The translations under genes and the position numbers were made by a program. The notes under the pieces were generated by a model. The model had not been told where the DNA came from. It made no database searches and saw only the letters and a program-made list of their open reading frames with translations. From a virus (taxonomy: Duplodnaviria > Heunggongvirae > Uroviricota > Caudoviricetes): a stretch of DNA of 64,000 bases. Each line of letters opens with the position of its first letter. Positions within the stretch are counted from its first letter, which is position 1. The stretch is from positions 73,429-137,428 of IMG/VR virus record IMGVR_UViG_3300031787_000010, one strand, 5' to 3'. Positions 1-64,000 of the stretch are shown one piece after another.

Positions 1-209
1 AAAAATCTATACTATATGGGATGGTGTCGTTATAGTTGTAATCGTGGTAGGATTTGTGCGAAGGATCGGTGACCCCTAATTTTTTTCCGGTAAAGTCCCA
101 TGTACTCAAAAAAATATCAGTATTTGTATTCGAGGAGATCTTCATCCATTCTATTTGAAACTGTTCGTATTTACGAAGATTACCTGCTAGGCATATTGCT
201 ATTCGTTTC
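1..209 (-). CDS. hypothetical protein; N-terminus at 209, C-terminus runs off the window edge
   Basis: Manual minus-strand translation from ATG at 207-209 (MKRIAICLAGNLRKYEQFQIEW...) stays open to position 1; preceded by a terminator at 313-348. Confidence 0.35.
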
Positions 210-312
210 ATATCGACTTATTAGGTTTGAAAAGTCATATCTATCTAATAATAAATACTAAACCACCATCGATAACTTTCAAAAGATTATCGGTACAAAA
301 TGAAAAGGGAGC

Positions 313-348
313 CCGTTTGATTTCGGGCCCCCTTTCCTTGTATCATTC
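313..348 (-). terminator. rho-independent terminator on the minus strand
   Basis: Minus-strand RNA GGAAAGGGGGCCCG-AAAUCAAA-CGGGCUCCCUUUUC forms a 14-bp stem with two G-U wobbles that pair only in the minus-strand RNA, followed by AUUUUGU. It lies directly 3' of the 413..598 gene. Confidence 0.6.
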
Positions 349-412
349 GTCTGCCGAAGCGATATACGCGAGGGCGAGAACAATGAGTAGTAATGTACCT
401 GCTGCTTGCATT

Positions 413-598
413 TTATCCTTCCATCATTTCATCGTCGATACAAGTACATTTGGTGTAGGTATCTTCAAGTTCGACCGTATAGAATCGGGTCATGCCATCA
501 TAACCGATTTGAATCTCTTTGATATACCCATACTGCCCATTACATTCGGACTCAGCGTGATTGACGATTTGAACGTACTCACCGATATTGTATGTCAT
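413..598 (-). CDS. small hypothetical protein (61 aa)
   Basis: Minus-strand ORF consistent with the strand polarity of the whole region. The overlapping plus-strand ORF 227..625 is low-complexity. Confidence 0.4.
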   Translation of the reverse strand: MTYNIGEYVQIVNHAESECNGQYGYIKEIQIGYDGMTRFYTVELEDTYTKCTCIDDEMMEG

Positions 599-621
599 TT
601 ATATAACCGTTTATATTGTGA

Positions 622-801
622 TTAGCGTTCGTCGTCGTAATCGTAGTCGAGGTATTCATACCGATCCATCTCATCCTCATCGGGAATGATTTCCTCGTAG
701 CGAGCCGTTCGGTTCTTACGTGGCGTCTTACTCATTCCAGAATCCTCACGGTCACGGTGCTTCTTGTCATACTTCCGCTGGTCCTTAAACGTCTTACCCA
801 T
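622..801 (-). CDS. small charged protein (59 aa), hypothetical
   Basis: Manual translation MGKTFKDQRKYDKKHRDREDSGMSKTPRKNRTARYEEIIPDEDEMDRYEYLDYDYDDER*. It fills the gap between the 413..598 gene and the MoxR gene; too short for the ORF track. Confidence 0.3.
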   Translation of the reverse strand: MGKTFKDQRKYDKKHRDREDSGMSKTPRKNRTARYEEIIPDEDEMDRYEYLDYDYDDER

Positions 802-844
802 TGTTCTTTTGGTCCTCTTATATAAAGTTAAAGTGTGTGAACGA

Positions 845-2095
845 TTACACGTTCATCGCATAATTAGTGTCGGTCCCGTTGGAAACGTGTTCCCACGGAT
901 TGTTCGTACCAGCCGAGACAGCCGGGAGATACTTCTGGACCAGCTGCTTCATATAGGTACGCTCGGAGTCAACACCACCAGCCTCCGAGAAGAACGGATA
1001 GATACACACCTCAGCGGCCTCCGCGAGATTGAATCCATCGTACATCAGCCCAGCCATCTCTACCGTCAGACGGCTCGAGATAGACGTAGTGACACGGGCA
1101 TCATCGGACTTGACCTGCGCTCGAGTATGAGCGGCGATTTCGGCGATTGCCGTGATGTCCTTCTCAGCGAGATTCGGATAGGTCATCGACAGGAGACGAA
1201 CCTCTTCATCCTTCGACAGCGGTTCCATCTCTACGATAGCCGAGAAACGGTCAAGCATCGCTCGGTCAAGAACGCGAGTGGACGTATACTCCGCACCGAT
1301 ATTCGCCGTAGCGATAAAGGTCACACCCTTGGCAACCTTGATAGTCGGCGTGTCCGGCTTTTCGTCGGTACGCAGGTACCGCTGATTCTCGTCGAGCACG
1401 GTGATAAGGATGTTCCACGCGTCCGGCGTGGCTCGGGTCAACTCGTCCATCAGAATGATGGCGTTCTCCTTCTGAATAGCCTGAGCGAAGAGAGCGTCAG
1501 CCACATAGGTACCCTTCTCCTTATTGTAATGCGTATTACCGATAAGGGTAGAACGCGGGTCCGTAGTAGCGCCGAGGTTGAAGTAGTAATACGGGCGACC
1601 ATTGAGTGCCTTAGCGACACTCTGAACAGCGAGAGTCTTACCACAACCCGAAGGGCCGGTCATCATAATGTTCTTACCACGAACAACGGAACGCATCAGA
1701 TACTTCCACTTCAAGTCGCTGAGGATAAGGTTAGTCGGACGGAGCGAAATACTATCCTTGATATACTGCTCAACATCACCATGCTGCTCATCACTACGGT
1801 TATCCACCGCGTCGAGCGGGGCAGCGGTCTTGCTCAGCGAATCATACAGCGACATATCCGCCGAACGCCACTGCTCACCACCCGTCTTGGTATGAACAAG
1901 GCGGAGACACACGCCGTCACGATCCATCACACGGATCTTGTTCTTCGGAATACGCTTCGTAACATCACGGCCGTTCTGGTCAATCACCGTACCGGCGTCA
2001 GTCAGACGAACCACAATCTGCTCAACCGACTTCTTTACCACATTCTTCGAAACCTTCCGAACCATCTTACGCTTAGCCACGTTTATACTCTCCAA
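845..2095 (-). CDS. MoxR-family AAA+ ATPase (CobS-like)
   Basis: Walker A GPSGCGKT, Walker B ILMDEL, and a MoxR-type arrangement (TANIGAEY...DRAMLDRF). Paired with the downstream VWA protein, as in the CobS/CobT-like pairs of phages. Confidence 0.85.
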   Translation of the reverse strand: MESINVAKRKMVRKVSKNVVKKSVEQIVVRLTDAGTVIDQNGRDVTKRIPKNKIRVMDRDGVCLRLVHTKTGGEQWRSADMSLYDSLSKTAAPLDAVDNRSDEQHGDVEQYIKDSISLRPTNLILSDLKWKYLMRSVVRGKNIMMTGPSGCGKTLAVQSVAKALNGRPYYYFNLGATTDPRSTLIGNTHYNKEKGTYVADALFAQAIQKENAIILMDELTRATPDAWNILITVLDENQRYLRTDEKPDTPTIKVAKGVTFIATANIGAEYTSTRVLDRAMLDRFSAIVEMEPLSKDEEVRLLSMTYPNLAEKDITAIAEIAAHTRAQVKSDDARVTTSISSRLTVEMAGLMYDGFNLAEAAEVCIYPFFSEAGGVDSERTYMKQLVQKYLPAVSAGTNNPWEHVSNGTDTNYAMNV

Positions 2096-2134
2096 AATGA
2101 AATAGGGAAATTGGTACTTCTCGAACCTTCTATA

Positions 2135-2163
2135 AATCTAACAGACTTTCTATGGGGTGTCAA
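2135..2163 (-). promoter_or_regulatory. sigma70-like promoter TTGACA-N17-TAGATT upstream of the MoxR gene
   Basis: Minus strand reads cTTGACAccccatagaaagtctgtTAGATTtatagaagg..GGAGAGtataaacATG; an RBS GGAGAG lies 8 nt before the ATG. Confidence 0.4.
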
Positions 2164-2200
2164 GGGACGTAAGGCTTTGACCTGTAATGCCTTACGTCCC
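2164..2200 (-). repeat. conserved 12-bp-stem hairpin (copy A), terminator-like, fused to the downstream -35
   Basis: GGGACGTAAGGC-tttgacctgtaat-GCCTTACGTCCC. A near-identical copy lies at 4543..4581, with a compensatory extra G:C pair in both arms. Confidence 0.55.
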
Positions 2201-2208
2201 TCTGACCT

Positions 2209-4479
2209 TTACACACCCCGATTGGTCAGTGCTTTGTTGAGGGTACGGATTACGTCAGAAGCGTTTTCGACGTTGACCGCCACTGCATCCTCACCATACA
2301 TCCGGCGGAACACATCCATAGAACGTGTCATACCATAACTGGATTCGGTAATGAAATACGACAATACCTTGATGCCGTGGTCCTTCATATTCTGAACCAT
2401 CTGGCGAGTGTGCTTGAATGCCATCTCACCCTGATAACTACACACCGTAGCATCGTCACCCCAATACGTCCGGCGACCACGCTTCTTCTTCAACATAGAG
2501 CGAAGGTCCAGAGAGAAACCCGGCTCACCATCAGAGAAATTGATGAAGTACACATCGTGAGTAGAAGCACATTCCGTAATCAGTTCCATCGTCGCCTTGA
2601 AACACAGACCCTCGGGAGTCGAACCAGCGGGTGACAAACGAGGAGCCCACTTGAGCCACGAAGTGAACTGGTCCTTACGACTATCGAACACAACACACAC
2701 CACGGGAATATCGTTACCACCGCGAATCGTAATCACCGTATCAATATTGCGCATCTTGTTACCAACATACGCAAGAGCGGTAGCGACCGTCAATACCTTC
2801 TCCCACTTTCGGCCACTCATTGAACCCGAAGCGTCAAGCGTCAAGTGCAACATCGCCGGCTTGAAGGTATCGATGCGTGACTTCTGGAACACGCTGGTAA
2901 TATCCATACCCAGCTGAGCCAACAGTCGGCGGTCAAGACCACCGTGCTGAAGGCGAGTGTTCTTCGTCATCACGGGGTCATTTCGAACCTGGAGACGATG
3001 TACCATAATCTGACCCATGCGCTTACCGGCGGCAATAGCCTTCTTACGAAGATCGTTCTCACGGCTACCATCCCACGATGACCAACTACGGAAGATGAAC
3101 CAGTCCTGCGTAAACATAGCCTCTGACATCTTTCGCGTCACCATACACTCACCGCCGGGAATACCATCACCCTTAAGGTCAACCATCTTAGCCTGCGCAT
3201 TCTCCAGTGCATCAGCGGCGAGAAGTTCCGCCTTCTTAGCCTTCCGCTTCTTCAGCTCACCATTGACAACATCCTTGGCCTTCTCGACCTGTGACTTACC
3301 ACGCTTGTCGTTGAAGTTACGGGGCTTCTCCTTACCAGCCTTCGTCTTATCAGCCTCTTCGACTTCCGTAGGAACCATCTGACCCCGAGGAATGTCCAGA
3401 TTCGGAAGATTGTTAGTAGAATCAATCACAGACTGTGCCGAAGGAAATCCATCCATCGGCTGATTGTTATAGGTAGGAACGCCTTCATTGCCCTTATTCG
3501 CATCTTCCATACTACGAGCGACGAAACGAAGAATGTAAGCGTAAAGTTCGTTGGCCGTCTGCCAAATAGCAGGCATGTGGTCATACGAAATAATATCCTT
3601 CCACACCTTATCGGTCGGAGCGATACGCTCAATGTTTCGAAGGTCCATCATCTTGATAAGAGTATCCAAGCCGGGAAGCGCAGTCGGATTCGATGCCGGG
3701 TGAATAACAAACAATAGACGATTGATGTAGTTCTCAACAGTCAGTTCACGCCAGCTCGGATTCCAGCGAAGATTACGTTCAATCTCCGTAGTAAAAAAGT
3801 ACCTTTCATACAGGCTATCGTAGTAAGGACGATATCCACCGCAATTCTGATACACATACTTGTCGATACGACGATCTTCAAGGATGTTCATAATCATCTG
3901 CAGGTCGTGAACATACTGACGAGCAACACGTGCATACAATGTCACATTGTCCGAATGACGGGCATTGGTCATCGCAGGTGGGAGTAGTGCCGCAAGAGAC
4001 GGATGGAGAATCTTCTTAAGGACAGTACTCACTTCAATTTGTTCATCATAGCCGTGATTCTGCTGTGGGAGAACGCGATTGCCCCATCGGGTATCGATAC
4101 CCCAATCGGTGTCAATCTGCTTGGCAACTTCAGCTACAGCGGAAACAAATTCAAAGTCGCTCAGAAGAACGTGACTACCTTCGTGGAGAGCGAGGCCGAC
4201 CATAGAATCGAAATGATTGGGATTGTCGTCAGCGGCGATGATAACTTCCTTACCATCGGTGTAACTATCCTTGCCCGACGAATACCGAACCGGAATATCA
4301 TTACGACCTGTCAGAATGTTGACAAAGTTCGCAGTGGCACGACGAGCGGCACTGAGCCGAGCGACCCGTGCCAGATTGGCAATTTCCTCTGTCTCCTCGA
4401 CACCATCCTGCAGTTCGTTCTCATCGTCGAAGAGGTCAGAGTCCAGCCAGTAGTTAGAATGAGAGGTGTTTTTCGTCAT
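2209..4479 (-). CDS. von Willebrand factor A domain protein (CobT-like partner of the MoxR ATPase)
   Basis: 756 aa. VWA/MIDAS-like region (LTLDASGSMSG), a long acidic/lysine-rich linker, and adjacency to a MoxR AAA+ gene. Confidence 0.75.
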   Translation of the reverse strand: MTKNTSHSNYWLDSDLFDDENELQDGVEETEEIANLARVARLSAARRATANFVNILTGRNDIPVRYSSGKDSYTDGKEVIIAADDNPNHFDSMVGLALHEGSHVLLSDFEFVSAVAEVAKQIDTDWGIDTRWGNRVLPQQNHGYDEQIEVSTVLKKILHPSLAALLPPAMTNARHSDNVTLYARVARQYVHDLQMIMNILEDRRIDKYVYQNCGGYRPYYDSLYERYFFTTEIERNLRWNPSWRELTVENYINRLLFVIHPASNPTALPGLDTLIKMMDLRNIERIAPTDKVWKDIISYDHMPAIWQTANELYAYILRFVARSMEDANKGNEGVPTYNNQPMDGFPSAQSVIDSTNNLPNLDIPRGQMVPTEVEEADKTKAGKEKPRNFNDKRGKSQVEKAKDVVNGELKKRKAKKAELLAADALENAQAKMVDLKGDGIPGGECMVTRKMSEAMFTQDWFIFRSWSSWDGSRENDLRKKAIAAGKRMGQIMVHRLQVRNDPVMTKNTRLQHGGLDRRLLAQLGMDITSVFQKSRIDTFKPAMLHLTLDASGSMSGRKWEKVLTVATALAYVGNKMRNIDTVITIRGGNDIPVVCVVFDSRKDQFTSWLKWAPRLSPAGSTPEGLCFKATMELITECASTHDVYFINFSDGEPGFSLDLRSMLKKKRGRRTYWGDDATVCSYQGEMAFKHTRQMVQNMKDHGIKVLSYFITESSYGMTRSMDVFRRMYGEDAVAVNVENASDVIRTLNKALTNRGV

Positions 4480-4513
4480 AGTCCTATATGAAGGGGTTTT
4501 GGGGATACGTTGA

Positions 4514-4542
4514 AATGTACCTACAAACTACCCCAAAGTCAA
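4514..4542 (-). promoter_or_regulatory. sigma70-like promoter TTGACT-N17-TACATT upstream of the VWA gene
   Basis: Minus strand reads cTTGACTttggggtagtttgtaggTACATTtcaacgtatccccaaaa. A TTTGGGG/CCCCAAA inverted repeat brackets the -10. Confidence 0.4.
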
Positions 4543-4581
4543 GGGAGCGTAAGGCTTTGTCCTGTAATGCCTTACGCTCCC
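4543..4581 (-). repeat. conserved 13-bp-stem hairpin (copy B), terminator-like, fused to the downstream -35
   Basis: GGGAGCGTAAGGC-tttgtcctgtaat-GCCTTACGCTCCC. Same element as 2164..2200, with a covarying base pair. Confidence 0.55.
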
Positions 4582-4593
4582 TTCCCTACGCAT

Positions 4594-4761
4594 TTAGTCT
4601 CTGATTTCCGTCTGTATTAGTACTATTCGACGTTTATTATAACGTATTAATGTATTATATAGTATTATTATAATAGATGATACTACTGTGATAAATAGTA
4701 TTACACCTGCTATAATACAGAATATCGTCCAGAGTAATATACGTTTAAGTAGTTCAATCAT
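4594..4761 (-). CDS. small hydrophobic membrane protein (55 aa)
   Basis: Manual translation MIELLKRILLWTIFCIIAGVILFITVVSSIIIILYNTLIRYNKRRIVLIQTEIRD*. Its ATG overlaps the ThyX stop (ATGA coupling). Lies in the AT-rich gap between ThyX and hairpin copy B. Confidence 0.4.
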   Translation of the reverse strand: MIELLKRILLWTIFCIIAGVILFITVVSSIIIILYNTLIRYNKRRIVLIQTEIRD

Positions 4762-5570
4762 ACTTTCCTATGTAATGGCTTCCATACTCTCATACCATCA
4801 TATACTTCCGACACATAGAAATCGTTGAAATACACAGGCGCCTCGACCTTTAAAATTTCAAGAATCTTTTCAGCCAACCGTCGAATCTCTGGTTCGGCGT
4901 GTTTATCAGAACGTGATTCGATGAACCAACGCCACGCTCTAACATTACCAGTATAAGTAATACGCGTTTCAAGTGCATGTGGTAAAAGATTACGAGCTTT
5001 TCCTCGGGCCCACTTGCGCAAATCGAATCCCGTCAACATCAGCGGATTCATATGCATGAGCCAATTCACATCACGTTGGTATGCATCGATACCCATTTGC
5101 AGTGATGCTAGATGCGAGGCGATAAAATTCAATTCATCTAACTTAAAATCTTCTGTAATGTCATCCTTGTTCGGGTCAACCAACCACGGTTCATACTTTT
5201 GATATAGCTTCGCATAAAATGGCTCTAATACAATTGCTGCATCTTCTTCAGCTGTATATCTGGTAGAACGTTGGGACACTGCTAACTGGCGATGCCGATT
5301 GCTTTCAAGTGAAAGTCCACGGGTGATTCCTTCCACAAACAAAGTAAATGTCACGTGCTCCAGTACAGAACCGTGCTGATGTTCGAGGATTGCTTCTTGA
5401 TTTTTAATGTTTGCCCTACCATCAGCACCGAAACTATCATAACATCCCTTTGCTGCGAATGCACCAATCTTGACAGCATCGTTGCCGTCAGATGGAATAT
5501 CATAGTCTGGGTGTCCGAGAAATACTTGTTTAGCAATTAGTGTAACTTTTGGTTCTGTAATAATACGCAT
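4758..5570 (-). CDS. thyX: FAD-dependent thymidylate synthase ThyX
   Basis: ThyX signature RHRQLAVSQRS (RHR...S) and an appropriate length of 270 aa. Confidence 0.85.
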   Translation of the reverse strand: MRIITEPKVTLIAKQVFLGHPDYDIPSDGNDAVKIGAFAAKGCYDSFGADGRANIKNQEAILEHQHGSVLEHVTFTLFVEGITRGLSLESNRHRQLAVSQRSTRYTAEEDAAIVLEPFYAKLYQKYEPWLVDPNKDDITEDFKLDELNFIASHLASLQMGIDAYQRDVNWLMHMNPLMLTGFDLRKWARGKARNLLPHALETRITYTGNVRAWRWFIESRSDKHAEPEIRRLAEKILEILKVEAPVYFNDFYVSEVYDGMRVWKPLHRKV

Positions 5571-5609
5571 TATAACTCCGTTTAGTCTTGAAAGATAACA
5601 ATACTATGT

Positions 5610-5638
5610 AATCTACTCACATCATTCACATTTGTCAA
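5610..5638 (-). promoter_or_regulatory. candidate promoter TTGACA-N17-TAGATT inside the 3' end of the upstream gene, driving thyX
   Basis: Minus-strand TTGACA at 5638-5633 and TAGATT at 5615-5610. The leader carries ACGGAG 8 nt before the thyX ATG. Confidence 0.3.
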
Positions 5639-6461
5639 TCACTCGTTGAATTATATCCCGTGTATCATATTCAGGCGTATATCCAAGTGATTGCAATTTA
5701 CTATTGTCCATATACATCGATTTTACTTGTACGATTTTATGAAAGTTGGGTGCATCTACATATGTAATCTCGCTCGTTGAACCTAGCATTCTACGTGCGT
5801 CCATAACAATATCATATAGTGAAACAGCTTTACCGTTTCCTATATTGTAGATCTCATTCACTTCACCCCTTGTCAATACCATATCAATAGCTCGGACACA
5901 ATCATCTAAATCAATAATGTCTCTATACAACTGTCCACCATCATATAAAGGTACTGGTTCATTTTTGTGTAAAGACTTTATCATATGTACGATTGCATTT
6001 TTCTTTGTAGATGCTTTTCTATCTGACAGTCCTACTACGTTTGCCAATCGAAGTATACGATATTTTATCCCAAACGTTTGACAATACGATATGAGCATCT
6101 GTTCCGCTGTACGTTTCGTGATTGAATAGAACCCCTTCGGATTACAATAAGACGTTTCTTTTGCCGGTAAATCCGTGTCTCCGTATACGAACCACGACGA
6201 TATGAAATTGAATACGGTATTTTCTCTATCTTGTATGTTTTGAAGTACGGTGATCAACGTAGTTAGATTCGTGTTTATATCAATAAACGGGTCATAGAAT
6301 ACATTGTAGTTATCTACCGTAGAAATGAAATACAGAATGTTGTTTGTTTTCGGTGAATAATCGTTTCGTTGGTTTACAACACAATTCGGATATAGTTCAA
6401 CATAACGTGAACCGACAAATCCCTTCCCACCAAAAACGTTTATTGATTCCATTTCGCACAC
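5622..6461 (-). CDS. NAD(P)-dependent sugar epimerase/reductase (SDR family; abequose-synthase-like)
   Basis: N-terminal GGKGFVGS Rossmann motif, about 280 aa, located in the sugar-nucleotide cluster. Confidence 0.65.
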   Translation of the reverse strand: MCEMESINVFGGKGFVGSRYVELYPNCVVNQRNDYSPKTNNILYFISTVDNYNVFYDPFIDINTNLTTLITVLQNIQDRENTVFNFISSWFVYGDTDLPAKETSYCNPKGFYSITKRTAEQMLISYCQTFGIKYRILRLANVVGLSDRKASTKKNAIVHMIKSLHKNEPVPLYDGGQLYRDIIDLDDCVRAIDMVLTRGEVNEIYNIGNGKAVSLYDIVMDARRMLGSTSEITYVDAPNFHKIVQVKSMYMDNSKLQSLGYTPEYDTRDIIQRVIDKCE

Positions 6462-7741
6462 ACTTCATCAATATAGTTCAATACTTCTTCCGTATAATGT
6501 GGTGGACATCCCAAAAAGAACACGTTACTCAATGCTAGATTGGCAAGGGGATACTCCTTGTAATTACCCAAGTGTGAATACCCTGGGTGTAGTAAGATGT
6601 TACCAGCGAAATAGTTTCGAGTCTGGATTTTGTTATCCTCGAAGTGCTGTTGGAGTTTCGTTTTCATTTGCGAATCTTCAACATAAATCGGAACACCAAA
6701 CCACGAAGTTTCGGCGAGTTCACTTTCTTCAACCACACGGACGCCCTTGATGTGTTTCATAATACTTTCGTGAATACGTTGCTTACTGTTTCGACGCCCA
6801 CTATGAATCGTATCAAACTTTTCTAACTGTGCCATACCGATTGCGCCTTGAAGGTCAAGCGGCTTGAGATTGTATCCCATCTGTGTGAATACATACTTGT
6901 GGTCCACGACGCCATTATATCCTTCGAGCCACGTATCAAATCGTTTCCCACACGTTCCGCATGCAAGAAGGTTTGCTGCTCCGACACAATAACAATCACG
7001 GCCCCACCACGAAATACTTCGAGCAAGGTCAATCAATTTTTCATCATTAGAACACACCATACCACCTTCACCTGTCGTAATATGATGTGCTGGATAGAAC
7101 GAACACGACCACGCGTAGTAGTATTCGTTGATAAGTTTATCGTTCCAATGTGAACCCAGACTATCGCAATTGTCCCCGAGTAGAATCAGGTTGTGTGATT
7201 CACAGATACCTTTCAGTATATCCATATTAGGCGGATTACCGAGTACGGGAGAAACGAAAATGGCTTTGGTGCGTGGAGTAATCTTTTTGACAATCTCCAT
7301 CAAATCAAAGTTTAGCGTATCTATTTCGATATCGACGAATACCGGCTTCAATCCATTCTGAACGAGCGGGGCTATCGTCGTAGGGAATCCAACGGGTGAC
7401 ACAATAACCTCATCACCATCTTCCCAACCTAAATACTTCTTGACTGCAGCAACTAGTACAAGATTTGCCGAAGAGCCAGAATTTACCATATGGGCAAACC
7501 TTACCTTGAATAATTCAGCAAATCGTACTTGAAACTTGTTGACGTATTCACCAGACACTAACCACTTCCCCGTAAGGAATGCAGTCAATGCCATACGGAT
7601 TTCATTGTCATCAAAGAATGGACCAGAATAATAGACGGGTGATTTACCCGGCACAAAGTCCTTACTATTATACGCCCACTTCGGTTGGACTGCTTTTGTC
7701 AATTCATCTATAAGCAGCTCTATACGTTTATCGTCTGTCAT
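6440..7741 (-). CDS. DegT/DnrJ/EryC1-family PLP/PMP-dependent sugar 3-dehydratase/aminotransferase (RfbH/E1- or ColD-like)
   Basis: 433 aa with the DegT fold pattern. A Cys cluster CYCVGAANLLACGTCGKRF is reminiscent of the [2Fe-2S] site of CDP-4-keto-6-deoxyglucose 3-dehydrase E1. Confidence 0.8.
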   Translation of the reverse strand: MTDDKRIELLIDELTKAVQPKWAYNSKDFVPGKSPVYYSGPFFDDNEIRMALTAFLTGKWLVSGEYVNKFQVRFAELFKVRFAHMVNSGSSANLVLVAAVKKYLGWEDGDEVIVSPVGFPTTIAPLVQNGLKPVFVDIEIDTLNFDLMEIVKKITPRTKAIFVSPVLGNPPNMDILKGICESHNLILLGDNCDSLGSHWNDKLINEYYYAWSCSFYPAHHITTGEGGMVCSNDEKLIDLARSISWWGRDCYCVGAANLLACGTCGKRFDTWLEGYNGVVDHKYVFTQMGYNLKPLDLQGAIGMAQLEKFDTIHSGRRNSKQRIHESIMKHIKGVRVVEESELAETSWFGVPIYVEDSQMKTKLQQHFEDNKIQTRNYFAGNILLHPGYSHLGNYKEYPLANLALSNVFFLGCPPHYTEEVLNYIDEVCAKWNQ

Positions 7742-8640
7742 AATTCCTCTCTATCTAAAACCGTTTTGAGATACTTCCCATATTCTGTCTTACTGCATAG
7801 TTCAATAAATGGCGTGACACCTTCTCTTGTTACCCATTTCTTTGTAATTGCAATTTCGTGCGGACTACCAACAAGATAGTTTTGATGTTTCTGTACATTG
7901 TGAATGAAATTTGCTGCTTCTAACATTGCTTCAGCATTTCCCGTATCAAACCACACCATACCTCTCGACAATTGTACAGCTTCCATCTCTCCTCTATCAA
8001 GATAATACTTGTTTAAATCGGTGATTTCAAGTTCACCACGTTTGGACGGTGACAACATCGTAGTATAAAGATACACGCTTGTGGGATAAAAGTAAAGGCC
8101 GGTAACTGCTAAATTACTTTTTGGTTTTGTAGGCTTTTCTTCAATCGATATAACTTTATTATTCATTACTTCAGCAACACCAAACAACTCTGGATCTCTG
8201 ACAGGGTATAGGAACACTTCTGCTTTCTTTCTGATTCCTTCTTTATTCACCTCATCTAACAATCCCCGCAATCCAGAACCATAAAAAATATTATCTCCAA
8301 GAATTAATGCATGTGCATCATATTCGAAAATTTCATTTTGAATAGTATTGTGTACGATATTGAATGCATCAGCTATACCGAGAGGAACTGGTTGTACTAG
8401 ACATCGTACAGAAATTCCTAACTCTTCTTTTGCGTTAGCAAACAACTTATTGAAACTATCTAATTCGCCTGGAGAGCTGATGATTATAAAATCTCGAACA
8501 CCTGCCAACATCAATGTCGAGAGTGGATAATAGATAAGGGGTTTATCGTATACCGGAAGTAGTTGTTTGGTGGCAACTAACGTAGAAGGATACAAACGTG
8601 TTGACTTTCCACCAGCTAATATTATACCGAGAGTTCGCAT
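7738..8640 (-). CDS. rmlA: glucose-1-phosphate thymidylyltransferase
   Basis: MRTLGIILAGGKSTRLYPSTLVATKQLLPVYDKPLIYYPLSTLMLAG is a near-canonical RmlA N-terminus. The start was moved to the Met at 8640; the ORF track's 8673 start would overlap rmlB. Confidence 0.85.
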   Translation of the reverse strand: MRTLGIILAGGKSTRLYPSTLVATKQLLPVYDKPLIYYPLSTLMLAGVRDFIIISSPGELDSFNKLFANAKEELGISVRCLVQPVPLGIADAFNIVHNTIQNEIFEYDAHALILGDNIFYGSGLRGLLDEVNKEGIRKKAEVFLYPVRDPELFGVAEVMNNKVISIEEKPTKPKSNLAVTGLYFYPTSVYLYTTMLSPSKRGELEITDLNKYYLDRGEMEAVQLSRGMVWFDTGNAEAMLEAANFIHNVQKHQNYLVGSPHEIAITKKWVTREGVTPFIELCSKTEYGKYLKTVLDREEL

Positions 8641-9596
8641 TGTTCCATCCAAGTAACATTTGAAAGATACCATTCGACAGTTTTATATAACCCTTCCTCG
8701 AATGACACGGAAGGTTTCCATCCTAATTCTTTTTCTATCTTTTCTATGGACATCGCATATCTAAAGTCATGTCCCTTTCTATCCTCGACATATTCAATCA
8801 AGGATTCATCTCTGTTCATTATATGAAGAATCAATTTGACTACATCGATGTTTGCCCGTTCAGAATTGCCACCAATGTTGTATACCGAACCAATCTTCCC
8901 ATCCAACAATACACGATATAGAGCTCTACAATGATCATCAACGTGTAACCAATCTCGTATATTCATTCCCGTGCCATACACCGGAATACGTTCATTCTTC
9001 ATTGCCTTTCGAATCACAGTCGGTATCAGCTTCTCTGGATATTGTCGTGGTCCATAGTTGTTGGTGCAATGGGTGATGATAGCTGGTAGATTGAATGTCT
9101 TGTTGAATGCTCTGACTAAATGATCCCCACCTGCTTTCGTAGCGGAGTATGGACTATTCGGTGCGTATGGTGTGGATTCTGTAAACGGAGGGTCATCAGT
9201 TGATAAATGTCCGTACACTTCATCGGTTGAGATATGAATGAATCTAAACCGTGCTCCAGTTTCGTTATATCGTCGAAGAGCACAGAGGAAGTTATAAGTG
9301 CCCATCAGATTCGTTTTGACAAACGCATCGGGGTCAGCGATGGAACGATCAACGTGTGTTTCAGCAGCAAAGTTGATGATGAAATCTGGTTTATGGTTCA
9401 ATATAATCGTATCGATGATAACTGGGTCACCGATGTCTGCTTGATAGAAGAGATACCGTGAACTCTTTGGATGAGAGGTCACGCCTGCGTATGTCAACGC
9501 ATCGACATTGATAATATAATAATCAGTATGTGTCAGTAGAAACTCTATGAAGTTGCTACCGATAAACCCACAACCACCCGTAACTAGTATTTTCAT
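8622..9596 (-). CDS. rmlB: dTDP-glucose 4,6-dehydratase
   Basis: MKILVTGGCGFIGSNF...VDALTYAG and a YxxxK catalytic motif, the classic RmlB pattern. Confidence 0.9.
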   Translation of the reverse strand: MKILVTGGCGFIGSNFIEFLLTHTDYYIINVDALTYAGVTSHPKSSRYLFYQADIGDPVIIDTIILNHKPDFIINFAAETHVDRSIADPDAFVKTNLMGTYNFLCALRRYNETGARFRFIHISTDEVYGHLSTDDPPFTESTPYAPNSPYSATKAGGDHLVRAFNKTFNLPAIITHCTNNYGPRQYPEKLIPTVIRKAMKNERIPVYGTGMNIRDWLHVDDHCRALYRVLLDGKIGSVYNIGGNSERANIDVVKLILHIMNRDESLIEYVEDRKGHDFRYAMSIEKIEKELGWKPSVSFEEGLYKTVEWYLSNVTWMEQCELSV

Positions 9597-10450
9597 AAAT
9601 TATTGATATACTCCCGTAACCTATCGTTTGGTACCCAACCTAGTCTATCTACTGCATCATTATTCTCTCGACGCGTTTCCTTATAGTTTCCTTGTTGGTC
9701 TGGAAGTCTTATGAATCCGACTTTGAATTTATCGCGGAACATATGATACACTTCATTTAGTGAATAGTTATTTCCCGTTCCAAGTTCCCACGCATCGTGG
9801 TGACGTTCATTTGATTGTCCGATTCGAATCAATCCATCTACTATATCGTCAATATGTGTGAAATCTCTACGTTGTTCCCCGTCTCCGACAATAGTAATTA
9901 ATTCACCTCGTTCTACTTGTCCTCTCCATTTACCAATAACTGCCGCCCAATCACCTTCTGTAATCTCACGCGGTCCATACACATTGTAGAATCTGGTTAT
10001 TTCTATTTCCATATTATAGATTGTACGATACGTCTTACACAACTCCTCACCCATATGTTTAGATAAAGCATATGGAGATATAAACGGGTTGTGCCATCTG
10101 GACGAAGAGCCGGCATATATCACCTTTATATTTCTAGAACGTGCCCATTCTAATACGGAAAGAGTACCATTTGTATTTACTTCGACAGTTTCAGTTGGAT
10201 TTTCAAACGATGGTTGTATTCTAGATAATGCCGCTAGATGATACACTACGTCTATATCATATGGTTGTAACGCCGTAAATAAATCATCCCGTACATCAAA
10301 CTGTAGGTATGTCGCACCGTCGTGTTCATTTTCAACCGTACCAACTTCGTAATTGTCTACTGATATTACTTGACATCCTTCGTTCAATAATCTACGAATT
10401 AAGTTAGTACCGACAAAACCAACACCGCCCGTAACCAATACACTTTTCAT
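9593..10450 (-). CDS. NAD-dependent epimerase/dehydratase family protein (possible 4-ketoreductase)
   Basis: VTGGVGFVGTNLIRRL Rossmann motif and YALSK (YxxxK). Confidence 0.7.
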   Translation of the reverse strand: MKSVLVTGGVGFVGTNLIRRLLNEGCQVISVDNYEVGTVENEHDGATYLQFDVRDDLFTALQPYDIDVVYHLAALSRIQPSFENPTETVEVNTNGTLSVLEWARSRNIKVIYAGSSSRWHNPFISPYALSKHMGEELCKTYRTIYNMEIEITRFYNVYGPREITEGDWAAVIGKWRGQVERGELITIVGDGEQRRDFTHIDDIVDGLIRIGQSNERHHDAWELGTGNNYSLNEVYHMFRDKFKVGFIRLPDQQGNYKETRRENNDAVDRLGWVPNDRLREYINNL

Positions 10451-10459
10451 AACTACTCC

Positions 10460-10711
10460 TCAATAACCATCACCATAGATAGAGAACTGCTTCGGCGGAA
10501 TAACTGGATCCGCTTCTTCCACTACTTTAAATATCGTACCTTGAGCGGCATCGATATAATACTGACGATTGCCCGTCTTTTGAAAATAATGTTCTAATGA
10601 TTCTGTGAGACTTGGAAACACCCGCGTTCCAATCGGTTGTTCACGATCATCTAACTCCATCCATCTATCACCAGGCGGGACTCGTTTAAATATTGGTTTT
10701 TTTACTTCCAT
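10460..10711 (-). CDS. hypothetical protein (83 aa)
   Basis: ORF in operon context. Confidence 0.4.
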   Translation of the reverse strand: MEVKKPIFKRVPPGDRWMELDDREQPIGTRVFPSLTESLEHYFQKTGNRQYYIDAAQGTIFKVVEEADPVIPPKQFSIYGDGY

Positions 10712-10714
10712 AAC

Positions 10715-12649
10715 TTATCCTAGAATATCTCTGTTAGCTTGTTGTAGTAATTTAGCGAAGTCATCGTGTACTGCCATAATTAATTTCCACGTTGAACCAT
10801 ATGCAATACCGTCCGGTCTGGATACAATTTCTGCTATAGGTATTGCCGATCCTCCTGTCTTTGCTTGATACACAATAGACGGAGGAGGTGGTTCATCACG
10901 AATAGTTAATTTCTGTTCAATCTCGTCGAAATTATCTGTACCGAATACTTTCTTCAGAATAGTTCTGTCTGCGATAGTATCACCTAGTGCCATACTTTCT
11001 TCACCCTCGAATAAAGCACGCAGAGGAAATGCATCACGAATAGACTTTAAAAGTCCAGTACGCGCTTGTTTATCTGTCAATAAGAAGTCACGAACTGCTC
11101 TAGAATGTTTATGTGAGTTAGCCACTAGCTTGTCAGCATATCTACCACTTTCTGTATTCTTACCGATACCACGCATGATTGACAACATAGTTTTGTTCTG
11201 GTCGGCAGTGTTTCCACCAACGACACTTGTAAGCGCCGCTTTAAATTCATCACCATTCTTAAATGATTGTTTGGACAACTTATTCAGACGGTCTGCTATT
11301 TGTTTAGCATATGCTTCTTTTTGATTTAGACTTTTCGCAATCTCTGCTGCGATTGTGGCTTTTTCTTTTACACTAGCCTTTGCCCACCTACCCATAAAGG
11401 ATTTAACTTCCTTCATAGCACCTTGGTCATTTAGAAAATCATCGTACAACTTTTGTTGTCTTTGAATTGCCTTTTCAACCTTTACATCATCTGGAACATC
11501 TGCGTTATACTTTTTAACCATCTCATCACGTTGCTTAACCAAAACAGCACGTTCACGTTTGTTTTGTGCAGTTGGTTCTCTGCCAAGAGCATCTATACGA
11601 GCGTTCAAATCTTCGTAAACTTCAATATCTTCTTGACTCGCTCTACCATATACCATAATGTCGGCAACGCGACCCGAAGTTGCATTAAGAAGATTTGCTC
11701 TCAATTCCTTTTTCAAAGAAATTTCGTCAAGAACTGTCTTTCCCCCAACTTTTACTTTTGCGTATACGTCTGTAGAGAATCCCTTATTATTTTTATAGTC
11801 TGCTAAACCGAGTCCTTCGACCTCATCCTTAATGTCCCAGGCCATATTATCTAATTCCCAATTGCCCTTCCCATATTTTTGATCATATCTCTTGAACATT
11901 GCAGTTCTTACTCGTTGAGCCGACTTGACCCAGGCCGAATCGATGATACTTTCCTTTCCTTTTTCCATTGCCTTAACGTGAGATGAAACCAACTGAAAAA
12001 ATTCCGTAGCTTTCTTTTCATCTTTAATAGTCAATGCCATCATAGTCAACAATTCACCCGTAGTCGATGATAATGTACCTGCTCCAGAAGCATCAGTAAA
12101 ATCCGTGATGGTAAGCGCACCAGGCTTCGTACTTAATAGTCTGGATAGTACTTTGACATACTTACGAGGGAACCGCGTTTTTCCGTTTTTATCTAAAAAG
12201 AATGCTTCTATTTCTTGCGGTTTAATTGATTTACTTGTAGGTTTTACTTTTGGATTCTTTCTGAAATCCGCATCACTTACGCCGTCTTTAGCAAATCTAC
12301 TATCGGTATTGAACTGTTCTGTAGTTTTTACTTTCTGATCCAAATCCTTTTTCTTTGGAGTACCACGACGCTTTTTTGGTTCAGCGGATGTTGATGTTTT
12401 CGATGGTTGTTCTGCTGGTTTAACTTTGGCAGCCTTTGCTGTGGTTTTTTTCGGTGCCTTTGCTTGTCGTGACTTAAGTAATGCCTGATATTGATTCCAC
12501 GCTGGATGTTTTTCACCCTTGGTTCGAATGGTTTTTACGGTTGCCTCACCTTCCTTCCCCTTGGCATCCTTATATTTAATAATTTGTTTATCGAGTTCTT
12601 CATCTTCATTTAGGATTGATGCAAAAAACTCCACAAGTAATTCTTTCAT
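10715..12649 (-). CDS. large lysine-rich protein with a histone-H1-like low-complexity segment
   Basis: 644 aa. AKAPKKTTAKAAKVKPAEQPSKTSTSAEPKKRRGTPKKK segment. No enzymatic motif recognised. Confidence 0.5.
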   Translation of the reverse strand: MKELLVEFFASILNEDEELDKQIIKYKDAKGKEGEATVKTIRTKGEKHPAWNQYQALLKSRQAKAPKKTTAKAAKVKPAEQPSKTSTSAEPKKRRGTPKKKDLDQKVKTTEQFNTDSRFAKDGVSDADFRKNPKVKPTSKSIKPQEIEAFFLDKNGKTRFPRKYVKVLSRLLSTKPGALTITDFTDASGAGTLSSTTGELLTMMALTIKDEKKATEFFQLVSSHVKAMEKGKESIIDSAWVKSAQRVRTAMFKRYDQKYGKGNWELDNMAWDIKDEVEGLGLADYKNNKGFSTDVYAKVKVGGKTVLDEISLKKELRANLLNATSGRVADIMVYGRASQEDIEVYEDLNARIDALGREPTAQNKRERAVLVKQRDEMVKKYNADVPDDVKVEKAIQRQQKLYDDFLNDQGAMKEVKSFMGRWAKASVKEKATIAAEIAKSLNQKEAYAKQIADRLNKLSKQSFKNGDEFKAALTSVVGGNTADQNKTMLSIMRGIGKNTESGRYADKLVANSHKHSRAVRDFLLTDKQARTGLLKSIRDAFPLRALFEGEESMALGDTIADRTILKKVFGTDNFDEIEQKLTIRDEPPPPSIVYQAKTGGSAIPIAEIVSRPDGIAYGSTWKLIMAVHDDFAKLLQQANRDILG

Positions 12650-12693
12650 ATGTTATCTCTAGCTATTGGACTTATATAAATATTACCACAAAC

Positions 12694-13074
12694 TCACTTT
12701 GCCCACTTTCTACGAGTAACTAACTGGCAAATAATACCGTAAACCGACAAGTCTTGGAACGTATCATCTACGCTTTCACCAACAGCATCCGGCTTACCCA
12801 ACACAACCATTTGCTTTAATCGTTGAATCTTATCATTCATACGGAACCAGAGTCCAGTTAAAGACAATTTAATATCATCTTCAGTCTGTAACGAAGTACC
12901 TACTGAAATGTTGGATGGTCCGTAGTTTAATTGCTTGGAACAAAATGTGTCGTACTGTTCCATACAAATCTTTAAGAACTCCGCAGTCATTCCCGGATAT
13001 TCGTTCTCAATCTGCTCTATTGCTGCGTTGTTTCGTGCTTCAAATTCTACTGTAATAACCTTTTTCATATACAC
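12694..13074 (-). CDS. hypothetical protein (126 aa)
   Basis: ORF in operon context. Confidence 0.4.
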   Translation of the reverse strand: MYMKKVITVEFEARNNAAIEQIENEYPGMTAEFLKICMEQYDTFCSKQLNYGPSNISVGTSLQTEDDIKLSLTGLWFRMNDKIQRLKQMVVLGKPDAVGESVDDTFQDLSVYGIICQLVTRRKWAK

Positions 13075-13080
13075 CTCTTA

Positions 13081-13938
13081 TTATGTTGATATTGGCCGAA
13101 CGCCACAAATCATTCCGTATTCATCAAACATCGGCAATCCGCCCCATTTCTTGATGAATAGTCCAGCGTTTCTATTTTCAAATGCTAATAATCTATTAGA
13201 ACGAGTCATTACATCATTTGGAAAATTACTATTAAAACTTCTACTAGCAAAATGATACACCATAGACGAACCCGTGAGTACAAATTTAAACCCTTTATGT
13301 CGCATTGTCAAGAACAAATCGTGGTCCTCAAACGCAGCAGGATTATACTGTGGATCGTTTCCACCTGATTCATCCCAATCTGACTTGCGGATCATAAATG
13401 AACACCCCCATGCCAAAGGAATTTCATACTCTTCGTTTTCTTTGGTAAACTCGGTTGCCCATTCATCAAATACGTCCTGTCGGAAATCGTGGTGAAACGC
13501 ACCAAATTCATTATTAGGAGTTATGATAACTCCAGGTCGAGATGATGTACCAACAAAGACGTTTGGTTCTACACGATGTGATGTTACAACCAATTTTTCA
13601 TTTGGATACTTATCAAATAGTTTCAAGAGTGCTAAATCTTGATCAGGAGCAACGTACATATCGGCGTGTAAGAAATGTATAAATTCAGTTTCTACAACCT
13701 TTGCCATTTCATTCATACCATAACCGATACCACAGGTGTCATCTGGACAATCGATAATGATAGGCTGGATGTTCAGTCTTTCCTTATTCTCTTCTAGCCA
13801 TTCGTTTGTACCATCCGTACAATTTTCTGCTGCTACAATAATCTTCGTATCTTTGAAGTGATGATTCTTCTTGATAGATTCAATCGCCAACTTTAGATAT
13901 GGTAGATTGTTATTTGATCCTATGCATGTTGTAATCAT
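13081..13938 (-). CDS. glycosyltransferase family 2-like
   Basis: GT-A-like N-terminus (KIIVAAENCTDGT) with DxD-like acidic motifs. Confidence 0.55.
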   Translation of the reverse strand: MITTCIGSNNNLPYLKLAIESIKKNHHFKDTKIIVAAENCTDGTNEWLEENKERLNIQPIIIDCPDDTCGIGYGMNEMAKVVETEFIHFLHADMYVAPDQDLALLKLFDKYPNEKLVVTSHRVEPNVFVGTSSRPGVIITPNNEFGAFHHDFRQDVFDEWATEFTKENEEYEIPLAWGCSFMIRKSDWDESGGNDPQYNPAAFEDHDLFLTMRHKGFKFVLTGSSMVYHFASRSFNSNFPNDVMTRSNRLLAFENRNAGLFIKKWGGLPMFDEYGMICGVRPIST

Positions 13939-13941
13939 AAA

Positions 13942-14805
13942 CTAATTCCTTTGTAAATCCATTACAAACTTGGTGAATATTTCTAACGACTCTTGTGCGT
14001 ATTTCTTGTACACATCATCATGTCGAGTTGACGATGTGTTTGTTCTTTTATTAGGATGACCGTAGTTGTGTCCTTTTATTCTTGTACTCACAAGATATTG
14101 TGGCCATCCTTTTGATTCAAAGAATCTCTCGGCACTAGTATCATCATATATGAAATGTAAATTTTCTGGTATGAACTTTTCGTTTATACCGCCCGACAAT
14201 GCGAGTAACGAACCATCAAACTTACAAACTGGAAGCTGTATGATTTCTATATCATATTGATTGTTGAACGTATTAAGTTGCTCTAGATTGATGATATCAG
14301 AAGAATTGAGAGGATACGGGGCAGTGTATATCTGTTCCCGTGTTCTCTGATATTTCACAATGTCTTTGTGCTCCACAACATCCCACGTGCTATCCCACAT
14401 CTTCCTAGAAGATAGTGTAAGAGCGTGAGGATTCTTGAAGTCAACTTCCGATAGTATGTAAAAATAATCTTCAGGCATCAAACAGTCTGATTCACCCCAC
14501 ACAGTATACTTTGCGTTAGGGTCATATACATCTCTACGCCAATCAGTTGCATTATAGAACCCATCATCGTTTGTTTTATATATCAGTTCCGCATCTTTTA
14601 ATAGATTGTGATGTAGAAACATATTAAACATTTCTTCTGGTTCGCCCATTTCGGGAGATTCTATAAACGTTTGTGCGTTTAAACAAAACTGAAGCTTAAC
14701 CGGCAACTTGCTATGTTTTAGTGCACGTTCTACAGAAGTAAGCGTTTCATATATCATACGAGACTCATACCACATAATATGCATTTGAAACAATATGTGT
14801 GACAT
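13942..14805 (-). CDS. hypothetical protein in the glycan cluster
   Basis: 287 aa, no clear motif. Confidence 0.4.
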   Translation of the reverse strand: MSHILFQMHIMWYESRMIYETLTSVERALKHSKLPVKLQFCLNAQTFIESPEMGEPEEMFNMFLHHNLLKDAELIYKTNDDGFYNATDWRRDVYDPNAKYTVWGESDCLMPEDYFYILSEVDFKNPHALTLSSRKMWDSTWDVVEHKDIVKYQRTREQIYTAPYPLNSSDIINLEQLNTFNNQYDIEIIQLPVCKFDGSLLALSGGINEKFIPENLHFIYDDTSAERFFESKGWPQYLVSTRIKGHNYGHPNKRTNTSSTRHDDVYKKYAQESLEIFTKFVMDLQRN

Positions 14806-14806
14806 A

Positions 14807-15490
14807 CTATACCTCGTTACTCCAATCTACCAGAGGTGCTGCCCAATAAGGTTCACAGTGCGTATTTCTCGAAGGTATCGGTGTTGCTAATGCTCTTCCT
14901 CTTTTCAACAAATCCGTAAATGTTGCGAAATCATTTGACAATCCGTGTTGCGAGTGTCCTATGAAAACATCTGCGTCTTGTCTAATTGTACCAACTAATG
15001 TAGCAAATGTATATGTTGTACTGTTGGTAAGTTTCCAGTGCGAACTTTTAGTTAAGAATACTTTTGTTATTTCCGAACCATCTTTTTCTATGAGAGGATT
15101 TGCTCCTTGTTCTGGTAACAAATACTTGTCAATGTGGTCATATAAAGATACATAATGCGCTCGAGTCAATCCTTCTAACAAAATCTTTCTAGAATCTTCT
15201 CTGTGAATGTAATCATCTTCTACAAAGTATACTACCTCGTCATCCGATAGAGTCAGTACTTCATTTAGAATAGCTTTAAATCCAGCAGCGTTTCCTAGTG
15301 CGGTTCTCCTTAACTCACAACCAAACGATTTAAGCCAGTCAAAAAATTCATCAGAGACATTATCAGCCCAGATAATAGTTTCCTCTTTTGGAAAATGCCG
15401 TAGAAAATTGTTCAAGCAGTTTTCTTTTGTTGCAAAAGGAAATCTTTGTTTATTGTTTGAATGTTCGGAAATTCTGTAGAAGTTTCTCAT
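14807..15490 (-). CDS. hypothetical protein in the glycan cluster
   Basis: 227 aa, no clear motif. Confidence 0.4.
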   Translation of the reverse strand: MRNFYRISEHSNNKQRFPFATKENCLNNFLRHFPKEETIIWADNVSDEFFDWLKSFGCELRRTALGNAAGFKAILNEVLTLSDDEVVYFVEDDYIHREDSRKILLEGLTRAHYVSLYDHIDKYLLPEQGANPLIEKDGSEITKVFLTKSSHWKLTNSTTYTFATLVGTIRQDADVFIGHSQHGLSNDFATFTDLLKRGRALATPIPSRNTHCEPYWAAPLVDWSNEV

Positions 15491-16242
15491 ATACTACCCG
15501 TGTATTGATAGGTCATTCCAAAATGTCGCATCCGTTCCAGATCATTCATTCTATTAATTTTACCAAAGAAACCATACATTCCAGACTCCGCGTTTCTTGC
15601 ATAATCGGACATAGTAAGATTTGCTTTATTATCTTTCACGGTTTGTGCTGAAAAATGTATTAGGCTTAACGTATCCGTCACACCAGTTTTCCATCCTTTA
15701 TCTTCACACACAACGCCTGTGTATATATCCAAACCCCATCCGTATACTAAATCCATATCATATTGTCCAATAGTATCCAGTACATCACGGCGTATTAATG
15801 GACACATGAAGTCTACCCATTTCACCGTTCTGGTTTTAGAAGCACCCCAATTGTGCATTTGCTTCCAGAAACATTGTCCTTCTTCTGGTTGTGTGACGGA
15901 AGATGCTACTACTGCATAATCTTCATCAAACATTATACTACGCAACTTTGAGATATAATTGTATCCGTGTAAGATAATATCATTACTCATAAACAACATA
16001 GAATCATACTGCTCGTTTTGTTGCATTAACTGCATGGCTAGATTAAATCCACCACCAAAATAACAATTTGTTTCCGACTGATACATGGTGTATTGCGATA
16101 CTTCGGATGTATCGGTACTACCATTATCTAGAACTACCACATCATATTGATCTTTAGCATATGGTGCAACCATTCTATAAACACGATCGGTATATTCACG
16201 TCTATTGTGATTTAAAATAACCGCTAATGTTTTACCCATCAA
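15487..16242 (-). CDS. glycosyltransferase family 2
   Basis: YDVVVLDNGSTD GT2 signature. Confidence 0.6.
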   Translation of the reverse strand: MMGKTLAVILNHNRREYTDRVYRMVAPYAKDQYDVVVLDNGSTDTSEVSQYTMYQSETNCYFGGGFNLAMQLMQQNEQYDSMLFMSNDIILHGYNYISKLRSIMFDEDYAVVASSVTQPEEGQCFWKQMHNWGASKTRTVKWVDFMCPLIRRDVLDTIGQYDMDLVYGWGLDIYTGVVCEDKGWKTGVTDTLSLIHFSAQTVKDNKANLTMSDYARNAESGMYGFFGKINRMNDLERMRHFGMTYQYTGSI

Positions 16243-16555
16243 TCACCTCATGCCATTTACCAACAGGACAATACGTTTTCTTGAACATAGATTTCGTATT
16301 CATAAAGCACCCACACTGCGAACAACGTTCGGACCTATTATCAAAAAACTCACAACTATGACATTCTTTGAGTCGGTCATTACGAATATCTTCAGTTACA
16401 AATGCACCTTCTCCAGCCATAACGCCACCGACTATATCTTTAGCACTACTTAAAAATCCTTTTAATTGATTATAAGCTGATGGCATGTTCTTGGGTGGTT
16501 CGACTTCATCATTACACTCCGGTTCTGCACATACGCCAAACGGGTCTTTAGTCAT
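16232..16555 (-). CDS. small Cys-rich (zinc-binding) protein
   Basis: CHSCEFF...CSQCGCF...CPVGKW cysteine pattern. Confidence 0.35.
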   Translation of the reverse strand: MTKDPFGVCAEPECNDEVEPPKNMPSAYNQLKGFLSSAKDIVGGVMAGEGAFVTEDIRNDRLKECHSCEFFDNRSERCSQCGCFMNTKSMFKKTYCPVGKWHEVIDG

Positions 16556-16558
16556 ACA

Positions 16559-16981
16559 TTATTCCTCATACATTTTGTACTTTTTAATTTCTTCCTTCTT
16601 CTCTTCCTTCTTTACTTTCGGTGTTGGTTTTGGTTTTACCGGCGGTAGTGTGAGATACACCTTACGAATGTTGGAAATTTTATCTATAGTATATGTACGA
16701 TACGGTCGATCCTTGACGTATCTACTTTCTTTATACTCTGCTAAAATCTTCTTCTCATCATTATTGTCGCCAATCAATCGCAACAATTGTTGAAGAGTTT
16801 GTGTAGCAATGTTCCGTAATCTTAACGCATGTAACTTTCCATTCCATTCAGGATTTAAAACAATTGCGTGTTTCTGTTTACCATCGTAAATAAATTCTAC
16901 AACAGAACCGACTTCCACTTCTGAAATCGATGCTACAGGTTCTACTATATACGTTTCTGGATTGGAATCTATATATCTCAT
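16559..16981 (-). CDS. hypothetical protein with a lysine/glutamate-rich C-terminal tail
   Basis: 140 aa ORF. Confidence 0.4.
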   Translation of the reverse strand: MRYIDSNPETYIVEPVASISEVEVGSVVEFIYDGKQKHAIVLNPEWNGKLHALRLRNIATQTLQQLLRLIGDNNDEKKILAEYKESRYVKDRPYRTYTIDKISNIRKVYLTLPPVKPKPTPKVKKEEKKEEIKKYKMYEE

Positions 16982-18303
16982 GCATCACTCTTCAAAGACG
17001 GTAATTCAACTTTCTTTAATTTAGGTAACACTACAGCCACTTGTTTCGGGAATTCCGGTACATACTTATCCAACAATTCAAACGTTTTCTTTTGTATATT
17101 CTCATACGAAAATTGCTTTCTATTTTTAACAGCCAAATCGTATGCTCTATCTTTAAATTGTTTGTAATCCATAAATACCGCTGCTATTCCGTTAGCAGTT
17201 TGATTCGGGTCTGGTGCAAACCAACTTGCTTCCTTCATAATTACGTTTTCCCATGCCGCAGTTGGATGAACATTCTTCAACTCACCACCAATTAACAAAG
17301 CGGTTTCCTTATCAAGAAAATCCAAATGTCCGCTCCAACCAGAAGCAATAACAGGCTTCCCACTCACAGATGCTTCTAGTAAAGGTCTACCAAAACCTTC
17401 ACCCTTTGTCAAACTGATATGTGCCTTTACCTTCGGGTGATTGTATATAGTATTCATTTCTTTTTCTGTTAACTCTCCGTGGAGCAGATAGATGTTTGGT
17501 AATGACTGTCCATGCTCCAACGTAACCGTAGAACGTATCTGTTCTATACGATTCAATATTTCTTCTCGGTCTAGAATAGAGAATCCCGCATTACTTGTCT
17601 TAAGAATAAGTGCTGGTGGATTTTTTGTCTGTATCTGTTTAAACGTTTCTAAAAACATTTTAACAAGGAACCCAACATTCTTTCGATCCTCCCCAAGAGC
17701 ACCTTGTAACCAATGTCCCACAAATAGATAACAGAATGATTCTGGGATAGCGTCTAGTGCTTTTACCATAGATGGTTCAGTCGGAGCGTTCTTTCCAAAT
17801 ATTGTCGTATCAATACAATTATGCAGAACTTCGATAGGTTTAGTCAGCTCTAACAATCCTTCCGTTCCGTCTGGATTCTTAAATCCATACTTACTGTTTT
17901 CAAATATACGCTTCGAGTGTTCAGAGATTGTAAACACCACATCCATCTCATTACATCCCTTTACCCACGGTGGAGAGACTGCGGTTGTTTCTATACCTGC
18001 AGTGATACCGATATTATACTTTCCAATACGTTGAAATTCGTTCGGTACGGAAACTACAACGAATAATTCTGGTTGCTTGTTTACTGTACTAGTTAGAATT
18101 CTATCCAAAATCATTTTATCTTTTGGATTGTTTTCATCCAACGCGTTCATTGGAGTATCACCCCACGGTACACTATGAACGCGTACATCGTACTTATCAT
18201 ATTCTATTAAGTGACGAATGATATCACGGCTCATATCACCGTATCCTGAACGTGTGGCACATGGTGCTCGAACAATACACAACGGTTTAATTTCTTGTGA
18301 CAT
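16978..18303 (-). CDS. glycosyltransferase family 4 (GT-B)
   Basis: GEGFGRPLLEASVSGKPVIAS E-x7-E motif. Confidence 0.7.
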   Translation of the reverse strand: MSQEIKPLCIVRAPCATRSGYGDMSRDIIRHLIEYDKYDVRVHSVPWGDTPMNALDENNPKDKMILDRILTSTVNKQPELFVVVSVPNEFQRIGKYNIGITAGIETTAVSPPWVKGCNEMDVVFTISEHSKRIFENSKYGFKNPDGTEGLLELTKPIEVLHNCIDTTIFGKNAPTEPSMVKALDAIPESFCYLFVGHWLQGALGEDRKNVGFLVKMFLETFKQIQTKNPPALILKTSNAGFSILDREEILNRIEQIRSTVTLEHGQSLPNIYLLHGELTEKEMNTIYNHPKVKAHISLTKGEGFGRPLLEASVSGKPVIASGWSGHLDFLDKETALLIGGELKNVHPTAAWENVIMKEASWFAPDPNQTANGIAAVFMDYKQFKDRAYDLAVKNRKQFSYENIQKKTFELLDKYVPEFPKQVAVVLPKLKKVELPSLKSDA

Positions 18304-18306
18304 ATT

Positions 18307-19269
18307 TTACTCCGTTAACATTGAATTGACAAGGGAATTTAAATCATGCTTTGGCTCCCATCCTAAAACTTGACGGGCTTTGTTTGAATCACCTTTTAAG
18401 TGATGAACATCTTCCGGCCGCATGAACTTTTGATCAACTTCTACCCACTCACGCCAATCTCTATCACCAAACGCAGCAGTTAAAAAGTCTTTAATGCTAT
18501 AAGTCATACCCGTTGCGAGTACATAATCATCTGGTGTATTATGCTGTAACATCAACCACATGCCATGCACATAATCTTCGGCGTGTCCCCAATCACGACG
18601 AGCATCCAAATTACCCAACTTTAATTTCTTCTTGGTGTAATGGTTCCAATTCAATTCTTTCATTGCCTTTACGAAATTAGTAATCTTTTTGGTAACGAAT
18701 AGATCTCCACGCATTGGTGATTCGTGATTAAACAGGATACCAGCACATGCAAACATTCCATATTGTACTCTATACACGTTTACCATTTGGTGAGCATATA
18801 ACTTTGCTACACCATACGGACTTACTGGACGCATCGTAGTAGTTTCACGTTGAAACCCGTCGAGGTCAACGCTGTTACCGTACATTTCAGACGTTGATGC
18901 TTGATAGAATCGTGCGTATGGAGTAATACGACGAACTGCATCTAACAACTGTGCAACTCCGATAGCATTTGCTTGCGCAGTGTATACTGGAGAGTCGAAA
19001 CTTACTTTAACGTGAGATTGTGCCGCCAGATTATAAATTTCCGTTGGCTTTACTCTATGAACTATTGCTTCCATAGAAGATGCATCAGTCAAATCACCGT
19101 AATCAAAACTTACCATCGATTCGAATTCTTTGACTGTACCCAATTCATTCTCTACTCGGTTGTGTCTACGAATGACACCGAACACTTCATAGTCTTTTTC
19201 TAAAAGTAACTTGGTAAGATAGTGACCATCTTGGCCAGTAATACCAGTAATCAATGCTCTACGCTTCAT
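18307..19269 (-). CDS. gmd: GDP-mannose 4,6-dehydratase
   Basis: MKRRALITGITGQDGHYLTKLLLEKDYEVFGVIRR closely matches the Gmd N-terminus. Start set at the Met at 19269, which gives a TAATG overlap with the upstream GT4 gene. Confidence 0.85.
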   Translation of the reverse strand: MKRRALITGITGQDGHYLTKLLLEKDYEVFGVIRRHNRVENELGTVKEFESMVSFDYGDLTDASSMEAIVHRVKPTEIYNLAAQSHVKVSFDSPVYTAQANAIGVAQLLDAVRRITPYARFYQASTSEMYGNSVDLDGFQRETTTMRPVSPYGVAKLYAHQMVNVYRVQYGMFACAGILFNHESPMRGDLFVTKKITNFVKAMKELNWNHYTKKKLKLGNLDARRDWGHAEDYVHGMWLMLQHNTPDDYVLATGMTYSIKDFLTAAFGDRDWREWVEVDQKFMRPEDVHHLKGDSNKARQVLGWEPKHDLNSLVNSMLTE

Positions 19270-20675
19270 TATGCCCTCACCAAAGTATAACGTTCCCGTG
19301 GAGTCCAATTCTCCAATAGGGTATTAATGTGTTCAATAAATAGCTCTCCCATCTTTTCAGCGGTAAACATTCCCGGCCCCATTGCATATTCACGACCAAG
19401 CATTCCACGGCGTTTCCGTTCTTCACGACCCATCTTATATAACTCCAACAATCTATCTCCAGCCTCTTCCCACGAACAACGGTCGTCAAAAATATATGGA
19501 GTCAACGGAGAACCTTGTAGTGACCGTGAGGTTGGGAAGCACGGGAATGCCCATTCACCATGTCTATTATAGCGACCATCGTGGTTACTACCCCATTCGT
19601 AGGTGAAATGCTTTTCTGGATCGAGATAGTTTCCTTCTTCGTCCATAAATCCACATTGGTCTTGTAATCCACCTGTGACGTTTACAACGATAGGTGTACC
19701 CGCTAACATACTTTCACACGTTCCCAATCCAAATCCTTCATTACTAGCGAGATTGATAGTAACGTCAGCAATATTATACATCGCATTGAGGACCAACGCA
19801 TCAACTCTTGTGTTAGAGAATACTGCTTTGATATCGGGTGTAACATCACGAATAACTGCTGGGAGGTCCGTACCGTTTTCGTCAACGGGTTGTGTATGTA
19901 ATACGATACGACACTTTTCTTGTTCTTCTTTTGTCAACTGTTTTAAGAAATGGTTATACGCAAGTAGTACATCCGAAGTCATCTTACGACGAAGATTGCG
20001 TGCATTATAGAACACTACGAAATCTACATCCTCACCACGGAACAATTCATTTTTTGTATTGGTCAATAATTCTTGACCCACGGTGTCATCGTTCTGAATT
20101 GGATAGTATTTCTTTTTATGATCAATTCCATGTGGAAGATATGTCAACGACCACGGCTTTCTCGGTTCTTTACGAGATACGTGTTTAACAATATTGTATG
20201 TTTGCTTACTGATACAGAAGATTCCGTCATCTGATCTATAAAAGTTTTCGTTGTAATATGGATATGGGAGATCATCCCAAATAGCATAAAACATCATCGG
20301 AATCTTCTGACGAATTTCGTGCTCAATTTGATAAAGCCAAATCCAATAACGAGGATCGGTAAAATGAAGAATGGCATCTGGCTTTTCCGTATCCATAAGA
20401 TACCGAATTAACATACTGTTGCCATATCCATTCTGTGCATAAATCTTTACAGACGCGTCTTGAATACCAGTTTGTTCTGATACTTGTTCGCTTATGTCTG
20501 CAACTTTTCCTTCTTCTGGATGGTTGATAGCCGCACCAACCTGCACCCAATTAAAAATTCCCGCAGTCTGTTCTACGATTTCCCTTGACATTACTCCGAT
20601 ACCAGAATGAACTCGTAAGTCATCCGAGAGTAAAAGTATTTTCTTTCTTTGTTCTTTAGGTAACCATTGCTTCAT
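19269..20675 (-). CDS. glycosyltransferase family 4 (GT-B)
   Basis: NEGFGLGTCESMLAGTPIVV E-x7-E motif. Confidence 0.65.
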   Translation of the reverse strand: MKQWLPKEQRKKILLLSDDLRVHSGIGVMSREIVEQTAGIFNWVQVGAAINHPEEGKVADISEQVSEQTGIQDASVKIYAQNGYGNSMLIRYLMDTEKPDAILHFTDPRYWIWLYQIEHEIRQKIPMMFYAIWDDLPYPYYNENFYRSDDGIFCISKQTYNIVKHVSRKEPRKPWSLTYLPHGIDHKKKYYPIQNDDTVGQELLTNTKNELFRGEDVDFVVFYNARNLRRKMTSDVLLAYNHFLKQLTKEEQEKCRIVLHTQPVDENGTDLPAVIRDVTPDIKAVFSNTRVDALVLNAMYNIADVTINLASNEGFGLGTCESMLAGTPIVVNVTGGLQDQCGFMDEEGNYLDPEKHFTYEWGSNHDGRYNRHGEWAFPCFPTSRSLQGSPLTPYIFDDRCSWEEAGDRLLELYKMGREERKRRGMLGREYAMGPGMFTAEKMGELFIEHINTLLENWTPRERYTLVRA

Positions 20676-20690
20676 GTATATAATCCTCTA

Positions 20691-20984
20691 TTATGGTGCG
20701 TTTAAATCAAATTTTGGTACGTTCTCATGTACGTGGACAAGTCCACCTGAATTCAGCGTTGGTTGAGTTATGGTTTTCACTGTCTCATTTAGATATTTCT
20801 GGACACCTTTTGCTACTCCCTCTGATATTGCGTCTGCTAATCTTTGAGCAAAATCTTTTTGTGCTTGACATGGATCTGTGGATTGCTCATATCCTTCAGC
20901 ACATCCATACCAGTTAATCGCTGTAAAGATTCTTTGTTCTAGCGTACCTGCTCCTAGAATGTCACTCTTTAAAGTACTAGACAT
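20691..20984 (-). CDS. hypothetical protein (97 aa)
   Basis: ORF preceded by a GGAG RBS. Confidence 0.4.
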   Translation of the reverse strand: MSSTLKSDILGAGTLEQRIFTAINWYGCAEGYEQSTDPCQAQKDFAQRLADAISEGVAKGVQKYLNETVKTITQPTLNSGGLVHVHENVPKFDLNAP

Positions 20985-21174
20985 AATTTCTCCTTATAGG
21001 ATAACACTACCACTCATACTCGCCGATATTAGACCCAACCAATATTTTTCGGTAATAGTCGCAGCAACCCATCCGTTCTGGTCACAAATTGTGCGAACAT
21101 ACTCATTAATATCTTTACGAATTTGAATTGTAGTATATTGTTTTTTATTTTTCTTAGCCATAATATTCTCTACG

Positions 21175-21193
21175 TTCTATAGAGTTCTATAGA
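21175..21193 (-). promoter_or_regulatory. tandem operator-like site: two 10-bp repeats, each containing the palindrome TCTATAGA
   Basis: TTCTATAGAG-TTCTATAGAT with a period of 10 bp, upstream of a coupled small ORF (20994..21152) and the 20691..20984 gene. Confidence 0.4.
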
Positions 21194-21219
21194 TAAGTAT
21201 CATTCAAAGTCACCAAACA

Positions 21220-22287
21220 TCAAATTCCATTTGGAGTTTCTGACCAAACAATAGTAAATCCACTTGTACACGTTTCTGTTAATATACCATTAACAAAATT
21301 TCTAAAGTTATCGAAGCTGGAAAACTTCTCCAGTTTCCCGTCAAGAATGATACCAAAATGTCCTACCTGTTTCAATACATCTGCTTTGTTGATAATGACT
21401 TGTGTAACGCCATTGATATTAGCAGCCATTATCACTCGGTCAAGATTCATCCAATTTACTTTACGTGGGCGGCCTGTAGTTGCTCCGAACTCAGCACCGA
21501 CGCGTTGAATTTCTTGGAAGATAGGGTCAGCTTCGTTTGTATAGTCAGTTCTGTTTCCGACATATGTTTCATATGCTTTCATCGTACCAATTACTTTTCG
21601 AATACGACGAGGTGGTATACCATTTAGAACAGATGACCCAACTGTACAATGTGAACTGGTGACGTATGGATAATCACCCCAATCAATATCAAGATGAAAT
21701 CCTTGCGCACCCTCACACAACACACGATACTTGTGAAAATCTTCGTGGAGTAATTTATAAACATCGATAACTTGAAATAATTCAGATGGTCTAACCTGTA
21801 AATCTCCCATACGAACACCACTACGACCGTACTTGTCACGATACGCAGGACCGATACCTTGGCGTGTTGTACCAATCTTTACATCAGAACCATCCTCTTC
21901 AAGATGTTTATCTAACACTAGGTGAGCGCGTTTATCAACGAATATCAATCCATCTGTTTTAAATCCGGCATCGTTTAGTTCTTTAATTTCTGATTCTAGC
22001 TTGGGTATATTTACAACACAACCAGGCCCAATCACACTTTTTTTACCGTAGAGCACACCAACAGGCACCTGATGCGTCACAACCTTTTGTCCGTTGTGGT
22101 ACACCGTGTGCCCAGCGTTTGCTCCACCATTGTATCGTAGCACTATATTATAATCATCTGATGATGCTAATGCATGTGCTACTTTCCCTTTACCAGTATC
22201 TCCGTACTGAAGGTCTACGATTACATCTGCGTATACTAATCCCATATCACCCTCTACTGTATCTATCTCGTACTCGAACCAAATCAT
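21220..22287 (-). CDS. adenylosuccinate-synthetase (PurA) family protein, short form; candidate PurZ
   Basis: P-loop YGDTGKGK (PurA has GDEGKGK); GGANAGH (PurA has GGHNAGH); GTTRQGIGP, CEGAQG, YPYVTSS, GATTGRPRK, NKADVL. 355 aa versus about 430 for PurA, with the C-terminus truncated. Confidence 0.8.
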   Translation of the reverse strand: MIWFEYEIDTVEGDMGLVYADVIVDLQYGDTGKGKVAHALASSDDYNIVLRYNGGANAGHTVYHNGQKVVTHQVPVGVLYGKKSVIGPGCVVNIPKLESEIKELNDAGFKTDGLIFVDKRAHLVLDKHLEEDGSDVKIGTTRQGIGPAYRDKYGRSGVRMGDLQVRPSELFQVIDVYKLLHEDFHKYRVLCEGAQGFHLDIDWGDYPYVTSSHCTVGSSVLNGIPPRRIRKVIGTMKAYETYVGNRTDYTNEADPIFQEIQRVGAEFGATTGRPRKVNWMNLDRVIMAANINGVTQVIINKADVLKQVGHFGIILDGKLEKFSSFDNFRNFVNGILTETCTSGFTIVWSETPNGI

Positions 22288-22606
22288 CCAGATGGTTCGT
22301 TGATGCTTCTAAAATTTCCATATCCGTAATTGCTTCTACGTTATGAATTTGTGTGGGAGGAATATGCACCGCATCACCTTCCGATACAATCATTTCCTTG
22401 GTGACCACAGGACGTGCATCTTCCAATTTATAGAAACGAATATATCCCTTACCCGACAATACATACATCGTTTCATCCTTGTGGTGATGATACTGAATAC
22501 TCAATGCTTCCCCACAATTGACCTTCAAAATCTTTCCCACATAATGTTCTGTATGGGCCCAAATTGTTTCGGAACCCCACGGCTTTTCTACAAATTTAAC
22601 TTGCAT
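22247..22606 (-). CDS. cupin-domain protein (type II phosphomannose-isomerase-like)
   Basis: WGSETIWAHTEHYVGKILKV..G..LSIQYHHHKDETMYVLSG cupin motifs. Confidence 0.6.
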   Translation of the reverse strand: MQVKFVEKPWGSETIWAHTEHYVGKILKVNCGEALSIQYHHHKDETMYVLSGKGYIRFYKLEDARPVVTKEMIVSEGDAVHIPPTQIHNVEAITDMEILEASTNHLDDLVRVRDRYSRG

Positions 22607-22897
22607 TTATACCCCCAAAAATGTTGCTGAAATCCAGATACCTACATAACTCCCCACGACACTACCCATAGCATAACCAGCCCATTGGTGAAAATTATCT
22701 TGACCATGAGCAATACGACGAATAACAAAGAATTGAATAGACGCTAACATGAAATCACTCATTGCTGCGGTGTGATAGTGTGTATCTGCTACAGCACGAA
22801 AGTTAATACACCAGATTGCATAATTCAAGACCTGAATTACAAATAGGATTCCCGCTTCTTTTAGTTTAGTGATAATCATACGATTCAAACGCCTCAA
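22607..22897 (-). CDS. small membrane protein
   Basis: Hydrophobic 96-aa ORF. Confidence 0.35.
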   Translation of the reverse strand: MRRLNRMIITKLKEAGILFVIQVLNYAIWCINFRAVADTHYHTAAMSDFMLASIQFFVIRRIAHGQDNFHQWAGYAMGSVVGSYVGIWISATFLGV

Positions 22898-23282
22898 TTA
22901 TAAGTTCTTCATTAATATCTGTATATTTGTTTAATAGTTCCATTTCTTTTCTGACAAACTTTTTATCGTGGTAGTCGAATCCCATGCCGTGTACTAGTTC
23001 GTGAATCAATGTTAGAATATCCCTTTGGGTTTTTACTAACTCAATTGTTTCACCATCACACCAACTATATCTTACACCACCGTGAGGAGTGCCAATGCCA
23101 AATCGGATTTGTGGCATGTCGGATTTGATGTTTTCTTTCTTCCAAATTTTCTTCGCCAGACTCAACAAAAACTTATACGGACGTTGCTTGGTGATATTAC
23201 TATATCGCCGGTCACAATACATGTCACCTTCTAACTTATAAAGACGGCGAGTATCTATCATTCTACGATATACTAATTTCAT
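22866..23282 (-). CDS. small HExxH zinc-metallopeptidase-like protein
   Basis: HELVHGMGFDYH motif. Confidence 0.45.
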   Translation of the reverse strand: MKLVYRRMIDTRRLYKLEGDMYCDRRYSNITKQRPYKFLLSLAKKIWKKENIKSDMPQIRFGIGTPHGGVRYSWCDGETIELVKTQRDILTLIHELVHGMGFDYHDKKFVRKEMELLNKYTDINEELIIEAFESYDYH

Positions 23283-23292
23283 AAATAACCTC

Positions 23293-24657
23293 TTAATTAT
23301 TTTCCATAAAGAACTTCAAATCTTCCGGCGTTCCCAATCCCCACATCACAGGGACATCGAATGTCTTGATCTTCTTTCCAGCACCAATCGCTTCATTGAA
23401 TACAGGACACACATAAAACTCGTTATTAACCCGAATATTCTTTTCAATCATTTGTTCTGCGAACCGAACATAATCGCTTCCATGCTTCCAGTAATAGATA
23501 CCCACGGTCGCAATATCGGAGATAGGATTCTTCTCTGCAACTTCGGTGACAAATCCATGTTCGTTAATCCTAGCAAACGACCACTTTGGATGGGTTGATT
23601 TGAATGTCACAATCCCACCATCAAGGTTCTGTTCAACCATCTTATACATAAACTCATTGCTATCCCATTCAACATACTGGTCAGAATTAGCCATCAACAA
23701 TGGTGCGTCGGTATTAATATGTTCTCTTGCCAATAGTGTAGTACATGCCGCACCCTCGGTAATTCCATCGACCTCCACAATCTTACAGTTAGGCGTGATA
23801 AGATTCAACAGCGTATCAAGGTTATACTTGGTACGATGTTCTTTCTGTACGACATAAATGAAAGTTGCCTCAACGTTCAAGTTTTCCGCAACAACCTGAA
23901 TCATTGGCTTTCCCCGTACATCAATCAATGGTTTTGGGAAAGTATATCCTGCTTGCTGGAAGCGACTTCCCGCACCAGCCATCGGTATCAATACGTTCAT
24001 CTTATCACCTTGCCACTTTGGCATCACCATTATACTTGTTTGATTTAATTTTTCGTATATCTTTTCTTCCGTCAAATCTTTTGGATTATTGACACGTAGT
24101 ACATTAGCTCGACTACGTGCAGCTGCCAACAATCCCGGCGGACTATCTTCGACAATTAATGTTTCTTCCGGCAAAACCCCCATCGTACTCATTGCTTTCC
24201 AGTACATTTCAGGATGGGGTTTACTGTTCTTTACATCTTCATTTGAAATAATCAAGTCCATATACTCAATTAATCCCATCTTAGCCAAGACTGTCAATAC
24301 AGTCCGGCGGATGGAATTAGAACAACATGCAATCTTATATTTTTCACTGATCAATCTTTTGAACAGCAGTTGCAATCGTGTATCAATCGTAAGACCACCT
24401 AACGCTTCTAACGTTTTACTCTGTTTACATTTCCAAATTGGTTCGTGGAATCCCTCTGGCAATCCTTTATTTGCTGTAAGTATTTCCAACTTTTCATTGG
24501 TTTTACGACCATCATATACCGACAGATGTTCTTCCCATCCAATCACCCACTTGGGATTATTTGTGACTTCAAGTATTGCGTTGTTGAGGGATTGATAATG
24601 AATCTCTTTGGCCTCTACCAACACCCCGTCCAAATCAAATATAACTAACTTAATCAC
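23293..24657 (-). CDS. bifunctional HAD-family phosphatase/phosphomutase + sugar-phosphate nucleotidyltransferase
   Basis: N-terminal HAD motif I MIKLVIFDLDGVLVE. C-terminal NTP-transferase motif MNVLIPMAGAGSRFQQAGYTFPKPLI. Confidence 0.75.
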   Translation of the reverse strand: MIKLVIFDLDGVLVEAKEIHYQSLNNAILEVTNNPKWVIGWEEHLSVYDGRKTNEKLEILTANKGLPEGFHEPIWKCKQSKTLEALGGLTIDTRLQLLFKRLISEKYKIACCSNSIRRTVLTVLAKMGLIEYMDLIISNEDVKNSKPHPEMYWKAMSTMGVLPEETLIVEDSPPGLLAAARSRANVLRVNNPKDLTEEKIYEKLNQTSIMVMPKWQGDKMNVLIPMAGAGSRFQQAGYTFPKPLIDVRGKPMIQVVAENLNVEATFIYVVQKEHRTKYNLDTLLNLITPNCKIVEVDGITEGAACTTLLAREHINTDAPLLMANSDQYVEWDSNEFMYKMVEQNLDGGIVTFKSTHPKWSFARINEHGFVTEVAEKNPISDIATVGIYYWKHGSDYVRFAEQMIEKNIRVNNEFYVCPVFNEAIGAGKKIKTFDVPVMWGLGTPEDLKFFMENN

Positions 24658-25265
24658 AGATGCGTCTCCTTAATATAATCCCAACACATAATATTCATTG
24701 CCGCACTGACGTTAAACGAACGAAGGACTCCACGTTGCGGAATACTCAACTTATAGAAGTGTGGATTGTTTATTACTACTTCTGGTAGCCCGTGACTCTC
24801 CGAACCGAACACGAACAACGGATTCTTCAATTCCTTATACATCGGCGTGGACATATATGAACCAATTTCAACACCACCATGTTCACACAAGACCACGCTA
24901 TTCCACTTCAGCAAATACTCCAATCGTTCGTTGATTTCGGTATCCGCGTGTATCGGGTCATCAAACGTATACTGGACGATATTAATGTATTTCTCAGCCC
25001 CTACTGTGGACCGCTTATCGAATTTCTTTCGTCCAAAGATATAAAAGTTCTCTGCACCCAATAGACACGCAGACCGAATCATCATTCCGATATTGAGTTC
25101 ACCCGTAATGTTGATACACGCCACGGAGAACCGACGCTGTTCACTCATCGTGATAGCGACATTCTGTTCGTAGGTATTCGTCTTATACTCATCACGAACG
25201 TTGTAATGATTACTAGCCGTATCGGCAATAATCTTACTATAGTTCACCATTGGATTTTCTTTCAT
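24654..25265 (-). CDS. SpoU/TrmH-family RNA 2'-O-ribose methyltransferase
   Basis: SPOUT motifs LVFGSESHGLP and IPQRGVLRSFNVSAAMNIMCW. Start moved to the Met at 25265 (MKENPMVNY), which has a GAGG RBS and the promoter immediately upstream. Confidence 0.75.
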   Translation of the reverse strand: MKENPMVNYSKIIADTASNHYNVRDEYKTNTYEQNVAITMSEQRRFSVACINITGELNIGMMIRSACLLGAENFYIFGRKKFDKRSTVGAEKYINIVQYTFDDPIHADTEINERLEYLLKWNSVVLCEHGGVEIGSYMSTPMYKELKNPLFVFGSESHGLPEVVINNPHFYKLSIPQRGVLRSFNVSAAMNIMCWDYIKETHL

Positions 25266-25293
25266 AGAAATGACCTCGCAGAAGTATACTCTA

Positions 25294-25322
25294 AATATAC
25301 CATCTGCGAGGCCACTTGTCAA
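25294..25322 (-). promoter_or_regulatory. sigma70 consensus promoter TTGACA-N17-TATATT upstream of the SpoU-like gene
   Basis: The -10 is bracketed by the 9-bp inverted repeat CCTCGCAGA/TCTGCGAGG (25274-25282 and 25303-25311). Confidence 0.5.
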
Positions 25323-25327
25323 GTCTA

Positions 25328-25654
25328 TTAAATACCATTTAATTTGGTACATTCAAAGTTTAGCCCATACGAAATCCTATAATAAGGATATATTAGTCTG
25401 TCTATAAGGGGGAAACAATATAAATCTTTTTTATAGCCCCGTAGGATTACTTCAACCGTATCAGCTTTTCTAGCATACCCAATATCAGTTGAATCAATAT
25501 CGGCGAATAACGTATGATTTTTGTGGTAAATCGTTTTTTGATTTTTGTTGACAATGACTTCCAAACTATCATATGTTTTTCTGTCGTAGGAATAAACGAC
25601 TTTAATTTGACTTGTCTGTAGAGCGAGACTAAACGTTATAGCTTTTATGAACAC
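25328..25654 (-). CDS. hypothetical protein (108 aa)
   Basis: ORF between the secreted protein gene and the SpoU promoter. Confidence 0.3.
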   Translation of the reverse strand: MFIKAITFSLALQTSQIKVVYSYDRKTYDSLEVIVNKNQKTIYHKNHTLFADIDSTDIGYARKADTVEVILRGYKKDLYCFPLIDRLIYPYYRISYGLNFECTKLNGI

Positions 25655-26262
25655 ACTTCGTTCTCAATCGTTCCGCCCGTAGTTGTCCACGACAAACACA
25701 TTTTATTTGCCACTCGTTGCTTTGCTCCACCAGTAGAACGTTGGTCCACGGGAATTGTATTGTAGTATTCAATACACTTTGGAATAACCAAATCTCTATC
25801 TCGCATTACTGTAGTACCATCTGCAAACTTAATGAAGGCGCAAAACTGTACTTGACGAGTGACGCTCGTTGAATCAATAGTGACTGTTTTAGGATACACC
25901 GACAATCCGCTGGGTACATAGTATGCATCTGCGTCGAAATAGAAATTCACATTTGCCGGCGGACTTACAATATTTCTACGGACGTTTACCAACAAGAATC
26001 TGTATGTGGTTGTGTCGGTTGGAATAGTAAATCGAATAGTGTCTGGTGACTGTGTTCGTCTGTATAAGATTGGAACCGTATCACTCGACAGAAAGACTGC
26101 TACCATCGTACTATCAACCGCCTCTCGTTGTGTCCAAGTCAATTGAAATGCAATTTGTCGAGAGGCGGTTAACATACTGACCGATGCGACCGGTCGGGTT
26201 GGTTGTGCATATGCTGTAGTGGAAATCACTAATGTTGCAAGAATACTAGATAACCATTTCAT
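25645..26262 (-). CDS. secreted protein with a Sec signal peptide
   Basis: MKWLSSILATLVISTTAYA|QP signal peptide. Thr/Ser-rich. Confidence 0.5.
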   Translation of the reverse strand: MKWLSSILATLVISTTAYAQPTRPVASVSMLTASRQIAFQLTWTQREAVDSTMVAVFLSSDTVPILYRRTQSPDTIRFTIPTDTTTYRFLLVNVRRNIVSPPANVNFYFDADAYYVPSGLSVYPKTVTIDSTSVTRQVQFCAFIKFADGTTVMRDRDLVIPKCIEYYNTIPVDQRSTGGAKQRVANKMCLSWTTTGGTIENEVCS

Positions 26263-26278
26263 AGTAACCTCGTAAATA

Positions 26279-26941
26279 CTATTGTGGAATAATCGTTAAG
26301 TAGGTGGTGTTTCCTAGTTTGTATATACTAACTCCATTTTTGTAACTTCCAAACATAGAGTTGTACGATTGTTCATTTATCAATCTTGTATTTGCATTAT
26401 TTTGAAATAGGACAGATGACATACTTCCTATTACGGGCGCAGCTGGTATTACAATGGTATCCACCTTAATAGAGTCAGGTGGTAACGGTGCTCGGTCGCC
26501 TCTTCTTACAAAGAGCTTTCCAATTCCAGGCGTTGTGGATTGTAAACTACGACGAACTGACCACACGTTCGACGTAAGTGTAACCGTATCGTTTATCTTT
26601 TTTAGGGAAATACGAACAGTATCGGCCAATCCATTTACCTGCTTAAGTGTAGGTAAATTTCCAGTAGTAGAGTCTGTTACGACTTTTGATGATACCATCG
26701 TGTGTCTGTAAAATTCTGGTGCACCAAATGGGTCATTTGGAGCTTTCCACGAAACACGAATATTGATGTTCGTGTCCGTGGCGGTGATGATACTAGACAA
26801 CATCGAAAATGATACTCCAGCGTCATCCGGCGGTATTACTGGGTCTACCGCTTGTGTTGATGAGTCTGAACACGCATACAGAACCGTAATTGCAATAAAA
26901 AGAATACCTTTGAGCTTTGCAGAAACTCCGTTGCGAGTCAT
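26279..26941 (-). CDS. putative lipoprotein
   Basis: Lipobox LYAC after an N-terminal hydrophobic region. Confidence 0.5.
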   Translation of the reverse strand: MTRNGVSAKLKGILFIAITVLYACSDSSTQAVDPVIPPDDAGVSFSMLSSIITATDTNINIRVSWKAPNDPFGAPEFYRHTMVSSKVVTDSTTGNLPTLKQVNGLADTVRISLKKINDTVTLTSNVWSVRRSLQSTTPGIGKLFVRRGDRAPLPPDSIKVDTIVIPAAPVIGSMSSVLFQNNANTRLINEQSYNSMFGSYKNGVSIYKLGNTTYLTIIPQ

Positions 26942-26984
26942 ACAATAAACCTCTGGTCATTTTGTGGAAATAACCATTAGTATC

Positions 26985-27006
26985 TATAAATAGTAATGTA
27001 TTACTA
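26985..27006 (-). promoter_or_regulatory. plus-strand TATAAATA motif overlapping the 7-2-7 palindrome TAGTAAT-GT-ATTACTA, upstream of the lipoprotein gene
   Basis: Seen directly in the sequence. Confidence 0.3.
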
Positions 27007-27042
27007 TCTAGTCCTATACTATGTTTATTATATTTTCTTAAT

Positions 27043-27918
27043 CTACTTTTTCACCCCAACGGAACACAATTCTTTCTTATCCCGATATACACACCACCGA
27101 CATGCCTCTTTACTCGGGGTTGCTTTCTGTTCCGTGATGTAGTTACCCTCCTCGTCGAAAGCCGTGTCTACGAATTGCTGGAATCGATCCCAATTCTTGT
27201 TTAGCGAAGGCGTCTTGTTGGGTGGTTCAAACTTACTGACGCGTGGGATTGGATATGGAGAGTTCTCGAAAATCGTACGCTTGAGAATAATAAACTCTAC
27301 CGAAATACTGTCAATATCGACTCCCTCTTGTTGTGCGAAGAACGTCTTGTATAGAAGCAACTGTCCAACCTTATACGGGTCAGTCTTTGTTTTTTGGTCC
27401 CAGCCAGCCCGTGACGTTTTCAAATCATATAGAACATACTTGCCCGTCAGTTCGTTATACGTCACGATGTCAATGTATCCGATATAGTTTACGCCAGGTT
27501 TGATTTCGGCATGAAGTTCGTATTCGATACCAAAGAGCCGCGTATTAGACGTAGGAAAGATTTTCTTATAGTTCTGTTGGATGTAAGTAATAATCTGACA
27601 GCCTTGTTCGTAATACTCCATCAACGTTTTCTTATCGGACAGAAAGGTTTTCTCCCCATTAGCATCAATAATTACATTTTCCTTAAACAAGGTAATGAGC
27701 TTATCTTTGAACGTGTCATGTAAATACACGGACTTGGCAACAGTCTCACTCTTGTTATACAATGTGTCTAGCCACTCTTGCACCACTTCGTGAATAGCTG
27801 TACCGAAGATGGTATTGATAGACGTATCATCAAACTTGTGTCCATCAATATACTTCAACTTCCACGCTTGGGGACAATTCGCCCACATTGTATATTGACT
27901 ATAACTAATCTTGTTCAT
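27043..27918 (-). CDS. Cas4/RecB-like PD-(D/E)XK exonuclease with a C-terminal Fe-S cysteine cluster
   Basis: GYIDIV...YDLKTS nuclease core, N-terminal Cys (ANCPQAW), and C-terminal CRWCVYRDKKELC. Confidence 0.7.
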   Translation of the reverse strand: MNKISYSQYTMWANCPQAWKLKYIDGHKFDDTSINTIFGTAIHEVVQEWLDTLYNKSETVAKSVYLHDTFKDKLITLFKENVIIDANGEKTFLSDKKTLMEYYEQGCQIITYIQQNYKKIFPTSNTRLFGIEYELHAEIKPGVNYIGYIDIVTYNELTGKYVLYDLKTSRAGWDQKTKTDPYKVGQLLLYKTFFAQQEGVDIDSISVEFIILKRTIFENSPYPIPRVSKFEPPNKTPSLNKNWDRFQQFVDTAFDEEGNYITEQKATPSKEACRWCVYRDKKELCSVGVKK

Positions 27919-28148
27919 TCGATACCATCCAGTATTTTCTGCATCGTTTTCTGTTCACGCTTGCCGTATGAATTTACGGGTGTTTTATTATTTGTGTGGT
28001 CTAGTATAATTTGTACAGCATCCTTCACCACTTGTAAATCATTGACTCGAAATTCCAACGGACCATGACCTTCCAGTTCAATAAGGATACTCATCTTGCC
28101 CGTAAACTTCAAGTGGAACTCTTCTGGTTTAGTTTTCTTCTTTGGCAT
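27915..28148 (-). CDS. hypothetical protein (77 aa)
   Basis: Start overlaps the upstream gene. Confidence 0.4.
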   Translation of the reverse strand: MPKKKTKPEEFHLKFTGKMSILIELEGHGPLEFRVNDLQVVKDAVQIILDHTNNKTPVNSYGKREQKTMQKILDGIE

Positions 28149-28536
28149 CGTTATCGTCCTTTAGGGGAAGGTCACCGTTTTTAGCGTGTTCGTCGCAAGA
28201 AGTATAATACCAATGCCGACCACGAACAGCACCAGGCTTTCCGCAGGCTTCACAAATCTTAAAACTACGATTCTCAACTTCATGTAGAAATTTTTCAAAC
28301 TTATAAACAGGATGGTTTTCATCCATCTCATAGCCATCAATATATACACGGAGTCCACCATACTTCTCTTTGACCTGAACAATCTTGACGGTGTTCAGCT
28401 GTAGCTTTTCCTTCTTGTCAAAGATTTCGTCAATCAAACCAACCCACCCCGTACCAACACTACGTTTGGCAAGGTCACGGTCGTATCCGCCATCTTCGTA
28501 AATTACAAAACCAGGAAGTCTAGGTTCTTTACTCAT
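28129..28536 (-). CDS. hypothetical protein with a C-terminal zinc ribbon
   Basis: Start set at MSKEP (GAGGA RBS 7 nt upstream). CEACGKPG...CDEH. Confidence 0.45.
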   Translation of the reverse strand: MSKEPRLPGFVIYEDGGYDRDLAKRSVGTGWVGLIDEIFDKKEKLQLNTVKIVQVKEKYGGLRVYIDGYEMDENHPVYKFEKFLHEVENRSFKICEACGKPGAVRGRHWYYTSCDEHAKNGDLPLKDDNDAKEEN

Positions 28537-28564
28537 AAAAATCCTCATATCTGTGGTATTTTGA

Positions 28565-28593
28565 AATATAACATCTAGTAATTTAGAAGTCAA
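28565..28593 (-). promoter_or_regulatory. sigma70 promoter TTGACT-N17-TATATT in the divergent region
   Basis: Minus strand cTTGACTtctaaattactagatgtTATATT. A minus-strand TATAAATA lies just upstream at 28613..28606. Confidence 0.5.
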
Positions 28594-28657
28594 GTCGAAC
28601 TATTTGATATTTATACTAGGAGTTAATCTTGTATTTTCATATTAATAAGGTAATAAA

Positions 28658-30025
28658 ATGTCCCAGCACAAGATAGTCAAGATACCAGATTGGGTATTGC
28701 CAGATGTAGAGGGGTATTTAAATGATGTTGGTAAGGAAGGATGGGAATTAGTCCATCTATATAACCAACACGCATATCTAAAGTCTACCGCAGTAGGGTC
28801 TATATCTAGCGGTTCTCTGAATGCAGCCGTTGATGCGTTCGGACGTACCCGTATGTCGGAACCATTTACGTTGGGTGATTATAAACACACCTATGGAATT
28901 GAAGATGTATTCCTCAATAAATTAAACGGTGATGGTTCTGTGACCAATAATATTAATCGGTCATCCGTCACGATTGCCGCAACAAGTAGTACAAGTTACG
29001 CTATTCATCAAACTAAAATGTATCACCATTATATGCCTGGCAAGAGTCAATTGATTCTTTCCAGTTTCATATTTGGTTCACCAGTAAGTGGGTCCACCAA
29101 ACGTACAGGATATTTTGACGACTACAATGGTATTTTCTTGGAACAAGACGCAACCGGTAGTTTACAAATCGTTATTCGTTCTGCTACCAACGGCACGGGG
29201 TCGGTAACAGAACAACGTGTCAAACAAGAAAACTGGAATGTGAATACGTTATTGGATGGTGACTTCACATTAGATGTAACCAAGACGCAATTATTCTACG
29301 TTGATTTCCAATGGTTAGCAGTCGGCCGCGTTCGTTGTGGGTTCGTACACAAGGGTATTACAGTTCTTACTCACGTATTTGACCACACGAATATTTTAAA
29401 TGTGGCATATATGCAGAATCCCAATCTTCCCGTTCGGTGTGAAATTAGAAACTCGGTGACTACCGCATCATACATGGAACAAATCTGTTCTACGGTCGCA
29501 AGTGAAGGTGGGTATAGTGAAGCAGGTAAAGCATACTCCATATCTAACGAATCATTCCGTACCTTATCAAGTGGTTCCACATTACCCGTACTTGCAATCC
29601 GATTAAAGAACTCGGTGAACGGATTACCAAATCGTGCATTTATTCGTATTCAAGAAGCGGCAGTGTTTACGGACCAACAAACGATACGATACACCTTAAC
29701 GAAACTACCAAGTGGGTCAATGTTAACCACTAGTAGTGCATGGGTATCGGTAGATAACAATACTTCTGTTGTGGAATATAATGTAAGCGCTACAGGATAT
29801 AGTGATGGAAAAACTTTATTGACCGGATTTGTTGGAGCAAACTCGTTGAATATCAATCAAGCAAATCCATTAGTACAAAATCAATCCGGTGTTACCAACA
29901 AACAAAACTTTATCGCACAAAATTACGATAGTACAGATAGTGAAATCTATGTATTAATCGCAAAGAATATGACTGCCGACTCAACAAATGTTGGTGGAAC
30001 GATGTTATGGTCCGAAATTTATTAA
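28658..30025 (+). CDS. hypothetical protein, possibly structural (455 aa)
   Basis: The only long plus-strand ORF; Ser/Thr/Asn/Gly-rich with a beta-rich composition; no enzymatic motif. Confidence 0.5.
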   Translation: MSQHKIVKIPDWVLPDVEGYLNDVGKEGWELVHLYNQHAYLKSTAVGSISSGSLNAAVDAFGRTRMSEPFTLGDYKHTYGIEDVFLNKLNGDGSVTNNINRSSVTIAATSSTSYAIHQTKMYHHYMPGKSQLILSSFIFGSPVSGSTKRTGYFDDYNGIFLEQDATGSLQIVIRSATNGTGSVTEQRVKQENWNVNTLLDGDFTLDVTKTQLFYVDFQWLAVGRVRCGFVHKGITVLTHVFDHTNILNVAYMQNPNLPVRCEIRNSVTTASYMEQICSTVASEGGYSEAGKAYSISNESFRTLSSGSTLPVLAIRLKNSVNGLPNRAFIRIQEAAVFTDQQTIRYTLTKLPSGSMLTTSSAWVSVDNNTSVVEYNVSATGYSDGKTLLTGFVGANSLNINQANPLVQNQSGVTNKQNFIAQNYDSTDSEIYVLIAKNMTADSTNVGGTMLWSEIY

Positions 30026-30044
30026 CCCTTGTAGAGTATAAAAT

Positions 30045-30248
30045 ATGCCATTTCAATATTATGTAGCACAAATGCCATCTGGGTCTATGAACAGAACGTG
30101 GTTGAACAATGTAGGTTCAAATGTATCACATTCTTTTACAGGTGCACCGACCGGTAGCTGGAACCTTGTAAATGTAATTCCTATGTCACCTATCAACGGT
30201 GAAGGTGGTGGTACTGTTATGTGTTATTTTGTGTCTGGTTCTTATTAA
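30045..30248 (+). CDS. small Gly-rich protein (67 aa)
   Basis: Follows the 455-aa gene after a 19-nt gap. Confidence 0.4.
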   Translation: MPFQYYVAQMPSGSMNRTWLNNVGSNVSHSFTGAPTGSWNLVNVIPMSPINGEGGGTVMCYFVSGSY

Positions 30249-30441
30249 TTAATTCTAGTTCCAGCTCATTTATTTTGTTTCGAACCTCGTCTATACTACT
30301 TGGACGTTCGAGGTGTTCGTAAATTAAATTGTCACCAACGGCAACCGTTATATGAAACGATACTGGGGAATCCTGCAATATTGCATAGTGATTCCCCATT
30401 GTCGTTTTCCCTGACTCTTTACCAGTATACAGTTGATGCAT
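30217..30441 (-). CDS. hypothetical protein (74 aa)
   Basis: Supported by a TAATG coupling with the upstream small ORF (30441..30569). Confidence 0.35.
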   Translation of the reverse strand: MHQLYTGKESGKTTMGNHYAILQDSPVSFHITVAVGDNLIYEHLERPSSIDEVRNKINELELELINKNQTQNNT

Positions 30442-30569
30442 TACTTACCTTCTTGTCGGGCGATTTGCTCCTTCAATGCTTGTACATATTTGTCACCAAG
30501 CGATTCTGCAAGAGCGAATAACATATCCCGATTAGACTCTGTAACTCTGACTTCATTTGGATGTACCAT
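30441..30569 (-). CDS. small ORF (42 aa)
   Basis: Manual translation MVHPNEVRVTESNRDMLFALAESLGDKYVQALKEQIARQEGK*. AGGAGA RBS; stop overlaps the next ATG. Confidence 0.3.
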   Translation of the reverse strand: MVHPNEVRVTESNRDMLFALAESLGDKYVQALKEQIARQEGK

Positions 30570-30570
30570 A

Positions 30571-30816
30571 TTATTCTCCTTCGTTGTATGATGAGGTAGC
30601 AGGTAGTCCGCTATACTCGCAATTATCTAATTTTTCTCGGACTGCATTAATATCGTTTTGTAACTCTTGAATACGTTGCTCCATTTTTGTTTTCTTCGAC
30701 CCGAATGTACGTTCAAAATTATTTGCATATTCCTCCACGCTTATGCTAAGCGGGCGAGGATTGTCACCTTTTCCATTACTACTCATAGTATTCAACCTCC
30801 ACTCCAGCTTCTTCAA
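30571..30816 (-). CDS. hypothetical protein
   Basis: 81-aa ORF; the true start may be the internal Met (MSSNGKGDNPRP). Confidence 0.4.
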   Translation of the reverse strand: MKKLEWRLNTMSSNGKGDNPRPLSISVEEYANNFERTFGSKKTKMEQRIQELQNDINAVREKLDNCEYSGLPATSSYNEGE

Positions 30817-31225
30817 ACATAATCAGACTACGTTTTGCATGCTCTTCCCAAATACTCCCATGTGCACCGAATGATGGATCAATCTCACAAACTACCTTGG
30901 TAATACCAGCATTGATAATACCGCGAGCGCAATCAGCACAGGGTATACCACAAGTAAGGTACATCGTACAACCTTCAGTAGAGACACCAATACGTGCCGC
31001 ATTGTAGATAGCATTTCTTTCGGCATGTTCAAACCAATAATATTTTTCCGGTCGTTCTTGTCGTTCAGAGTGTGAGTCATCTATACCCCGTGGAAAGGAA
31101 TTGTATCCAGTTGAAACGATTTCGTTATTCTTTCCAACAACTAACGCACCAATCTGTGTGTATTTATCTTTTGACTTTAACTTTATCGTGCGAACTATAG
31201 TTCTAAAATATGTTTGCCAGTTCAT
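30779..31225 (-). CDS. dCMP deaminase
   Basis: HAERNAI...CGIPCADCARGII zinc-binding deaminase motifs. Confidence 0.85.
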   Translation of the reverse strand: MNWQTYFRTIVRTIKLKSKDKYTQIGALVVGKNNEIVSTGYNSFPRGIDDSHSERQERPEKYYWFEHAERNAIYNAARIGVSTEGCTMYLTCGIPCADCARGIINAGITKVVCEIDPSFGAHGSIWEEHAKRSLIMFEEAGVEVEYYE

Positions 31226-31698
31226 AGTTTTGCCTTCTTAAGTTGCTTGGAATCGATACCGTGGAGTTCACATAAAATCCGAAGAGCGCCTCTATTGTGT
31301 TCATAATAAATGTCAAGATATGTTGTTGCTTCTACCGTAGAGACATTAAAATATTTAGAAACCAATTCCACAAGCCACGACTCATAGGTATCTTCTTTCT
31401 GTCCTTTGATGTACTTATTAAACTGTCTACCCTTCGGTAACATAGAAGTTAAAAACATATAGTGTACACGTTCTGGTATACTGGTATATTTCTGTAACGC
31501 ATTTACTATCGGAGCATATGATGGGTTCATAGAAAGAAATCGATGAATCATATACTTCGAGTTTTTATACTTCTTCTTTTCAGCGTCGGTCATCTCATCA
31601 AAAGATTCCATACGCTGATCTTGATATATCATATTGATGAAGTCAAAGAGTTCTTTTCCCTTTGGTGCATCCGTTTGTGTTTTCTTCTTTGGTGGCAT
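31222..31698 (-). CDS. hypothetical protein (158 aa)
   Basis: ORF in operon context. Confidence 0.45.
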   Translation of the reverse strand: MPPKKKTQTDAPKGKELFDFINMIYQDQRMESFDEMTDAEKKKYKNSKYMIHRFLSMNPSYAPIVNALQKYTSIPERVHYMFLTSMLPKGRQFNKYIKGQKEDTYESWLVELVSKYFNVSTVEATTYLDIYYEHNRGALRILCELHGIDSKQLKKAKL

Positions 31699-32246
31699 TA
31701 GTTAAATCTCTCTTCTTCTGTAGGTAACACTTTTGTACCTGTACCATCGCCAAGGATACGATAGGTTTTAACGATACCCAAATCAGTAATCGTTATACGT
31801 TCAATAGAAATTCCCCATCGTTTTACAAATGTTTTTACCTTTTTGGTAATAGTATTGTTAACGTCAACGAGATTTACCCAATCAGTAACCTCGACAATAT
31901 CACGAATCATTCCTTGTGTGGTATCAACCAATACAACGTTAGCGTGTTCCACTTCTGTTAAATACTTTTTAACATCAGAAACGTGGTATCTGATGATTGC
32001 TTTAAGAACAATAGTTTGTTCGTCTTGTGTTGTCAAGGTCTGTGCTGGTAGACTGACCGATTGTGTAATCACGGTAGTTTCAAATATCCCATCGAAGAAT
32101 GGTAGCTTTAGATGAATACCCGGCTTCAAGTCCTTATAGAATTTCCCGAAACGAGTTTGTACGGCACCGTTCCACTGCTCCACAATAACATATGGAAGAG
32201 CGTCTTTACCAATTTTAATAATGAAATCTATAAGTTTGTCGAACAT
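31698..32246 (-). CDS. SPFH/band-7 (prohibitin-homology) domain protein
   Basis: PGIHLKLPFFD...QTLTTQDEQTIVLKAIIRYHV pattern. Start set at MFDKL, which overlaps the upstream stop. Confidence 0.5.
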   Translation of the reverse strand: MFDKLIDFIIKIGKDALPYVIVEQWNGAVQTRFGKFYKDLKPGIHLKLPFFDGIFETTVITQSVSLPAQTLTTQDEQTIVLKAIIRYHVSDVKKYLTEVEHANVVLVDTTQGMIRDIVEVTDWVNLVDVNNTITKKVKTFVKRWGISIERITITDLGIVKTYRILGDGTGTKVLPTEEERFN

Positions 32247-32247
32247 A

Positions 32248-33066
32248 TTACATAACCTGTTGTTTGTTTGCCCAGCCGTTATCCACACCTTGTAGCACTT
32301 CTATCTTGTCCATCTTCCCATCTTTTACATACACCTTCTGGATAAGTTGTGTGTATTCTTTAATATCCTTATACGACATAATAGGAATCTTCAAATCGTT
32401 TAGTATCCGTTTCTTCTCTTTCTTATTACAGAGGAAATAGATGTATCGATGTTTTGCCGTTTCTTCTTTACGCCAGAATGTATGTCCAATCGTACTGGCA
32501 AGGTTCTCTACGTTTTTATTTCCGTATCGCTCCCCTACTGTACGACTATGAATCCAATCACTATGTTCAAACAATCTGATGGAATAATCAGGCATCAGCT
32601 TCGATACACCACATCCTTGATATAACCAATTCGTTGCCCGATAGATAGTTCCCGTGTGTTCTTGTTCTGGGTCAGCGTAACTCACCAAGACTTTCACTTC
32701 TGGCGCGTTGTACTTTAACCACCGAAAGGATTCCCCAAGAAAATGACTTTCCAAGTTCTTCCCATATCCATCCAAACACACTAACCGAGTAAGTTCCAAC
32801 ACCTCATCCAGTTCTAACGGATGAGTTTTTGTAATAGAAGCTACTGTGCGATTACTTACGGGATGTCCATATGTCATTACGCCAATAAGCTTTTCACTCT
32901 GTCCTTCAAAGAATGAATGTGATTCTTCGATATGATAGAGCCCTAACGCATATCGACAACTAGACGACTTATGCGTGTAATGATGTTTAATGATAAACGA
33001 CGCCGCCACATCTTTGTTGATATGGCGGACAATCGTTTTACCAGTATTGACGTAACCTTCTTCCAT
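32248..33066 (-). CDS. conserved hypothetical protein (possible acyltransferase-like fold)
   Basis: 272 aa with a YADPEQEHTGTIYRATNWLYQG motif; function not recognised. Confidence 0.4.
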   Translation of the reverse strand: MEEGYVNTGKTIVRHINKDVAASFIIKHHYTHKSSSCRYALGLYHIEESHSFFEGQSEKLIGVMTYGHPVSNRTVASITKTHPLELDEVLELTRLVCLDGYGKNLESHFLGESFRWLKYNAPEVKVLVSYADPEQEHTGTIYRATNWLYQGCGVSKLMPDYSIRLFEHSDWIHSRTVGERYGNKNVENLASTIGHTFWRKEETAKHRYIYFLCNKKEKKRILNDLKIPIMSYKDIKEYTQLIQKVYVKDGKMDKIEVLQGVDNGWANKQQVM

Positions 33067-33068
33067 AT

Positions 33069-33647
33069 TTACCTCAAGCTTCTAACTTGATCAGCTAGAC
33101 CATACTCCTTAGCTTCCTCTCCACTCAACCAGACATCTTGTGCTGGAAGTAACTTTGCTCTAATTTGCTTGTCAGTTAGACCCGTACACTTCTTATAATG
33201 TGAAATCATACGCTTGGTGGTTAAATCAAACTGCTTCTGACTTGCCATTAGTTCGTGTTCCTTTCCGTAAGTACCAGCAGACCATTGGTGAGAAAGGATA
33301 CTGGTATTTGGTGTAATAATTCGATGTCCCTTTTCTCCTGCAATAAAGGTCATCAATCCTGCACTTGCGATAATACCCAATCCAATTGTGCGAACTGGAA
33401 TTGCACTTCCACGCATTACATCAATGAGAGCAAATGCTGAAAACAAATCGCCGCCATAACTACTGATAATAAGCGTAAGTGCTTCATATTGTGTCTTGTC
33501 TTGAAAGTTTGCGTCAAGAATCCAAGTAATACAATCCTTCACACTACCTTGGTTGAATTCCCCAGCAAAATAATAAATACCTTTATCTGTTAGTGAACTG
33601 GAACGCATGTCGGGAATTCCATATCCCTGCATATCCTCATTATTCAT
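33069..33647 (-). CDS. ClpP-family serine protease
   Basis: SYGGDLFSAFALIDVMR...GIIASAGLMTFIAGEKGHR is a ClpP-type Ser/His region. Confidence 0.75.
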   Translation of the reverse strand: MNNEDMQGYGIPDMRSSSLTDKGIYYFAGEFNQGSVKDCITWILDANFQDKTQYEALTLIISSYGGDLFSAFALIDVMRGSAIPVRTIGLGIIASAGLMTFIAGEKGHRIITPNTSILSHQWSAGTYGKEHELMASQKQFDLTTKRMISHYKKCTGLTDKQIRAKLLPAQDVWLSGEEAKEYGLADQVRSLR

Positions 33648-33648
33648 T

Positions 33649-33930
33649 TTACTTCTCTAAAGTAAGAGACGGCTTGCTGGTCGCATGTTCATTTGCCGCG
33701 AGTTCTTCTTCACGAATACGAACAGGTAGGAATTGCTTGTTGATAAATCCACACGCGTTACATGCAAATGTAGGAATCGGAACAATTGCTTCCTTACCAG
33801 TTGGAGAAACAAGAGCGGAAATACGCTTCATCAGTGCAACTTCTTGGAAAGTATAGTTTCCGCAGTTATCGCACGTGATATCTTGTGCATTAGTTAAATC
33901 CAAATTCATCGGTGGTTGCTGTTGTGACAT
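33649..33930 (-). CDS. zinc-ribbon protein
   Basis: CDNCG...CNACG pairs. Confidence 0.4.
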   Translation of the reverse strand: MSQQQPPMNLDLTNAQDITCDNCGNYTFQEVALMKRISALVSPTGKEAIVPIPTFACNACGFINKQFLPVRIREEELAANEHATSKPSLTLEK

Positions 33931-33939
33931 ATAATCCTC

Positions 33940-34866
33940 TTAATTTAAAATTGTATACAAAGTTGCTACGAAATTAATTTCTCTATCGGGGACTTGACCA
34001 TCTCTATACAATCCTTCAGCGATAGCTATTACTGCTTCTGGTACTTTATTCGGAGCGTATGTTTCTACATATTGATATAATAGTTGATACAGTTCCGTAA
34101 AATCTTGAATTTGTTGGTCTGCAACAATCTGTCGAATCTGATTGATTTTTTCCTTTAGTGGAATTGAGTTGGTAAGCACATCCACCACTTTCAGTTTCAT
34201 ATCCTGGCCAATCAGTTCCTCAACGCTGACATGCAGATTTCCGTCACGGGTTTGGAGTTGTGCGGTATTGATAATCTTCCGAAGGTCGGGATAATACGCG
34301 TTGACGATCTGTACGACAGTCTGTTTATCATATTCAACGCCTTCATTCTTAAGTATCTCGGTAAGTTTCAATGCCGCATCTTTCTTACTGGGCGGAGTCA
34401 ACTTATAGACCTGCGTTCGTGAAACAAGTGGGTCAATAATCCGTTCGATATAGTTTGCCGTCAAGATGAATCGGGTCGTAGCCGAATACGCTTCCATCAA
34501 GTTACGAAGAGCGGGTTGTGCTTCTCGACCCAAAAAGTCTGCTTCATCCAACACCACAATCTTCAACGGTTTAAATCCAATCGTAGAAGCAAATCCCTTA
34601 ATCTTGTCACGAACTGTATCGATACCACGTTCGTCTGAAGCATTGATAAACATATAATCACACTCAATATTTTTCACCAAGAGCTTTGCCGCAGTTGTCT
34701 TTCCCGTTCCGGCCGTTCCATAAAACAACAGATGAGGAATATCCTGTGTTTCAATATACTGTGCAAGCTTTGCCTTGACAGCATCGTTACCAACATATCC
34801 TTCTAATGTATCAGGTCGATATCGTTCAACCCAAATCGTATGTTCAGTCTTTCCACTCATAACCAT
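33940..34866 (-). CDS. clamp-loader AAA+ ATPase (RFC small-subunit/gp44-like)
   Basis: FYGTAGTGKTT Walker A, VLDEAD Walker B, and an SRC-like region. Confidence 0.75.
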   Translation of the reverse strand: MVMSGKTEHTIWVERYRPDTLEGYVGNDAVKAKLAQYIETQDIPHLLFYGTAGTGKTTAAKLLVKNIECDYMFINASDERGIDTVRDKIKGFASTIGFKPLKIVVLDEADFLGREAQPALRNLMEAYSATTRFILTANYIERIIDPLVSRTQVYKLTPPSKKDAALKLTEILKNEGVEYDKQTVVQIVNAYYPDLRKIINTAQLQTRDGNLHVSVEELIGQDMKLKVVDVLTNSIPLKEKINQIRQIVADQQIQDFTELYQLLYQYVETYAPNKVPEAVIAIAEGLYRDGQVPDREINFVATLYTILN

Positions 34867-36169
34867 CCGCCGTTAGTTTAATGTTTGGGTGTTCTCGTAA
34901 CGTATTTCGATACGGGCTCCATTTAATTTGAACACCCCATCCGAGTTCATTCAATAAGTCATACTTTGAAATATACTTCCGAGTATGGATAATGTCAATG
35001 ATGTTATCAATTGCTTTTGAGTTTAACATCTTCTTAAACGTAAATACTTTATCCCACTTATCAAACCATTGGTCAATTCTAATACCCCATAACATATTAT
35101 ATGACAGTTCTTTAGTATTATAGGTTAATGGGTTATCTAGCATTTCTTCAAACTTCTCTACGAATTCCGCTCGGTTCTTATAGAAGTATGGATAATCAGC
35201 GGGAACCATTTCGGGATAGCAGAGTTTCTTCGGGAGCAAGTATGGAACGTTCATTGACAACCCATCGGTGGTGCTGATACTCCATGCCGAATATCCTTCA
35301 AAGCACGCAACCCCAAACTGCATCCGTTGCATCTGTGCCATATATCCTTCACGCGTTGGTTCATCAATCTGCTTATTCCACGGACGGTCAATCTTGGCAT
35401 AGGTCGTATAGACGGTAAAGTCTTGACGCTTCTGCCAGAGATCATCCATTGCTTTCACAAACCAATTCCAGCCCGTGTAGTCATTCGCACGATGATTGAA
35501 GATAACCGACTTGGGAATAATGTTACTGACATCTCGTACTTCACTTCTATCTACGCCCAAGTAATGTGGCTGAATAATCTTGTCAAGCTGTGCAATCACA
35601 TTGTCGTTGAAATGTTCTTTTGCATATTCAATCACAAAGTTCTTCAACCACTTACTATTTACCCCACATTCTTCCATTTCCAGTATGCCCAAAATGTTGT
35701 TAAGGAACATTGTCTTGGCGTAGGGAGCGTTCTCCGCTACTTCAAACCAATGACAATATCCGATAATCTTTGGCATGAGATGTGTGCTGTTATGAATGAC
35801 GTTCGCAATCTGTGAGGTATGTTCTGGGAGATGACTATAAATAATATCATAGTCATTGTGTCTCCAATCAATTACCTTCAAGAACTCCGTTGCATCAAAG
35901 TGTGTCCGCATCAGATTGGGATACGTGGGCAACTTGTAAATGACTTGCTTGACGTTGGGCTTGTTCAAACTTTTAATCGTGGATGGGGTCAGCAACGTAT
36001 AATGAATTTTATGCCGGTCATCCATATTGGTAAGCACGGGTTTCAATACTTGAACAAAACTATCTCGTTCAAGGTTTTCAATATCGGTGTAGTTACCATA
36101 AATCAACACACGATAATCATACTGCTGATGAGCATCGTATGTTGATTCTAAAAAGTTTGTAATATCCAT
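34844..36169 (-). CDS. hypothetical protein (441 aa; possibly GT-B-like)
   Basis: No firm motif. Confidence 0.45.
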   Translation of the reverse strand: MDITNFLESTYDAHQQYDYRVLIYGNYTDIENLERDSFVQVLKPVLTNMDDRHKIHYTLLTPSTIKSLNKPNVKQVIYKLPTYPNLMRTHFDATEFLKVIDWRHNDYDIIYSHLPEHTSQIANVIHNSTHLMPKIIGYCHWFEVAENAPYAKTMFLNNILGILEMEECGVNSKWLKNFVIEYAKEHFNDNVIAQLDKIIQPHYLGVDRSEVRDVSNIIPKSVIFNHRANDYTGWNWFVKAMDDLWQKRQDFTVYTTYAKIDRPWNKQIDEPTREGYMAQMQRMQFGVACFEGYSAWSISTTDGLSMNVPYLLPKKLCYPEMVPADYPYFYKNRAEFVEKFEEMLDNPLTYNTKELSYNMLWGIRIDQWFDKWDKVFTFKKMLNSKAIDNIIDIIHTRKYISKYDLLNELGWGVQIKWSPYRNTLREHPNIKLTADGYEWKD

Positions 36170-36420
36170 TAGTCGCCTTTTGTTTGTGGCTTTAGTGTAT
36201 CAACGAATGTTTCAATCCGATATGAAATCTGTGCAAGATACAAAAGTATCCCATCCAGTATCTTCATAAAAATAGCAACCGGCCAAAAAATCCAGTAGAA
36301 CAACGACGGTTCATACTTTCCAATCAATCCCATTTTAGCACAGATAATCATAAACAGAAAACCAAATGCGAAATATGCTGCAAGACCAATAATAAATCCC
36401 ATAGTAGTAACAGTAATCAT
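36169..36420 (-). CDS. small membrane protein
   Basis: Two predicted transmembrane helices. Confidence 0.4.
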   Translation of the reverse strand: MITVTTMGFIIGLAAYFAFGFLFMIICAKMGLIGKYEPSLFYWIFWPVAIFMKILDGILLYLAQISYRIETFVDTLKPQTKGD

Positions 36421-37598
36421 CGTCCGACATCTCCTAGATAAGTTTCTTTTGCCTCATCCCACGACAGATTAATCAAATTATTATAATACAAAATCTCTGG
36501 CTTGATACGTCCCTGCTCATAGAGATTAAGATACCGCTGAATGGCCTTCGGCCTCCACCAATCTAACACAGCGTCCACATCCTTTTCAAGTTTCTTCAGC
36601 GGTACCAATTGTTCCTCTGTAATCTCTCCCTTCAAGAACTCCCGTGTATTCTCATACAACGGAGCATAATACACTCCACGTTCAAATCCATGCTTATACT
36701 TGGACTGACTTATTCCCACAGCCTTAAAGATGATAGAAAGGATTTGCTGTTTAATTCCAGTAACAGGGCCGTGAGCCGTATCTTTCGAACGAATCTTTTT
36801 ATCGTATTCATCTGCCATATTCTCCTTAATCCACTGGTGCCATTCATCGTATACATCATCATCGGGTTTGATAGCGATTGCTCCCTTACTCAAACCCATC
36901 TCCTTCCAGAACGGAATACGTTGGTACATACTGTGACCACCATACAAAGACGTTGTGGTGAGTCCCGCCAGTTTATTATTGTACAGTTTTTCCCATACAT
37001 CAGCAACAACTTTTGTAGTCAACATTGATGCAACAAGCTTCCCACCCAAGAAGTTATATCCGAATGGCTGGGTTGCCATAATACACGTGCCAATAGCAGA
37101 GTTATTCAACTTTCCCTTCAGCTTGGTGTCCTTGTCCCAACCAATCCAGCTGTCACGGCACGTAATCGCAATAACATCACTACCCAACGAGACAGCACCA
37201 AGATACTTTCCAGTAGGTTCATCATAAACAAGAAACTTCAAGAAACGACCGGGGTTCTGGTCGAACTCCATTGTATGTGAAAACACTCGAAGCATCAACC
37301 AATCTACTTCATCATTGCTCTTGGGTACAACGTAACGAATCCGTGGCTGAAGAGCGTTGATTTCAGCCACGGTCTGTTCTTTATTCATAATGTCGGTGGG
37401 CGTCCAGATTTTTGCTTTCACAATTCTGGACGGGTCCACCTTATTCGCATAATATCCTTTGACTTCCTTCCACTTCTTGTAGAGCGTCTGTTCCTGCACG
37501 GGCATGGTTTTAAGCATGTCCATATTATCAACGAAGCGTTTCTTCGCATCGTCAATAGAAATTTCTGGTACATCAAAGAATTCAGCGAATTTAGTCAT
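36417..37598 (-). CDS. hypothetical protein (393 aa)
   Basis: Start placed at ATG (MTKFAEF); the ORF track used an upstream TTG. Confidence 0.5.
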   Translation of the reverse strand: MTKFAEFFDVPEISIDDAKKRFVDNMDMLKTMPVQEQTLYKKWKEVKGYYANKVDPSRIVKAKIWTPTDIMNKEQTVAEINALQPRIRYVVPKSNDEVDWLMLRVFSHTMEFDQNPGRFLKFLVYDEPTGKYLGAVSLGSDVIAITCRDSWIGWDKDTKLKGKLNNSAIGTCIMATQPFGYNFLGGKLVASMLTTKVVADVWEKLYNNKLAGLTTTSLYGGHSMYQRIPFWKEMGLSKGAIAIKPDDDVYDEWHQWIKENMADEYDKKIRSKDTAHGPVTGIKQQILSIIFKAVGISQSKYKHGFERGVYYAPLYENTREFLKGEITEEQLVPLKKLEKDVDAVLDWWRPKAIQRYLNLYEQGRIKPEILYYNNLINLSWDEAKETYLGDVGR

Positions 37599-37709
37599 TA
37601 TTATTTCCAAAAAGTTTTTTAAGAAGTTTGTGCATACCCATCACGAACAATCCAAATCCAAACACGAACAATCCCCAATACTGGTCGATGTCATTCTGTT
37701 CGGTTGTCA

Positions 37710-38435
37710 TTATTCCTTCGTATCAATCTGTACGAGATAATAGGTAGACTTGATATTGTCTACGTTGAACGAGGTACGAGCCAATCCCTTTGAAGATATT
37801 TCCAGCTTACCACCCTTCGCGTCCTTATTGGCAACGAGGATTTCACGGAGATACTTGGCGGAGAACGAAGTGGGCTTCAGTTCCGTAGCTTCAGTCGTCT
37901 TAGCCTTGAGCTTCACACGATTGGTATTAAGCGACGAGAACCCAAGAACAACGTTTGCCGTTTCATCCTCACCCTCACTCATTACAGCGAATGTATCAAC
38001 ATCGGCAAGAGCACCCTTAGCCTTAACGAACGTGTTGATAAACTGTTCATCCATCTCAATTGTCATCTCAAATGGCGGAAGCTTCTTTAGATCGGGAACA
38101 GCTGGAATTACGGTAGCGTCAGCGAGAACAAACGTGACTTCCGTATTCGTATCATCAAACGTCATACCAACAGCCTTATCACCAGACTTCTTTACGTTCA
38201 CAGAAAGCGTCTCACCAAGAACCCCAAGGAGTGAACGGAGCTTGGCGGTTTCATAGACGGCATAGTTACCATCCTTCAATCCCATCGACGGGGCAATTAC
38301 TTCACAGAGTACATTCTTGTCATCGGAAATAGCACGTGTCGTGATAGAAGAGTTCTCTACGTTATAAAGAACACTCTCACACGAACCACCCAGATTATAT
38401 TTTCCAATGAACTTTTCAAACTTTGACTTTTCCAT
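37710..38435 (-). CDS. probable sliding clamp (gp45-like)
   Basis: 241 aa, acidic, with gp45-like length and N-terminal pattern. Located in the replication module near the clamp loader. Confidence 0.5.
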   Translation of the reverse strand: MEKSKFEKFIGKYNLGGSCESVLYNVENSSITTRAISDDKNVLCEVIAPSMGLKDGNYAVYETAKLRSLLGVLGETLSVNVKKSGDKAVGMTFDDTNTEVTFVLADATVIPAVPDLKKLPPFEMTIEMDEQFINTFVKAKGALADVDTFAVMSEGEDETANVVLGFSSLNTNRVKLKAKTTEATELKPTSFSAKYLREILVANKDAKGGKLEISSKGLARTSFNVDNIKSTYYLVQIDTKE

Positions 38436-38456
38436 AACCTTTAACCTCTTGATTGT

Positions 38457-38819
38457 TTAATATTGTTTATCTTCGTACCAAATACGAGCGAGCCTACCTT
38501 CGGTGAACCTAGCGGTATAATCTCTCCAAACACGGTTCTCTGTAATAGGTTTACTTGTATAAAATATAATATCGCCGTGGAAGTCTGTCAAGTACTCTCT
38601 TGTAAGTGAACCTTCTATTTTTCTAATATATCCTTTTAAGAAATGCTCTGGTTCTTCCACCCACTCGTATTGCCATCTCTCTCTGTATAAATGACCTTTA
38701 ACAGTTATAATATATTTATCCATTAAGTTTTCAAATGATTTTGTTTGAAACTCTTCGTCAGGAATACCTGCGTATCCAGGTATTTTTTGTTGTACTTCAA
38801 GATAGTCAAACATTCCCAT
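38457..38819 (-). CDS. hypothetical protein (120 aa)
   Basis: ORF in operon context. Confidence 0.4.
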   Translation of the reverse strand: MGMFDYLEVQQKIPGYAGIPDEEFQTKSFENLMDKYIITVKGHLYRERWQYEWVEEPEHFLKGYIRKIEGSLTREYLTDFHGDIIFYTSKPITENRVWRDYTARFTEGRLARIWYEDKQY

Positions 38820-38822
38820 AAC

Positions 38823-39695
38823 TTATTCTCCAGAAATTGCTCTTCCTTTTAATTGTTCCCAATCACGTTCTGGTCTATCTACTAAAACATTACGACCCCA
38901 TACCGCACGTAGTAGTGGTGTAGGTGTGTTGTTGTTTTTAGCATAGGAAATTAATGCGGATAAATCTTTGGGAAAACAGGTTCCACCAAATCCTTTATGT
39001 CCATCTGGACCAGGCACCTTCCAGTGCGTTTTTCCTAACCTACTATCTTCAACTAACAACCGTTCTATTTCCTTCCATTCAACACCAGCATTATTTGCGA
39101 TATCTGACATCTCATTAGCAAATGAAACTTTTGTGGCTAGAAACAGATTGGCTGTGTATTTGAATAACTCTGCTGTTGTGGCAGAAACTACTTTTCCTAA
39201 TCGCAAGGTTTTAAGTACTTTGGATTGATTCTCCAATACCCACTGCGATGTCTCTTGGGAAGCCAACGAAGGTTTTCCTATTAACATAACTTCTTGATTT
39301 AGATAGTCGTCTAAATAGTTAGCCTCCGTGAGAAATTCTGGATTAAACAGAATGGTTTGATTATTATATAAGTTTTGTAGTCGTTCTGTTGTACCAGGAG
39401 GAACTGTGGATTTTATGACGATTATTTTTTTATCTTCCGTCATACATAAATCGTGAACAACACTTTCTACTATTCTTGTATCACACTCACCAGTTTCTAA
39501 CATAGGCGTTGGTACAGCGACATATATAACATTTGCTGTATTTAAGAATTCCTCAAATGATTGACACGATGGATTTTTAGATTGATCTATGTCAAATGTA
39601 TGAACGTTATATCCAGCAAGTTTGTACGCATTCAATACGGCACTACCAACATATCCCAATCCCACAACTCCTATTTCAACTTTAGACGGTATCAT
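38823..39695 (-). CDS. UDP-glucose/GDP-mannose dehydrogenase-family protein (short)
   Basis: N-terminal GVVGLGYVGSAV and the catalytic Cys motif GGTCFPKD; only 290 aa. Confidence 0.65.
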   Translation of the reverse strand: MIPSKVEIGVVGLGYVGSAVLNAYKLAGYNVHTFDIDQSKNPSCQSFEEFLNTANVIYVAVPTPMLETGECDTRIVESVVHDLCMTEDKKIIVIKSTVPPGTTERLQNLYNNQTILFNPEFLTEANYLDDYLNQEVMLIGKPSLASQETSQWVLENQSKVLKTLRLGKVVSATTAELFKYTANLFLATKVSFANEMSDIANNAGVEWKEIERLLVEDSRLGKTHWKVPGPDGHKGFGGTCFPKDLSALISYAKNNNTPTPLLRAVWGRNVLVDRPERDWEQLKGRAISGE

Positions 39696-39698
39696 ATA

Positions 39699-40604
39699 TC
39701 AAAACTCAAAGAACTTTTCAGCGTTCTCATTTATAGGGTTTAACGTACAATGTTCAGGTACAACATATTCTCCTTCTTTTCTAAAAACCAACACATATTC
39801 GTGAACTTTACTGGTGTATCGTTTTGCCGCAACCTTTCCGGCTTGAAGTGCGGCAAACGGAGAATTGTTTTTGATAATTACAATATCGTGAAACAGTAGT
39901 CCAGCGTCTTTTGTAAATGTATTAATAGTATCTGAATGGAATGGATAGAATTTGTTCTTCCCACTCCAATCTCTGAAGTCAGCACAGACCCACACACAAA
40001 ACGCACCGGGTTTTAGAACACGTGCAATATTCTTTCCACATACAGTAATCATCTGCATGAACTCATCATAAGACTCTGTACTGGAAAGTTGTGCATCTAC
40101 ATCCTCATACTTTTCAATGTTCCAGTATGGAGGACAAGTCATCACTAAATCAACAGTAGCGTCAGCCGTGTGTTTCAATTGTGTCCCATCGTCAAGATGT
40201 AAACTTGCCGACAATCCAATTTCTTTCATATGCTCCGTTACACGTTTATGGGTACTAGGAGAAATTTCGTACCCTTCATATGTACGGTTTAATGTAGTAG
40301 AAACTACGGCACGTGTGGCACGTCCCATAAATGGGTCAACGATATGTGAGCCGGGTAGGCTCCAGTATTTAACAATGTTTTCGCATAGACCTGCGTGAAA
40401 TTCACTAAATCCCAATCCAGGCAAATATTCCGACGTATCACTTCTACGCTTTTCTTCATCAATTTGATCAATATATGCCACATCCCATTTTGCTTTACTT
40501 TCCCGCGTTGGTTCTATAATAGACAATGGTAGCCAACCAAATTGGTCCGCTACCTTTGCATCTTCATAAAATGGAAGTGTTTGTTTATATAACCGTTTAG
40601 TCAT
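39699..40604 (-). CDS. DNA amino-methyltransferase (N6-adenine or N4-cytosine)
   Basis: Motif I DPFMGRATR and motif IV TCPPYW. Confidence 0.7.
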   Translation of the reverse strand: MTKRLYKQTLPFYEDAKVADQFGWLPLSIIEPTRESKAKWDVAYIDQIDEEKRRSDTSEYLPGLGFSEFHAGLCENIVKYWSLPGSHIVDPFMGRATRAVVSTTLNRTYEGYEISPSTHKRVTEHMKEIGLSASLHLDDGTQLKHTADATVDLVMTCPPYWNIEKYEDVDAQLSSTESYDEFMQMITVCGKNIARVLKPGAFCVWVCADFRDWSGKNKFYPFHSDTINTFTKDAGLLFHDIVIIKNNSPFAALQAGKVAAKRYTSKVHEYVLVFRKEGEYVVPEHCTLNPINENAEKFFEF

Positions 40605-40617
40605 TTGTACCCCGTTA

Positions 40618-40878
40618 TTATGATTTAAAGTGAACCATTCTAGCTATACCGTTTTTAAAATTAGCGGTGAACAAATCGGTTCGCTCATCATAAAATGTAA
40701 TATCACCTGTAAAGTTTTTCAAGTGCTGATAACTTCCAGATATTTCTCTGTATAGTTCTCCACTACTCGACACAAAATAATGTCCTTCTTGTTTTGATTT
40801 TATCTTAAAAGCGTGTCCACATCCAACACCAGGCAAAGACATTTCCCATAGAATATTATCATCTAAGCCCATAAACAT
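40618..40878 (-). CDS. hypothetical protein (86 aa)
   Basis: ORF in operon context. Confidence 0.4.
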   Translation of the reverse strand: MFMGLDDNILWEMSLPGVGCGHAFKIKSKQEGHYFVSSSGELYREISGSYQHLKNFTGDITFYDERTDLFTANFKNGIARMVHFKS

Positions 40879-40910
40879 TATCAGTTGGATGTGTATCTAT
40901 AAATATTATT

Positions 40911-41312
40911 TTAATCCCACAAATGTTCGTAATACTTTCCAAACAATCGAAATCCATTGGCAATACGTTCGTGATGTGCTTCACGATGTTCCCAATCAAC
41001 ATCATCTATTAATTTACTTTCAAACGCAAAAATCATTTCATCCATTATCCAATCCCACCGCTTGAAATGGTTATCGTCTGTATCCCATTCATTTTCGGTA
41101 GGTGGTGCTGCTGATGTACGAAGGTGTTCAGGAACATCTGCATCGTCTGTAAATGGAGCACCATGTTTGGTTTCTCTCAACTGTTTCAGCATAGGAGCAA
41201 CGATATAGGCCAACGTATGGTCCATGCTCCAAGTATCCCACGGATCAATCTTCACAGAAATCTTCCGTTCTTTTTTGCTATTCTTTGGATATCTGCCTAT
41301 GTAGACTTTCAT
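40911..41312 (-). CDS. hypothetical protein (133 aa)
   Basis: ORF in operon context. Confidence 0.4.
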   Translation of the reverse strand: MKVYIGRYPKNSKKERKISVKIDPWDTWSMDHTLAYIVAPMLKQLRETKHGAPFTDDADVPEHLRTSAAPPTENEWDTDDNHFKRWDWIMDEMIFAFESKLIDDVDWEHREAHHERIANGFRLFGKYYEHLWD

Positions 41313-41823
41313 TTCGTAACATCCTATTCAGAAGTTGATAATCAAAAAGCGGACCTGGGTCACGTTTACGTCCTAAAGGCGTTGCCACATCCGAATGCCC
41401 TATGATTGTTCTTGATGTACTATCGGGAAATCGTTCTTGTAACGATAGAATCAACCACGTTAAACTATTATACTGATTCAATGTATATGGCCCACTAATA
41501 CCGTTTTCCAAACATATCCCGATACTATATCGATTAATACGAAGCATTCCATTCCAATATGACAACCCAACGTGAGACGCCTCATATTTTGGATCTAATA
41601 GTTTGACAATCGTACCATTTGCTTGAATATAATAATGATAACTCAATCGACGTTTAATCAAAGTACGCCGTGCTGTATTATAACCAGCGGTCCCACCATC
41701 ATTGTGTAATACTATATAGTTAACCGTTGTATCTCGAATTGTCAAGTGCCGTATTGGTAGCGGCCTATTCAATACTGTAGGAACTGTTAGTTGAAAAAAT
41801 AAAAGTAGTGTGTATACAAACAT
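41278..41823 (-). CDS. N-acetylmuramoyl-L-alanine amidase endolysin (amidase_2/PGRP fold) with an N-terminal hydrophobic segment
   Basis: IVLHNDGGTAGYN...YHYYI...HSDV zinc-amidase pattern. N-terminal MFVYTLLLFFQLTVPTVL suggests signal/SAR-type export. Confidence 0.75.
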   Translation of the reverse strand: MFVYTLLLFFQLTVPTVLNRPLPIRHLTIRDTTVNYIVLHNDGGTAGYNTARRTLIKRRLSYHYYIQANGTIVKLLDPKYEASHVGLSYWNGMLRINRYSIGICLENGISGPYTLNQYNSLTWLILSLQERFPDSTSRTIIGHSDVATPLGRKRDPGPLFDYQLLNRMLRNESLHRQISKE

Positions 41824-41835
41824 ATCTTCTCCTAG

Positions 41836-41939
41836 TGGCGGCGGGAGATTCGAACTCCTATTCCTTGGCCTAGCGTAGTAAAGGATATAACAAGTAGCGA
41901 GCCCAATTTACTACCGTCGTCCCGACCGACTGCGCCGCC
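41836..41939 (-). tRNA. tRNA-like gene, atypically long (104 nt), CCA not encoded
   Basis: Minus strand GGCGGCG...CGCCGCC forms a 7-bp acceptor stem with discriminator A. A canonical T-arm GGAGTTCGAATCTCC and a D-arm GTCG-GTCGGGA-CGAC are present. The central part has an 8-bp stem GTAGTAAA/TTTACTAC enclosing a 24-nt loop, which is not a standard anticodon arm. Confidence 0.5.
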
Positions 41940-41947
41940 ATTTTTTA

Positions 41948-42226
41948 TTATTTTAGATCATCAATCATTCGCATGTGCGTTTCATACAATTTCTCTGTTC
42001 CTCTAAACTGTCCATTCTCGACCAGTTCGTTAAACAGGTTCATCGTATCATTGAACCTCTGATTATAAATAGATTTGATTCCAAACAACATATTCATAAT
42101 CTCATCTTGATGCTTTGCTGGGATCTCACTATCCGCAACATAACTAGCGATGGTATCCACATCATCGGTTACATGCCAACACTGCATAATCATCTCTTCA
42201 AATAAAAATCGGTCACGTTTCTGCAT
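41948..42226 (-). CDS. hypothetical protein
   Basis: Start set at the internal Met MQKRDRF to avoid a 95-nt overlap. Confidence 0.4.
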   Translation of the reverse strand: MQKRDRFLFEEMIMQCWHVTDDVDTIASYVADSEIPAKHQDEIMNMLFGIKSIYNQRFNDTMNLFNELVENGQFRGTEKLYETHMRMIDDLK

Positions 42227-42947
42227 GATACTTCTCCTTTGGTAAATAAACGGTACCACCACACTCTTCAATAAAAGTAACAAACTCATCAACACTTGCA
42301 CCAGCAAACAACGCCTTATCAGGATACTTCATCAACCACGGAGTCAACTTATTGTTAATCATTTCTACAGAGTATCGGCTATTTGGTCCCATATCACCAG
42401 GCGTTTCTGCTCCACAATAGTCATAAGCAACCTTATAGATTTCCCACTTCGGAGTACCATCTTCGTTCCAATCCCTCGGGTCTTTTTCCCTACGTCCATC
42501 TGAATAGTAGAAGATAGTCGGTTCGTATGGCGTTCCAGCATTGTGTTCATATGGAGCATCATTCCAATCATCACCCCATTGCTTGCTAAGCTCTTTAGTA
42601 GTGAAGTAGGCAAACCCGTGCCTATCAATCATACACAACTTGAAATTCTTGGTAGTAGTAACCATACAGTCACACAATGATGCAGTACCATAGTTTAACT
42701 TCCCACACTTCGGACAATCCCACTCTTGACGAGGGTTCATCCAATACGGTTGCCGTAGTGCAATAGATACATCTTCCTTCACCCGATTACATTCGGCCCG
42801 CACTTCATCATACGCCTGAATCAGTTCGTCAAGGTCATATGACGAAAAGTTCTCAAGCGGTCTACGGAGTTTAGTAATAATTTTATGTTCTTTCATAGTT
42901 TCTCCTCTAAAATGCATTACGCGCTTTACCGGTATCCAATAGGTCAT
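42213..42947 (-). CDS. hypothetical protein (244 aa)
   Basis: ORF in operon context. Confidence 0.45.
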   Translation of the reverse strand: MTYWIPVKRVMHFRGETMKEHKIITKLRRPLENFSSYDLDELIQAYDEVRAECNRVKEDVSIALRQPYWMNPRQEWDCPKCGKLNYGTASLCDCMVTTTKNFKLCMIDRHGFAYFTTKELSKQWGDDWNDAPYEHNAGTPYEPTIFYYSDGRREKDPRDWNEDGTPKWEIYKVAYDYCGAETPGDMGPNSRYSVEMINNKLTPWLMKYPDKALFAGASVDEFVTFIEECGGTVYLPKEKYHAET

Positions 42948-43416
42948 CTACACACGGTAAACAAAAGTCTCGACCATTCCACCATTGCCACAAGAACGTA
43001 ATCGTCATCTCTTTGCTGAAAGAGTACCCGATAACTTTAGTGTCTTTCGTTTGACACAATTCACAGGTTCCCTTTTTCAAATCCAGTTGGTGAATATACT
43101 GTTTTAGGCATGATGTACACAGCTGTTTACGAGACGTATTAATTGCGAAATCACTCCGTACATTTGCATACCCCATGTGATGTCCCGTGCGATATTTGTA
43201 ATACACAGGATATTCCACAGGGAGTTTACATTCACACGAACCACAACGGGGAGGAAAGACAAAGAGTTTAACCTTCTTCTTCCACGCTCTCCATTGATAT
43301 CCAGTAGGAATCCAGCGGGGAACTTTGAGATTAAGTGTTAATGTTCGTGTTTTCATTTTCCTTTCCCACCATAGATGGTTGACGTTTGTATGGTAACTCA
43401 AAGACGTAATGCCCAC
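42907..43416 (-). CDS. Cys-rich zinc-finger protein
   Basis: Multiple CxxC pairs. Confidence 0.4.
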   Translation of the reverse strand: MGITSLSYHTNVNHLWWERKMKTRTLTLNLKVPRWIPTGYQWRAWKKKVKLFVFPPRCGSCECKLPVEYPVYYKYRTGHHMGYANVRSDFAINTSRKQLCTSCLKQYIHQLDLKKGTCELCQTKDTKVIGYSFSKEMTITFLWQWWNGRDFCLPCVDDLLDTGKARNAF

Positions 43417-43711
43417 CCCGCTGAGACTGTACCCAAGTAAAAATCCAAATCATATGGTTCTCTTGCAACGCGGCAATCAAACTCTCATTCCCACTCCACC
43501 CACCTGTACTGAAGTCGTAGGTAATCTTTTCTCCGTCATCTGTCTGTGTCCACAACATATCATTCCACCGCCACATCTGACGAACGAATTCAAAACATTC
43601 ATCCGTATGACGCCAATCCCATTTGGCAATCATGTCAAGTGCATGTTCAGTAGGATACCCATCTTCGTCAAAGTATTCATCCATTTCATGAACAAAATTA
43701 TCTAGTTTCAT
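43331..43711 (-). CDS. hypothetical protein
   Basis: ORF in operon context. Confidence 0.4.
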   Translation of the reverse strand: MKLDNFVHEMDEYFDEDGYPTEHALDMIAKWDWRHTDECFEFVRQMWRWNDMLWTQTDDGEKITYDFSTGGWSGNESLIAALQENHMIWIFTWVQSQRGGHYVFELPYKRQPSMVGKENENTNINT

Positions 43712-43968
43712 AAATACTTTACCGCTCTCCGAATGTTATGAATGGTGCGAGTGTCATCGTTTCCCGCAACATTGAGTTCCTTTGCGGCTTTAATGAGTGG
43801 AGCAACATCAGCTTTCAAATTATCATACAACTCTTCAATCTGTTTGCGTTTACTACGTTCATCTGCCAACTCTTCTTTCACCTTATCATACGCTTCCCAC
43901 ACAAGAAGTTCAGTATAACACTTTTTACAGGCGTACCAAAGTTCGTCGTGATGACAAATGTTATTCAT
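43708..43968 (-). CDS. hypothetical protein
   Basis: ORF in operon context. Confidence 0.4.
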   Translation of the reverse strand: MNNICHHDELWYACKKCYTELLVWEAYDKVKEELADERSKRKQIEELYDNLKADVAPLIKAAKELNVAGNDDTRTIHNIRRAVKYL

Positions 43969-44392
43969 CTATTCGTTCCCATGCATACTGTGCGTTAAGT
44001 TTAAACATTCCAACGTATCCACCCCAAAAGGCAGACTGTGGTGGGACTAATGAAAAGAATCTAGTTCCATTGGGTTTCTCATAAAGATGATATGATTGAC
44101 CCATAATCGGTTTAAACCCAATCGATGCTTCATAACACATCTGATTGATGTCATAATCTGAAACTAGTTCTTGAAACTGACGTACTAACTCATTATATCG
44201 TTCGGTATAATAATGCTTAAACGTAGGACTTACATCAGCCTTCCACTTATCAATCTCTACTGGTTTCAGAGATGCTGGAGTGTTGGGTGTAGTTCCATAC
44301 GTTAAAGCATTAGGATTTTTATATTCATCTGTCACATCAGAATTCTCCTCGTTCACGCACCGACACGCCAACAGGGAAAATCGGAATTCCAT
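43961..44392 (-). CDS. hypothetical protein
   Basis: ORF in operon context. Confidence 0.4.
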   Translation of the reverse strand: MEFRFSLLACRCVNEENSDVTDEYKNPNALTYGTTPNTPASLKPVEIDKWKADVSPTFKHYYTERYNELVRQFQELVSDYDINQMCYEASIGFKPIMGQSYHLYEKPNGTRFFSLVPPQSAFWGGYVGMFKLNAQYAWERIDE

Positions 44393-45437
44393 CCTTGCTC
44401 AATTCAAAATAGCGAACGGTCAAGTATTTGCCGATAAGCTTCTTGCGGTTCTTATAAAGTTCACTACGATTTTCCTGCGAACCCTCTGGGCGGCAATTGA
44501 AACGAGCACCCGAATCAGTTTCCAGTTCAAAAATTGCGAGGCCGGAATCACTACCATCGCCGTCAACAACATCAACAATACGATACTCTGCATCTGTAAA
44601 ATCCTTAAGTTTAAGAAGTGAATAAGACCGCTTATTAATTTCATAATTCATACCAGGATCACGCACCATCGTACCCTCAAACCCATCGTGCACGAACAGA
44701 TTGTGTAAGTGCATCACCTGTGACTCATCATCTACCTTCACAGTCTTGACCCGAACCACATTCTCTGGCACATTCTGAAGTAGACTGTCTAGAATTTCCT
44801 TACGGGCACCATACGGAAGGTCTGGTTCCACAATGTCATAAACGTGATAGAGAAGTTTTGGAGACAAGTCTGGACGATACTTCTTGATAGCCTTCATGCT
44901 CTCTTGAAGGAGAACATTATCGGGCAACATCAATTCACCGTCCAAGACGTATCCCATCGTATCAAACTTCAAGTGTTCAATCACTTCGGGAATGACTTCC
45001 TTGTTTCCACGACTCCATCCATTCTCCCCGTCAAACAGCATCCGCATACCATTCAACTTGGGTTGGACGTAAACGGGAAAATCCATCTTACCCTTGTGGT
45101 CAGCGAACTTGTGGGCGAGCATCGGCATCGGACGAACGTTCTTCCGTTCACCCTTGGCACGAAATCCCTTGTCACGCTGCTTCTTAATAATAGCATCGAA
45201 CTCGAAGTCAGCCTGCTCCCGTGAGTTGCGCTCATTCGCACGACCAACGTTAGTAGGAGCTGCGAAATATGGATCAGAGAACTGGCGCTTTGTCTCACGA
45301 CCCGTCTTGCTAATTTGATACCATTCGGTTTGTGTATAATACTCATCACCGTCCCGAACGACATGGAGACGCCAGAACTTCTCACCACCATTCTTGTTTT
45401 CAGAAATCAGCCACTCACTAGATTTAACGTTGTTCAT
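44337..45437 (-). CDS. ATP-dependent DNA ligase
   Basis: Nucleotidyltransferase motifs: I KLNGMR (KxNG), III VLDGEL, IV EGTMVRD, V LLKLK. Confidence 0.7.
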   Translation of the reverse strand: MNNVKSSEWLISENKNGGEKFWRLHVVRDGDEYYTQTEWYQISKTGRETKRQFSDPYFAAPTNVGRANERNSREQADFEFDAIIKKQRDKGFRAKGERKNVRPMPMLAHKFADHKGKMDFPVYVQPKLNGMRMLFDGENGWSRGNKEVIPEVIEHLKFDTMGYVLDGELMLPDNVLLQESMKAIKKYRPDLSPKLLYHVYDIVEPDLPYGARKEILDSLLQNVPENVVRVKTVKVDDESQVMHLHNLFVHDGFEGTMVRDPGMNYEINKRSYSLLKLKDFTDAEYRIVDVVDGDGSDSGLAIFELETDSGARFNCRPEGSQENRSELYKNRKKLIGKYLTVRYFELSKDGIPIFPVGVSVRERGEF

Positions 45438-45645
45438 TGATAGTAAACCTCATAGTACAAAAGGATGTGGGATAATATGCGTTGTCGATACGATACGATT
45501 CTTTTAAATGCCACACATTAGCTCCGGTTACTATCGTATCCGTAAATGTTTCTTGGGGGAATCTACAAGTAACGACATATGTTTTTTCTGCATCTGGGTC
45601 TACACACGACACCAACAGTAACATTGATGTTAGTAACTTTTTCAT
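45424..45645 (-). CDS. small lipoprotein
   Basis: MKKLLTSMLLLVSC lipobox. Start set at the ATG at 45645, downstream of the promoter. Confidence 0.5.
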   Translation of the reverse strand: MKKLLTSMLLLVSCVDPDAEKTYVVTCRFPQETFTDTIVTGANVWHLKESYRIDNAYYPTSFCTMRFTINEQR

Positions 45646-45674
45646 GCATACTCCAAAGAATAGGGGATGAATGA

Positions 45675-45703
45675 AATATATCACTCATCCCCCAATTTGT
45701 CAA
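45675..45703 (-). promoter_or_regulatory. sigma70 consensus promoter TTGACA-N17-TATATT
   Basis: The -10 is bracketed by the 8-bp inverted repeat GGGGATGA/TCATCCCC (45663-45670 and 45685-45692). Confidence 0.5.
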
Positions 45704-45722
45704 GTGTATCTATTATAAAGTA

Positions 45723-46451
45723 TTATTTGTGAAATTCTTTTATTATAATATTATTATTGTGGTCAATAATAACTGCTGTTAAATTCTCCACCCAATCCCC
45801 AGAGTTTACATAATGAACACCTGCAATTTGTCTATTCTCTGGTTTATGGATATGTCCGCATATAACACCAGAACAATTATTCTGGCGAGCGAGTTTTATA
45901 GCACTTACTTCAAAGTCGGTTATATAGTTGACTGCCGCTTTCACTCCATTCTTAATATCCTTGGAAATAGAGTAGTACGGAAGTTTTCTCCACTTTCTCC
46001 ATTTATTATATAAGGTATTAATACGAAGGGCGAGTTCATATCCACTTGCTCCAATCTTTGCAATCCACTTCCACTTGGCAACGAATACGTCCAGAATGTC
46101 TCCGTGGAAGATAAAGTATTTCTTTCCTTCACCCAAGTCAAGGATATAGTTTTCTTCTACTTGGAGTTTTCCCAAGTGCATATGCATGAATTCGTGTAAG
46201 AACTCATCGTGATTTCCACGTATCCAGACTACAGGTATCTTTCTGGAAATGTCTAGTATCTTTGAGATCACCTTCGTGTGTTTTGCTCTCCACTTATACC
46301 CCTTTGCCAACGCCCACCCGTCAACAAAGTCTCCGTTAATAATAAGGATATCGGTGTGATTTTCATTTAAGAATTCCAATAACTCTGCTGCTTTACTTGC
46401 CTCGGTCCCTAAATGCACATCAGAGATGATAATTGCTTTGTGGTGTTTCAT
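45723..46451 (-). CDS. calcineurin-like metallophosphoesterase
   Basis: DVHLG, GDFVDG and GNHDE motifs. Confidence 0.7.
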   Translation of the reverse strand: MKHHKAIIISDVHLGTEASKAAELLEFLNENHTDILIINGDFVDGWALAKGYKWRAKHTKVISKILDISRKIPVVWIRGNHDEFLHEFMHMHLGKLQVEENYILDLGEGKKYFIFHGDILDVFVAKWKWIAKIGASGYELALRINTLYNKWRKWRKLPYYSISKDIKNGVKAAVNYITDFEVSAIKLARQNNCSGVICGHIHKPENRQIAGVHYVNSGDWVENLTAVIIDHNNNIIIKEFHK

Positions 46452-46452
46452 A

Positions 46453-47217
46453 CTAGTTCCAGTAATTTACTTTGGCTTTTTCAAAGTGTTTGAGATTATT
46501 TCTATTGAAGAAGTTGACGGTCATATACCATAGCATCCCCAAGTATCCTAACTTCTTGAATCGACGTTCATCTTGACCGAAGTAGTGGTCACCGATTTGA
46601 AAATATTTAGCATGATATTCTCTGCTCAATATATAATCTTCTGATGTCTCATACTTGTTCGGAAATGCACCGAAGTACTCAAATGCATCTCGTCTAGTGA
46701 GAAAGAATGCCCCAATCGCAAATGGAGTTTTTTTGGTCATAATCTTATTGATAATATTGAATGCCCAGAAAAAGAATGAAGCACGTAAATCACTTCCATA
46801 ATTTTTGATGTTCAATGTCATCAAATCCAGATTGAATGTTCGCATCTGATATAAGGTATCACTAATCGCTCGTGGATGAAAGAATCGGACATCAGCATCC
46901 AAGAACAGTATATACGGAGTAGTAACTAATTTCGCACCGTTGTTTCGTCCAACAGATACATTTCCACCTTTGATGACTTCGATATTGAGGTCACCCTTGT
47001 ACGTGTTTATAAGAGGGACAGTAGCATCGGTACTATCGGCATCTGCGATAATGATGCGGACATCTCCAATATCGTGCTGTTGAAGCAAATCTTCCAATAA
47101 AGGGACAATATAGTTTTCTTCATTCTTACACGGGATAACAATCGTCAGTAAATCTTTCATACGCACCTCATTGGGGGTGTTTATATACATATCAAAACGC
47201 AAACCACTCCGACGCAT
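46453..47217 (-). CDS. glycosyltransferase family 2
   Basis: LTIVIPCKNEE...DADSTD...LDADV GT2 motifs. Confidence 0.65.
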   Translation of the reverse strand: MRRSGLRFDMYINTPNEVRMKDLLTIVIPCKNEENYIVPLLEDLLQQHDIGDVRIIIADADSTDATVPLINTYKGDLNIEVIKGGNVSVGRNNGAKLVTTPYILFLDADVRFFHPRAISDTLYQMRTFNLDLMTLNIKNYGSDLRASFFFWAFNIINKIMTKKTPFAIGAFFLTRRDAFEYFGAFPNKYETSEDYILSREYHAKYFQIGDHYFGQDERRFKKLGYLGMLWYMTVNFFNRNNLKHFEKAKVNYWN

Positions 47218-49714
47218 TCTGATTGACTTCGGTGGGAATGTTTCCCCATTTCAGTGCGGAATAAAAATCATCCAATTTATTTCTTAATTCATTATCGAAC
47301 AAGGCATCGGTATCGATATACTGTTGAATAAAGTCGGTGATTTGTGGAGGATCTTGATATCCCTTAACTGCTACCGCTTCAATCTGTAACGGGTTCTTTT
47401 TCAGATAAACATACTTAATCTTTTCACCATCTGAAATCGGTTCGTATCGGTCATCGATTCCAAAGTGTACCAGCAATCGATTATAGATAATAGCCGACTT
47501 AATGTGGGCGGGAGTAGACTTCTTTGCCGCCTTCAACCCCACCACGTTATCCATTACATATTCAGAGATGTTATTTGCCGCAGTATTTCGAGCAATATCT
47601 AGATAGTTTCTATCATCCAACGATGCCTTGAACTCCAAGATTTTAGTGTCCATTTCCTCTTTATGCATACCCTTCAAAATATCCTTCAACATCTGACGCA
47701 TGAAGTCACCAAATGCTTTCGGGAAACTTGAACGAACTACATCCAATCCCTTAACCACCATCTTACTGACATCTTGACTCGTTTCCAAATCATACACCTT
47801 ATCAAGTGCATATCGCTTCTTTGATACCCAGAACCCCGTAGATGCAACGGATTCACCCTTGATGTAAAAACGATGCGAATTGCAATTAAAAGCACGTTTT
47901 GCGAACGTGTCATAAAATTTATTTAACAATGCTTCCATCTCACGTGCTTTTTCAATCGTAAACTGCTTTGCATCAGCGTCTGGTGGAAGGATAGGTTTTG
48001 CTGAAGCATAGATGGAGTCGGTGTCGATATACGTTACATAGTCCCCCGCCTCTCCCAACAACTTTTCATACTGCTTGTTTACTAATTTGGCACTAGATTT
48101 AATAACGTCTTGTCCTGTAATTGTAACCGCAGCAGCGTTGTCAACGTCATAGAAACGGAACACAGGCAACCCAAGAACACCATACAACGAATTCAAGAAA
48201 ATCTTCTGAATATGTTGGCGTCGGTCATAATAGTCTGCCATTTCCTTGTTTCCTTCGTTGACATACTTCTTCATCGTGTTCTTATATTCGACACGCTGAC
48301 TAAACCACGTATCAAGAACTTCTGGAATAATACCCTTCTTATCGTTCGTATACAGTACACCATTCGAACTTACCGATAGATTATTATCCGTAATGAATTC
48401 CATAAATGTATCGTAGTCCATTTCCATAGAAGAGTCTGTACCCTTTTCCTCAACAACATAAGCAGTAATCTCTTTACGGAAATGTTGTTCCATATTCCAG
48501 TTCCGAACAAATCCAATCTTCGTTTCTGGGCTGATGTTAAGACTCATAATGATGGATGGATACAGCGATTGCAAGTCGAGAGAATATACCCAATCATACA
48601 AACCAGGTACCGGCTCTTTCACATATGCACCGATAAACCCTTCCTCTCCACGGTCAAGTGCTTCCATCTTCTCACGACTATCTTGCGGTTTATCCGTCAC
48701 GATAATTCCCTTACGATGAAGGTAAGTGACGATGGTGCCTTCGAGGAATCGTGACGACATTGGATAGTCCTCATACGGCACGTGTCCGATGTGACAAATA
48801 CCACGCACAAGTTCGATGAGCTTCAACTTCTTGTCAAGCTCAACAATGATACGCACGTCTTGTAGGTTATACTCAATAAACTTATCAAGGTCATCTCGAA
48901 ACAATTGATCGAGAGAACCTTCATATGGAATCTTACCCATATTGACTTCAATGCGACCAATTGTATCAAGTCGATAGTTTGGTTGCTGTGTATAAGTAAA
49001 CTTCTTGTATAGGTCAAGATAGTCCAGCGAACTTACTCCAGCAATTCTATATTTTTCCTGTCGTTCGGAATATTTTACCTTACCGATTGGGGACAGCCGA
49101 TTGGCAACAGAGGGACCGCAGACTTGTCGGATACGATTATACAAATATGGTACGTCGAAATAGTTACTATTCCAACCGGTGATGATTGTGGGTTGAATTT
49201 CTTCGTACAAGGAGATGAACTTATGGAGTAAGTCAACTTCCGTAGGACAGAATATCGTATCCACTTCTTCCGTCATTCTATTGTCGTACAACTTTGTTGT
49301 ATCAAGTACGAACACCGTGTATTTGTTTGTTGTTGGATCATATGCAGCAATTGAAGTGATTTCATTATTAGGCTTATGAATATTTGGAATACCATTTGCC
49401 ATCGACACCTCAATATCGAAAAACATCACAATGTTCCCTTCGGACGGCGTATCCTCGTCTAGATAAACATCCGTCAACACCCGTGTTTCTTTTGGCAAGT
49501 CACTCTCAAACACGTTTGGGTGTCCACGCATAAATCGGCGTGTCTTACTCAAACGTTCACCCGTCATACTTATAAACTTGCCCTTCGGGTCTTTTACATA
49601 TGCATAATTGAAATCTGCCCACGGCAAAATAATCAACCCCTGTTTATCGTCCCAAATATAAACAGTAGGTGATTCATCACCGTGCATATCAACATATATG
49701 TTTTTATAAGCCAT
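47192..49714 (-). CDS. family-B DNA polymerase with 3'-5' exonuclease
   Basis: Exo I FFDIEV, pol motif B KIFLNSLYGVLG, motif C YIDTDSIY; 840 aa. Confidence 0.9.
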   Translation of the reverse strand: MAYKNIYVDMHGDESPTVYIWDDKQGLIILPWADFNYAYVKDPKGKFISMTGERLSKTRRFMRGHPNVFESDLPKETRVLTDVYLDEDTPSEGNIVMFFDIEVSMANGIPNIHKPNNEITSIAAYDPTTNKYTVFVLDTTKLYDNRMTEEVDTIFCPTEVDLLHKFISLYEEIQPTIITGWNSNYFDVPYLYNRIRQVCGPSVANRLSPIGKVKYSERQEKYRIAGVSSLDYLDLYKKFTYTQQPNYRLDTIGRIEVNMGKIPYEGSLDQLFRDDLDKFIEYNLQDVRIIVELDKKLKLIELVRGICHIGHVPYEDYPMSSRFLEGTIVTYLHRKGIIVTDKPQDSREKMEALDRGEEGFIGAYVKEPVPGLYDWVYSLDLQSLYPSIIMSLNISPETKIGFVRNWNMEQHFRKEITAYVVEEKGTDSSMEMDYDTFMEFITDNNLSVSSNGVLYTNDKKGIIPEVLDTWFSQRVEYKNTMKKYVNEGNKEMADYYDRRQHIQKIFLNSLYGVLGLPVFRFYDVDNAAAVTITGQDVIKSSAKLVNKQYEKLLGEAGDYVTYIDTDSIYASAKPILPPDADAKQFTIEKAREMEALLNKFYDTFAKRAFNCNSHRFYIKGESVASTGFWVSKKRYALDKVYDLETSQDVSKMVVKGLDVVRSSFPKAFGDFMRQMLKDILKGMHKEEMDTKILEFKASLDDRNYLDIARNTAANNISEYVMDNVVGLKAAKKSTPAHIKSAIIYNRLLVHFGIDDRYEPISDGEKIKYVYLKKNPLQIEAVAVKGYQDPPQITDFIQQYIDTDALFDNELRNKLDDFYSALKWGNIPTEVNQNASEWFAF

Positions 49715-49728
49715 ATAACCTCGTTTTA

Positions 49729-49777
49729 AGTTTCACTCTTAAATATACAAAAACCCTCAACCGAAGTCAAGGGTTTT
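49729..49777 (-). terminator. composite terminator/promoter upstream of the polB gene
   Basis: Hairpin AAAACCC...GGGTTTT followed by UGUAUAUUU starts at the stop codon of the upstream gene. Inside it lies TTGACT-N17-TATATT (-35 at 49765-49770, -10 at 49742-49747). The polB RBS is ACGAGG. Confidence 0.55.
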
Positions 49778-50198
49778 AGTTTTGGTCTGACATTACTCCA
49801 CACGGCTGTCTGAATGGGAAATCGGGGTGTCCTAAATATCCAATAGCGTGTAAACTTTCGTGTACTAATATCCAGCGTTTATTACGACTTGGGTAAGGAA
49901 GATAAATAGCTGAATCAGTTGGATTAAAAAATCCTGCCAAATCAATACTACCATCTACTGCCTGTACTCGTAATTTCGAAGAGGGAATAACTACCCAGTA
50001 TATATCTTCATATTTCAGTTTAGGCTGTTTTGTATTACTACATTCCACGGCATCATTATAAGCCCGTCGCCTTATAACTTCTAGTTTAGTATTTTCTTCT
50101 GGAGTAATTTCTGGATATGGTTTTGAGCCAAAAATAACAATTAATACTATTAATATAATAGCAGTTAAAACAAGTATTAGTTTAGCTCTAGTTGTCAT
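49776..50198 (-). CDS. membrane-anchored metzincin-like zinc metallopeptidase
   Basis: N-terminal transmembrane helix and HESLHAIGYLGH (HExxHxxGxxH). Confidence 0.5.
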   Translation of the reverse strand: MTTRAKLILVLTAIILIVLIVIFGSKPYPEITPEENTKLEVIRRRAYNDAVECSNTKQPKLKYEDIYWVVIPSSKLRVQAVDGSIDLAGFFNPTDSAIYLPYPSRNKRWILVHESLHAIGYLGHPDFPFRQPCGVMSDQN

Positions 50199-50200
50199 AG

Positions 50201-50620
50201 TTACACTCCCGTTGAACCGAATCCCCCAGCTCCACGTTGGTCAGATGATATTACTTCCGTAACTTCTTCTACACTAAAATTAACTGTAGGGATTAGTACA
50301 AGTTGTGCAATCTTTTCACCAGGAGTAAGATTGATTAAGCTCTCTGTCCCATTATATAATGCGATACAAATTTCACCGATGTATCCATTATCAATAACTC
50401 CTGCAACGGTGAAGAGTCCACGCTTTGTTGCAACAGAAGAACGGTCTTTAATGAATCCACCATATCCTTCTGGAAATTGAATAGCGATTCCCGTTTTAAC
50501 AACTCGCGTTTCTGCTGGGAATATTGCCGTGGCTTCATCACAAAACAAATCATATCCCAAATCACCAGCATGTGCTTTCTGCGGCAGTGTCGCAGTTCTA
50601 GATAACCTTTTTACTTTCAT
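50201..50620 (-). CDS. dut: dUTP diphosphatase (trimeric dUTPase)
   Basis: AGDLGYDL, GVIDNGYIGEI and RGAGGFGSTG motifs. Confidence 0.85.
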   Translation of the reverse strand: MKVKRLSRTATLPQKAHAGDLGYDLFCDEATAIFPAETRVVKTGIAIQFPEGYGGFIKDRSSVATKRGLFTVAGVIDNGYIGEICIALYNGTESLINLTPGEKIAQLVLIPTVNFSVEEVTEVISSDQRGAGGFGSTGV

Positions 50621-51009
50621 TATATAATCTCACTATGATTTCTGAAGGCTGTGTCCACTGCTTCTTGTATAAAACCTAACATTGCGGTTTCATCACCACC
50701 ACCTTCTCTTGTATGTATTTGCTGACCTTTATAGAACACTTTGAAATGTGGAACTCCTTTTACTCCCCAAGTTTCTAAGCAATAATCTTTTTGTTCTTGT
50801 GGTTCCCATGCATTTATTCTGTAAAACTTTATGTTGGCATTAAGTTTATCAAAATACGACGCAGCTGATTCATAATGAGGCATTGTAGCTTTACACGGAC
50901 CACATGTTGCTCCGAAGAACATAAGAACATGCATCGCATCATCTGCGGGAACGCCTGATTCAGGCTGCATGTCTTTCATTGTTATTTCTGTAACCATAAC
51001 TGTCTCCAT
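50620..51009 (-). CDS. thioredoxin-like protein
   Basis: CGPC active-site motif. Confidence 0.65.
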   Translation of the reverse strand: METVMVTEITMKDMQPESGVPADDAMHVLMFFGATCGPCKATMPHYESAASYFDKLNANIKFYRINAWEPQEQKDYCLETWGVKGVPHFKVFYKGQQIHTREGGGDETAMLGFIQEAVDTAFRNHSEII

Positions 51010-51391
51010 TTTTGTTTATCAACTTCTTTATTTTGTTTCTAACTGATTTGGTGTTTCCGTTTATTTCCGATTCCCACAACGATAAAAACTTAAACCCTAG
51101 TGATTCAAAATGAGTTTTTCTACACTCATCTCTCTTCCATATTTGTGCTGCAGTTTTCTTTTTACCTCTATTGAAAAAATCATATGAGTATTTCTGTGGA
51201 TTGCAATGCCAGAAATCTCCATATACTTCTATAATATATTTATCTTCTACTAAAAAGTCAACATTGTATTTGTCAATAGAAGTTTGAATCTTAAAAGAGA
51301 CATTCATCTCTTTTAGCATATTATAAATTTTAGTTTCTATGTTGTTGAGAGAACTAATAGACTGTTTTTTAAGTTTGGGCTTTCGGCCCAT
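50960..51391 (-). CDS. Vsr/DUF559-type PD-(D/E)XK endonuclease (possible homing-endonuclease-like insertion)
   Basis: VDFLVEDKYIIEVYGDFWH ... GFKFLSLWESEI matches the DUF559 pattern. It sits between two thioredoxin genes. Confidence 0.55.
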   Translation of the reverse strand: MGRKPKLKKQSISSLNNIETKIYNMLKEMNVSFKIQTSIDKYNVDFLVEDKYIIEVYGDFWHCNPQKYSYDFFNRGKKKTAAQIWKRDECRKTHFESLGFKFLSLWESEINGNTKSVRNKIKKLINKNGDSYGYRNNNERHAA

Positions 51392-51424
51392 AGTTAAACT
51401 CTACAAGAATTCATTTGACGTATC

Positions 51425-51742
51425 TCAAAATTTTATAGCACGTTCAATTTTACTTTTAATTTTATCTTTTGGAGTTACACCAAAAGCAAATTCTCTTTTA
51501 CGTCCATCTTTGTACACCAACAACATAGGTACCGCCTTTGCTCCTGTGAACGTCTTTGCATCCGGCACCGTGTCGATGTCTACCTTATAAAATTGTAGTG
51601 GAATCTCTTCCGATAACTCTTCAATTACTGGTAGCATCTCTTGACACGGTTGACACCAAGAAGCGTATAAATCTACCACCACTACATCATCAGCAGTAAC
51701 CGCTTCCTTTAACTCATCAATAGTCTGAATACTAGAAATCAT
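51425..51742 (-). CDS. thioredoxin
   Basis: WCQPCQ CxxC motif, 105 aa. Confidence 0.75.
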   Translation of the reverse strand: MISSIQTIDELKEAVTADDVVVVDLYASWCQPCQEMLPVIEELSEEIPLQFYKVDIDTVPDAKTFTGAKAVPMLLVYKDGRKREFAFGVTPKDKIKSKIERAIKF

Positions 51743-51782
51743 ATAATATATTTCCTTGTGTTGAATCCCTTGTGTATAAATA

Positions 51783-54353
51783 TCATCCCATCAATTCTTT
51801 TATGTTAACAAAGGTAATTCCAGAATCAATTAAAGACTGATTGTTCTTTTTGATTTCTTCAAAGAAATTCCATGCCAACACTAAAATAATATCTGGTTTA
51901 TCCTCGTTAATCTTATCCTTTGAGAAGATAGGAATCTTCACACCTGGAACATACTTTCCATGCTTTAGTGTGTTGTCCTCAACGATGTAAGAAATTTCTT
52001 CATTTGTCAATCCGAAATAGTTTAAAGCTGTGGTTGCTTTCGCTGGTGCTCCATATCCAACAATCTTTAAACCGTTCTTCTTCATCATCTTAACATTTTT
52101 AACGATGTTGTTTTTTGCCGATTCCACTCTCTTGGCAAAGTTAACATACGTTTCATATTTGTCAAGACCACATTCCAATTCTTGTGCTAAAAAGTATGAA
52201 ACACTTGCATCCACATTCTCTGGATTCTTTGCGATATAGACTCGGATAGAACCACCGTGAGTATTCACGTGCTCAACCTTATAGACTTTATAACCCAATA
52301 TATTAAAGAAGTTATTGAGTGACAACACACTCCAATAATTGAAGTGTTCGTGATAGATGTTATCGAACGTCAAATCTTGTATTGTGTTTAATAGGTATTG
52401 TACTTCAATAATCAACGAACCATCTGGCTTAAGTAACGTAAATGCGGCGTTTGCCATTTCCTTCAAGTCGTTCGCATGAGCAAATACATTTGATGCAGTA
52501 ACTACATCGGCATGACCGTGAGTACTAACGATTTCATTTGCTACTCCTGTATTGAAGAAGGAACATATTGTAGGAACTCCTGCGTTTCGTGCCAACTCTA
52601 CAATATTTTCAGCAGGTTCTACACCCAAAACTCTTACATTCTTTTCCATAAATGGCTTCAAAGCAATACCATCGTTCGAACCAATATCAACGACCAACGA
52701 CTCTTCTGTCAAATTAAACTGCTTCGTGTATGAATCGGCTGCTTGTACGAAATGTTCTCTAAATGATTTTGATGTTGACGACACATACAGATAATGCTTG
52801 AACATTTTTTCTGATGGTACTGAATATGATAGCTGACAGTTATGACTGTCTGGACTATACATCAACTCTAGTGGAAACATTTCACACGGTTCTTCTGATG
52901 AGTCTAGTAGGTTGTTTGCTAACGGTGACAGTCCCAACGATAATACCGGCTTGATATTATCGTTTCCCGTAATTCTATCTGATGTCTTGTAATCCCGTAA
53001 CAGTTCATCTCTAAACTTCTCGTCTACCAGTACGTATGGAATCGTGTGTGTAACGCCATAGTTTTCATGCTTACGTTCACCACGAACCAGATTTAAAAAG
53101 ATAGAGTCTTTAGTAAACACCATTGTATGTGCAACATTTGGACGGATAACAGACAAGTCACCTTCATTAATTACCTGTGTTTCAATCTTTGCGTTTGGTA
53201 CAGACAAATCTTTGATGACACTAATGTACTGACCCTTAATGAGTAAGCACTTCTGCTCTTGTACAGGATGATAGTGATTTGCCCGAACAGATCCTGCCTT
53301 TGATTCAATGTATCCAATCAAATTAATAGGTTCTGTTAATTCGTAGTTACTAATCTTTCCGCGTGAATCAACATATTCATCACCACCACGAAGAATATAT
53401 TCCAATCGTTCAGGCTGTTCACGTTCCGACCAGTTGGTTACCATCTCTTTAATAGCGGATGTAAGTTTATTTTGGAATGTAAATCCCGTTGATAGCAACT
53501 TTTTGTTTGATAACGTATATCCTACGTTTGGAATCTCATCATCCGTTTCAATGAGATTGGTATCTGGTTCAATCGATTTGACAATTTCTGCTACCTGCTT
53601 AACTGTCATATTCTCATCAGTTAGATGGAAGATTTCATTCTTGATGTCACTACGTTCTTCCATAAACTTAAAAGAACGCACAACATCGTGAATACAAACC
53701 AACGACTTTAATTGTACGCCGCGGCCGAATAGTTTCAATGTAGCATTTTGCGATGCCATCTTTGAAAAGAGATTTGGCATGATACCGATACGCATTGTAT
53801 CCGTAGAGTATCCATATACCGAACCCAATCGTAAGATAACATAATCCTTGCCAGATGATTTAATATCAAGTTCATTCTGGTATTTACTACGAGAATATGT
53901 TAATACCGGAGTAGGTTGCTCTGTTTCTTCAATATCAAACTTTGCGTCGGGGAATCCTTCGAACACAACGTGTGTGGAAGGGAACACAATCTTACAATGT
54001 GAAGGAATGTGTTTCAGAATATTCAGCGTACCCTGAATTGCAGTACGCTGAATCTCGTTATCCTTTTCTGTATTTGATTCGGTTTTCGTATAAGCTACAT
54101 CAGTAATACCGGCGAGATGGTGAACAACATCTGCATCCTTTAAAATTTCAGACATTTTTTCGTCGTCCAAAATACTACATTGAACGAAGTCGATTCCCCA
54201 ATCACGTAATTGCTTAACACGTTCTGAAACGAATCTATTGTCGGTAACTACAATTTTCTTAAATCGTGCTTCACCGGAATATAACTTTGTCAGTTCCGAC
54301 CCGATATATCCCAACCCGCCGGTAATTACTACTTTCTTATGTCCCATATACAT
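51783..54353 (-). CDS. tri-domain sugar-nucleotide modifying enzyme: SDR epimerase/dehydratase + cupin (ketoisomerase/3,5-epimerase-like) + class-I SAM methyltransferase
   Basis: N-terminal ITGGLGYIGSEL; central cupin (ANHYHPVQEQKCLLIKGQY); C-terminal methyltransferase motif I VVDIGSNDG. Confidence 0.7.
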   Translation of the reverse strand: MYMGHKKVVITGGLGYIGSELTKLYSGEARFKKIVVTDNRFVSERVKQLRDWGIDFVQCSILDDEKMSEILKDADVVHHLAGITDVAYTKTESNTEKDNEIQRTAIQGTLNILKHIPSHCKIVFPSTHVVFEGFPDAKFDIEETEQPTPVLTYSRSKYQNELDIKSSGKDYVILRLGSVYGYSTDTMRIGIMPNLFSKMASQNATLKLFGRGVQLKSLVCIHDVVRSFKFMEERSDIKNEIFHLTDENMTVKQVAEIVKSIEPDTNLIETDDEIPNVGYTLSNKKLLSTGFTFQNKLTSAIKEMVTNWSEREQPERLEYILRGGDEYVDSRGKISNYELTEPINLIGYIESKAGSVRANHYHPVQEQKCLLIKGQYISVIKDLSVPNAKIETQVINEGDLSVIRPNVAHTMVFTKDSIFLNLVRGERKHENYGVTHTIPYVLVDEKFRDELLRDYKTSDRITGNDNIKPVLSLGLSPLANNLLDSSEEPCEMFPLELMYSPDSHNCQLSYSVPSEKMFKHYLYVSSTSKSFREHFVQAADSYTKQFNLTEESLVVDIGSNDGIALKPFMEKNVRVLGVEPAENIVELARNAGVPTICSFFNTGVANEIVSTHGHADVVTASNVFAHANDLKEMANAAFTLLKPDGSLIIEVQYLLNTIQDLTFDNIYHEHFNYWSVLSLNNFFNILGYKVYKVEHVNTHGGSIRVYIAKNPENVDASVSYFLAQELECGLDKYETYVNFAKRVESAKNNIVKNVKMMKKNGLKIVGYGAPAKATTALNYFGLTNEEISYIVEDNTLKHGKYVPGVKIPIFSKDKINEDKPDIILVLAWNFFEEIKKNNQSLIDSGITFVNIKELMG

Positions 54354-54368
54354 AACCTCTAAATTGTT

Positions 54369-56234
54369 TTATTGTACTTCACATCCACCACCACCACAAG
54401 CAACTTCACCTTGTAGATTGGTGTTATCTGCTGTTTCTACAACCTTCCGTAAATCGATATTGTGGAGATGTGACACCAATTCTTTATATTCTGCTTCGCT
54501 AATATCTTCGAAGGGTGCCTGCATATAAGTATGGTCTGCAAATGGGAGGACACTTAATGCCGTAAAGTTTTCACGATTTTCCCACATCCACTCACCAACA
54601 CCTTCCCACTCATCTGGCTTAATAGTGACGGTAACGGATACGTTATTCTTGTTTGCTCCACCACGATGACCAGGCTTCACCCATTCCTTCCAAACCTTTG
54701 ATACACGCTTCAAAAGATCAAGTGCCGTTTCTTGGCGTGTTACCGCGCCTTCTGGAGCACGTTGTGGAATACTGATAACCGCCTGTTGATTTGGCTTAAA
54801 GAATTCATCTTCAAGAATCTCTGGATGGTTTTCAATCAAGTAGTTGTAAATACTTTCATTCTTACCAACACGGATGCGACGAATGTAGAAATCGTTATGC
54901 CATGCGTGAATACCAGATGATGTCCCTAGAACTAACGACGAAGTTCCCTCCGGCTTTACTGTAGTACATCTGGATGCACGGTTCGTTCCAATTAGCTCCG
55001 CAACTCGGGCATTTTCCTCCTTCACGATGTTTGCCGCGCTCTTCATATCCAAGTTCAGAACAGCACCCGCTGCAATACCCGTCATACTCACTCCGATGAG
55101 AGCTTCCTTTTCCGTTGTTCTCTTCCATATATCTCTCAAATAGTGAAAGTTAGTATATGATGCTTGAAGTGTTCCAATGAATGCTGCTGCCTTCGCACGT
55201 GCGTTAAAATCATCTTGGTCTTTAACGTCCCCAGCATTAATCGTAGTGAGGTTGCAGAATTGGAATGAACGAAGTGAAATTTCTGCACACGGATTCAATC
55301 CCCACGATGGGTCATTTGTGAAGAAGAAGCCAGGTTCACCAGAACCAGACATTTCAATCTTCTTCCAAAGTTCCAAGAATACTTCCTTCTCTACCTTATG
55401 ACGAACGATAACCGCACTGTTGTTTGAACGACCACGTTGTGGATTGGTTTCCCACCAGTTACCAAACTTACAGGTCAACATATCATCGTCATCTAAATCA
55501 AACAACGAAATCATTGCGGAACGACGAATACCACCCGACAATACTGCATCAGCGATATAACAAAGAATGTCATGCACTTCGAGTGTGGTAAGTTGTTCAC
55601 CGTTTTGCTTACGGTCGAAAATCTTTTGAATATTATGAAGCGCATCCTTGAGCGGTTCTGGACCAGGTGCCTTTCCGCCACTCGTAATCAACATCGCACC
55701 CTTCGGTCGAATGTCAGAGAAATCATAAACAGGCATTGCCTTACCACGCATGTATGCGGAGACAAGTACCTTGACTGCATCCGCCCATCCTTCGATGCTG
55801 TCACCAACAAGGTAACGACGAGTCTTGGTGGGTTTATTGATTTCTGGCAACTTCTCTACGTGGGCACGTTGTACGGAATATCCTACACCGGTACCAGAAA
55901 GTAGAAGGAACATTACTTCACTAAATGCATCTGGGTGGTCGATTGGTAGGAAACAGCAGTTGTACAACCGAGCGTTATTAATTTCAATTGGCTTACCAGC
56001 AAACTGTAGTGAACGCATAGATGGGAGAATCTTTTTGTCATATACAAATTTGTAAGCTTCTTCAATTTCTTTTTCTAAATTTGGGAACTTTTCTAAATGC
56101 ATCTTCTTGTTTCGATCAACAAGCTCCTTCCACGTTTCCCGTCGTTCCTTATTTGGAAGGTATTTTGAGTATTTCATAAATGTCGTGATTTCCGACAAAA
56201 TCTTTGATTCTAGCAACATCTTGCTATTCTCCAC
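54369..56234 (-). CDS. ribonucleotide reductase (likely class II, NrdJ-like)
   Basis: Active-site NPCAEISL (N-x-C-x-E) and a C-terminal Cys tail ACGGGGCEVQ. Operon context with thioredoxins and dUTPase. Confidence 0.6.
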   Translation of the reverse strand: MENSKMLLESKILSEITTFMKYSKYLPNKERRETWKELVDRNKKMHLEKFPNLEKEIEEAYKFVYDKKILPSMRSLQFAGKPIEINNARLYNCCFLPIDHPDAFSEVMFLLLSGTGVGYSVQRAHVEKLPEINKPTKTRRYLVGDSIEGWADAVKVLVSAYMRGKAMPVYDFSDIRPKGAMLITSGGKAPGPEPLKDALHNIQKIFDRKQNGEQLTTLEVHDILCYIADAVLSGGIRRSAMISLFDLDDDDMLTCKFGNWWETNPQRGRSNNSAVIVRHKVEKEVFLELWKKIEMSGSGEPGFFFTNDPSWGLNPCAEISLRSFQFCNLTTINAGDVKDQDDFNARAKAAAFIGTLQASYTNFHYLRDIWKRTTEKEALIGVSMTGIAAGAVLNLDMKSAANIVKEENARVAELIGTNRASRCTTVKPEGTSSLVLGTSSGIHAWHNDFYIRRIRVGKNESIYNYLIENHPEILEDEFFKPNQQAVISIPQRAPEGAVTRQETALDLLKRVSKVWKEWVKPGHRGGANKNNVSVTVTIKPDEWEGVGEWMWENRENFTALSVLPFADHTYMQAPFEDISEAEYKELVSHLHNIDLRKVVETADNTNLQGEVACGGGGCEVQ

Positions 56235-56267
56235 ATCGGTTAAAGTTTATAGGTTCTAATAAGTATA

Positions 56268-57656
56268 TCACTCTTCGTCAGAAAAATCGCTGTGTAATTC
56301 ATTAAATTTCTTCGCCAACGTTTTCTTTAACATACTCTCTCCAGCCTGCATTTGCTTCTTCAACAAAATACCCTTTGAGGAGTTTTCATCATATATTTCA
56401 ATCTTACCGAGGCTAGTATTCATGTATACGGGAAGCGTAATACCGTCAGCCCCAAATCGATTCTTCATTAAGTGTGCACGACCTGTGTGATTGGCTTTAT
56501 CTTCTAGCTTACGGGATAGGGAGATTACGAGGTCGGCGGTCATAATCTTATTGTAGGATTCGGAAATCTTATCGGCCTGAATGATGTCATCCTGAATACT
56601 AGAACGTTGAGTTTGTGAGGCCGTCCAACACGGAATACCCAACTCACCACTCATTCCACGAATTTCTTCATAGATGGCACCCAACTCTTGATAACGGGCA
56701 TCTGCTCTATCCACAGACCGCATCAAATCAGCGTAGTCAATCAACATAATATCCGGCTTCATCTTATTACCGATTAAGTGTTCAAGATGTGCTCGAAGTG
56801 TGTGTACAGTTACACTACGTGCAGGATAATACTTGATAATAATATCGCCAGGTATGTTATCTACCATATCACGCACTTTATCTGGATGGCTTGTGATACT
56901 ACCAGGTTCGATTCCCGTAAAGATGGTATCATATCGAAGCCCAACGTAATTTTCATTTAATTCAAGTGTATAGTGTACAACACGTTTTCCAGCTTTAGCA
57001 GCATTTGCTCCAATCGTAGCAAGCGCCCAACTCTTACCAATACCAGAAGGTGCGGCAATGACTCCAAGCTCTCCAGCAGCCAATCCACCACCCGTGAACG
57101 CATCAATAGCGTCCCAACCCGTTGGTACACAAATACGAGAGACGCCAGCAAGACGCATCGCAATATCTTCTTTCCAATTATGTCCGATATTACGAGGTTG
57201 TCCTGCTCGGAGTGCCCCATCAATAATATTTTTGATTTCACCATATTGACCAACTTGCAAAAGATCAACAGATTTTACAATCGCAGACTTTAATGCTTGA
57301 TTCTTTGCAAAGTCCAAGAAACTATCCTTAACGTATTCCAAATCATCATCGTTCTTTCTTTGGAATGCGGTACGAAGTTGCTCTTTTACAGCAACCTTCA
57401 AAACTTCATCCTTTTCCTTTTCTAACTCAAGCTTAAAAACCTCAAGTGTTGGAAGGGACTTGTAATTACCAAAATAATTTATAGTTTCTTCGACAATCCA
57501 TTTACCAGCATCATTCTCAAAAAAGTTTGGATTCAACACATCAAGTGATTGCTGCAAAAATTCAGTAGATGACAAAATACATGCCATTACCTTTGCTTGA
57601 AATGAAGGACCAAACTTTGCTAGATTGTCTACGTTCGTATCATGCTGTGGAGTCAT
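56268..57656 (-). CDS. DnaB-family replicative helicase (gp41-like)
   Basis: Walker A APSGIGKSW and a DnaB C-terminal fold pattern. Confidence 0.85.
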   Translation of the reverse strand: MTPQHDTNVDNLAKFGPSFQAKVMACILSSTEFLQQSLDVLNPNFFENDAGKWIVEETINYFGNYKSLPTLEVFKLELEKEKDEVLKVAVKEQLRTAFQRKNDDDLEYVKDSFLDFAKNQALKSAIVKSVDLLQVGQYGEIKNIIDGALRAGQPRNIGHNWKEDIAMRLAGVSRICVPTGWDAIDAFTGGGLAAGELGVIAAPSGIGKSWALATIGANAAKAGKRVVHYTLELNENYVGLRYDTIFTGIEPGSITSHPDKVRDMVDNIPGDIIIKYYPARSVTVHTLRAHLEHLIGNKMKPDIMLIDYADLMRSVDRADARYQELGAIYEEIRGMSGELGIPCWTASQTQRSSIQDDIIQADKISESYNKIMTADLVISLSRKLEDKANHTGRAHLMKNRFGADGITLPVYMNTSLGKIEIYDENSSKGILLKKQMQAGESMLKKTLAKKFNELHSDFSDEE

Positions 57657-58692
57657 TGTGGAACCTATTTAATGGTATAAAATTCTGAGCTATCCAACTG
57701 TCGTAATGTTGGAAACCTCCTAGTAACTTATTCTTCATCATCAACTTTGTCAAGTCGTATTTACGCAACTCAACAGTATGATTATGAAACATATTCGCAA
57801 CTTTTAAACGTGCATCGTTTGACATAATTCCTTCATGCAAGTTCATTAATACTATATTACGTTCAACTATATCTTTATTACCTAAAATGTTTTGTATCAT
57901 CTTGGGTACTTTCTTTTCATTTGCATATTTTTGTTCAATAAAATCAATAGAGATGGTTGCCGATGGATCTGCGATTTCTGGAATATACTTCTTTAATGTA
58001 GTTTCTCCAACGCCTTTTACTCCATCAATGTTATCACTCTTGTCACCGTTTAATGCACGGAAGAAGTGAAAGTGTGCGGGATGAATACCATAATCTTCCA
58101 AGATAACATCCACATCAAATGTTTTCTTTTTAACAGGATTATATACCTTGACGTTTTCACTTGCTAGCTGAAAGAAGTCTTTATCCGTTGAATAGATAAT
58201 ACTCTTCCCACCTTCTTGTGTAACCAGTTGTGAAAGATATGCAATCACATCGTCTGCTTCCACGTTATCCAACGCAAGAATTGTCAACGGTAAACATTCT
58301 AACATTTCTATCAGAGTGACCAATTGCCACTTCATATTTTCTTTTTCTTGCTCATCCGTTGTTAAATCATATGCACGATTCAAACGCACTGGTGGCTTTC
58401 GGTTTGCCTTGTACTGTGGGTATATCTTACGTCTGCGTTGACTTCCACCTTTCCCGTCAAACACGACAACACAACGTGTCGGTTTAAAGGTACGGATGGC
58501 AAGACCAAGACTCTTAAGAAATCCCATCATTCCACCAATATGATTACCATCTTCATCCATCGAAGGAACAGCGGCATAAGAACGTATGAATAAATTCATC
58601 GCATCGATTAACAGGACATGGGAATTATATCCCATGCCCTGCTCGTCGTTTTCAAACTTCATATTTTGAAATATATCTTGTAAGTTAACCAT
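57640..58692 (-). CDS. RNase H / 5'-3' flap endonuclease (T4 rnh-like)
   Basis: LLIDAMNLFIRSY and acidic cluster motifs of the FEN family. Confidence 0.8.
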   Translation of the reverse strand: MVNLQDIFQNMKFENDEQGMGYNSHVLLIDAMNLFIRSYAAVPSMDEDGNHIGGMMGFLKSLGLAIRTFKPTRCVVVFDGKGGSQRRRKIYPQYKANRKPPVRLNRAYDLTTDEQEKENMKWQLVTLIEMLECLPLTILALDNVEADDVIAYLSQLVTQEGGKSIIYSTDKDFFQLASENVKVYNPVKKKTFDVDVILEDYGIHPAHFHFFRALNGDKSDNIDGVKGVGETTLKKYIPEIADPSATISIDFIEQKYANEKKVPKMIQNILGNKDIVERNIVLMNLHEGIMSNDARLKVANMFHNHTVELRKYDLTKLMMKNKLLGGFQHYDSWIAQNFIPLNRFHNDSTA

Positions 58693-58906
58693 TTAGTAAT
58701 TGCCTTGTGGTAGTACTTTTTGTTTCAGGAGAATATTTCCATCCGAACAAAAGTCTTACCATAAATTTATGAAACCAATTTGGATGCTTCTTATATACTG
58801 GAAATCGTGTACCACCGATATCCCAATGTCCCACATGCAACGCTGGAACAATAGCGGCATGTGAGAAATTGGAATAGGTCCGTGTATTATTCGTCGTCTG
58901 ATGCAT
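58685..58906 (-). CDS. hypothetical protein (73 aa)
   Basis: ORF coupled between uvsX and rnh. Confidence 0.35.
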   Translation of the reverse strand: MHQTTNNTRTYSNFSHAAIVPALHVGHWDIGGTRFPVYKKHPNWFHKFMVRLLFGWKYSPETKSTTTRQLLNG

Positions 58907-60023
58907 CTGCGATACTCACTGCTTCAGGATCAAACTCACTCTGATACTTCATAATTAACGAATCACAAATCTCGTTGTAGAGTAGTTCCTTACGTTCCAT
59001 ATCTGATTCAAGGAATCCTGCGAACTCCTTCGATTGGAATTTGGTTTCTTCACCCGTTTCAGGATCTTCATAGGTGTACCACGCACCAGCTTGCTTCACA
59101 AGCTTCAAATCCTTCATCATCTTAAGCCACGCACCCGTATCATCAATACCACGATTGAAGTAAATCTCAAACTCAGCAGTACGATGCGGCGGTCCCAAAC
59201 GATTCTTCACAATGTTTGCTTTCACCTTTACACCAATTACATCACCCGATGAGTTATTAATCTTTCCCATCAAATTCAATCGGAGACGAGTCGAAGCATG
59301 GAACGCAATCGCCTTACCACCCGAGGTTGTCCACGGGTCAGAGAATGCCATAGCGTTGAGCTTCTGACGGAGTTGATTGGTAAAGACGAGTGCAATCTTT
59401 TCTCTGCCAAGTAGGCCGGTAATCTTTCGCATCGCCTTACTGATGATGATAGCCTTGTCCGTTGCATACCCATCCTTACCGAAGTCGGCTTCCATTTCTT
59501 TCTTCGTCGAAGCTGCGGCAACAGAGTCCACGACAATCGTAACCAACTTGTCCTTATCCTTTCCAGAACGGACTTTTTCAATAATTGTAGTAATTGCATC
59601 AAAGATTTCCTCAACAGTCTGGAGATGAACATAAACCAGCTTGTTCGTATCAATCCCAACTGCACGGAAGAACTCTGGATTGACTGCGGTTTCTGTGTCA
59701 ATCAGAACACCAACACCACCGCGTTTCTGTGTGTTTGCAATGAGCTGTGCACCGAGTAGAGACTTACCACTACCTTCCAATCCCGTCAATTCGGTAATAC
59801 GACCAACAGCGATACCACCATGCGGACGATTACTAATAGCAACGTCAAGCATCGTAGCACCGGTAGAAATAAAATCTGTAAAGTCGGTAGGCGTTTCTTC
59901 ACGACCATCAAGGAAGAATGCAATCTGGTCGCTGTCTTTGTTTAACTTGTTTAGTGACTCTGCGATAAGAGACGCCAACTCGTCGCGGTCTGGTTCTTGA
60001 ATAACCTTCTTTTCTTTTGCCAT
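58887..60023 (-). CDS. UvsX/RecA-family recombinase
   Basis: GRITELTGLEGSGKSLL Walker A. Start set at MAKEKK (60023), which has a GAGGA RBS and removes the overlap with the gp32-like gene. Confidence 0.85.
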   Translation of the reverse strand: MAKEKKVIQEPDRDELASLIAESLNKLNKDSDQIAFFLDGREETPTDFTDFISTGATMLDVAISNRPHGGIAVGRITELTGLEGSGKSLLGAQLIANTQKRGGVGVLIDTETAVNPEFFRAVGIDTNKLVYVHLQTVEEIFDAITTIIEKVRSGKDKDKLVTIVVDSVAAASTKKEMEADFGKDGYATDKAIIISKAMRKITGLLGREKIALVFTNQLRQKLNAMAFSDPWTTSGGKAIAFHASTRLRLNLMGKINNSSGDVIGVKVKANIVKNRLGPPHRTAEFEIYFNRGIDDTGAWLKMMKDLKLVKQAGAWYTYEDPETGEETKFQSKEFAGFLESDMERKELLYNEICDSLIMKYQSEFDPEAVSIADASDDE

Positions 60024-60061
60024 ATATGTCCTCAAATGTGAAAACGCAAGGGTACCCCACA

Positions 60062-60091
60062 AATATAGTAGGGTACCACCTGCGTTGTCAA
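60062..60091 (-). promoter_or_regulatory. sigma70 promoter TTGACA-N18-TATATT upstream of uvsX
   Basis: The -10 is bracketed by the GGTACCC/GGGTACC inverted repeat (60051-60057 and 60071-60077). Confidence 0.5.
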
Positions 60092-60096
60092 GTGTA

Positions 60097-60879
60097 TTAG
60101 TTAAATACTTCGTCGAATTCGTCAATCATATCTTTGACTGACGTTGACTTCTGCGTAGTCGCAGACTTTGTTGCTGTCACGGACTTTGGTTCGTCCTTAG
60201 CGACAGGCGCCGATACCGTTGCCTTACTATCAGGGTCAAGATAACGCTCGAGAGCGACCTTAAGCTCCTCATAAGTGGGTTCCTTAAAGATTGCACGAAG
60301 GTCGGGCTGATTCTCAAGGCATCCCTTGATCTTGTCAGCGGAATCCGAAAGCGGAGTCTGGTTCGGCTTTGGACGAACCATCGTCTTGGCGAAGTTCGTG
60401 TCGGACTTCTCCTGTGGGATATACTCAACCACAATATCACGACCATTCTTTACGTCTGTGATGTCGCCGTAATCGGGGTCAGCGATGATAGAAAGAAGTT
60501 CCTGATAAACCGTCTTACCGAATGACATAAATCGAACACCCTTCTCTTCCTCACCACGAACGACGATGGGAACAAAGGTACGGAGCTTCGGACGGAAAGG
60601 ACGAGCCTGTGCGTAATCGTCTTTAGTACCTCCCGACGCAATCTCCTCAGCGAATTCCATAATCGGATCGCGATTACCATACGAGGTCGGGGAAAGATAG
60701 GTCTTGTTACCTAGATAATGAAAATACAGTTCAGCAAAAGGATTTTCCTTGTTTTCCTTCCACGGAACAATACGAACGACCGTCTTACCTTCGGTCGGCT
60801 TCCAAAGTGCTTCTGAACGTTCACCCTGGCGATTAAACTGGTTAAGTTTAGCTTTTAGTGCGGCAATGTTTAGACTCAT
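60097..60879 (-). CDS. gp32-like single-stranded DNA-binding protein
   Basis: N-terminal pattern KLNQFNRQGE..LWKPTEGKTVVRIVPWKENKENPFAELYFHY parallels the T4 gp32 N-terminus; an acidic C-terminus is also present. Confidence 0.65.
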   Translation of the reverse strand: MSLNIAALKAKLNQFNRQGERSEALWKPTEGKTVVRIVPWKENKENPFAELYFHYLGNKTYLSPTSYGNRDPIMEFAEEIASGGTKDDYAQARPFRPKLRTFVPIVVRGEEEKGVRFMSFGKTVYQELLSIIADPDYGDITDVKNGRDIVVEYIPQEKSDTNFAKTMVRPKPNQTPLSDSADKIKGCLENQPDLRAIFKEPTYEELKVALERYLDPDSKATVSAPVAKDEPKSVTATKSATTQKSTSVKDMIDEFDEVFN

Positions 60880-60932
60880 TTTACTTCTCCTTAATGTTTA
60901 GTGTTTAGTGAGTTTACAACTCCCTATCAATA

Positions 60933-60961
60933 ATATTAATAGGGCCCTGCTTATATGTCAA
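60933..60961 (-). promoter_or_regulatory. sigma70 promoter TTGACA-N17-TAATAT upstream of the gp32-like gene
   Basis: The -10 is bracketed by CCCTAT/ATAGGG (60922-60927 and 60939-60944). The long 5'UTR contains the AAACACT direct repeat. Confidence 0.5.
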
Positions 60962-60967
60962 GTGTGT

Positions 60968-61792
60968 TTAGCGATTATTTATCCAAAATACTCTTACTTT
61001 AATTTTTGATTGTCGGCCTTCTGGTAATTGATTATTAAGACCGTGAAATTCTTCAATCTTACTACGAAATAAATATACTAACATTTCATTAGTATTCAAA
61101 TTTAATACGATTTGGCTTGTGGTACTCATTTCCGCTGTATCACGTGCCATATTTAACATAGAATTTTTTGGGTAGAACGGTTGTCGAAGAGCACGCGCTA
61201 TATCGTGATAATCATTAACTGCTGATAACTGTTTTTCTGCACTTATCTTACGAATCTTTGAAGATAAATATTTTATACCTTCTGTATATCCTGCGTCGGT
61301 ATATAAGTGCCCGTGATTGGTACGAACAGTAATATCTTCCATATTCAATGGTTTGATGCTCACCGCATGTCTTGACGTATTTTCTATGACCGCTCCTTGT
61401 CGAGCGTTTGCTACAATCGTGTGTCCCTTGATGCCACCGTCAAATCCAGCCGCAGACTTTATGGCTCCTTTTAAATCTTTGTGACCTAACGCAGCCATAA
61501 CGCGTGGAGCGTCTTGGGATTTTTGTCCAGACTTTTTAACTAATTGTTTTTCTTTTTCGTCAAATCCTACCATCAATGCGGTATTTAAAATACCAATACC
61601 GTGTTCATTCATACCTTCAACCCATCCAGTTGTCATATCATGAAATAAACACACCTCGGTATTATCCACCAATCGTCGAACAATTTCAACTTGTGGGTTG
61701 TATGATCTATCACGATTCTTTGCTATAATGACATTAGAACCGATTGTAGATGCGGCTACAATACATTCCCCAAGATGTGATGGTGTGTTCAT
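60968..61792 (-). CDS. hypothetical protein (274 aa)
   Basis: No firm motif; an N-terminal Cys at position 10 could indicate an Ntn-hydrolase fold. Confidence 0.4.
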   Translation of the reverse strand: MNTPSHLGECIVAASTIGSNVIIAKNRDRSYNPQVEIVRRLVDNTEVCLFHDMTTGWVEGMNEHGIGILNTALMVGFDEKEKQLVKKSGQKSQDAPRVMAALGHKDLKGAIKSAAGFDGGIKGHTIVANARQGAVIENTSRHAVSIKPLNMEDITVRTNHGHLYTDAGYTEGIKYLSSKIRKISAEKQLSAVNDYHDIARALRQPFYPKNSMLNMARDTAEMSTTSQIVLNLNTNEMLVYLFRSKIEEFHGLNNQLPEGRQSKIKVRVFWINNR

Positions 61793-61797
61793 ATGTT

Positions 61798-62199
61798 TTA
61801 ACAGTCAATAATTTTAGATAATTTTGTATTAATAGCCTTAAGTTTTCCGTAAGCTGTTACTAACACCATATTTTTTAACTCGGTCCAATCAATTTTGTAC
61901 GATGTATCTAAAACGCCACCATTTTTTTGTTCTATCAATTTGTTGATTGCGTTTATAGTATAAATTGTATTTGTGTGCTTTTTTCTGTGTACTGAAATTG
62001 TTGACGGTGGTGGTGTTAACTTCAAGCTATCACTCTTTGCAACGTTATACGTTAGAATGAGTTGTGAAGCATCTTCAACGTTTTCCAACAAATAGACTTT
62101 ATTAAACATTAATTTATATGTAGCTTTTATGTCGTCTATTGTCTTTTCCAATCCGTCTACCGTTGTAAACGTACACAGTAGTTGGGTTTGTTCTTCCAT
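61798..62199 (-). CDS. hypothetical protein (133 aa)
   Basis: ORF in operon context. Confidence 0.4.
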   Translation of the reverse strand: MEEQTQLLCTFTTVDGLEKTIDDIKATYKLMFNKVYLLENVEDASQLILTYNVAKSDSLKLTPPPSTISVHRKKHTNTIYTINAINKLIEQKNGGVLDTSYKIDWTELKNMVLVTAYGKLKAINTKLSKIIDC

Positions 62200-62250
62200 A
62201 TCTATACCTATTGAAAGAGAAATACTTCCAATAAATATAATTTAGATATG

Positions 62251-63525
62251 TCAAAGTTCCTCTTTTAGAACATCATAATTGATTCCTGAATACAATCTTA
62301 CTGGGAAGTTTTCTTGTTGTAGTATCTCCCGAATATCGTGTTTTATTGTACTTATCTCGTCAGGATGGCAATCTAACAGAATTGCATCATAAGTGTAAAG
62401 AATCAATTTAGATTTCTTATCTTCAAGATATTCCAAAACACTTTTTAGTTTAGGAATTGTTTTTTCAAATTCATAACATTGGACAAAATAATTAAACAAC
62501 TTATGTTCGGAAACATCTTGGTCTTGAACGTGAATTCGTCTTTTACTGATTGGTGCAACAAATCCTCTTTCTTGATAATCTGAATAAATACGGCGTGACA
62601 GTTCCTTAATACTTTTTAGTAGTGGAATGTCAGTTTCTACATCAGCACCATAGAGGATACTAAACGTGATTTGTTTACCTTCCTCATATTCTTCTTTTGT
62701 GAGAAAGTCTTTTTGATAATACTGCTTCGCCAAATACGTGTGAATTGGTTCGATTGGCATATCGATATTCATATAATGTCCAATCAATCTTAAGTGATAT
62801 GCTTCAAAATCCATCTGCACTAGATTTCCACCAGCGAATCTACTTATAAACGCTGCACGACTGCCATCCGTTTTGTTTAACGCGGCAAAATTAATTTTTC
62901 CAAATCTGTTACTAGGTCTACCGGTCATAGTATATGGATGATATTGTGAGTATACCAACCCATCTGTAATCAACCGACTTACCTTATCACCAAAATGTGA
63001 AATCAATAGCTTTTCATCTACAGCCAAACCAGCCGATTCAATTTTTCGTAAAACCGATACAGCAATTTTAATAAATGTATTTTCCATACCAGCTATATCA
63101 TCTGCACCATTTAGTTTATGTAATATAGTGTTATGATATTTTCTAATTACACTAGACCAGACTGTAATAGGAACTATTTTATTCACATCCTTTGTATTCT
63201 GAAACATCATATGCGTTTCTTTTACATACCAAGAAAATACATCTTCAATCTCTGGAAAAGACATATTTGCTACATAACCTAAAGTATTTATACGATCTGT
63301 GTGGAGTGTAAGAAATGTATTTTTAGGTACATCGAATATTGGTGCATCTTGATGTGTAATAGATAATGTATAAAAGTCGCCATTAAAAAATGTATACCCA
63401 ATGCATAACGTCGGATTAGACGCAGGATGTTTATGGATATCACGAAAAATCGGGGTGCATAAATGCATTTCCCGATTCATTCGTTCAACCAATTCATCAT
63501 ACTGTTGTTTATGATTAATAACCAT
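62251..63525 (-). CDS. minimal family-A DNA polymerase (polymerase domain only, no exonuclease)
   Basis: Pol I motif A LVQMDFEAYHLRLIGHY (Klenow LVSADYSQIELRIMAHL), motif B KQITFSILYG (Klenow KAINFGLIYG), motif C LILYTYDAILLD (Klenow MIMQVHDELVFE). Confidence 0.7.
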   Translation of the reverse strand: MVINHKQQYDELVERMNREMHLCTPIFRDIHKHPASNPTLCIGYTFFNGDFYTLSITHQDAPIFDVPKNTFLTLHTDRINTLGYVANMSFPEIEDVFSWYVKETHMMFQNTKDVNKIVPITVWSSVIRKYHNTILHKLNGADDIAGMENTFIKIAVSVLRKIESAGLAVDEKLLISHFGDKVSRLITDGLVYSQYHPYTMTGRPSNRFGKINFAALNKTDGSRAAFISRFAGGNLVQMDFEAYHLRLIGHYMNIDMPIEPIHTYLAKQYYQKDFLTKEEYEEGKQITFSILYGADVETDIPLLKSIKELSRRIYSDYQERGFVAPISKRRIHVQDQDVSEHKLFNYFVQCYEFEKTIPKLKSVLEYLEDKKSKLILYTYDAILLDCHPDEISTIKHDIREILQQENFPVRLYSGINYDVLKEEL

Positions 63526-63930
63526 TTATCCCTCGGACTGCCAATACTCCGTATAGTCTGTAATATACTTGTGGATACCACCAAATGTCAAGTCAGCTTT
63601 ACGAACCGACTCTTTGTTAGTATCCCGTACTCCCATAGAAGTTACCCCGTTAGATAATATAGTATTATCTTTTTTACCGACAATTCTCCACTTTACCATT
63701 GCTGTTATAAATCGTGGATTAGTTTTAAAATCAGAATATTGGCGTTCATCAATTTCCGATACATAATCAATATGATTACTCGGTCTTACAAAATATCGTT
63801 TAAGATATTTATTTTCTACGTCTTGTAATGTGACTATGGGAGGAGTCACTACAGGACTTTTTTCAAACTGTTCTAATATGTTTTTCTTATCTTTTGGGTA
63901 TATCTTGTTTATCAAATTAATGTCAGACAT
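63526..63930 (-). CDS. hypothetical protein; its TAA stop is immediately followed in frame by the ATG of the PolA-like gene
   Basis: 134 aa. TTGACA-N17-TAATAT abuts its ATG. Confidence 0.4.
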   Translation of the reverse strand: MSDINLINKIYPKDKKNILEQFEKSPVVTPPIVTLQDVENKYLKRYFVRPSNHIDYVSEIDERQYSDFKTNPRFITAMVKWRIVGKKDNTILSNGVTSMGVRDTNKESVRKADLTFGGIHKYITDYTEYWQSEG

Positions 63931-64000
63931 ATATTAATCTCGTACCATATCTCTGTCAAGTAATGCGACAATTGCTTCCTTCCACTTGGTGCCTAAATAA

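Follow-up and report, generated by a model that had tools for sequence, protein, structure and literature searches.

The window, a 64,000-nt stretch of DNA from a virus of the class Caudoviricetes, carries near-consensus promoters that are interleaved with GC-rich hairpins at gene boundaries. Judged by sequence comparison with relatives, this nested design is real and evolutionarily conserved. The modules are probably composite promoter–terminators of the type known as promoter-early stem-loops (PeSLs), in which a host-type (σ70/σA) promoter is combined with a GC-rich hairpin that would form in read-through RNA only.

Promoters and hairpins in the window

Nine promoters had been proposed by a sequence-only reading, and all nine were located, each on the − strand, which carries nearly all genes of the window. 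The motif TTGAC[AT]-N17-TATATT occurred seven times on the − strand and was absent from the + strand, compared to an expectation of 0.05 ± 0.22 derived from 100 dinucleotide shuffles. A relaxed form (TTGAC[AT]-N16-18-TA.A[AT]T) yielded 13 matches versus 0.62 expected, with none on the + strand. A generic σ70 promoter scan of the window revealed no overall enrichment (61–67 found versus 55–62 expected); the enrichment is limited to the specific TTGAC[AT]/TATATT motif and does not extend to generic promoter-like strings. Motif sites precede a Shine-Dalgarno (SD) sequence and ATG and are conserved in relatives, with a fuller consensus of C-TTGAC[A/T]-N17-TATATT-T. The list of nine was not complete, as five additional matches were found, all within ORFs, with −35 elements starting at 63591, 51261, 38591, 34998 and 13311. 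Promoters are named below by the position at which the −35 starts.

60043..60091, − strand: module upstream of the recA/uvsX-like gene (58887–60023)
60922..60961, − strand: module upstream of the gp32-like gene (60097–60879)
49742..49777, − strand: module upstream of polB (47192–49714)
45661..45703, − strand: module upstream of a small ORF and ligase operon, hairpin with the −10 as loop
25272..25322, − strand: module upstream of a SpoU-type methyltransferase gene (24654–25262)
2135..2200, − strand: promoter (−35 TTGACA 2163–2158, −10 TAGATT 2140–2135) with abutting hairpin
4498..4581, − strand: promoter (−35 TTGACT 4542–4537, −10 TACATT 4519–4514) with the second copy of that hairpin
28565..28593, − strand: hairpin-less promoter, TTGACT-N17-TATATT (z +0.12)
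5610..5638, − strand: promoter upstream of thymidylate synthase, TTGACA-N17-TAGATT, no hairpin (z +1.34)
63563..63591, − strand: previously unlisted match, TTGACA-N18-TATATT, in the 3′ end of ORF 63526–63930
51233..51261, − strand: previously unlisted intragenic match, TTGACT-N17-TATATT, no hairpin, conserved in two relatives (L002, L003)
38563..38591, − strand: previously unlisted intragenic match, TTGACA-N17-TATATT, no hairpin, conserved in the same two relatives
34970..34998, − strand: previously unlisted intragenic match, TTGACA-N17-TATATT, no hairpin, ~100 nt ahead of where the clamp-loader gene starts

The six inverted repeats reported earlier at these promoters were all present in the sequence, while stronger hairpins of 37 and 39 nt abutting the −35 at 2163 and 4542 had been missed. 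Five of the nine listed promoters (25322, 45703, 60091, 2163 and 4542) have a strong hairpin overlapping or adjoining them (z −3.7 to −6.5). When 50-nt windows of the − strand are ranked by stability, five of the top eight lie on listed promoters. A ΔG of −20 or below was observed at 5/9 promoters compared to 2.6% of random positions (binomial p ≈ 1.5e-6). The polB and gp32 hairpins are weak alone (z −1.7 and −1.2), yet they are conserved in relatives. Each of the seven intergenic promoters that follow a co-directional gene has a hairpin. None was found at 5638, which overlaps the end of the gene upstream, at 28593, or at the intragenic promoters. Promoter 28593 lies in a divergent intergenic region, where no co-directional gene upstream calls for termination. 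At 63591, where the −10 sits 38 nt upstream of the next start codon, the z of −2.33 stems from a different structure upstream.

Three geometries were distinguished. In the first (25322, 45703, 60091, 60961), the 5′ arm fills the 17-nt spacer, which is neutral in sequence, the −10 forms the loop, and the 3′ arm and T-rich tail fall at about +1 to +25. The most stable 50-nt window of the − strand belongs to 60091 (ΔG −30.3, z −6.47), where −35 TTGACA (60091–60086) and −10 TATATT (60067–60062) are separated by N18; the stem AACGCAGGTGGTACCC/GGGTACCCTTGCGTT pairs a 5′ arm within the spacer (60086–60071) with a 3′ arm past the −10 (60057–60043), followed by TTTCAC, and the gp32 stop codon is 6 nt upstream of the −35. 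At 45703 (−35 TTGACA 45703–45698), the stem GGGGGATGAGTGA/TCATTCATCCCC (45693–45681 with 45674–45663, 14 pairs, z −3.69) has a loop that is exactly the −10 TATATT (45680–45675), and the tail TATTCTTT is followed by the SD GGAG. The 25322 hairpin (−35 25322–25317, −10 25299–25294; z −5.45, ΔG −29.0) consists of an outer stem GGCCTCGCAGA/TCTGCGAGGTC (25313–25303 with 25282–25272) and an inner stem (25301–25295 with 25289–25283), with the SD GAGG within the 3′ arm; the methyltransferase gene that follows opens a ~20-kb co-directional gene run with no other strong motif match. At 60961 (−35 TTGACA 60961–60956, −10 TAATAT 60938–60933), the −10 is bracketed by a 6-bp stem, CCCTAT (60944–60939)/ATAGGG (60927–60922), of z −1.19, and a CTAAACA-repeat leader and SD lie downstream.

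In the second geometry, the −35 is contained in the hairpin, and the T-rich tail contains the −10. This was observed at 49770, where AAAACCCTTGAC-TTCG-GTTGAGGGTTTT (49777–49750, z −1.68) covers −35 TTGACT (49770–49765) ahead of −10 TATATT (49747–49742). The unit had been described as under 60 nt, but the intergenic region from the upstream stop to the polB ATG is 61 nt. In the third geometry, the hairpin abuts the −35. The 2163 hairpin, GGGACGTAAGGC-13 nt-GCCTTACGTCCC (2200–2164, z −4.25), is followed by TTGACACC in place of a T tract. The 4542 hairpin (4581–4543, z −5.24) is a copy of the same element, which occurs only twice in the window, as ~45-nt direct repeats on either side of gene 2209–4479. 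Promoter 4542 also carries a weak TTTGGGG/CCCCAAA repeat (4537–4531 with 4504–4498) with a 26-nt loop.

Conservation and covariation in relatives

Across ~150 loci from uncultured relatives (725 kb), the coding strand carries 131 occurrences of the motif and the opposite strand none. These represent 89 distinct contexts, 32 of which have the −10 in the loop. All 32 sit just after a stop codon at a distance of 7–54 nt, the single exception being a stop that overlaps the −35. Among distinct contexts, a hairpin was found at 51/62 post-stop promoters versus 9/24 intragenic ones. The T fraction past the stem was 0.49–0.52 in the −10-in-loop and −35 classes versus a background of 0.28, and 0.30, with no enrichment, in the upstream-abutting class. 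Within the window, the earlier description of the repeats as mostly followed by a U-rich run fits clearly at 45703 and 49770 and moderately at 25322 and 60091; the run is poorly developed at 60961, and 2163 has none. A simple terminator scan flagged only 45703 and 49770. Loops of 6–13 nt are long for intrinsic terminators, and the T tracts are interrupted.

The proposal that structure rather than sequence is conserved was borne out by alignment of orthologous modules. In the recA-upstream alignment (17 orthologous modules), TTGAC and cTAnATT are invariant and compensatory double changes occur in 11/14 stem pairs. Pairing was 90.8% versus 26–45% with slid partners, a value reached by 0/500 shuffles, although the aligned sequences are interrelated and shuffle counts overstate independence. 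In the gp32 module, 6/7 pairs are compensated (e.g. CCTCGT/ACGAGG, CCCAC/GTGGG). The 45703 module is kept in 7 distinct relatives, with 3/14 pairs compensated and many G·U pairs. In three relatives (L002, L003, L004), GGGACTTGA-nnn-TCAAGTCCC covers the −35 at the same place as in the polB module, and CGTAAG…CTTACG hairpins with TTGACA, comparable to 4542, were found in four others (L104, L108, L113, L116). The SpoU-upstream module was absent in every relative inspected. A strong conserved hairpin of a similar kind was also observed at 58644–58610, inside a coding region.

Non-Watson-Crick cells numbered ~30 G·U versus 3 A·C in the recA-upstream alignment and 12 versus 0 in the gp32 alignment. 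This excess of G·U over A·C indicates selection on the sense-strand RNA and fits a hairpin in read-through transcripts. The sense fold was more stable than the antisense fold in 31/32 modules, the hairpins having been picked on the sense strand. Furthermore, the geometry bears out the earlier claim that the hairpin forms only in read-through RNA, as the 5′ arm lies in or upstream of the spacer, before the predicted start.

Comparison with known systems

The design is not new. PeSLs have been described in the T4-type phages RB49/phi1, T4/PST and KVP40/nt-1, where promoter and stem-loop were assayed separately by lacZ reporters (Arbiol 2010, PMC2839356; Comeau 2014, PMC4122927). Termination by the stem-loop matched that of rrnB T1 in strength, and lacZ expression from the promoter was about 13,000 Miller units (PMC2839356). 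PeSLs and the modules examined here have in common a σ70 promoter close to the consensus, with N17 spacing, and stems that include G·U pairs. Every positional subclass of stem-loop known from PeSLs is found here: in the spacer, over either the −10 or the −35, and directly upstream. For both, termination or attenuation of upstream transcription with re-initiation is proposed, and variable ORFs and indels are frequent neighbours. Unlike PeSLs, the present modules belong to a different, uncultured lineage, whose nearest isolate is Microcystis phage Mel-JY01 (amino-acid identity 45% for polB, 54% for RecA); the window's phage encodes a RecA of bacterial type and a DnaB-like helicase. The −10 reads TATATT here and TATAAT in PeSLs. 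Core replication genes (polB, gp32, recA) follow several of the modules, whereas PeSLs precede ORFans. With the exception of the 2163/4542 pair, the modules are not mutual repeats outside the hexamers (median 30% identity). The supporting evidence also differs, being orthologue covariation here, which was not reported for PeSLs, and reporter assays there.

With Rho-independent terminators, the modules share a GC-rich stem, a T-rich run, a post-stop position and sense-RNA selection. They differ in loops enlarged to 6–13 nt that hold the −10 hexamer, in interrupted T tracts, in a 3′ arm and tail that double as the initial transcribed region of the embedded promoter, and, in the upstream-abutting class, in TTGAC taking the place of the T tract. 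A plain Rho-independent terminator was observed in the window at 337–302 (GGAAAGGGGGCCCG…CGGGCTCCCTTTTCATTTTG). Intergenic regions of Mel-JY01 likewise place a T-run terminator hairpin directly before a σ70-like promoter (locus L001, …CACGGGGTTTTTT-CTTGCAT-N17-TATATT), but the two are juxtaposed, not nested, and the −35 is the differing TTGCAT.

Termination, alternative roles and proposed mechanism

From their sequence features, the hairpins are best read as acting on read-through RNA, as intrinsic terminators or attenuators. As in the model proposed for PeSLs, the modules could instead be mainly mobile or recombinogenic cassettes, used as crossover points at which flanking ORFs are shuffled, with regulation secondary. 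Several neighbourhoods are consistent with this: ORF 49776–50198 directly before the polB module and the glycosyltransferase and phosphoesterase genes (45723–47217) directly before the 45703 module were not found in the relatives' loci; the 45703 module is kept between differing neighbour genes; one clade has the recA-upstream module and another lacks it, and the SpoU-upstream module was absent from the relatives inspected; the gene pair 25328–26262 occurs with a module at another place in two relatives (L116, L117); and the 2163/4542 repeats surround one gene. This reading is nevertheless unlikely. Within the window, the modules share only hexamers and thus offer little substrate for homologous recombination, unlike the RB49/phi1 PeSLs with ~100-bp conservation (PMC2839356, PMC4122927). 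Furthermore, the inserted ORFs have a module on one side only, and stem covariation indicates selection for structure, not sequence identity.

A role as RNase III-type cleavage sites that split read-through transcripts into separate cistrons, or as 3′ hairpins shielding the upstream mRNA from exonucleases, with the promoter overlap reflecting mere compaction, is somewhat less probable still. Selection on sense-strand RNA fits any RNA-level role, and several stems are long, with ~16–20 bp at 60091 and 25322 and, around loops of 13 nt, 12–13 bp at 2163 and 4542. In addition, no T tract follows the hairpins that abut the −35 from upstream, and termination is unlikely at the intragenic hairpin at 58644–58610. 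Arguing for termination are the T-rich tails of the −10-in-loop and −35 classes and the lacZ assay in which an equivalent PeSL stem-loop terminated transcription (PMC2839356). The roles are not exclusive, since hairpins that terminate transcription stabilise the 3′ end as well.

That the inverted repeats are operators for dimeric regulators, or cruciforms gating access to the −10 or −35, is very improbable: their position over the −10 or −35 is like that of operators, but the arms differ at every site and drift among orthologues with pairing kept, the G·U versus A·C asymmetry is meaningless for duplex DNA, and no hairpin occurs where a co-directional upstream gene is absent (28593). A chance meeting of ordinary hairpins and promoter-like strings in AT-rich intergenic DNA, which the unenriched generic scan and two unremarkable z-scores might favour, has a negligible probability and is effectively refuted by a single-strand motif enrichment in the window and relatives, the hairpin–promoter association, the shuffles, and the conservation of the arrangement, covariation included, in dozens of divergent relatives.

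Under the composite promoter–terminator reading, we infer that initiation and termination actually take place at the modules. Recognition by unmodified host RNA polymerase, and an early or middle timing class, may be expected by analogy. A polymerase arriving from the upstream gene would transcribe both arms and the U tract, so that the read-through RNA holds a complete hairpin and termination or attenuation would follow. A polymerase starting at the embedded promoter would copy only part of the 3′ arm, form no hairpin and continue into the next gene. With upstream polymerase stopped and transcription restarted from the embedded promoter, each module would be a reset point between two genes that takes up about 40–60 nt.

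Phage setting and promoter motif

The window has a G+C content of 40%, with nearly every ORF on the − strand and very short intergenic gaps. Its genes include a phage replication and nucleotide-metabolism set comprised of PolB, a gp32-like SSB, a bacterial-type RecA, ligase, SpoU methyltransferase, thymidylate synthase, dUTPase, dCMP deaminase, ribonucleotide reductase, a DnaB-like helicase, clamp-loader subunits, and a FEN/RNase H-like exonuclease. T4-like traits (i.e. the gp32-like SSB, T4 gp43-type PolB, and clamp-loader subunits) are accompanied by traits that are not T4-like, namely the bacterial-type RecA as recombinase and the DnaB-like helicase. No near-identical phage DNA was found in GenBank searched at the DNA level. 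The closest isolate was Microcystis phage Mel-JY01, with amino-acid identities of 45% (PolB) and 54% (RecA), and IMG/VR contained many uncultured relatives at 60–92% protein identity. The portion of RecA present on contig IMGVR_UViG_3300031857_000065 was identical to the RecA of the window.

Nine promoters had been proposed in the sequence-only reading. All nine read TTGAC(A/T)-N17(18)-TA(T/G/C/A)A(T)T on the − strand and precede a Shine-Dalgarno sequence (SD) and start codon. The form TTGAC[AT]-N17-TATATT occurred seven times on the − strand of the window and not once on the + strand (0.05 expected), and a looser form of the promoter gave 13 matches versus 0.62 expected. Five extra motif sites were located in the 3′ parts of ORFs (63591, 51261, 38591, 34998, and 13311). 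Across 725 kb of related loci, all 131 occurrences of the motif fell on the coding-oriented strand. The motif was absent from the sole clear + strand gene of the window, encoding a virion structural protein (28658–30025). A generic σ70 scan revealed no overall enrichment in the window, the signal being confined to the specific motif. Because the motif is enriched, strand-exclusive, and found 131 times versus 0 in relatives, the TTGAC…TATATT promoter class is real and family-wide. By analogy with T4-type early promoters, these promoters would be read early by the unmodified host polymerase. In the literature on ONT-cappable-seq of phages, nothing directly relevant on mapped nested modules was found.

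Hairpins interleaved with the promoters

The six inverted repeats reported earlier at these promoters were all recovered from the sequence. Every one of the seven intergenic promoters that have a co-directional gene upstream carried a hairpin, and none was present at the divergent promoter 28593, at promoter 5638, which overlaps a gene end, and at the intragenic promoters. Here a module denotes a σ70-type promoter interleaved with a hairpin, and sites are named by the start of the −35 box.

Folding z-scores at promoters (105-nt segments versus 200 dinucleotide shuffles)
60091, − strand, upstream of the recA-like gene: z −6.47
25322, − strand, upstream of the SpoU gene: z −5.45
4542, − strand, one of two promoters with a repeated hairpin: z −5.24
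2163, − strand, the other promoter with the repeated hairpin: z −4.25
45703, − strand, upstream of a small ORF and ligase operon: z −3.69
49770, − strand, upstream of polB: z −1.68
60961, − strand, upstream of the gp32-like gene: z −1.19
5638 (− strand, thymidylate synthase), 28593 (− strand, divergent), and four of the five intragenic promoters: z between +1.3 and −1.3
63591, a different structure lying upstream: z −2.33

When all − strand windows of 50 nt were scanned for stability, five of the top eight fell on these promoters. Furthermore, ΔG was ≤ −20 at five of the nine promoters versus 2.6% of random positions (p ≈ 1.5e-6), and chance overlap of hairpins and promoters is effectively excluded. 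The predicted transcription start, approximately 7 nt past the −10, lies within or at the start of the 3′ arm, so the promoter's own RNA cannot form the helix.

A family-wide survey of 89 distinct promoter contexts placed the −10 in the hairpin loop in 32, the hairpin over the −35 or spacer in 13, and the hairpin abutting the −35 in 11. In the 32 −10-in-loop modules the 5′ arm occupies the spacer; an open-frame stop codon preceded the −35 by 7–54 nt in 31 of them and overlapped it in the remaining one. Hairpins with ΔG ≤ −12 accompanied 51 of 62 post-stop promoters versus 9 of 24 intragenic promoters. T made up 49–52% of the eight bases past the stem when the −10 is in the loop or the hairpin covers the −35 (background 28%), and 30% in the −35-abutting class. 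The GC-rich hairpin and following U-rich tract of an intrinsic terminator were accordingly found in the −10-in-loop and −35 classes, while the U-rich tract was lacking at 2163 and, on average, in the −35-abutting class. A terminator scan flagged 45703 and 49770. AT content was 70–82% at 25322, 28593, 45703, 60091, and 60961, and 45–60% at 2163, 4542, 49770, and 5638, these four having a hairpin or coding sequence upstream.

A textbook intrinsic terminator was observed at 337–302 (− strand; 14-bp stem with 9 G-C pairs, TTTTCATTTTG tail), followed approximately 25 nt later by a weaker promoter-like TTGAAA-N16-TAGTAT. Together these are an un-nested form of the terminator-then-promoter logic.

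Comparison with relatives revealed that pairing is preserved as sequences diverge. The layout upstream of recA is kept in one clade of relatives, and a MAFFT alignment of 17 distinct sequences retained invariant TTGAC and cTAnATT. RNAalifold predicted 14 pairs in this alignment, 11 of them with compensatory double changes; 90.8% of cells pair versus 26–45% for offsets of the 3′ partner by 1–3 columns, and none of 500 shuffles reached the observed values. Relatives also preserve the weak 6-bp stem upstream of gp32 (CCCTAT/ATAGGG, CCTCGT/ACGAGG, CCCAC/GTGGG, and others), with six of seven pairs compensated. All eight sequences of the 45703 family have a loop consisting of exactly TATATT. Upstream of polB, relatives carry GGGACTTGA-nnn-TCAAGTCCC over the −35, with the dUTPase stop codon falling within the −35, and the window carries AAAACCCTTGAC-TTCG-GTTGAGGGTTTT.

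Non-Watson-Crick cells were approximately 30 G·U versus 3 A·C in the recA-upstream alignment and 12 G·U versus 0 A·C in the gp32-upstream alignment. The sense fold was more stable than the antisense fold in 31 of 32 modules (−22.0 versus −16.0 kcal/mol, the hairpins having been picked on the sense strand). The G·U excess and sense-fold stability argue that selection acts on the sense-strand RNA rather than on duplex DNA. Together, covariation, the large excess of G·U over A·C, and post-stop placement indicate a sense-RNA structure past a co-directional gene, as for an intrinsic terminator. Across orthologues both hexamers stay constant and the spacer and downstream arm show the covariation of a paired RNA helix, placing one 50-nt stretch under two simultaneous constraints.

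These results bear out the sequence-only reading in its observations and support its interpretation: the modules are probably terminators or attenuators for incoming polymerases, nested in a promoter that restarts transcription of the next gene. An incoming polymerase would be stopped or attenuated at the hairpin and the embedded promoter would re-initiate for the next gene, with one hairpin arm encoded in the 17-nt spacer, the sequence of which carries little weight for promoter function.

The main alternative, that the hairpins are RNA processing or stabilizing elements, is considered unlikely overall; it is compatible with a terminator role and is more plausible for 2163, where no T tract follows the stem. 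Less probable still is the idea that nesting serves more than compaction and that a hairpin with a −10-like loop hexamer is itself a functional unit, acting via σ pausing or a phage factor. On this idea, σ on an elongating polymerase would recognize the non-template TATATT and pause as the 5′ arm emerges, boosting termination of incoming polymerases only; alternatively, a phage factor would read the UAUAUU/UAUAAU loop. The idea draws on the exact loop hexamer in every relative of the 45703 family, and on a coding-region hairpin (58644–58610) that keeps a TATAAT/TACAAT loop with no −35, where termination is not expected. An operator or cruciform is effectively excluded by the varying arm sequences and the G·U versus A·C asymmetry.

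Other elements in the window

The coding-region hairpin 58644–58610 (− strand), GAGCAGGGCATGGGA-TATAAT-TCCCATGTCCTGTT, lies within gene 57640–58692, which encodes the FEN/RNase H-like exonuclease, in the region of codons ~17–29. With a ΔG of about −29 it is the third-strongest 50-nt window of the − strand. It is kept in more than 25 relatives, down to approximately 58% protein identity; compensatory changes occur even where they replace amino acids encoded by the 5′ arm, and its loop always consists of Tyr-Asn codons (TATAAT, TACAAT, TATAAC, or TACAAC). It has no −35 at usable spacing and no clear T tract. It was rejected as a nested promoter, the nearest −35-like hexamer being 20–23 nt from TATAAT at a spacing that is not conserved; it could be an attenuator, RNase site, or translational operator.

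The T4 late promoter word TATAAATA was not enriched in gene orientation. Its reverse, the different word ATATTTATA, was enriched instead, with 41 occurrences on the coding-oriented strand versus 2 on the other in the window and relatives, mostly intergenic (e.g. 51782, 40905, 26992, and 12682 on the − strand of the window, and related loci L014–L146). This word also lies upstream of the + strand virion structural gene at 28658, overlaps a TATATT −10 in one relative (L104:799), and, in more distant relatives, takes the place of the σ70-type promoter before gp32. The word is thus a candidate for a phage-specific, possibly late, promoter. The gp32 leader (60921–60880, − strand), from hairpin to SD, consists of two or three CTAAACA(C) repeats conserved in relatives L006–L084; it recalls the translational operator of T4 gene 32 mRNA, which is unstructured and contains repeats.

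Hypermodification of DNA, or synthesis of glycans, is suggested by a PurA/PurZ-like adenylosuccinate-synthetase homologue (phrog_1211, 21220–22287) and a Mom-like DNA-modification gene (32248–33066), together with a sugar-nucleotide and glycosyltransferase block of ~20 kb (5622–25262) that encodes sugar-nucleotide epimerases, an aminotransferase, glycosyltransferases, and a HAD hydrolase. Past 25322, this block contains no strong σ70-type promoter of its own. Rfam matched 0 families at the gathering threshold over the whole window. A tRNA-like sequence of ~105 nt (~41935–41830, − strand) lies within a 389-nt stretch with no − strand ORF. Its acceptor stem is 7 bp long (GGCGGCG…CGCCGCC-A), and its T arm is canonical (GGAG-TTCGAAT-CTCC). 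No tRNA was called there by ARAGORN, and Rfam gave no match with the cutoff relaxed to E ≤ 1; the sequence may represent a tRNA that is interrupted or degenerate.

Relationship to promoter-early stem-loop cassettes

The nested terminator/promoter design is already known from the promoter-early stem-loop (PeSL) cassettes of T4-type phages and is found here in a new phage lineage. PeSLs are composite terminator/promoter cassettes with near-consensus σ70 boxes and a stem-loop that lies between the boxes, covers the −10 or the −35, or sits just upstream (Arbiol et al. 2010, PMC2839356; Comeau et al. 2014, PMC4122927). In RB49 and phi1, lacZ fusions demonstrated stem-loop termination and promoter activity, and mini-circles between PeSL copies were shown (PMC2839356). 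Like PeSLs, the modules combine a near-consensus σ70-type promoter, with a ~17-nt spacer and oriented with the downstream gene, and a stable stem-loop in or beside it at the same range of positions, and the intergenic span runs from stop codon to SD and ATG. Unlike PeSLs, in which ~100 bp are conserved between copies that serve as homologous-recombination sites, the window modules share little sequence (median identity outside the hexamers of 30% among 12 modules), with the exception of 2163 and 4542, which share ~45 nt. In Mel-JY01, terminator–promoter pairs are juxtaposed rather than nested and the −35 is TTGCAT.

At 2163 and 4542 the promoters noted earlier stand, but the strongest feature, the hairpins abutting their −35 boxes, had been overlooked. 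These are two copies of 37 and 39 nt, GGGA(G)CGTAAGGC-13 nt-GCCTTACG(C)TCCC, ending exactly where TTGAC begins; no T tract follows the 2163 stem, and TTGACTTT (5 T of 8) comes directly after the 4542 stem. The copies (2164–2200 and 4543–4581) form ~45-nt direct repeats around gene 2209–4479 (756 aa, no PHROG match), which lies upstream of a CobS/MoxR-like AAA ATPase. The exact hairpin was not found across IMG/VR; similar, non-identical CGTAAG…CTTACG hairpins with TTGACA occur at other positions in four loci from uncultured relatives (L104, L108, L113, and L116). This pair looks like the single case in the window of a repeated cassette.

Individual cases in the window and relatives are suggestive of a link between modules and gene shuffling or variable ORFs. 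The window-specific ORFs 49776–50198 and 45723–47217 lie directly upstream of modules and are flanked by a module on a single side. One clade of relatives has the recA-upstream module and another lacks it, the SpoU-upstream module was absent in the relatives examined, and the gene pair 25328–26262 with a module is at a different place in loci L116 and L117. ORF 49776–50198, between dUTPase and the polB module, encodes a protein with a hydrophobic stretch at its N terminus and an HExxH motif (HESLHAIGYLGH), with no PHROG or Pfam match and no homologue in any related locus fetched.

The covariation evidence is a new contribution with no counterpart in the original PeSL papers. As the 5′ arm can be mutated with the promoter hexamers untouched, clean tests are possible. 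The module represents a compact natural 'insulator' part, in which incoming transcription would be stopped and restarted at a set level. The PeSL design extends past the classical T4-like phages to an abundant uncultured lineage of freshwater metagenomes related to Microcystis phage Mel-JY01, and the modules mark out likely transcription units, a map that annotation of such phages can use directly.

Follow-up and report, generated by a model that had tools for sequence, protein, structure and literature searches.

What does a gene produce when it has the acceptor stem, D arm and T arm of a tRNA, and a long hairpin in the place of the anticodon arm? The question is posed by a 104-nt element on the minus strand of a freshwater phage genome, at positions 41836..41939 of the window (that is, of the whole 64-kb stretch of DNA that was analysed), with its 5' end at 41939 and its 3' end, the discriminator A, at 41836. 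The original prediction, made from the letters of the window, called the element tRNA-derived and offered several readings of it: a tRNA with an intron, a suppressor or long-variable-arm (class-II) tRNA, or a tRNA-like regulatory or processing element. By comparing the element with homologues from related uncultured phages, and with known tRNAs and tRNA-like RNAs, we conclude with high confidence that it is a genuine gene for a tRNA-like RNA and that this RNA does not decode, because a long conserved hairpin replaces the anticodon arm; our proposals for what the RNA does are far more tentative.

The element and its surroundings

Read 5' to 3', the RNA runs GGCGGCG CA GUCG GUCGGGA CGAC G GUAGUAAA (24-nt loop) UUUACUAC GCUAGGCCAAGGAAUA GGAG UUCGAAU CUCC CGCCGCC A. 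The 7-bp acceptor stem, discriminator A, D arm and T arm that had been predicted are all seen, and every feature given here lies on the minus strand. The 5' strand of the acceptor stem, GGCGGCG (41933..41939), pairs with CGCCGCC (41837..41843), which is followed by the discriminator A at 41836 and then by C; no CCA is encoded after the discriminator of the 104-nt element. C8 and A9 (41931-41932) stand directly 5' of the D arm (41916..41930), a 4-bp stem, GUCG/CGAC, with the 7-nt loop GUCGGGA. The place of the anticodon stem is taken by a long stem, whose 5' strand GUAGUAAA (41907..41914) pairs with UUUACUAC (41875..41882) around a 24-nt apical loop, UUGGGCUCGCUACUUGUUAUAUCC (41883..41906), containing a conserved core, GGGCUCGCUAC, at 41894-41904. 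A conserved 16-nt linker, GCUAGGCCAAGGAAUA, occupies the variable-region position (41859..41874) and is followed by the T arm (41844..41858), made up of a 4-bp stem, GGAG/CUCC, and the loop UUCGAAU. The stack of acceptor and T stems is 7+4 = 11 bp.

The element has 21 distinct homologous sequences in related uncultured phages. Nine near-identical metagenome contigs carry an identical copy of it and are uninformative. The regions upstream of diverged homologues of the neighbouring endolysin were inspected for the element, and motif scans of IMG/VR and of JGI metagenomes supplied further members. One locus with an endolysin 64% identical (L017) carries an element whose acceptor stem (GGCGATG/CATCGCC), D stem (GACT/AGTC) and T stem (AGGG/CCCT) have all changed compensatorily, while its central part is almost the same; L223/L224, L225, L016, L014/15 and the diverged L230/L231 were likewise reached through the endolysin, without motif bias. 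The element was not found in the more distant relatives L001, L002, L226/227, L232 and L233/234, no blastn match to it was found in cultured phages, and a pattern scan of GTDB genomes returned chance matches only. A literature search turned up no match for such an RNA family. The element is a member of a previously unannotated family of phage tRNA-like RNAs, distinguished by 7/4 acceptor and T stems, an extended conserved arm and a conserved linker; the covariance model of the family, R1, scores 124.8 bits at 41836..41939, its sole match within the 64-kb window.

The carriers are large freshwater phages (one contig is 217 kb long) with T4-type replication genes and many DNA-modification and sugar-nucleotide genes, and the window, like every related locus examined, has a single copy of the element. 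By PolB, the cultured phage closest to them is Microcystis phage Mel-JY01 (45% identity), in which the element was not found within the 42 kb around PolB; an adjoining RNA ligase and tRNA-Leu in that phage, considered as a counterpart, proved to be unrelated.

The minus strand, the element's own, holds 77 of the 81 long ORFs of the window, and the window genes read normally in the standard code. As originally described, the element lies between a gene of unknown function and an endolysin: upstream is a small ORF of unassigned function (41948..42307, minus strand; 92 aa according to the gene callers of the metagenome record), with its stop codon 9 nt before the RNA, and downstream is an Amidase_2 endolysin gene (41278-41823, minus strand), whose AGGAG ribosome-binding site (41829-41833) begins 3 nt past the RNA. 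Across the family, the upstream stop codon falls 3-12 nt before G1 in the loci other than L023, and the next ribosome-binding site lies 2-8 nt past position 73 in most loci; in a few, the next gene is about 25-35 nt or more away. The element of L023 stands 4 nt after a tRNA-Arg gene, within a tRNA cluster. No promoter or terminator of the element's own was found, and an AT-rich box upstream, considered as a promoter, is simply the stop codon of the preceding gene. The element would be transcribed in line with the neighbouring genes, without signals of its own. The position in the L023 tRNA cluster and the tight gene packing were counted in favour of tRNA-like processing.

The slot that the element occupies is in every case a variable region between DNA ligase and two conserved genes, and its immediate neighbours vary (endolysin, DUF2452, Mom-family, methyltransferases, glycosyltransferase, a HAD-like gene and others). 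No conserved adjoining partner gene was found among the loci compared, and the proximity of DNA ligase, considered as a partner, reflects synteny. The variability of the downstream gene was counted in favour of a role not tied to one gene. No tRNA-related gene was found near the element, and within the 64-kb window just one RNA enzyme was seen, a SpoU-family methyltransferase lying 17 kb from the element. The complements of the two conserved motifs described below are not enriched as antisense targets in the window; this result and the lack of a conserved neighbour gene were counted against the explanation that we prefer.

Covariation and sequence conservation

Pairing was assessed in a MAFFT alignment of 16 sequences, with 500 shuffles and slid 3' partners as controls. 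The four helices pair in 100% of cells and 15 of 23 pairs are compensatory, counts that include inherited changes, as the sequences come mostly from one phage lineage; none of the 500 shuffles matched the observed pairing or compensatory count, and pairing fell to about 40-62% when the 3' partners were slid. RNAalifold, given no structure, recovered the identical four helices. With all 21 sequences aligned to the model, 99.6% of cells are paired and compensatory change is found at 16 of the 23 pairs. A specific fold can be assigned to the element because of this covariation, despite a single-sequence fold that is no better than those of shuffles (z = -0.61). An alternative central pairing suggested by the single sequence (GGUAGU/GCUACU, UCCUU/AAGGA) is not kept in the homologues.

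The long stem, which with its 24-nt loop had been predicted as an 8-bp helix at the site of the anticodon arm, is the best supported helix, with seven of eight pairs covarying compensatorily and 100% pairing; across members its length is 8-10 bp and that of the apical loop 20-28 nt. All seven pairs of the acceptor stem are kept in the 21 sequences, three of them with compensatory change; the non-varying pairs are G1-C72 (G-U in two members), G2-C71 and C3-G70, the last identical in 21/21. In the D stem three of four pairs are compensatory (GUUG/CAAC, GACU/AGUC, GUCG/CGAC), and two loci, L053 and L065, are identical but for a complete swap of the D arm. The T stem shows compensatory change at two or three of its four pairs, depending on the alignment. 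Every member has a 4-bp T stem and lacks a nucleotide that could form the pair 49-65, so that of the canonical T arm that had been predicted the arm itself stands, with a stem of 4 bp, not 5. G9 is found only with C12-G23, and A9 with U12-A23 or C12-G23. The 9-12-23 base triple is an established feature of the tRNA core, and the pattern at position 9 and the 12-23 pair fits it. The GG-containing D loop and the U55-C56-type T loop are kept (GUCGGGA, UUCRAAU) and would be able to form the elbow, a contact predicted from sequence. Taken together, these comparisons show selection on a predicted four-helix cloverleaf with a tRNA-type D-loop/T-loop elbow.

Beyond the four helices, two members (L163 and L230) have an extra GAAA-capped hairpin in the 3' part of the linker, UAGG-GAAA-CCUA in one and UAGA-GAAA-UCUA in the other, and the G-C to A-U difference between them is a compensatory change. 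The apical loop could form a GGG/CYY mini-hairpin, compatible with 20 of the 21 sequences, or could pair with the linker, which the sequences also allow; changes in both are one-sided only, and no two-sided covariation was found for either.

The unpaired segments, namely the apical core GGGYUCGCUAC and the linker GCUANGCCAAGGA, are nearly invariant. The apical core is identical in 20 of 21 members, the exception being L230, where it reads GGGUUGCUAC, with a one-base deletion in this first motif. The linker pattern GCUA-N-GCCAAGGA(AUA) is invariant, N being any base or missing. The D loop GUCGGGA is invariant bar one U-to-A change, and the T loop is UUCRAAU in all members. The discriminator, by contrast, is A in L223, G in L225 and U in L171, three copies that are otherwise identical. 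Between the window and L017/L223, identity is 83-85% for the element, against 63-64% for the endolysin and 68-71% for the ligase, and the differences within the element fall in stems. Part of the invariance of the motifs is ascertainment, several members having been retrieved by motif patterns; those reached through endolysin homologues, independently of the motifs, keep both of them. As judged from these alignments, the comparison shows strong selection on the sequence of the apical-loop core and of the 16-nt linker.

Decoding and the known tRNA-like RNAs

Standard detectors do not recognize the element. ARAGORN at default settings reports no tRNA or tmRNA in the 64-kb window, the element included, and makes no call for the element with introns allowed or in tmRNA mode; Rfam gives no match at gathering thresholds and nothing tRNA-related at E<=10 in the 351 nt around the element, and its model RF00005 detects the ordinary tRNAs of L023 and L041, not the element. 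The original prediction would have given up its reading for an element that scored below covariance-model thresholds and had no alternative fold: the scores are indeed below threshold for Rfam and ARAGORN, but covariation gives a specific fold.

A working tRNA that decodes, either after splicing of a short intron or as a suppressor or recoding tRNA whose anticodon arm is enlarged, is a very improbable reading in our estimation, even though its acceptor stem, D arm and T arm are tRNA-like. With relaxed thresholds ARAGORN does propose a poor tRNA-Arg(CCU), in which 23 nt at 31/32 are taken as an intron, the T stem has 4 bp and 16 nt of variable region stay unpaired, but position 37 of this tRNA would be U; the GGG/CYY mini-hairpin would likewise expose a 7-nt loop, YUCGCUA, with U second. 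The intron option, be it group I or bulge-helix-bulge, fails, however, when the family is considered. Every single segment of 8-59 nt was deleted in silico from the 21 members and the products were submitted to ARAGORN, and no single deletion gave an anticodon and isotype consistent across the family: the isotypes disagree (Ile, Glu, Asn, Phe, Tyr, Gln), and L230 yields none. A group I intron is rejected as well, the insert being only 20-28 nt against a catalytic core of about 200 nt or more, and no Rfam intron match was obtained. Nor does the suppressor or class-II option survive: the arm is roughly twice the normal length and has no 5-bp anticodon stem with a 7-nt loop, U33 and an anticodon, the acceptor and T stems stack to 11 bp, C and G stand at positions 8 and 14, the discriminator varies, and the window genes give normal readings under the standard code. 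As a rule, the discriminator base matters to synthetases, and its variation therefore argues against aminoacylation.

Compared with a canonical tRNA (RF00005), the element is alike in its 7-bp acceptor with a single discriminator, its 4-bp D stem with a GG loop, its UUCGAAU T loop, the joint variation of position 9 and the 12-23 pair, the lack of an encoded CCA, and its position in line with genes, once in a tRNA cluster. It is unlike one in having an 8-10 bp stem and a 20-28 nt loop where a tRNA has a 5-bp/7-nt anticodon arm, a T stem of 4 bp and thus a stack of 11 bp, not 12 bp, C8/G14 rather than U8/A14, a conserved unpaired linker of 16 nt and a non-conserved discriminator, and in scoring below the RF00005 and ARAGORN thresholds. 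The initial description of the element as tRNA-derived is best kept in the wider form of tRNA-derived or tRNA-like, since its acceptor, D and T arms covary and its G18G19-type D loop and UUCGAAU T loop are invariant.

Among phage RNAs, the T4 species 1 and 2 RNAs (rnaC, rnaD) invite comparison as small RNAs of a T4-type phage encoded directly after tRNA-Arg, as the element is in L023 (at the T4 locus, tRNA-Arg is followed by rnaD and rnaC), and rnaC, which has additional long hairpins, finishes with a GGGUUCGAAUCCC T arm. The T4 RNAs are nevertheless longer (119 and 139 nt) and differ in the arrangement of their helices, and the element is for the most part solitary, without tRNA genes in its vicinity. 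R1 searched against rnaC and rnaD gave nothing significant on the RNA strand; with filters off, about 13 bits were obtained on the wrong strand.

The tRNA-like domain of tmRNA resembles the element in combining an acceptor and T arm with a long helix and functional insert that replace the anticodon arm, in an equal 5'-3' order. The element, however, lacks G3-U70, has a true D stem, is about 104 nt long rather than 260-400 nt, has neither a conserved reading frame nor demonstrated pseudoknots, and is negative with ARAGORN and Rfam. Because C3-G70 is invariant, alanine identity is excluded, and a tmRNA-like role with it. A tag frame of the kind expected of a mini-tmRNA was considered and rejected, as the frames end variously and the lengths of members differ by non-multiples of 3. 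YrlA, a Y RNA that partners Rsr/Ro60, is likewise a non-decoding non-coding RNA with a tRNA-like elbow, and is found in some phages. In YrlA, the 5' and 3' ends form a Ro-binding stem, the acceptor-like helix is closed and the tRNA-like module is internal. By contrast, the ends of the element form the acceptor stem; it has no Ro-binding helix and gives no Rfam match at E<=10. No TROVE-domain protein was found among the window proteins scanned, which come from an incomplete genome.

Allo-tRNAs keep their anticodon loop in normal form, together with a long variable arm that is helical. Those of the 8/4 or 9/3 type are reported also to retain a 12-bp acceptor branch, and they resemble the element in their non-canonical cloverleaf, 4-bp T stem and origin from metagenomes (PMC5389517). 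The element differs in its 7/4 arrangement (11 bp) and in its lack of an anticodon loop; pairing of position -1 with 73, which would extend the stack, is not conserved in the family. The tRNA-like structures (TLS) of plant viruses and mascRNA also reuse the tRNA shape for RNase P/Z processing or for binding tRNA-specific host factors, not for decoding, but they belong to eukaryotic systems and are unrelated in sequence, and the plant-virus structures stand at genome 3' ends and are aminoacylated. The element belongs to none of the classes of canonical tRNA, intron tRNA, tmRNA, YrlA, allo-tRNA and T4 stable RNA.

Possible roles of the RNA

The possibility favoured by the evidence, among those raised originally, is that of a tRNA-like regulatory or processing element. 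We propose that the element is a stand-alone gene for a structured, non-decoding tRNA-like RNA of a clade of large freshwater phages. Host RNase P would free the 5' end of the RNA from a polycistronic transcript, and RNase Z, or an enzyme equivalent to it, the 3' end, with the tRNA shape providing for processing and stability; the RNA would probably not be aminoacylated and would be unable to enter the ribosomal decoding site; and it would act in trans, its conserved long arm and linker binding a partner. In the preferred version, it would serve as a decoy or mimic for a host factor that reads the tRNA elbow and acceptor, or as the RNA of a phage-host RNP. To the view that the element is a non-decoding tRNA mimic, released by tRNA-processing enzymes and acting via its conserved arm and linker, we would give an even chance; the specific trans-acting mimic mechanism is offered tentatively, at somewhat poorer chances than that.

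One could instead suppose that the element acts in cis as tRNA punctuation, a cleavage signal for RNase P and RNase Z that splits the transcript and determines where the downstream mRNA begins, how stable it is or how it is translated, with the excised RNA as a by-product. The tight packing (a stop codon 3-12 nt before and the next ribosome-binding site mostly 2-8 nt after), the failure to find a promoter or terminator of its own, and the intact and invariant elbow and acceptor, the parts read by RNase P, all accord with such a signal. Yet a cleavage signal needs neither an invariant 11-nt apical core nor an invariant 13-nt linker, different genes lie downstream in different phages, the next gene is non-adjacent in L016, L023, L041, L050 and L058, and the element of L023 is inside a tRNA cluster, so we regard this explanation as unlikely. 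That there is no RNA function at all, the element being a decaying tRNA pseudogene or acting at the DNA level (as a recombination hotspot or the remnant of an attachment site), has an almost negligible probability. A hypervariable gene slot with shuffled neighbours, and rejection by tRNA detectors, might be expected of such a relic, but compensatory changes in four helices with 99.6-100% pairing mean selection on RNA structure, conservation is above that of the adjacent coding genes, both acceptor strands are present, and a Pfam scan of about 48 of the window's 81 ORFs found no integrase. Covariation in the alignments already largely refutes the pseudogene or DNA-element reading.

Two further alternatives give the RNA a task in trans other than mimicry. 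In one, it is an aminoacylated carrier outside decoding, either a mini tmRNA-like tag template or an aminoacyl donor for enzymes of cell-wall or DNA modification. The order of parts is that of tmRNA (acceptor, D region, long helix, insert, T arm, acceptor), and Mom-family (GNAT-like) genes are adjacent or one to two genes off in L022/L072, L163, L171, L225, L019, L053 and L058; the Mom gene of the window, however, is about 9 kb off. The invariant C3-G70 leaves the alanine identity pair G3-U70 missing, the discriminator varies among A, G and U, candidate reading frames stop at differing places (with an early UAA in L017 and L223), member lengths differ by amounts that are not multiples of 3, and the ARAGORN tmRNA search was negative; we see scant prospect for this carrier role. 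In the other, which is also improbable, the RNA is antisense to the host ribosome: UCGCUAC and CAAGGAAU would pair with 23S rRNA GUAGCGA-A-AUUCCUUG, for example while the 50S subunit assembles. Each motif is exactly complementary to one of two adjoining segments of 23S rRNA, 7 and 8 nt long, and the variant UUGCUAC of L230 keeps the pairing via G-U. The complementary segment lies in the universally conserved helix/loop 70 region (E. coli about 1931-1945), which MazF-type toxins are also reported to target. This is a post hoc lead, though, and adjacent matches of 7+8 arise with shuffled motifs in 0.9% of trials, and of 7+7 in 4%; the order of the motifs is crossed relative to a contiguous target, the second motif is down to 6 nt in type B members, the target region is folded into structure once 50S subunits are mature, and a phage requires working ribosomes. 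As a matter of sequence matching the complementarity is real, but it is statistically marginal and may serve as a lead only.

Returning to the trans-acting mimic, we may go one step further and speculate that an unchargeable phage tRNA mimic engages a host tRNA-binding machine by its intact elbow and acceptor, with specificity given by the long arm and linker, a suggestion that is rather unlikely to be right in this particular form. The host machine might be an immune nuclease or toxin directed at tRNAs, RNase P, or, via 23S helix/loop 70, the ribosome. Phage tRNAs are able to neutralise host defences that attack tRNAs, and if the suggestion is true, the unchargeable mimic would be a new class of RNA-based counter-defence or host takeover in large freshwater phages. 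To our knowledge, non-decoding tRNA mimics in phages are almost unexplored, the T4 species 1 and 2 RNAs, whose function is unknown, being the only classical examples. Standard tRNA and Rfam annotation misses the family in phage genomes, where the alignment and covariance model would enable its annotation and make the question of what such mimics bind a testable one. In this family the tRNA core has been retained and the decoding arm swapped for a conserved module, changes that point away from translation.

Motifs and variation within the element

Two invariant motifs of the 104-nt tRNA-like element (window 41836-41939, minus strand), UCGCUAC in its apical-loop core (41894-41900, minus strand) and CAAGGAAU in its linker (41861-41868, minus strand), are exactly complementary to adjacent segments of the helix/loop 70 region of 23S rRNA, which is universally conserved (E. 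coli 23S rRNA, L235 4727-4743). The order of the two motifs in the element is crossed relative to that of the 23S segments, and an adjacent 7+8 match to 23S rRNA was obtained in 0.9% of motif-shuffle trials.

The copies of the element in two related uncultured phages (L053 10060-10165 and L065 748-853) differ solely in the entire D arm and position 9, which read CA-GUUG...CAAC in L053 versus CG-GACU...AGUC in L065. Such a difference suggests that variants exchanged the arm by recombination in a cassette-like manner, rather than changing step by step through compensatory mutation.

Genes of the variable slot

The hypervariable gene region that holds the element, its variable slot, often contains Mom-family genes (PF25680). 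Such genes flank the element directly in the carriers L022/L072 (L072 1598-2188), L163, L171 and L225, and lie one to two genes from it in L019, L053 and L058; in the window the distance between the element and the Mom-family gene (32248-33066, minus strand) is about 9 kb. DruA, a defence protein of Druantia systems, has a homologue (36417-37610, minus strand; PF14236, E=1e-31) that lies downstream of the element at a distance of a few kb and is kept in the window, in the carriers L017, L223 and L225, and in L232, a more distant relative without the element; in the carrier L230 its slot is occupied by two TAGT-family genes.

tRNAs of other phages

Within the stretches compared, the carriers L041 and L023 have only one large gene in common with the window. 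The tRNAs of L023 are ordinary, while L041 has two odd ones: an 84-nt tRNA-Cys(GCA) of class-II shape with a long variable arm (2269-2352), and a tRNA-Ser with the anticodon ACU (9631-9718). In Microcystis phage Mel-JY01 (L228 15354-15970), a tRNA-Leu comes immediately after an annotated RNA ligase, and beyond this tRNA a repeat of about 70 nt (AAAAAGACTTGCATACGTTGAAAAGATTTCGTAAATTTGTATTAGAGA) occurs twice in a stretch without annotation.

Other enzyme genes in the window

The sole RNA-modifying enzyme seen in the window is a phage-encoded SpoU-family RNA 2'-O-methyltransferase (24654-25352, minus strand); it is weakly similar to RlmB and TrmL, and the tRNA-like RNA may have it as a partner. 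A 355-aa adenylosuccinate-synthetase-like protein (21220-22287, minus strand) matches the NCBIfam PurZ model with 153.7 bits, under the model's cut-off of 300 bits; it may serve in purine salvage, or it may be a sign that the genome contains 2-aminoadenine (Z-base). Genes for sugar-nucleotide biosynthesis and glycosyltransferases form unusually large clusters (5622-20675 and 46453-54353, minus strand), with a DegT aminotransferase, several genes of the epimerase/dehydratase kind and an epimerase-C-methyltransferase fusion among their members. These clusters point to an extensive chemistry of hypermodification, of glycans or of DNA.

Follow-up and report, generated by a model that had tools for sequence, protein, structure and literature searches.

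The closest described relatives of the polymerase analysed here are the divPolA1 proteins, reported in 2024 from 14 genomes (Virol J 2024;21:200; PMC11348598), with gp1 of the Flavobacterium phage vB_FspM_immuto as the type example. These proteins comprise ~410-455 aa, keep the catalytic residues of the palm, and have a truncated thumb and an inactivated exo domain. The genomes encoding them have an extra, regular DNAP, and genes for SSB, RecA, FEN and DnaB lie downstream of divPolA1. A second group, divPolA2 of barbaviruses, also consists of divergent PolA proteins without active exonuclease encoded beside a regular PolB (PMC11348598). Small ORFs next to a family-A polymerase are known from other systems. 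In S-SBP1-like cyanophages the ORF preceding a T7-like polymerase on the same strand is a T7-type exonuclease domain split off by a frameshift (PMC10201439). In CCPol-MP of SCCmec and related Pol-SSB pairs, an A-family core without proofreading and the product of a neighbouring small ORF act as a primase (PMC7581432, PMC10061031). The DpoZ enzymes (phiVC8-like, Wayne-like) are larger, about 600 aa or more, and co-occur with PurZ (PMC12884076).

Judged by its sequence, the 424-aa protein encoded in our window (the whole stretch of 64,000 nucleotides that was analysed) is a member of the published divPolA1 family; the member is new, the family itself was already described in 2024. Pfam DNA_pol_A matched the protein with 39.1 bits (cutoff 34.3, E 5.7e-10) and PHROG 17 'DNA polymerase' with E 5.4e-16, in agreement with the preliminary description, which had recognized the Pol I motifs A, B and C. 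In tblastn the protein matched immuto gp1 (E 3e-36, about 32% identity). The family profile (A2) covered immuto gp1 over its full length with 228.7 bits, and did not match gp71, the regular PolA of immuto. All sequence relatives were divPolA1 proteins, and the features listed for divPolA1 in section 13 of PMC11348598 are the same as those found here: size, catalytic residues of the palm, truncated thumb, the extra regular DNAP, the same downstream genes and a genome of ~190 kb. The protein differs from that of immuto in belonging to a freshwater clade with PolB as the regular polymerase. In divPolA2 the N-terminal globular domain is not homologous and the gene context varies (PMC11348598); the N-terminal domain of the protein described here has an exo fold, and its context is conserved.

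The complete polymerase ORF measured 408-455 aa in 83 of 83 related loci, and the best 150 database representatives (of 1.84 billion) were all ≤470 aa long. Representatives of at least 646 clusters (50% identity) matched the polymerase at E≤1e-30, at least 590 IMG/VR contigs carry divPolA1 relatives, and 49 positions, the catalytic ones included, were invariant in an alignment of 75 sequences. The cluster count and the invariant positions rule out a pseudogene, which the preliminary description had named as a possible refutation of its proposal. A scan of 185,579 bacterial and archaeal genomes (GTDB) found no divPolA1 relative, therefore it gave no prophage or host clues. By these counts the divPolA1 enzymes form a large branch of the family-A polymerases that is confined to viruses. 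Megablast of the segment 61500-64000 against the phage collection gave no match, thus there is no close sequenced relative in that collection. A contig of 191,683 bp encodes a 134-aa protein identical to that encoded next to the polymerase; its length fits the divPolA1 genome range of roughly 155-190 kb. The coordinates of the features are listed in the Table.

Table. Features of the divPolA1 locus and of the replication genes in the 64-kb window
Feature	Coordinates	Strand	Basis
134-aa ORF, same frame as the polymerase	63526..63930	-	
Junction: GAGGG, Shine-Dalgarno-like (63530-63534); TAA of the 134-aa ORF (63526-63528); PolA ATG (63523-63525)	63523..63534	-	
divPolA1-type family-A DNA polymerase gene, 424 aa + stop	62251..63525	-	
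Predicted N-terminal vestigial 3'-5' exonuclease-fold domain without DEDD catalytic set, about aa 1-145	63091..63525	-	
Truncated thumb stump, about aa 146-186	62968..63090	-	profile alignment and secondary structure
Motif A, LVQMDFEAYHLRL	62785..62823	-	Klenow alignments
Motif B (O-helix), YEEGKQITFSILYG	62647..62688	-	Klenow alignments
Motif C, LYTYDAILLD	62371..62400	-	Klenow alignments
Conserved 133-aa basic ORF, replication module	61798..62199	-	downstream of PolA in 79/81 loci with enough sequence
gp32-like ssDNA-binding protein	60097..60879	-	Pfam PF08804, E 2.1e-14
RecA/UvsX-like recombinase, 378 aa	58887..60023	-	Pfam RecA, E 1.2e-53
Stand-alone 5'-3' exonuclease / flap endonuclease (FEN)	57640..58692	-	Pfam 5_3_exonuc_N, E 8.3e-36
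DnaB-like replicative helicase	56268..57656	-	Pfam DnaB_C, E 9.8e-18
Proofreading family-B DNA polymerase (T4 gp43-like), 840 aa, presumed replicase	47192..49714	-	Pfam DNA_pol_B, E 1.6e-44; exo1, E 1.5e-23
ATP-dependent DNA ligase	44337..45437	-	Pfam DNA_ligase_A_M, E 3.5e-16

In the AF2 model of the 424-aa protein (pLDDT 93.7) structure comparison revealed a complete Klenow fragment fold. The polymerase had been characterized as exonuclease-less and minimal. This was correct for the 5'-3' exonuclease domain, which was not found by Pfam in the 424-aa protein; a degenerate 3'-5' exo-fold domain, in contrast, is present in the predicted structure, at the N-terminus of the same ORF, and it is predicted, as reported for divPolA1, to lack the exo catalytic residues. 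Profile positions 131-186 aligned to residues 187-241 of the Klenow-fragment chain and positions 176-296 to residues 315-447. The alignment skips Klenow residues 242-314, therefore ~73 residues of the thumb tip are missing, and only about 40 residues separate the exo-like domain from the palm.

Motif A reads D239-F-E-A-Y-H244-L-R, with the catalytic D239 kept and, according to the Klenow alignment, H244 at the position of the steric-gate Glu710. In motif B (Y280..K284..F288..Y292-G293) the residues K284, F288 and Y292 are conserved, with Y280 in place of the triphosphate-binding Arg754. Motif C is indeed YDA instead of HDE, as had been described: Y379 and A381 replace His881 and Glu883 around the catalytic D380. 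Among the invariant residues of the 75-sequence alignment are D239, H244, D380, K284, F288, Y292, R203, N345, Q349 and D385. These include both metal-binding Asp, the O-helix Lys, Phe and Tyr, and the Arg by which the TGR motif contacts the primer. The replacements are family-wide (Arg754 to Tyr, Glu883 to Ala or Ser, Glu710 to His). These three residues matter in Klenow, as its mutants indicate, therefore the enzyme could depart from a plain DNA polymerase in activity, in sugar selectivity or in substrate. The large fragments of Taq (Thermus) and Bst (Bacillus) Pol I, in contrast, have a full thumb, HDE in motif C, and retain Arg754 and Glu710; in the Thermus and Bacillus enzymes the 5'-nuclease is fused in the same chain, whereas here FEN is a separate gene. 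Assignment to canonical bacterial Pol I was rejected on the lack of a 5'-nuclease domain, the YDA motif C, and Tyr280 and His244 at the Arg754 and Glu710 positions. A compact (about 420 aa), thumb-less and probably exo-dead enzyme with unusual steric-gate and O-helix residues might be of interest for enzyme engineering.

The 134-aa ORF preceding the polymerase is in the same frame and separated from it by TAA-ATG alone, as the preliminary description had stated. The polymerase starts at this ATG because the N-termini of the homologues align from residue 1. The arrangement had raised the possibility of readthrough, a split gene or a recent nonsense mutation, that is, of the 134-aa and 424-aa ORFs being halves of one gene, now perhaps a pseudogene. 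The data contradict this, and we regard it as highly improbable. The shared frame and the abutting TAA and ATG speak for it, and in relatives 30 of 58 adjacent pairs are likewise in frame; the other 28, however, are out of frame, and at 13 of 71 loci 0.5-2 kb of other genes are inserted between the two ORFs. The polymerase ORF stays within 408-455 aa at all 83 related loci where it is complete, no fused homologue occurred among the related loci or among the best 150 representatives, and the TAA was present again in five independent assemblies. The Klenow fold is already whole within the 424 aa. Many positions are invariant in each of the two families, as would be expected if both are under selection.

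The 134-aa protein was modelled with high confidence (AF2, pLDDT 92.2). Comparison of the model with the PDB revealed no structural neighbour and no exonuclease fold, its BFVD matches were uncharacterized phage proteins only, and neither Pfam nor PHROG matched the sequence. An S-SBP1-like split of exonuclease and polymerase was rejected: the small ORF has neither an exonuclease fold nor a Pfam match and is unrelated, whereas the exo-fold domain lies inside the polymerase ORF. A homologue of the 134-aa ORF precedes the polymerase gene in 80 loci, and the large tail gene upstream of the ORF adjoins it in 65 of 65 loci. In immuto the family is represented by gp238. One homologue is fused to a protein whose collagen-repeat match stays below threshold. 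Most likely, the 134-aa ORF closes the tail/baseplate module that lies upstream and is no part of the polymerase. Its product would be a protein in its own right, ending at the TAA, and the polymerase would be translated from its own ATG with a Shine-Dalgarno sequence in front; the abutment, peculiar to this clade, would reflect tight packing of the genes, and translation of the two may be coupled.

On its other side the polymerase gene is followed by replication genes. The order PolA, SSB, RecA, FEN, DnaB is common to the window, immuto, Mel-JY01, LR756508 and metagenomic loci. The gp32-like SSB occupies the same place relative to the polymerase in immuto and in L008, L009 and L010, and RNR also lies downstream, after SSB, RecA, FEN and DnaB, as in immuto. 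The occurrence of a second polymerase, of family A, beside a complete PolB is genuine and conserved. The 840-aa PolB was confirmed to carry exo motifs: exo and polymerase Pfam domains are both present and all motifs are intact (DIE, NSNYFD, YNLQD, DLQSLYPS, KIFLNSLYG, YIDTDS). The PolB of Mel-JY01 is 45% identical to it.

We lean, on little better than even terms, towards a divPolA1-family polymerase that performs non-proofreading, low-processivity short-patch synthesis beside the intact PolB replicase. From the kept catalytic residues we infer an active, template-dependent DNA polymerase, which would lack proofreading and have low processivity. divPolA1 is a constant core gene heading the replication-recombination module of a group of myovirus-like phages of roughly 155-190 kb, in which the regular replicase is interchangeable and is here the intact T4-like PolB. 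The 424-aa polymerase could fill gaps in Okazaki-fragment maturation and carry out recombination-associated synthesis; its partners would be FEN, SSB and RecA, which are encoded in its own module, and the ligase, whose gene lies elsewhere in the window. Overall it may correspond to a Pol I-like enzyme whose 5'-nuclease is a separate gene, with bulk synthesis left to PolB. T4-type replisomes are not known to use a Pol I-like enzyme when they mature Okazaki fragments, therefore it is not obvious why one would be needed here. Because divPolA1 is constant while the proofreading replicase is swapped freely, its function would reveal how labour is divided among polymerases in large phages.

The 2024 authors pointed out that divPolA1, and not the regular DNAP, is in the conserved replication context (PMC11348598), therefore it could be the main replicase. 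The interchangeable PolA, PolB or PolC would then be an accessory or repair enzyme. We consider this unlikely. divPolA1 is constant and stands at the head of the conserved helicase, SSB and recombinase module, whereas the regular DNAP varies in family and has chaperonin and nucleotide-metabolism genes as neighbours (PMC11348598); the regular PolA gp71 of immuto adjoins GroES/GroEL. A genome of roughly 190 kb is, however, unlikely to be copied by an enzyme predicted to have no proofreading residues and with a thumb shorter by ~73 residues. The PolB of the window has all its exo and polymerase motifs, with a clamp-loader-like ATPase encoded nearby, and exchange among proofreading replicase families is the expected behaviour of a replicase slot. 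A polymerase dedicated to modified or damaged DNA, working in translesion synthesis or, like DpoZ, using a non-canonical dNTP selectively, appears very improbable to us. The nucleotide-binding pocket is altered (Y280, H244, A381), and the group has DNA-modification genes: a Mom-family gene and an N6/N4 methylase in the window, and DpdA with the Que 7-deazaguanine set in immuto. Mom, DpdA and methylase modifications are made after replication, therefore no specialised polymerase is needed for them. The analogy with DpoZ, drawn in the preliminary description, could not be maintained. In every phage PurZ the catalytic Asp13 is replaced by Ser (PMC12884076); the PurA-like protein of the window reads GDTGKGK, with the Asp kept, therefore it is PurA-type and not PurZ. 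No MazG or HD-type domain was found in the two immediate neighbours of its gene. The window thus has no PurZ, so the analogy fails, and a Z-genome/DpoZ identity is ruled out by the Asp13 criterion and by the neighbours. The DpoZ clusters form separate PolA subfamilies (PMC10201439). Membership in the phiVC8-like or Wayne-like PolA cluster was likewise rejected, the 424-aa model being nearer in structure to Klenow than to 7pbk (613-aa chain) and the sequence relatives being divPolA1 only.

Alternatively, the PolA core could start chains de novo with a small partner, as in CCPol-MP, and make RNA or mixed primers, which we think improbable. Several observations would fit. Conserved small ORFs lie on both sides of the polymerase, an invariant His stands instead of the steric-gate Glu, and Ser or Ala directly follows the catalytic Asp, as does Ser in the HDS motif of T7 RNA polymerase. 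PolA with a small protein is a known primase, and the searches detected no primase in the 64 kb of the window, about a third of the genome; immuto DnaG gave no tblastn match either. Immuto, however, has a DnaG-type primase (gp179) elsewhere in its genome. CCPol-MP and related Pol-SSB pairs share with the locus the A-family core without proofreading and the neighbouring small ORF, and, like divPolA1, CCPol-MP is encoded together with a helicase in the replication module of a mobile element or virus. CCPol-like enzymes, however, have truncated N-terminal domains and have lost most of the exo domain, whereas the 424-aa protein retains an entire exo-like domain; the CCPol partner is an OB-fold protein encoded downstream, whereas for the small ORF upstream of divPolA1 no known fold was detected, and it goes with the tail module; and CCPol belongs to mobile elements of Bacillota, divPolA1 to large lytic phages. 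A small OB-fold ssDNA-binding partner was not found beside the polymerase; the 134-aa model, as mentioned, has no PDB neighbour. The same low probability is assigned to a two-subunit enzyme of divPolA1, with its changed chemistry, and the basic 133-aa protein, for instance as a primase-polymerase, or as an initiator of recombination-dependent replication that tolerates ribonucleotides. If true, PolA-based primases would have been invented independently a second time, CCPol-MP being the first. The 133-aa protein had no Pfam or PHROG match, and its family profile gave only chance-level matches to PDB sequences. In its alignment (A5) H71, R72, K74, N77, Y80, N83, N86 and W105 were invariant.

Searches with the 424-aa protein confirmed its assignment to PolA in the preliminary description, which had also placed this ORF and the 134-aa ORF directly upstream correctly and in the same frame: the match to Pfam DNA_pol_A (39.1 bits, E 5.7e-10) lies above the curated cutoff of 34.3 bits, and PHROG 17 'DNA polymerase' was matched with E 5.4e-16. 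A sequence database search returned 3173 matches, the best 120 of which were all full-length (about 410-436 aa). When 1.84 billion cluster representatives were searched exhaustively with an HMM, 646 matched at E<=1e-30; the best 150 of these are 263-470 aa long, thus an N-terminal extension is absent from all 150. At least 590 IMG/VR contigs encode relatives of the window polymerase, and none was found in the genomes of 185,579 bacterial and archaeal species. The numbers and lengths of the homologues and their absence from cellular genomes indicate a large, virus-restricted family of constant architecture rather than a degraded pseudogene, a possibility raised earlier.

Features of the window, with window coordinates
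Feature	Coordinates	Strand	Match
Window polymerase, 424 aa	62251..63525	-	Pfam DNA_pol_A, PHROG 17
Small ORF, 134 aa, in frame with polymerase	63526..63930	-	
Basic ORF, 133 aa, just downstream of polymerase	61798..62199	-	
274-aa ORF	60968..61792	-	Ntn-hydrolase family AAT, E 1.4e-4 (weak, sub-threshold)
PolB, 840 aa, complete	47192..49714	-	Pfam DNA_pol_B E 1.6e-44, exo domain E 1.5e-23
Ligase	44337..45437		
N6/N4 DNA methylase	39699..40604	-	
DruA (Druantia defence protein) match, 397 aa	36417..37610	-	PF14236, E 1.3e-31
Clamp-loader-like ATPase	33940..34866		
Mom-family protein	32248..33066	-	PF25680, E 1.3e-44
Adenylosuccinate synthetase homologue, short, 355 aa	21220..22287	-	Pfam E 1.5e-84
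Sugar-nucleotide/glycosylation genes	about 2200..27900, 38823..39695, 46453..47217, 51783..54353	-	

Three annotated relatives in the phage collection were closest: the Flavobacterium phage vB_FspM_immuto protein gp1 (31.6% identity, E 3e-36), a protein labelled 'hypothetical' in Microcystis phage Mel-JY01, and an ORF from the uncultured phage LR756508 (484 kb). The window and these three phages share the gene order small polymerase, gp32-like SSB, RecA, FEN, DnaB, RNR. Immuto is the type example of divPolA1, named in the section 'Two novel phage PolAs' of PMC11348598 (Virol J 2024;21:200) and described there from 14 genomes as having a conserved downstream replication context, retained catalytic palm residues, a truncated thumb and an inactivated 3'-5' exo domain. 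A profile of window-polymerase relatives matched the whole length of gp1 (228.7 bits) and did not match the regular 777-aa PolA of immuto. We are nearly certain that the window polymerase belongs to divPolA1. The enzyme type was already published in 2024, and we found no later paper mentioning it; the family's membership goes well beyond the 14 genomes reported there.

The AlphaFold2 model of the window polymerase, computed from a 75-sequence alignment, had a pLDDT of 93.7 and a pTM of 0.91. Residues 1 to about 145 are predicted to form an exo-fold domain, so that the earlier statement that a 3'-5' exonuclease domain is lacking does not hold for the fold, but probably does for activity. Among the conserved polar residues of this domain (D29, H33, N37, S55, H58, D60), none is an Asp located where the ExoII and ExoIII helices are expected; for this reason, and partly on the word of PMC11348598, the domain is probably dead. 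The profile-to-Klenow alignment passes directly from residue 241 to residue 315 of the Klenow-fragment chain with no advance in the query, hence about 73 residues of the thumb tip are absent.

In the same alignment Klenow D705, E710, R754, K758, F762, Y766, H881, D882, E883 and E887 correspond to D239, H244, Y280, K284, F288, Y292, Y379, D380, A381 and D385, respectively, and motif C reads YDA as described. These positions are invariant in the 75 sequences except A381, which is Ser in most relatives; R203 of the TGR motif, N345 and Q349 are also invariant. The remote family members immuto, Mel-JY01 and LR756508 also keep this pattern, which gives the family signature D-[FY]-x-x-[YF]-H-[LI]-[RK], then Y-x3-K-x3-F-x3-Y-G, then Y-x-Y-D-[AS]-x3-D. 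Retention of the metal ligands and of the template and primer contacts argues for an active template-dependent polymerase. The steric-gate residue, the triphosphate-binding Arg and Glu883 of Klenow are functionally important, as known from mutants; all three are replaced family-wide in divPolA1, whose nucleotide handling may thus be atypical.

For the in-frame 134-aa ORF the preliminary description had raised the possibility of readthrough into the polymerase, a split gene or a recent nonsense mutation. The junction (63534-63523) reads GAGGG-A-TAA-ATG, with GAGGG 4 nt ahead of the polymerase ATG. The stop at 63526-63528 is not a sequencing error, since an identical 134-aa protein with the same TAA recurs in independent JGI, ENA, NCBI and IMG/VR assemblies. 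Alignments of the polymerase homologues begin at residue 1. Wherever a related locus has the polymerase ORF complete, its length falls within 408-455 aa and an in-frame stop precedes it at a short distance. By iterative HMM search the small-ORF family was detected ahead of the polymerase in 80 loci (71 unique). It is adjacent to PolA in 58 (gaps -11 to +109 nt; 30, 11 and 17 pairs in frames 0, 1 and 2; stops TAA 43, TGA 11, TAG 4), and exact TAA-ATG abutment occurs in only six unique loci, all of the window's clade. In 13 loci 0.1-2 kb intervenes, encoding in those examined PhyH-like and 2OG-Fe(II) oxygenases, ThyX and unknowns. The constant polymerase length, the out-of-frame pairs, the inserts and the recurring TAA refute a split gene or readthrough product. 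In related phages this junction is a hot-spot for inserted genes (for example L038:1931-3836 and L039:3805-4614), DUF6445 among them.

The small ORF is not part of the polymerase; on its other side it abuts a large upstream gene in all 65 assessable loci (gaps -68 to +23 nt). The block upstream is a tail module, with a tape-measure protein (PHROG 167), a baseplate-like 87-aa protein and a 1180-aa VanY carboxypeptidase, and corresponds to the immuto genome end, which runs from tape measure to carboxypeptidase and gp238, which itself belongs to the small-ORF family (E 1.7e-20). The family domain also forms the N-terminus of a 927-aa protein (L023:7157-9940), with a weak collagen-repeat match below the Pfam threshold, and of a 644-aa protein (L024:7999-9933), a hint that the family may serve in fibres or attachment. 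The simplest interpretation is that a module boundary falls between small ORF and polymerase and that the in-frame abutment reflects tight packing, possibly with translational coupling. All non-overlapping ORFs of at least 100 aa lie on the minus strand except 28658..30025 (+) and possibly 227..625 and 764..2338 (+, 5' end of the window); with this layout tail genes are followed by replication genes at a spacing of 0-3 nt, without an intergenic gap.

The complete family-B polymerase described earlier was borne out by its Pfam domains and by intact motifs (DIE, NSNYFD, YNLQD, DLQSLYPS, KIFLNSLYG, YIDTDS), and FEN, SSB, RecA and DnaB genes adjoin divPolA1; a clamp-loader-like ATPase and a ligase are encoded elsewhere in the window. 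Across the phage group divPolA1 is constant and the regular polymerase is exchanged between families A, B and C (PMC11348598). A polymerase with a stump thumb and no proofreading would be best suited to short, distributive synthesis. On these grounds together we tentatively favour, for function alone, a Pol I-like role: divPolA1 would be an enzyme whose 5'-nuclease is separately encoded, and would fill gaps in Okazaki-fragment maturation or extend recombination intermediates. The conserved gene context would also suit a true replicase, which the missing proofreading and mostly missing thumb make unlikely.

A primase-polymerase or an enzyme that uses rNTPs, for which CCPol-MP offers an analogy (PMC7581432, PMC10061031), appears improbable: immuto has a DnaG primase, DNA polymerases are much closer structural neighbours of the divPolA1 model, and the model of the 134-aa protein matched no fold in the PDB, OB folds included. 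Still more doubtful is specialisation for modified DNA or dNTPs. The proposed comparison with DpoZ of Z-genome phages fails, as the P-loop of the adenylosuccinate synthetase homologue (GDTGKGK) keeps the Asp replaced by Ser in 100% of phage PurZ (PMC12884076), making the gene PurA-type. Its two neighbouring ORFs, a cupin/mannose-6-P isomerase-like protein and an unknown, contain no MazG or HD-type domain. Mom-family, methylase and DpdA modifications are made after replication; the Mom-family and methylase genes of the window suggest such post-replicative modification in this phage, and immuto carries DpdA.

In 79 of 81 loci divPolA1 is followed, at a distance of 12 nt to 4.3 kb, by a member of the 133-aa family, in which H71, R72, K74, N77, Y80, N83, N86 and W105 are invariant; searches of Pfam, PHROG and PDB sequences gave no match. 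The family is a strongly conserved part of the divPolA1 replication module and could act in replication or recombination as a factor not yet recognised, or as a polymerase partner. The 274-aa ORF that separates the 133-aa ORF from the SSB gene is confined to window-identical loci (5 of 90). In one related locus RecA is apparently split into 300-aa and 143-aa pieces (L008:16907-19746) by ORFs, one with ROS_MUCR/MTES_1575 matches, and in another an RNR-like gene contains intein-splicing domains (L009:18561-21233), which suggests mobile-element traffic in the replication module. The DruA match is phage-encoded. The large glycosylation set comprises a DegT aminotransferase, GDP-mannose 4,6-dehydratase, several GT1 and GT2 glycosyltransferases, a HAD and nucleotidyltransferase fusion, UDP-glucose dehydrogenase and an 856-aa epimerase/dehydratase and C-methyltransferase fusion; immuto carries a comparable set.
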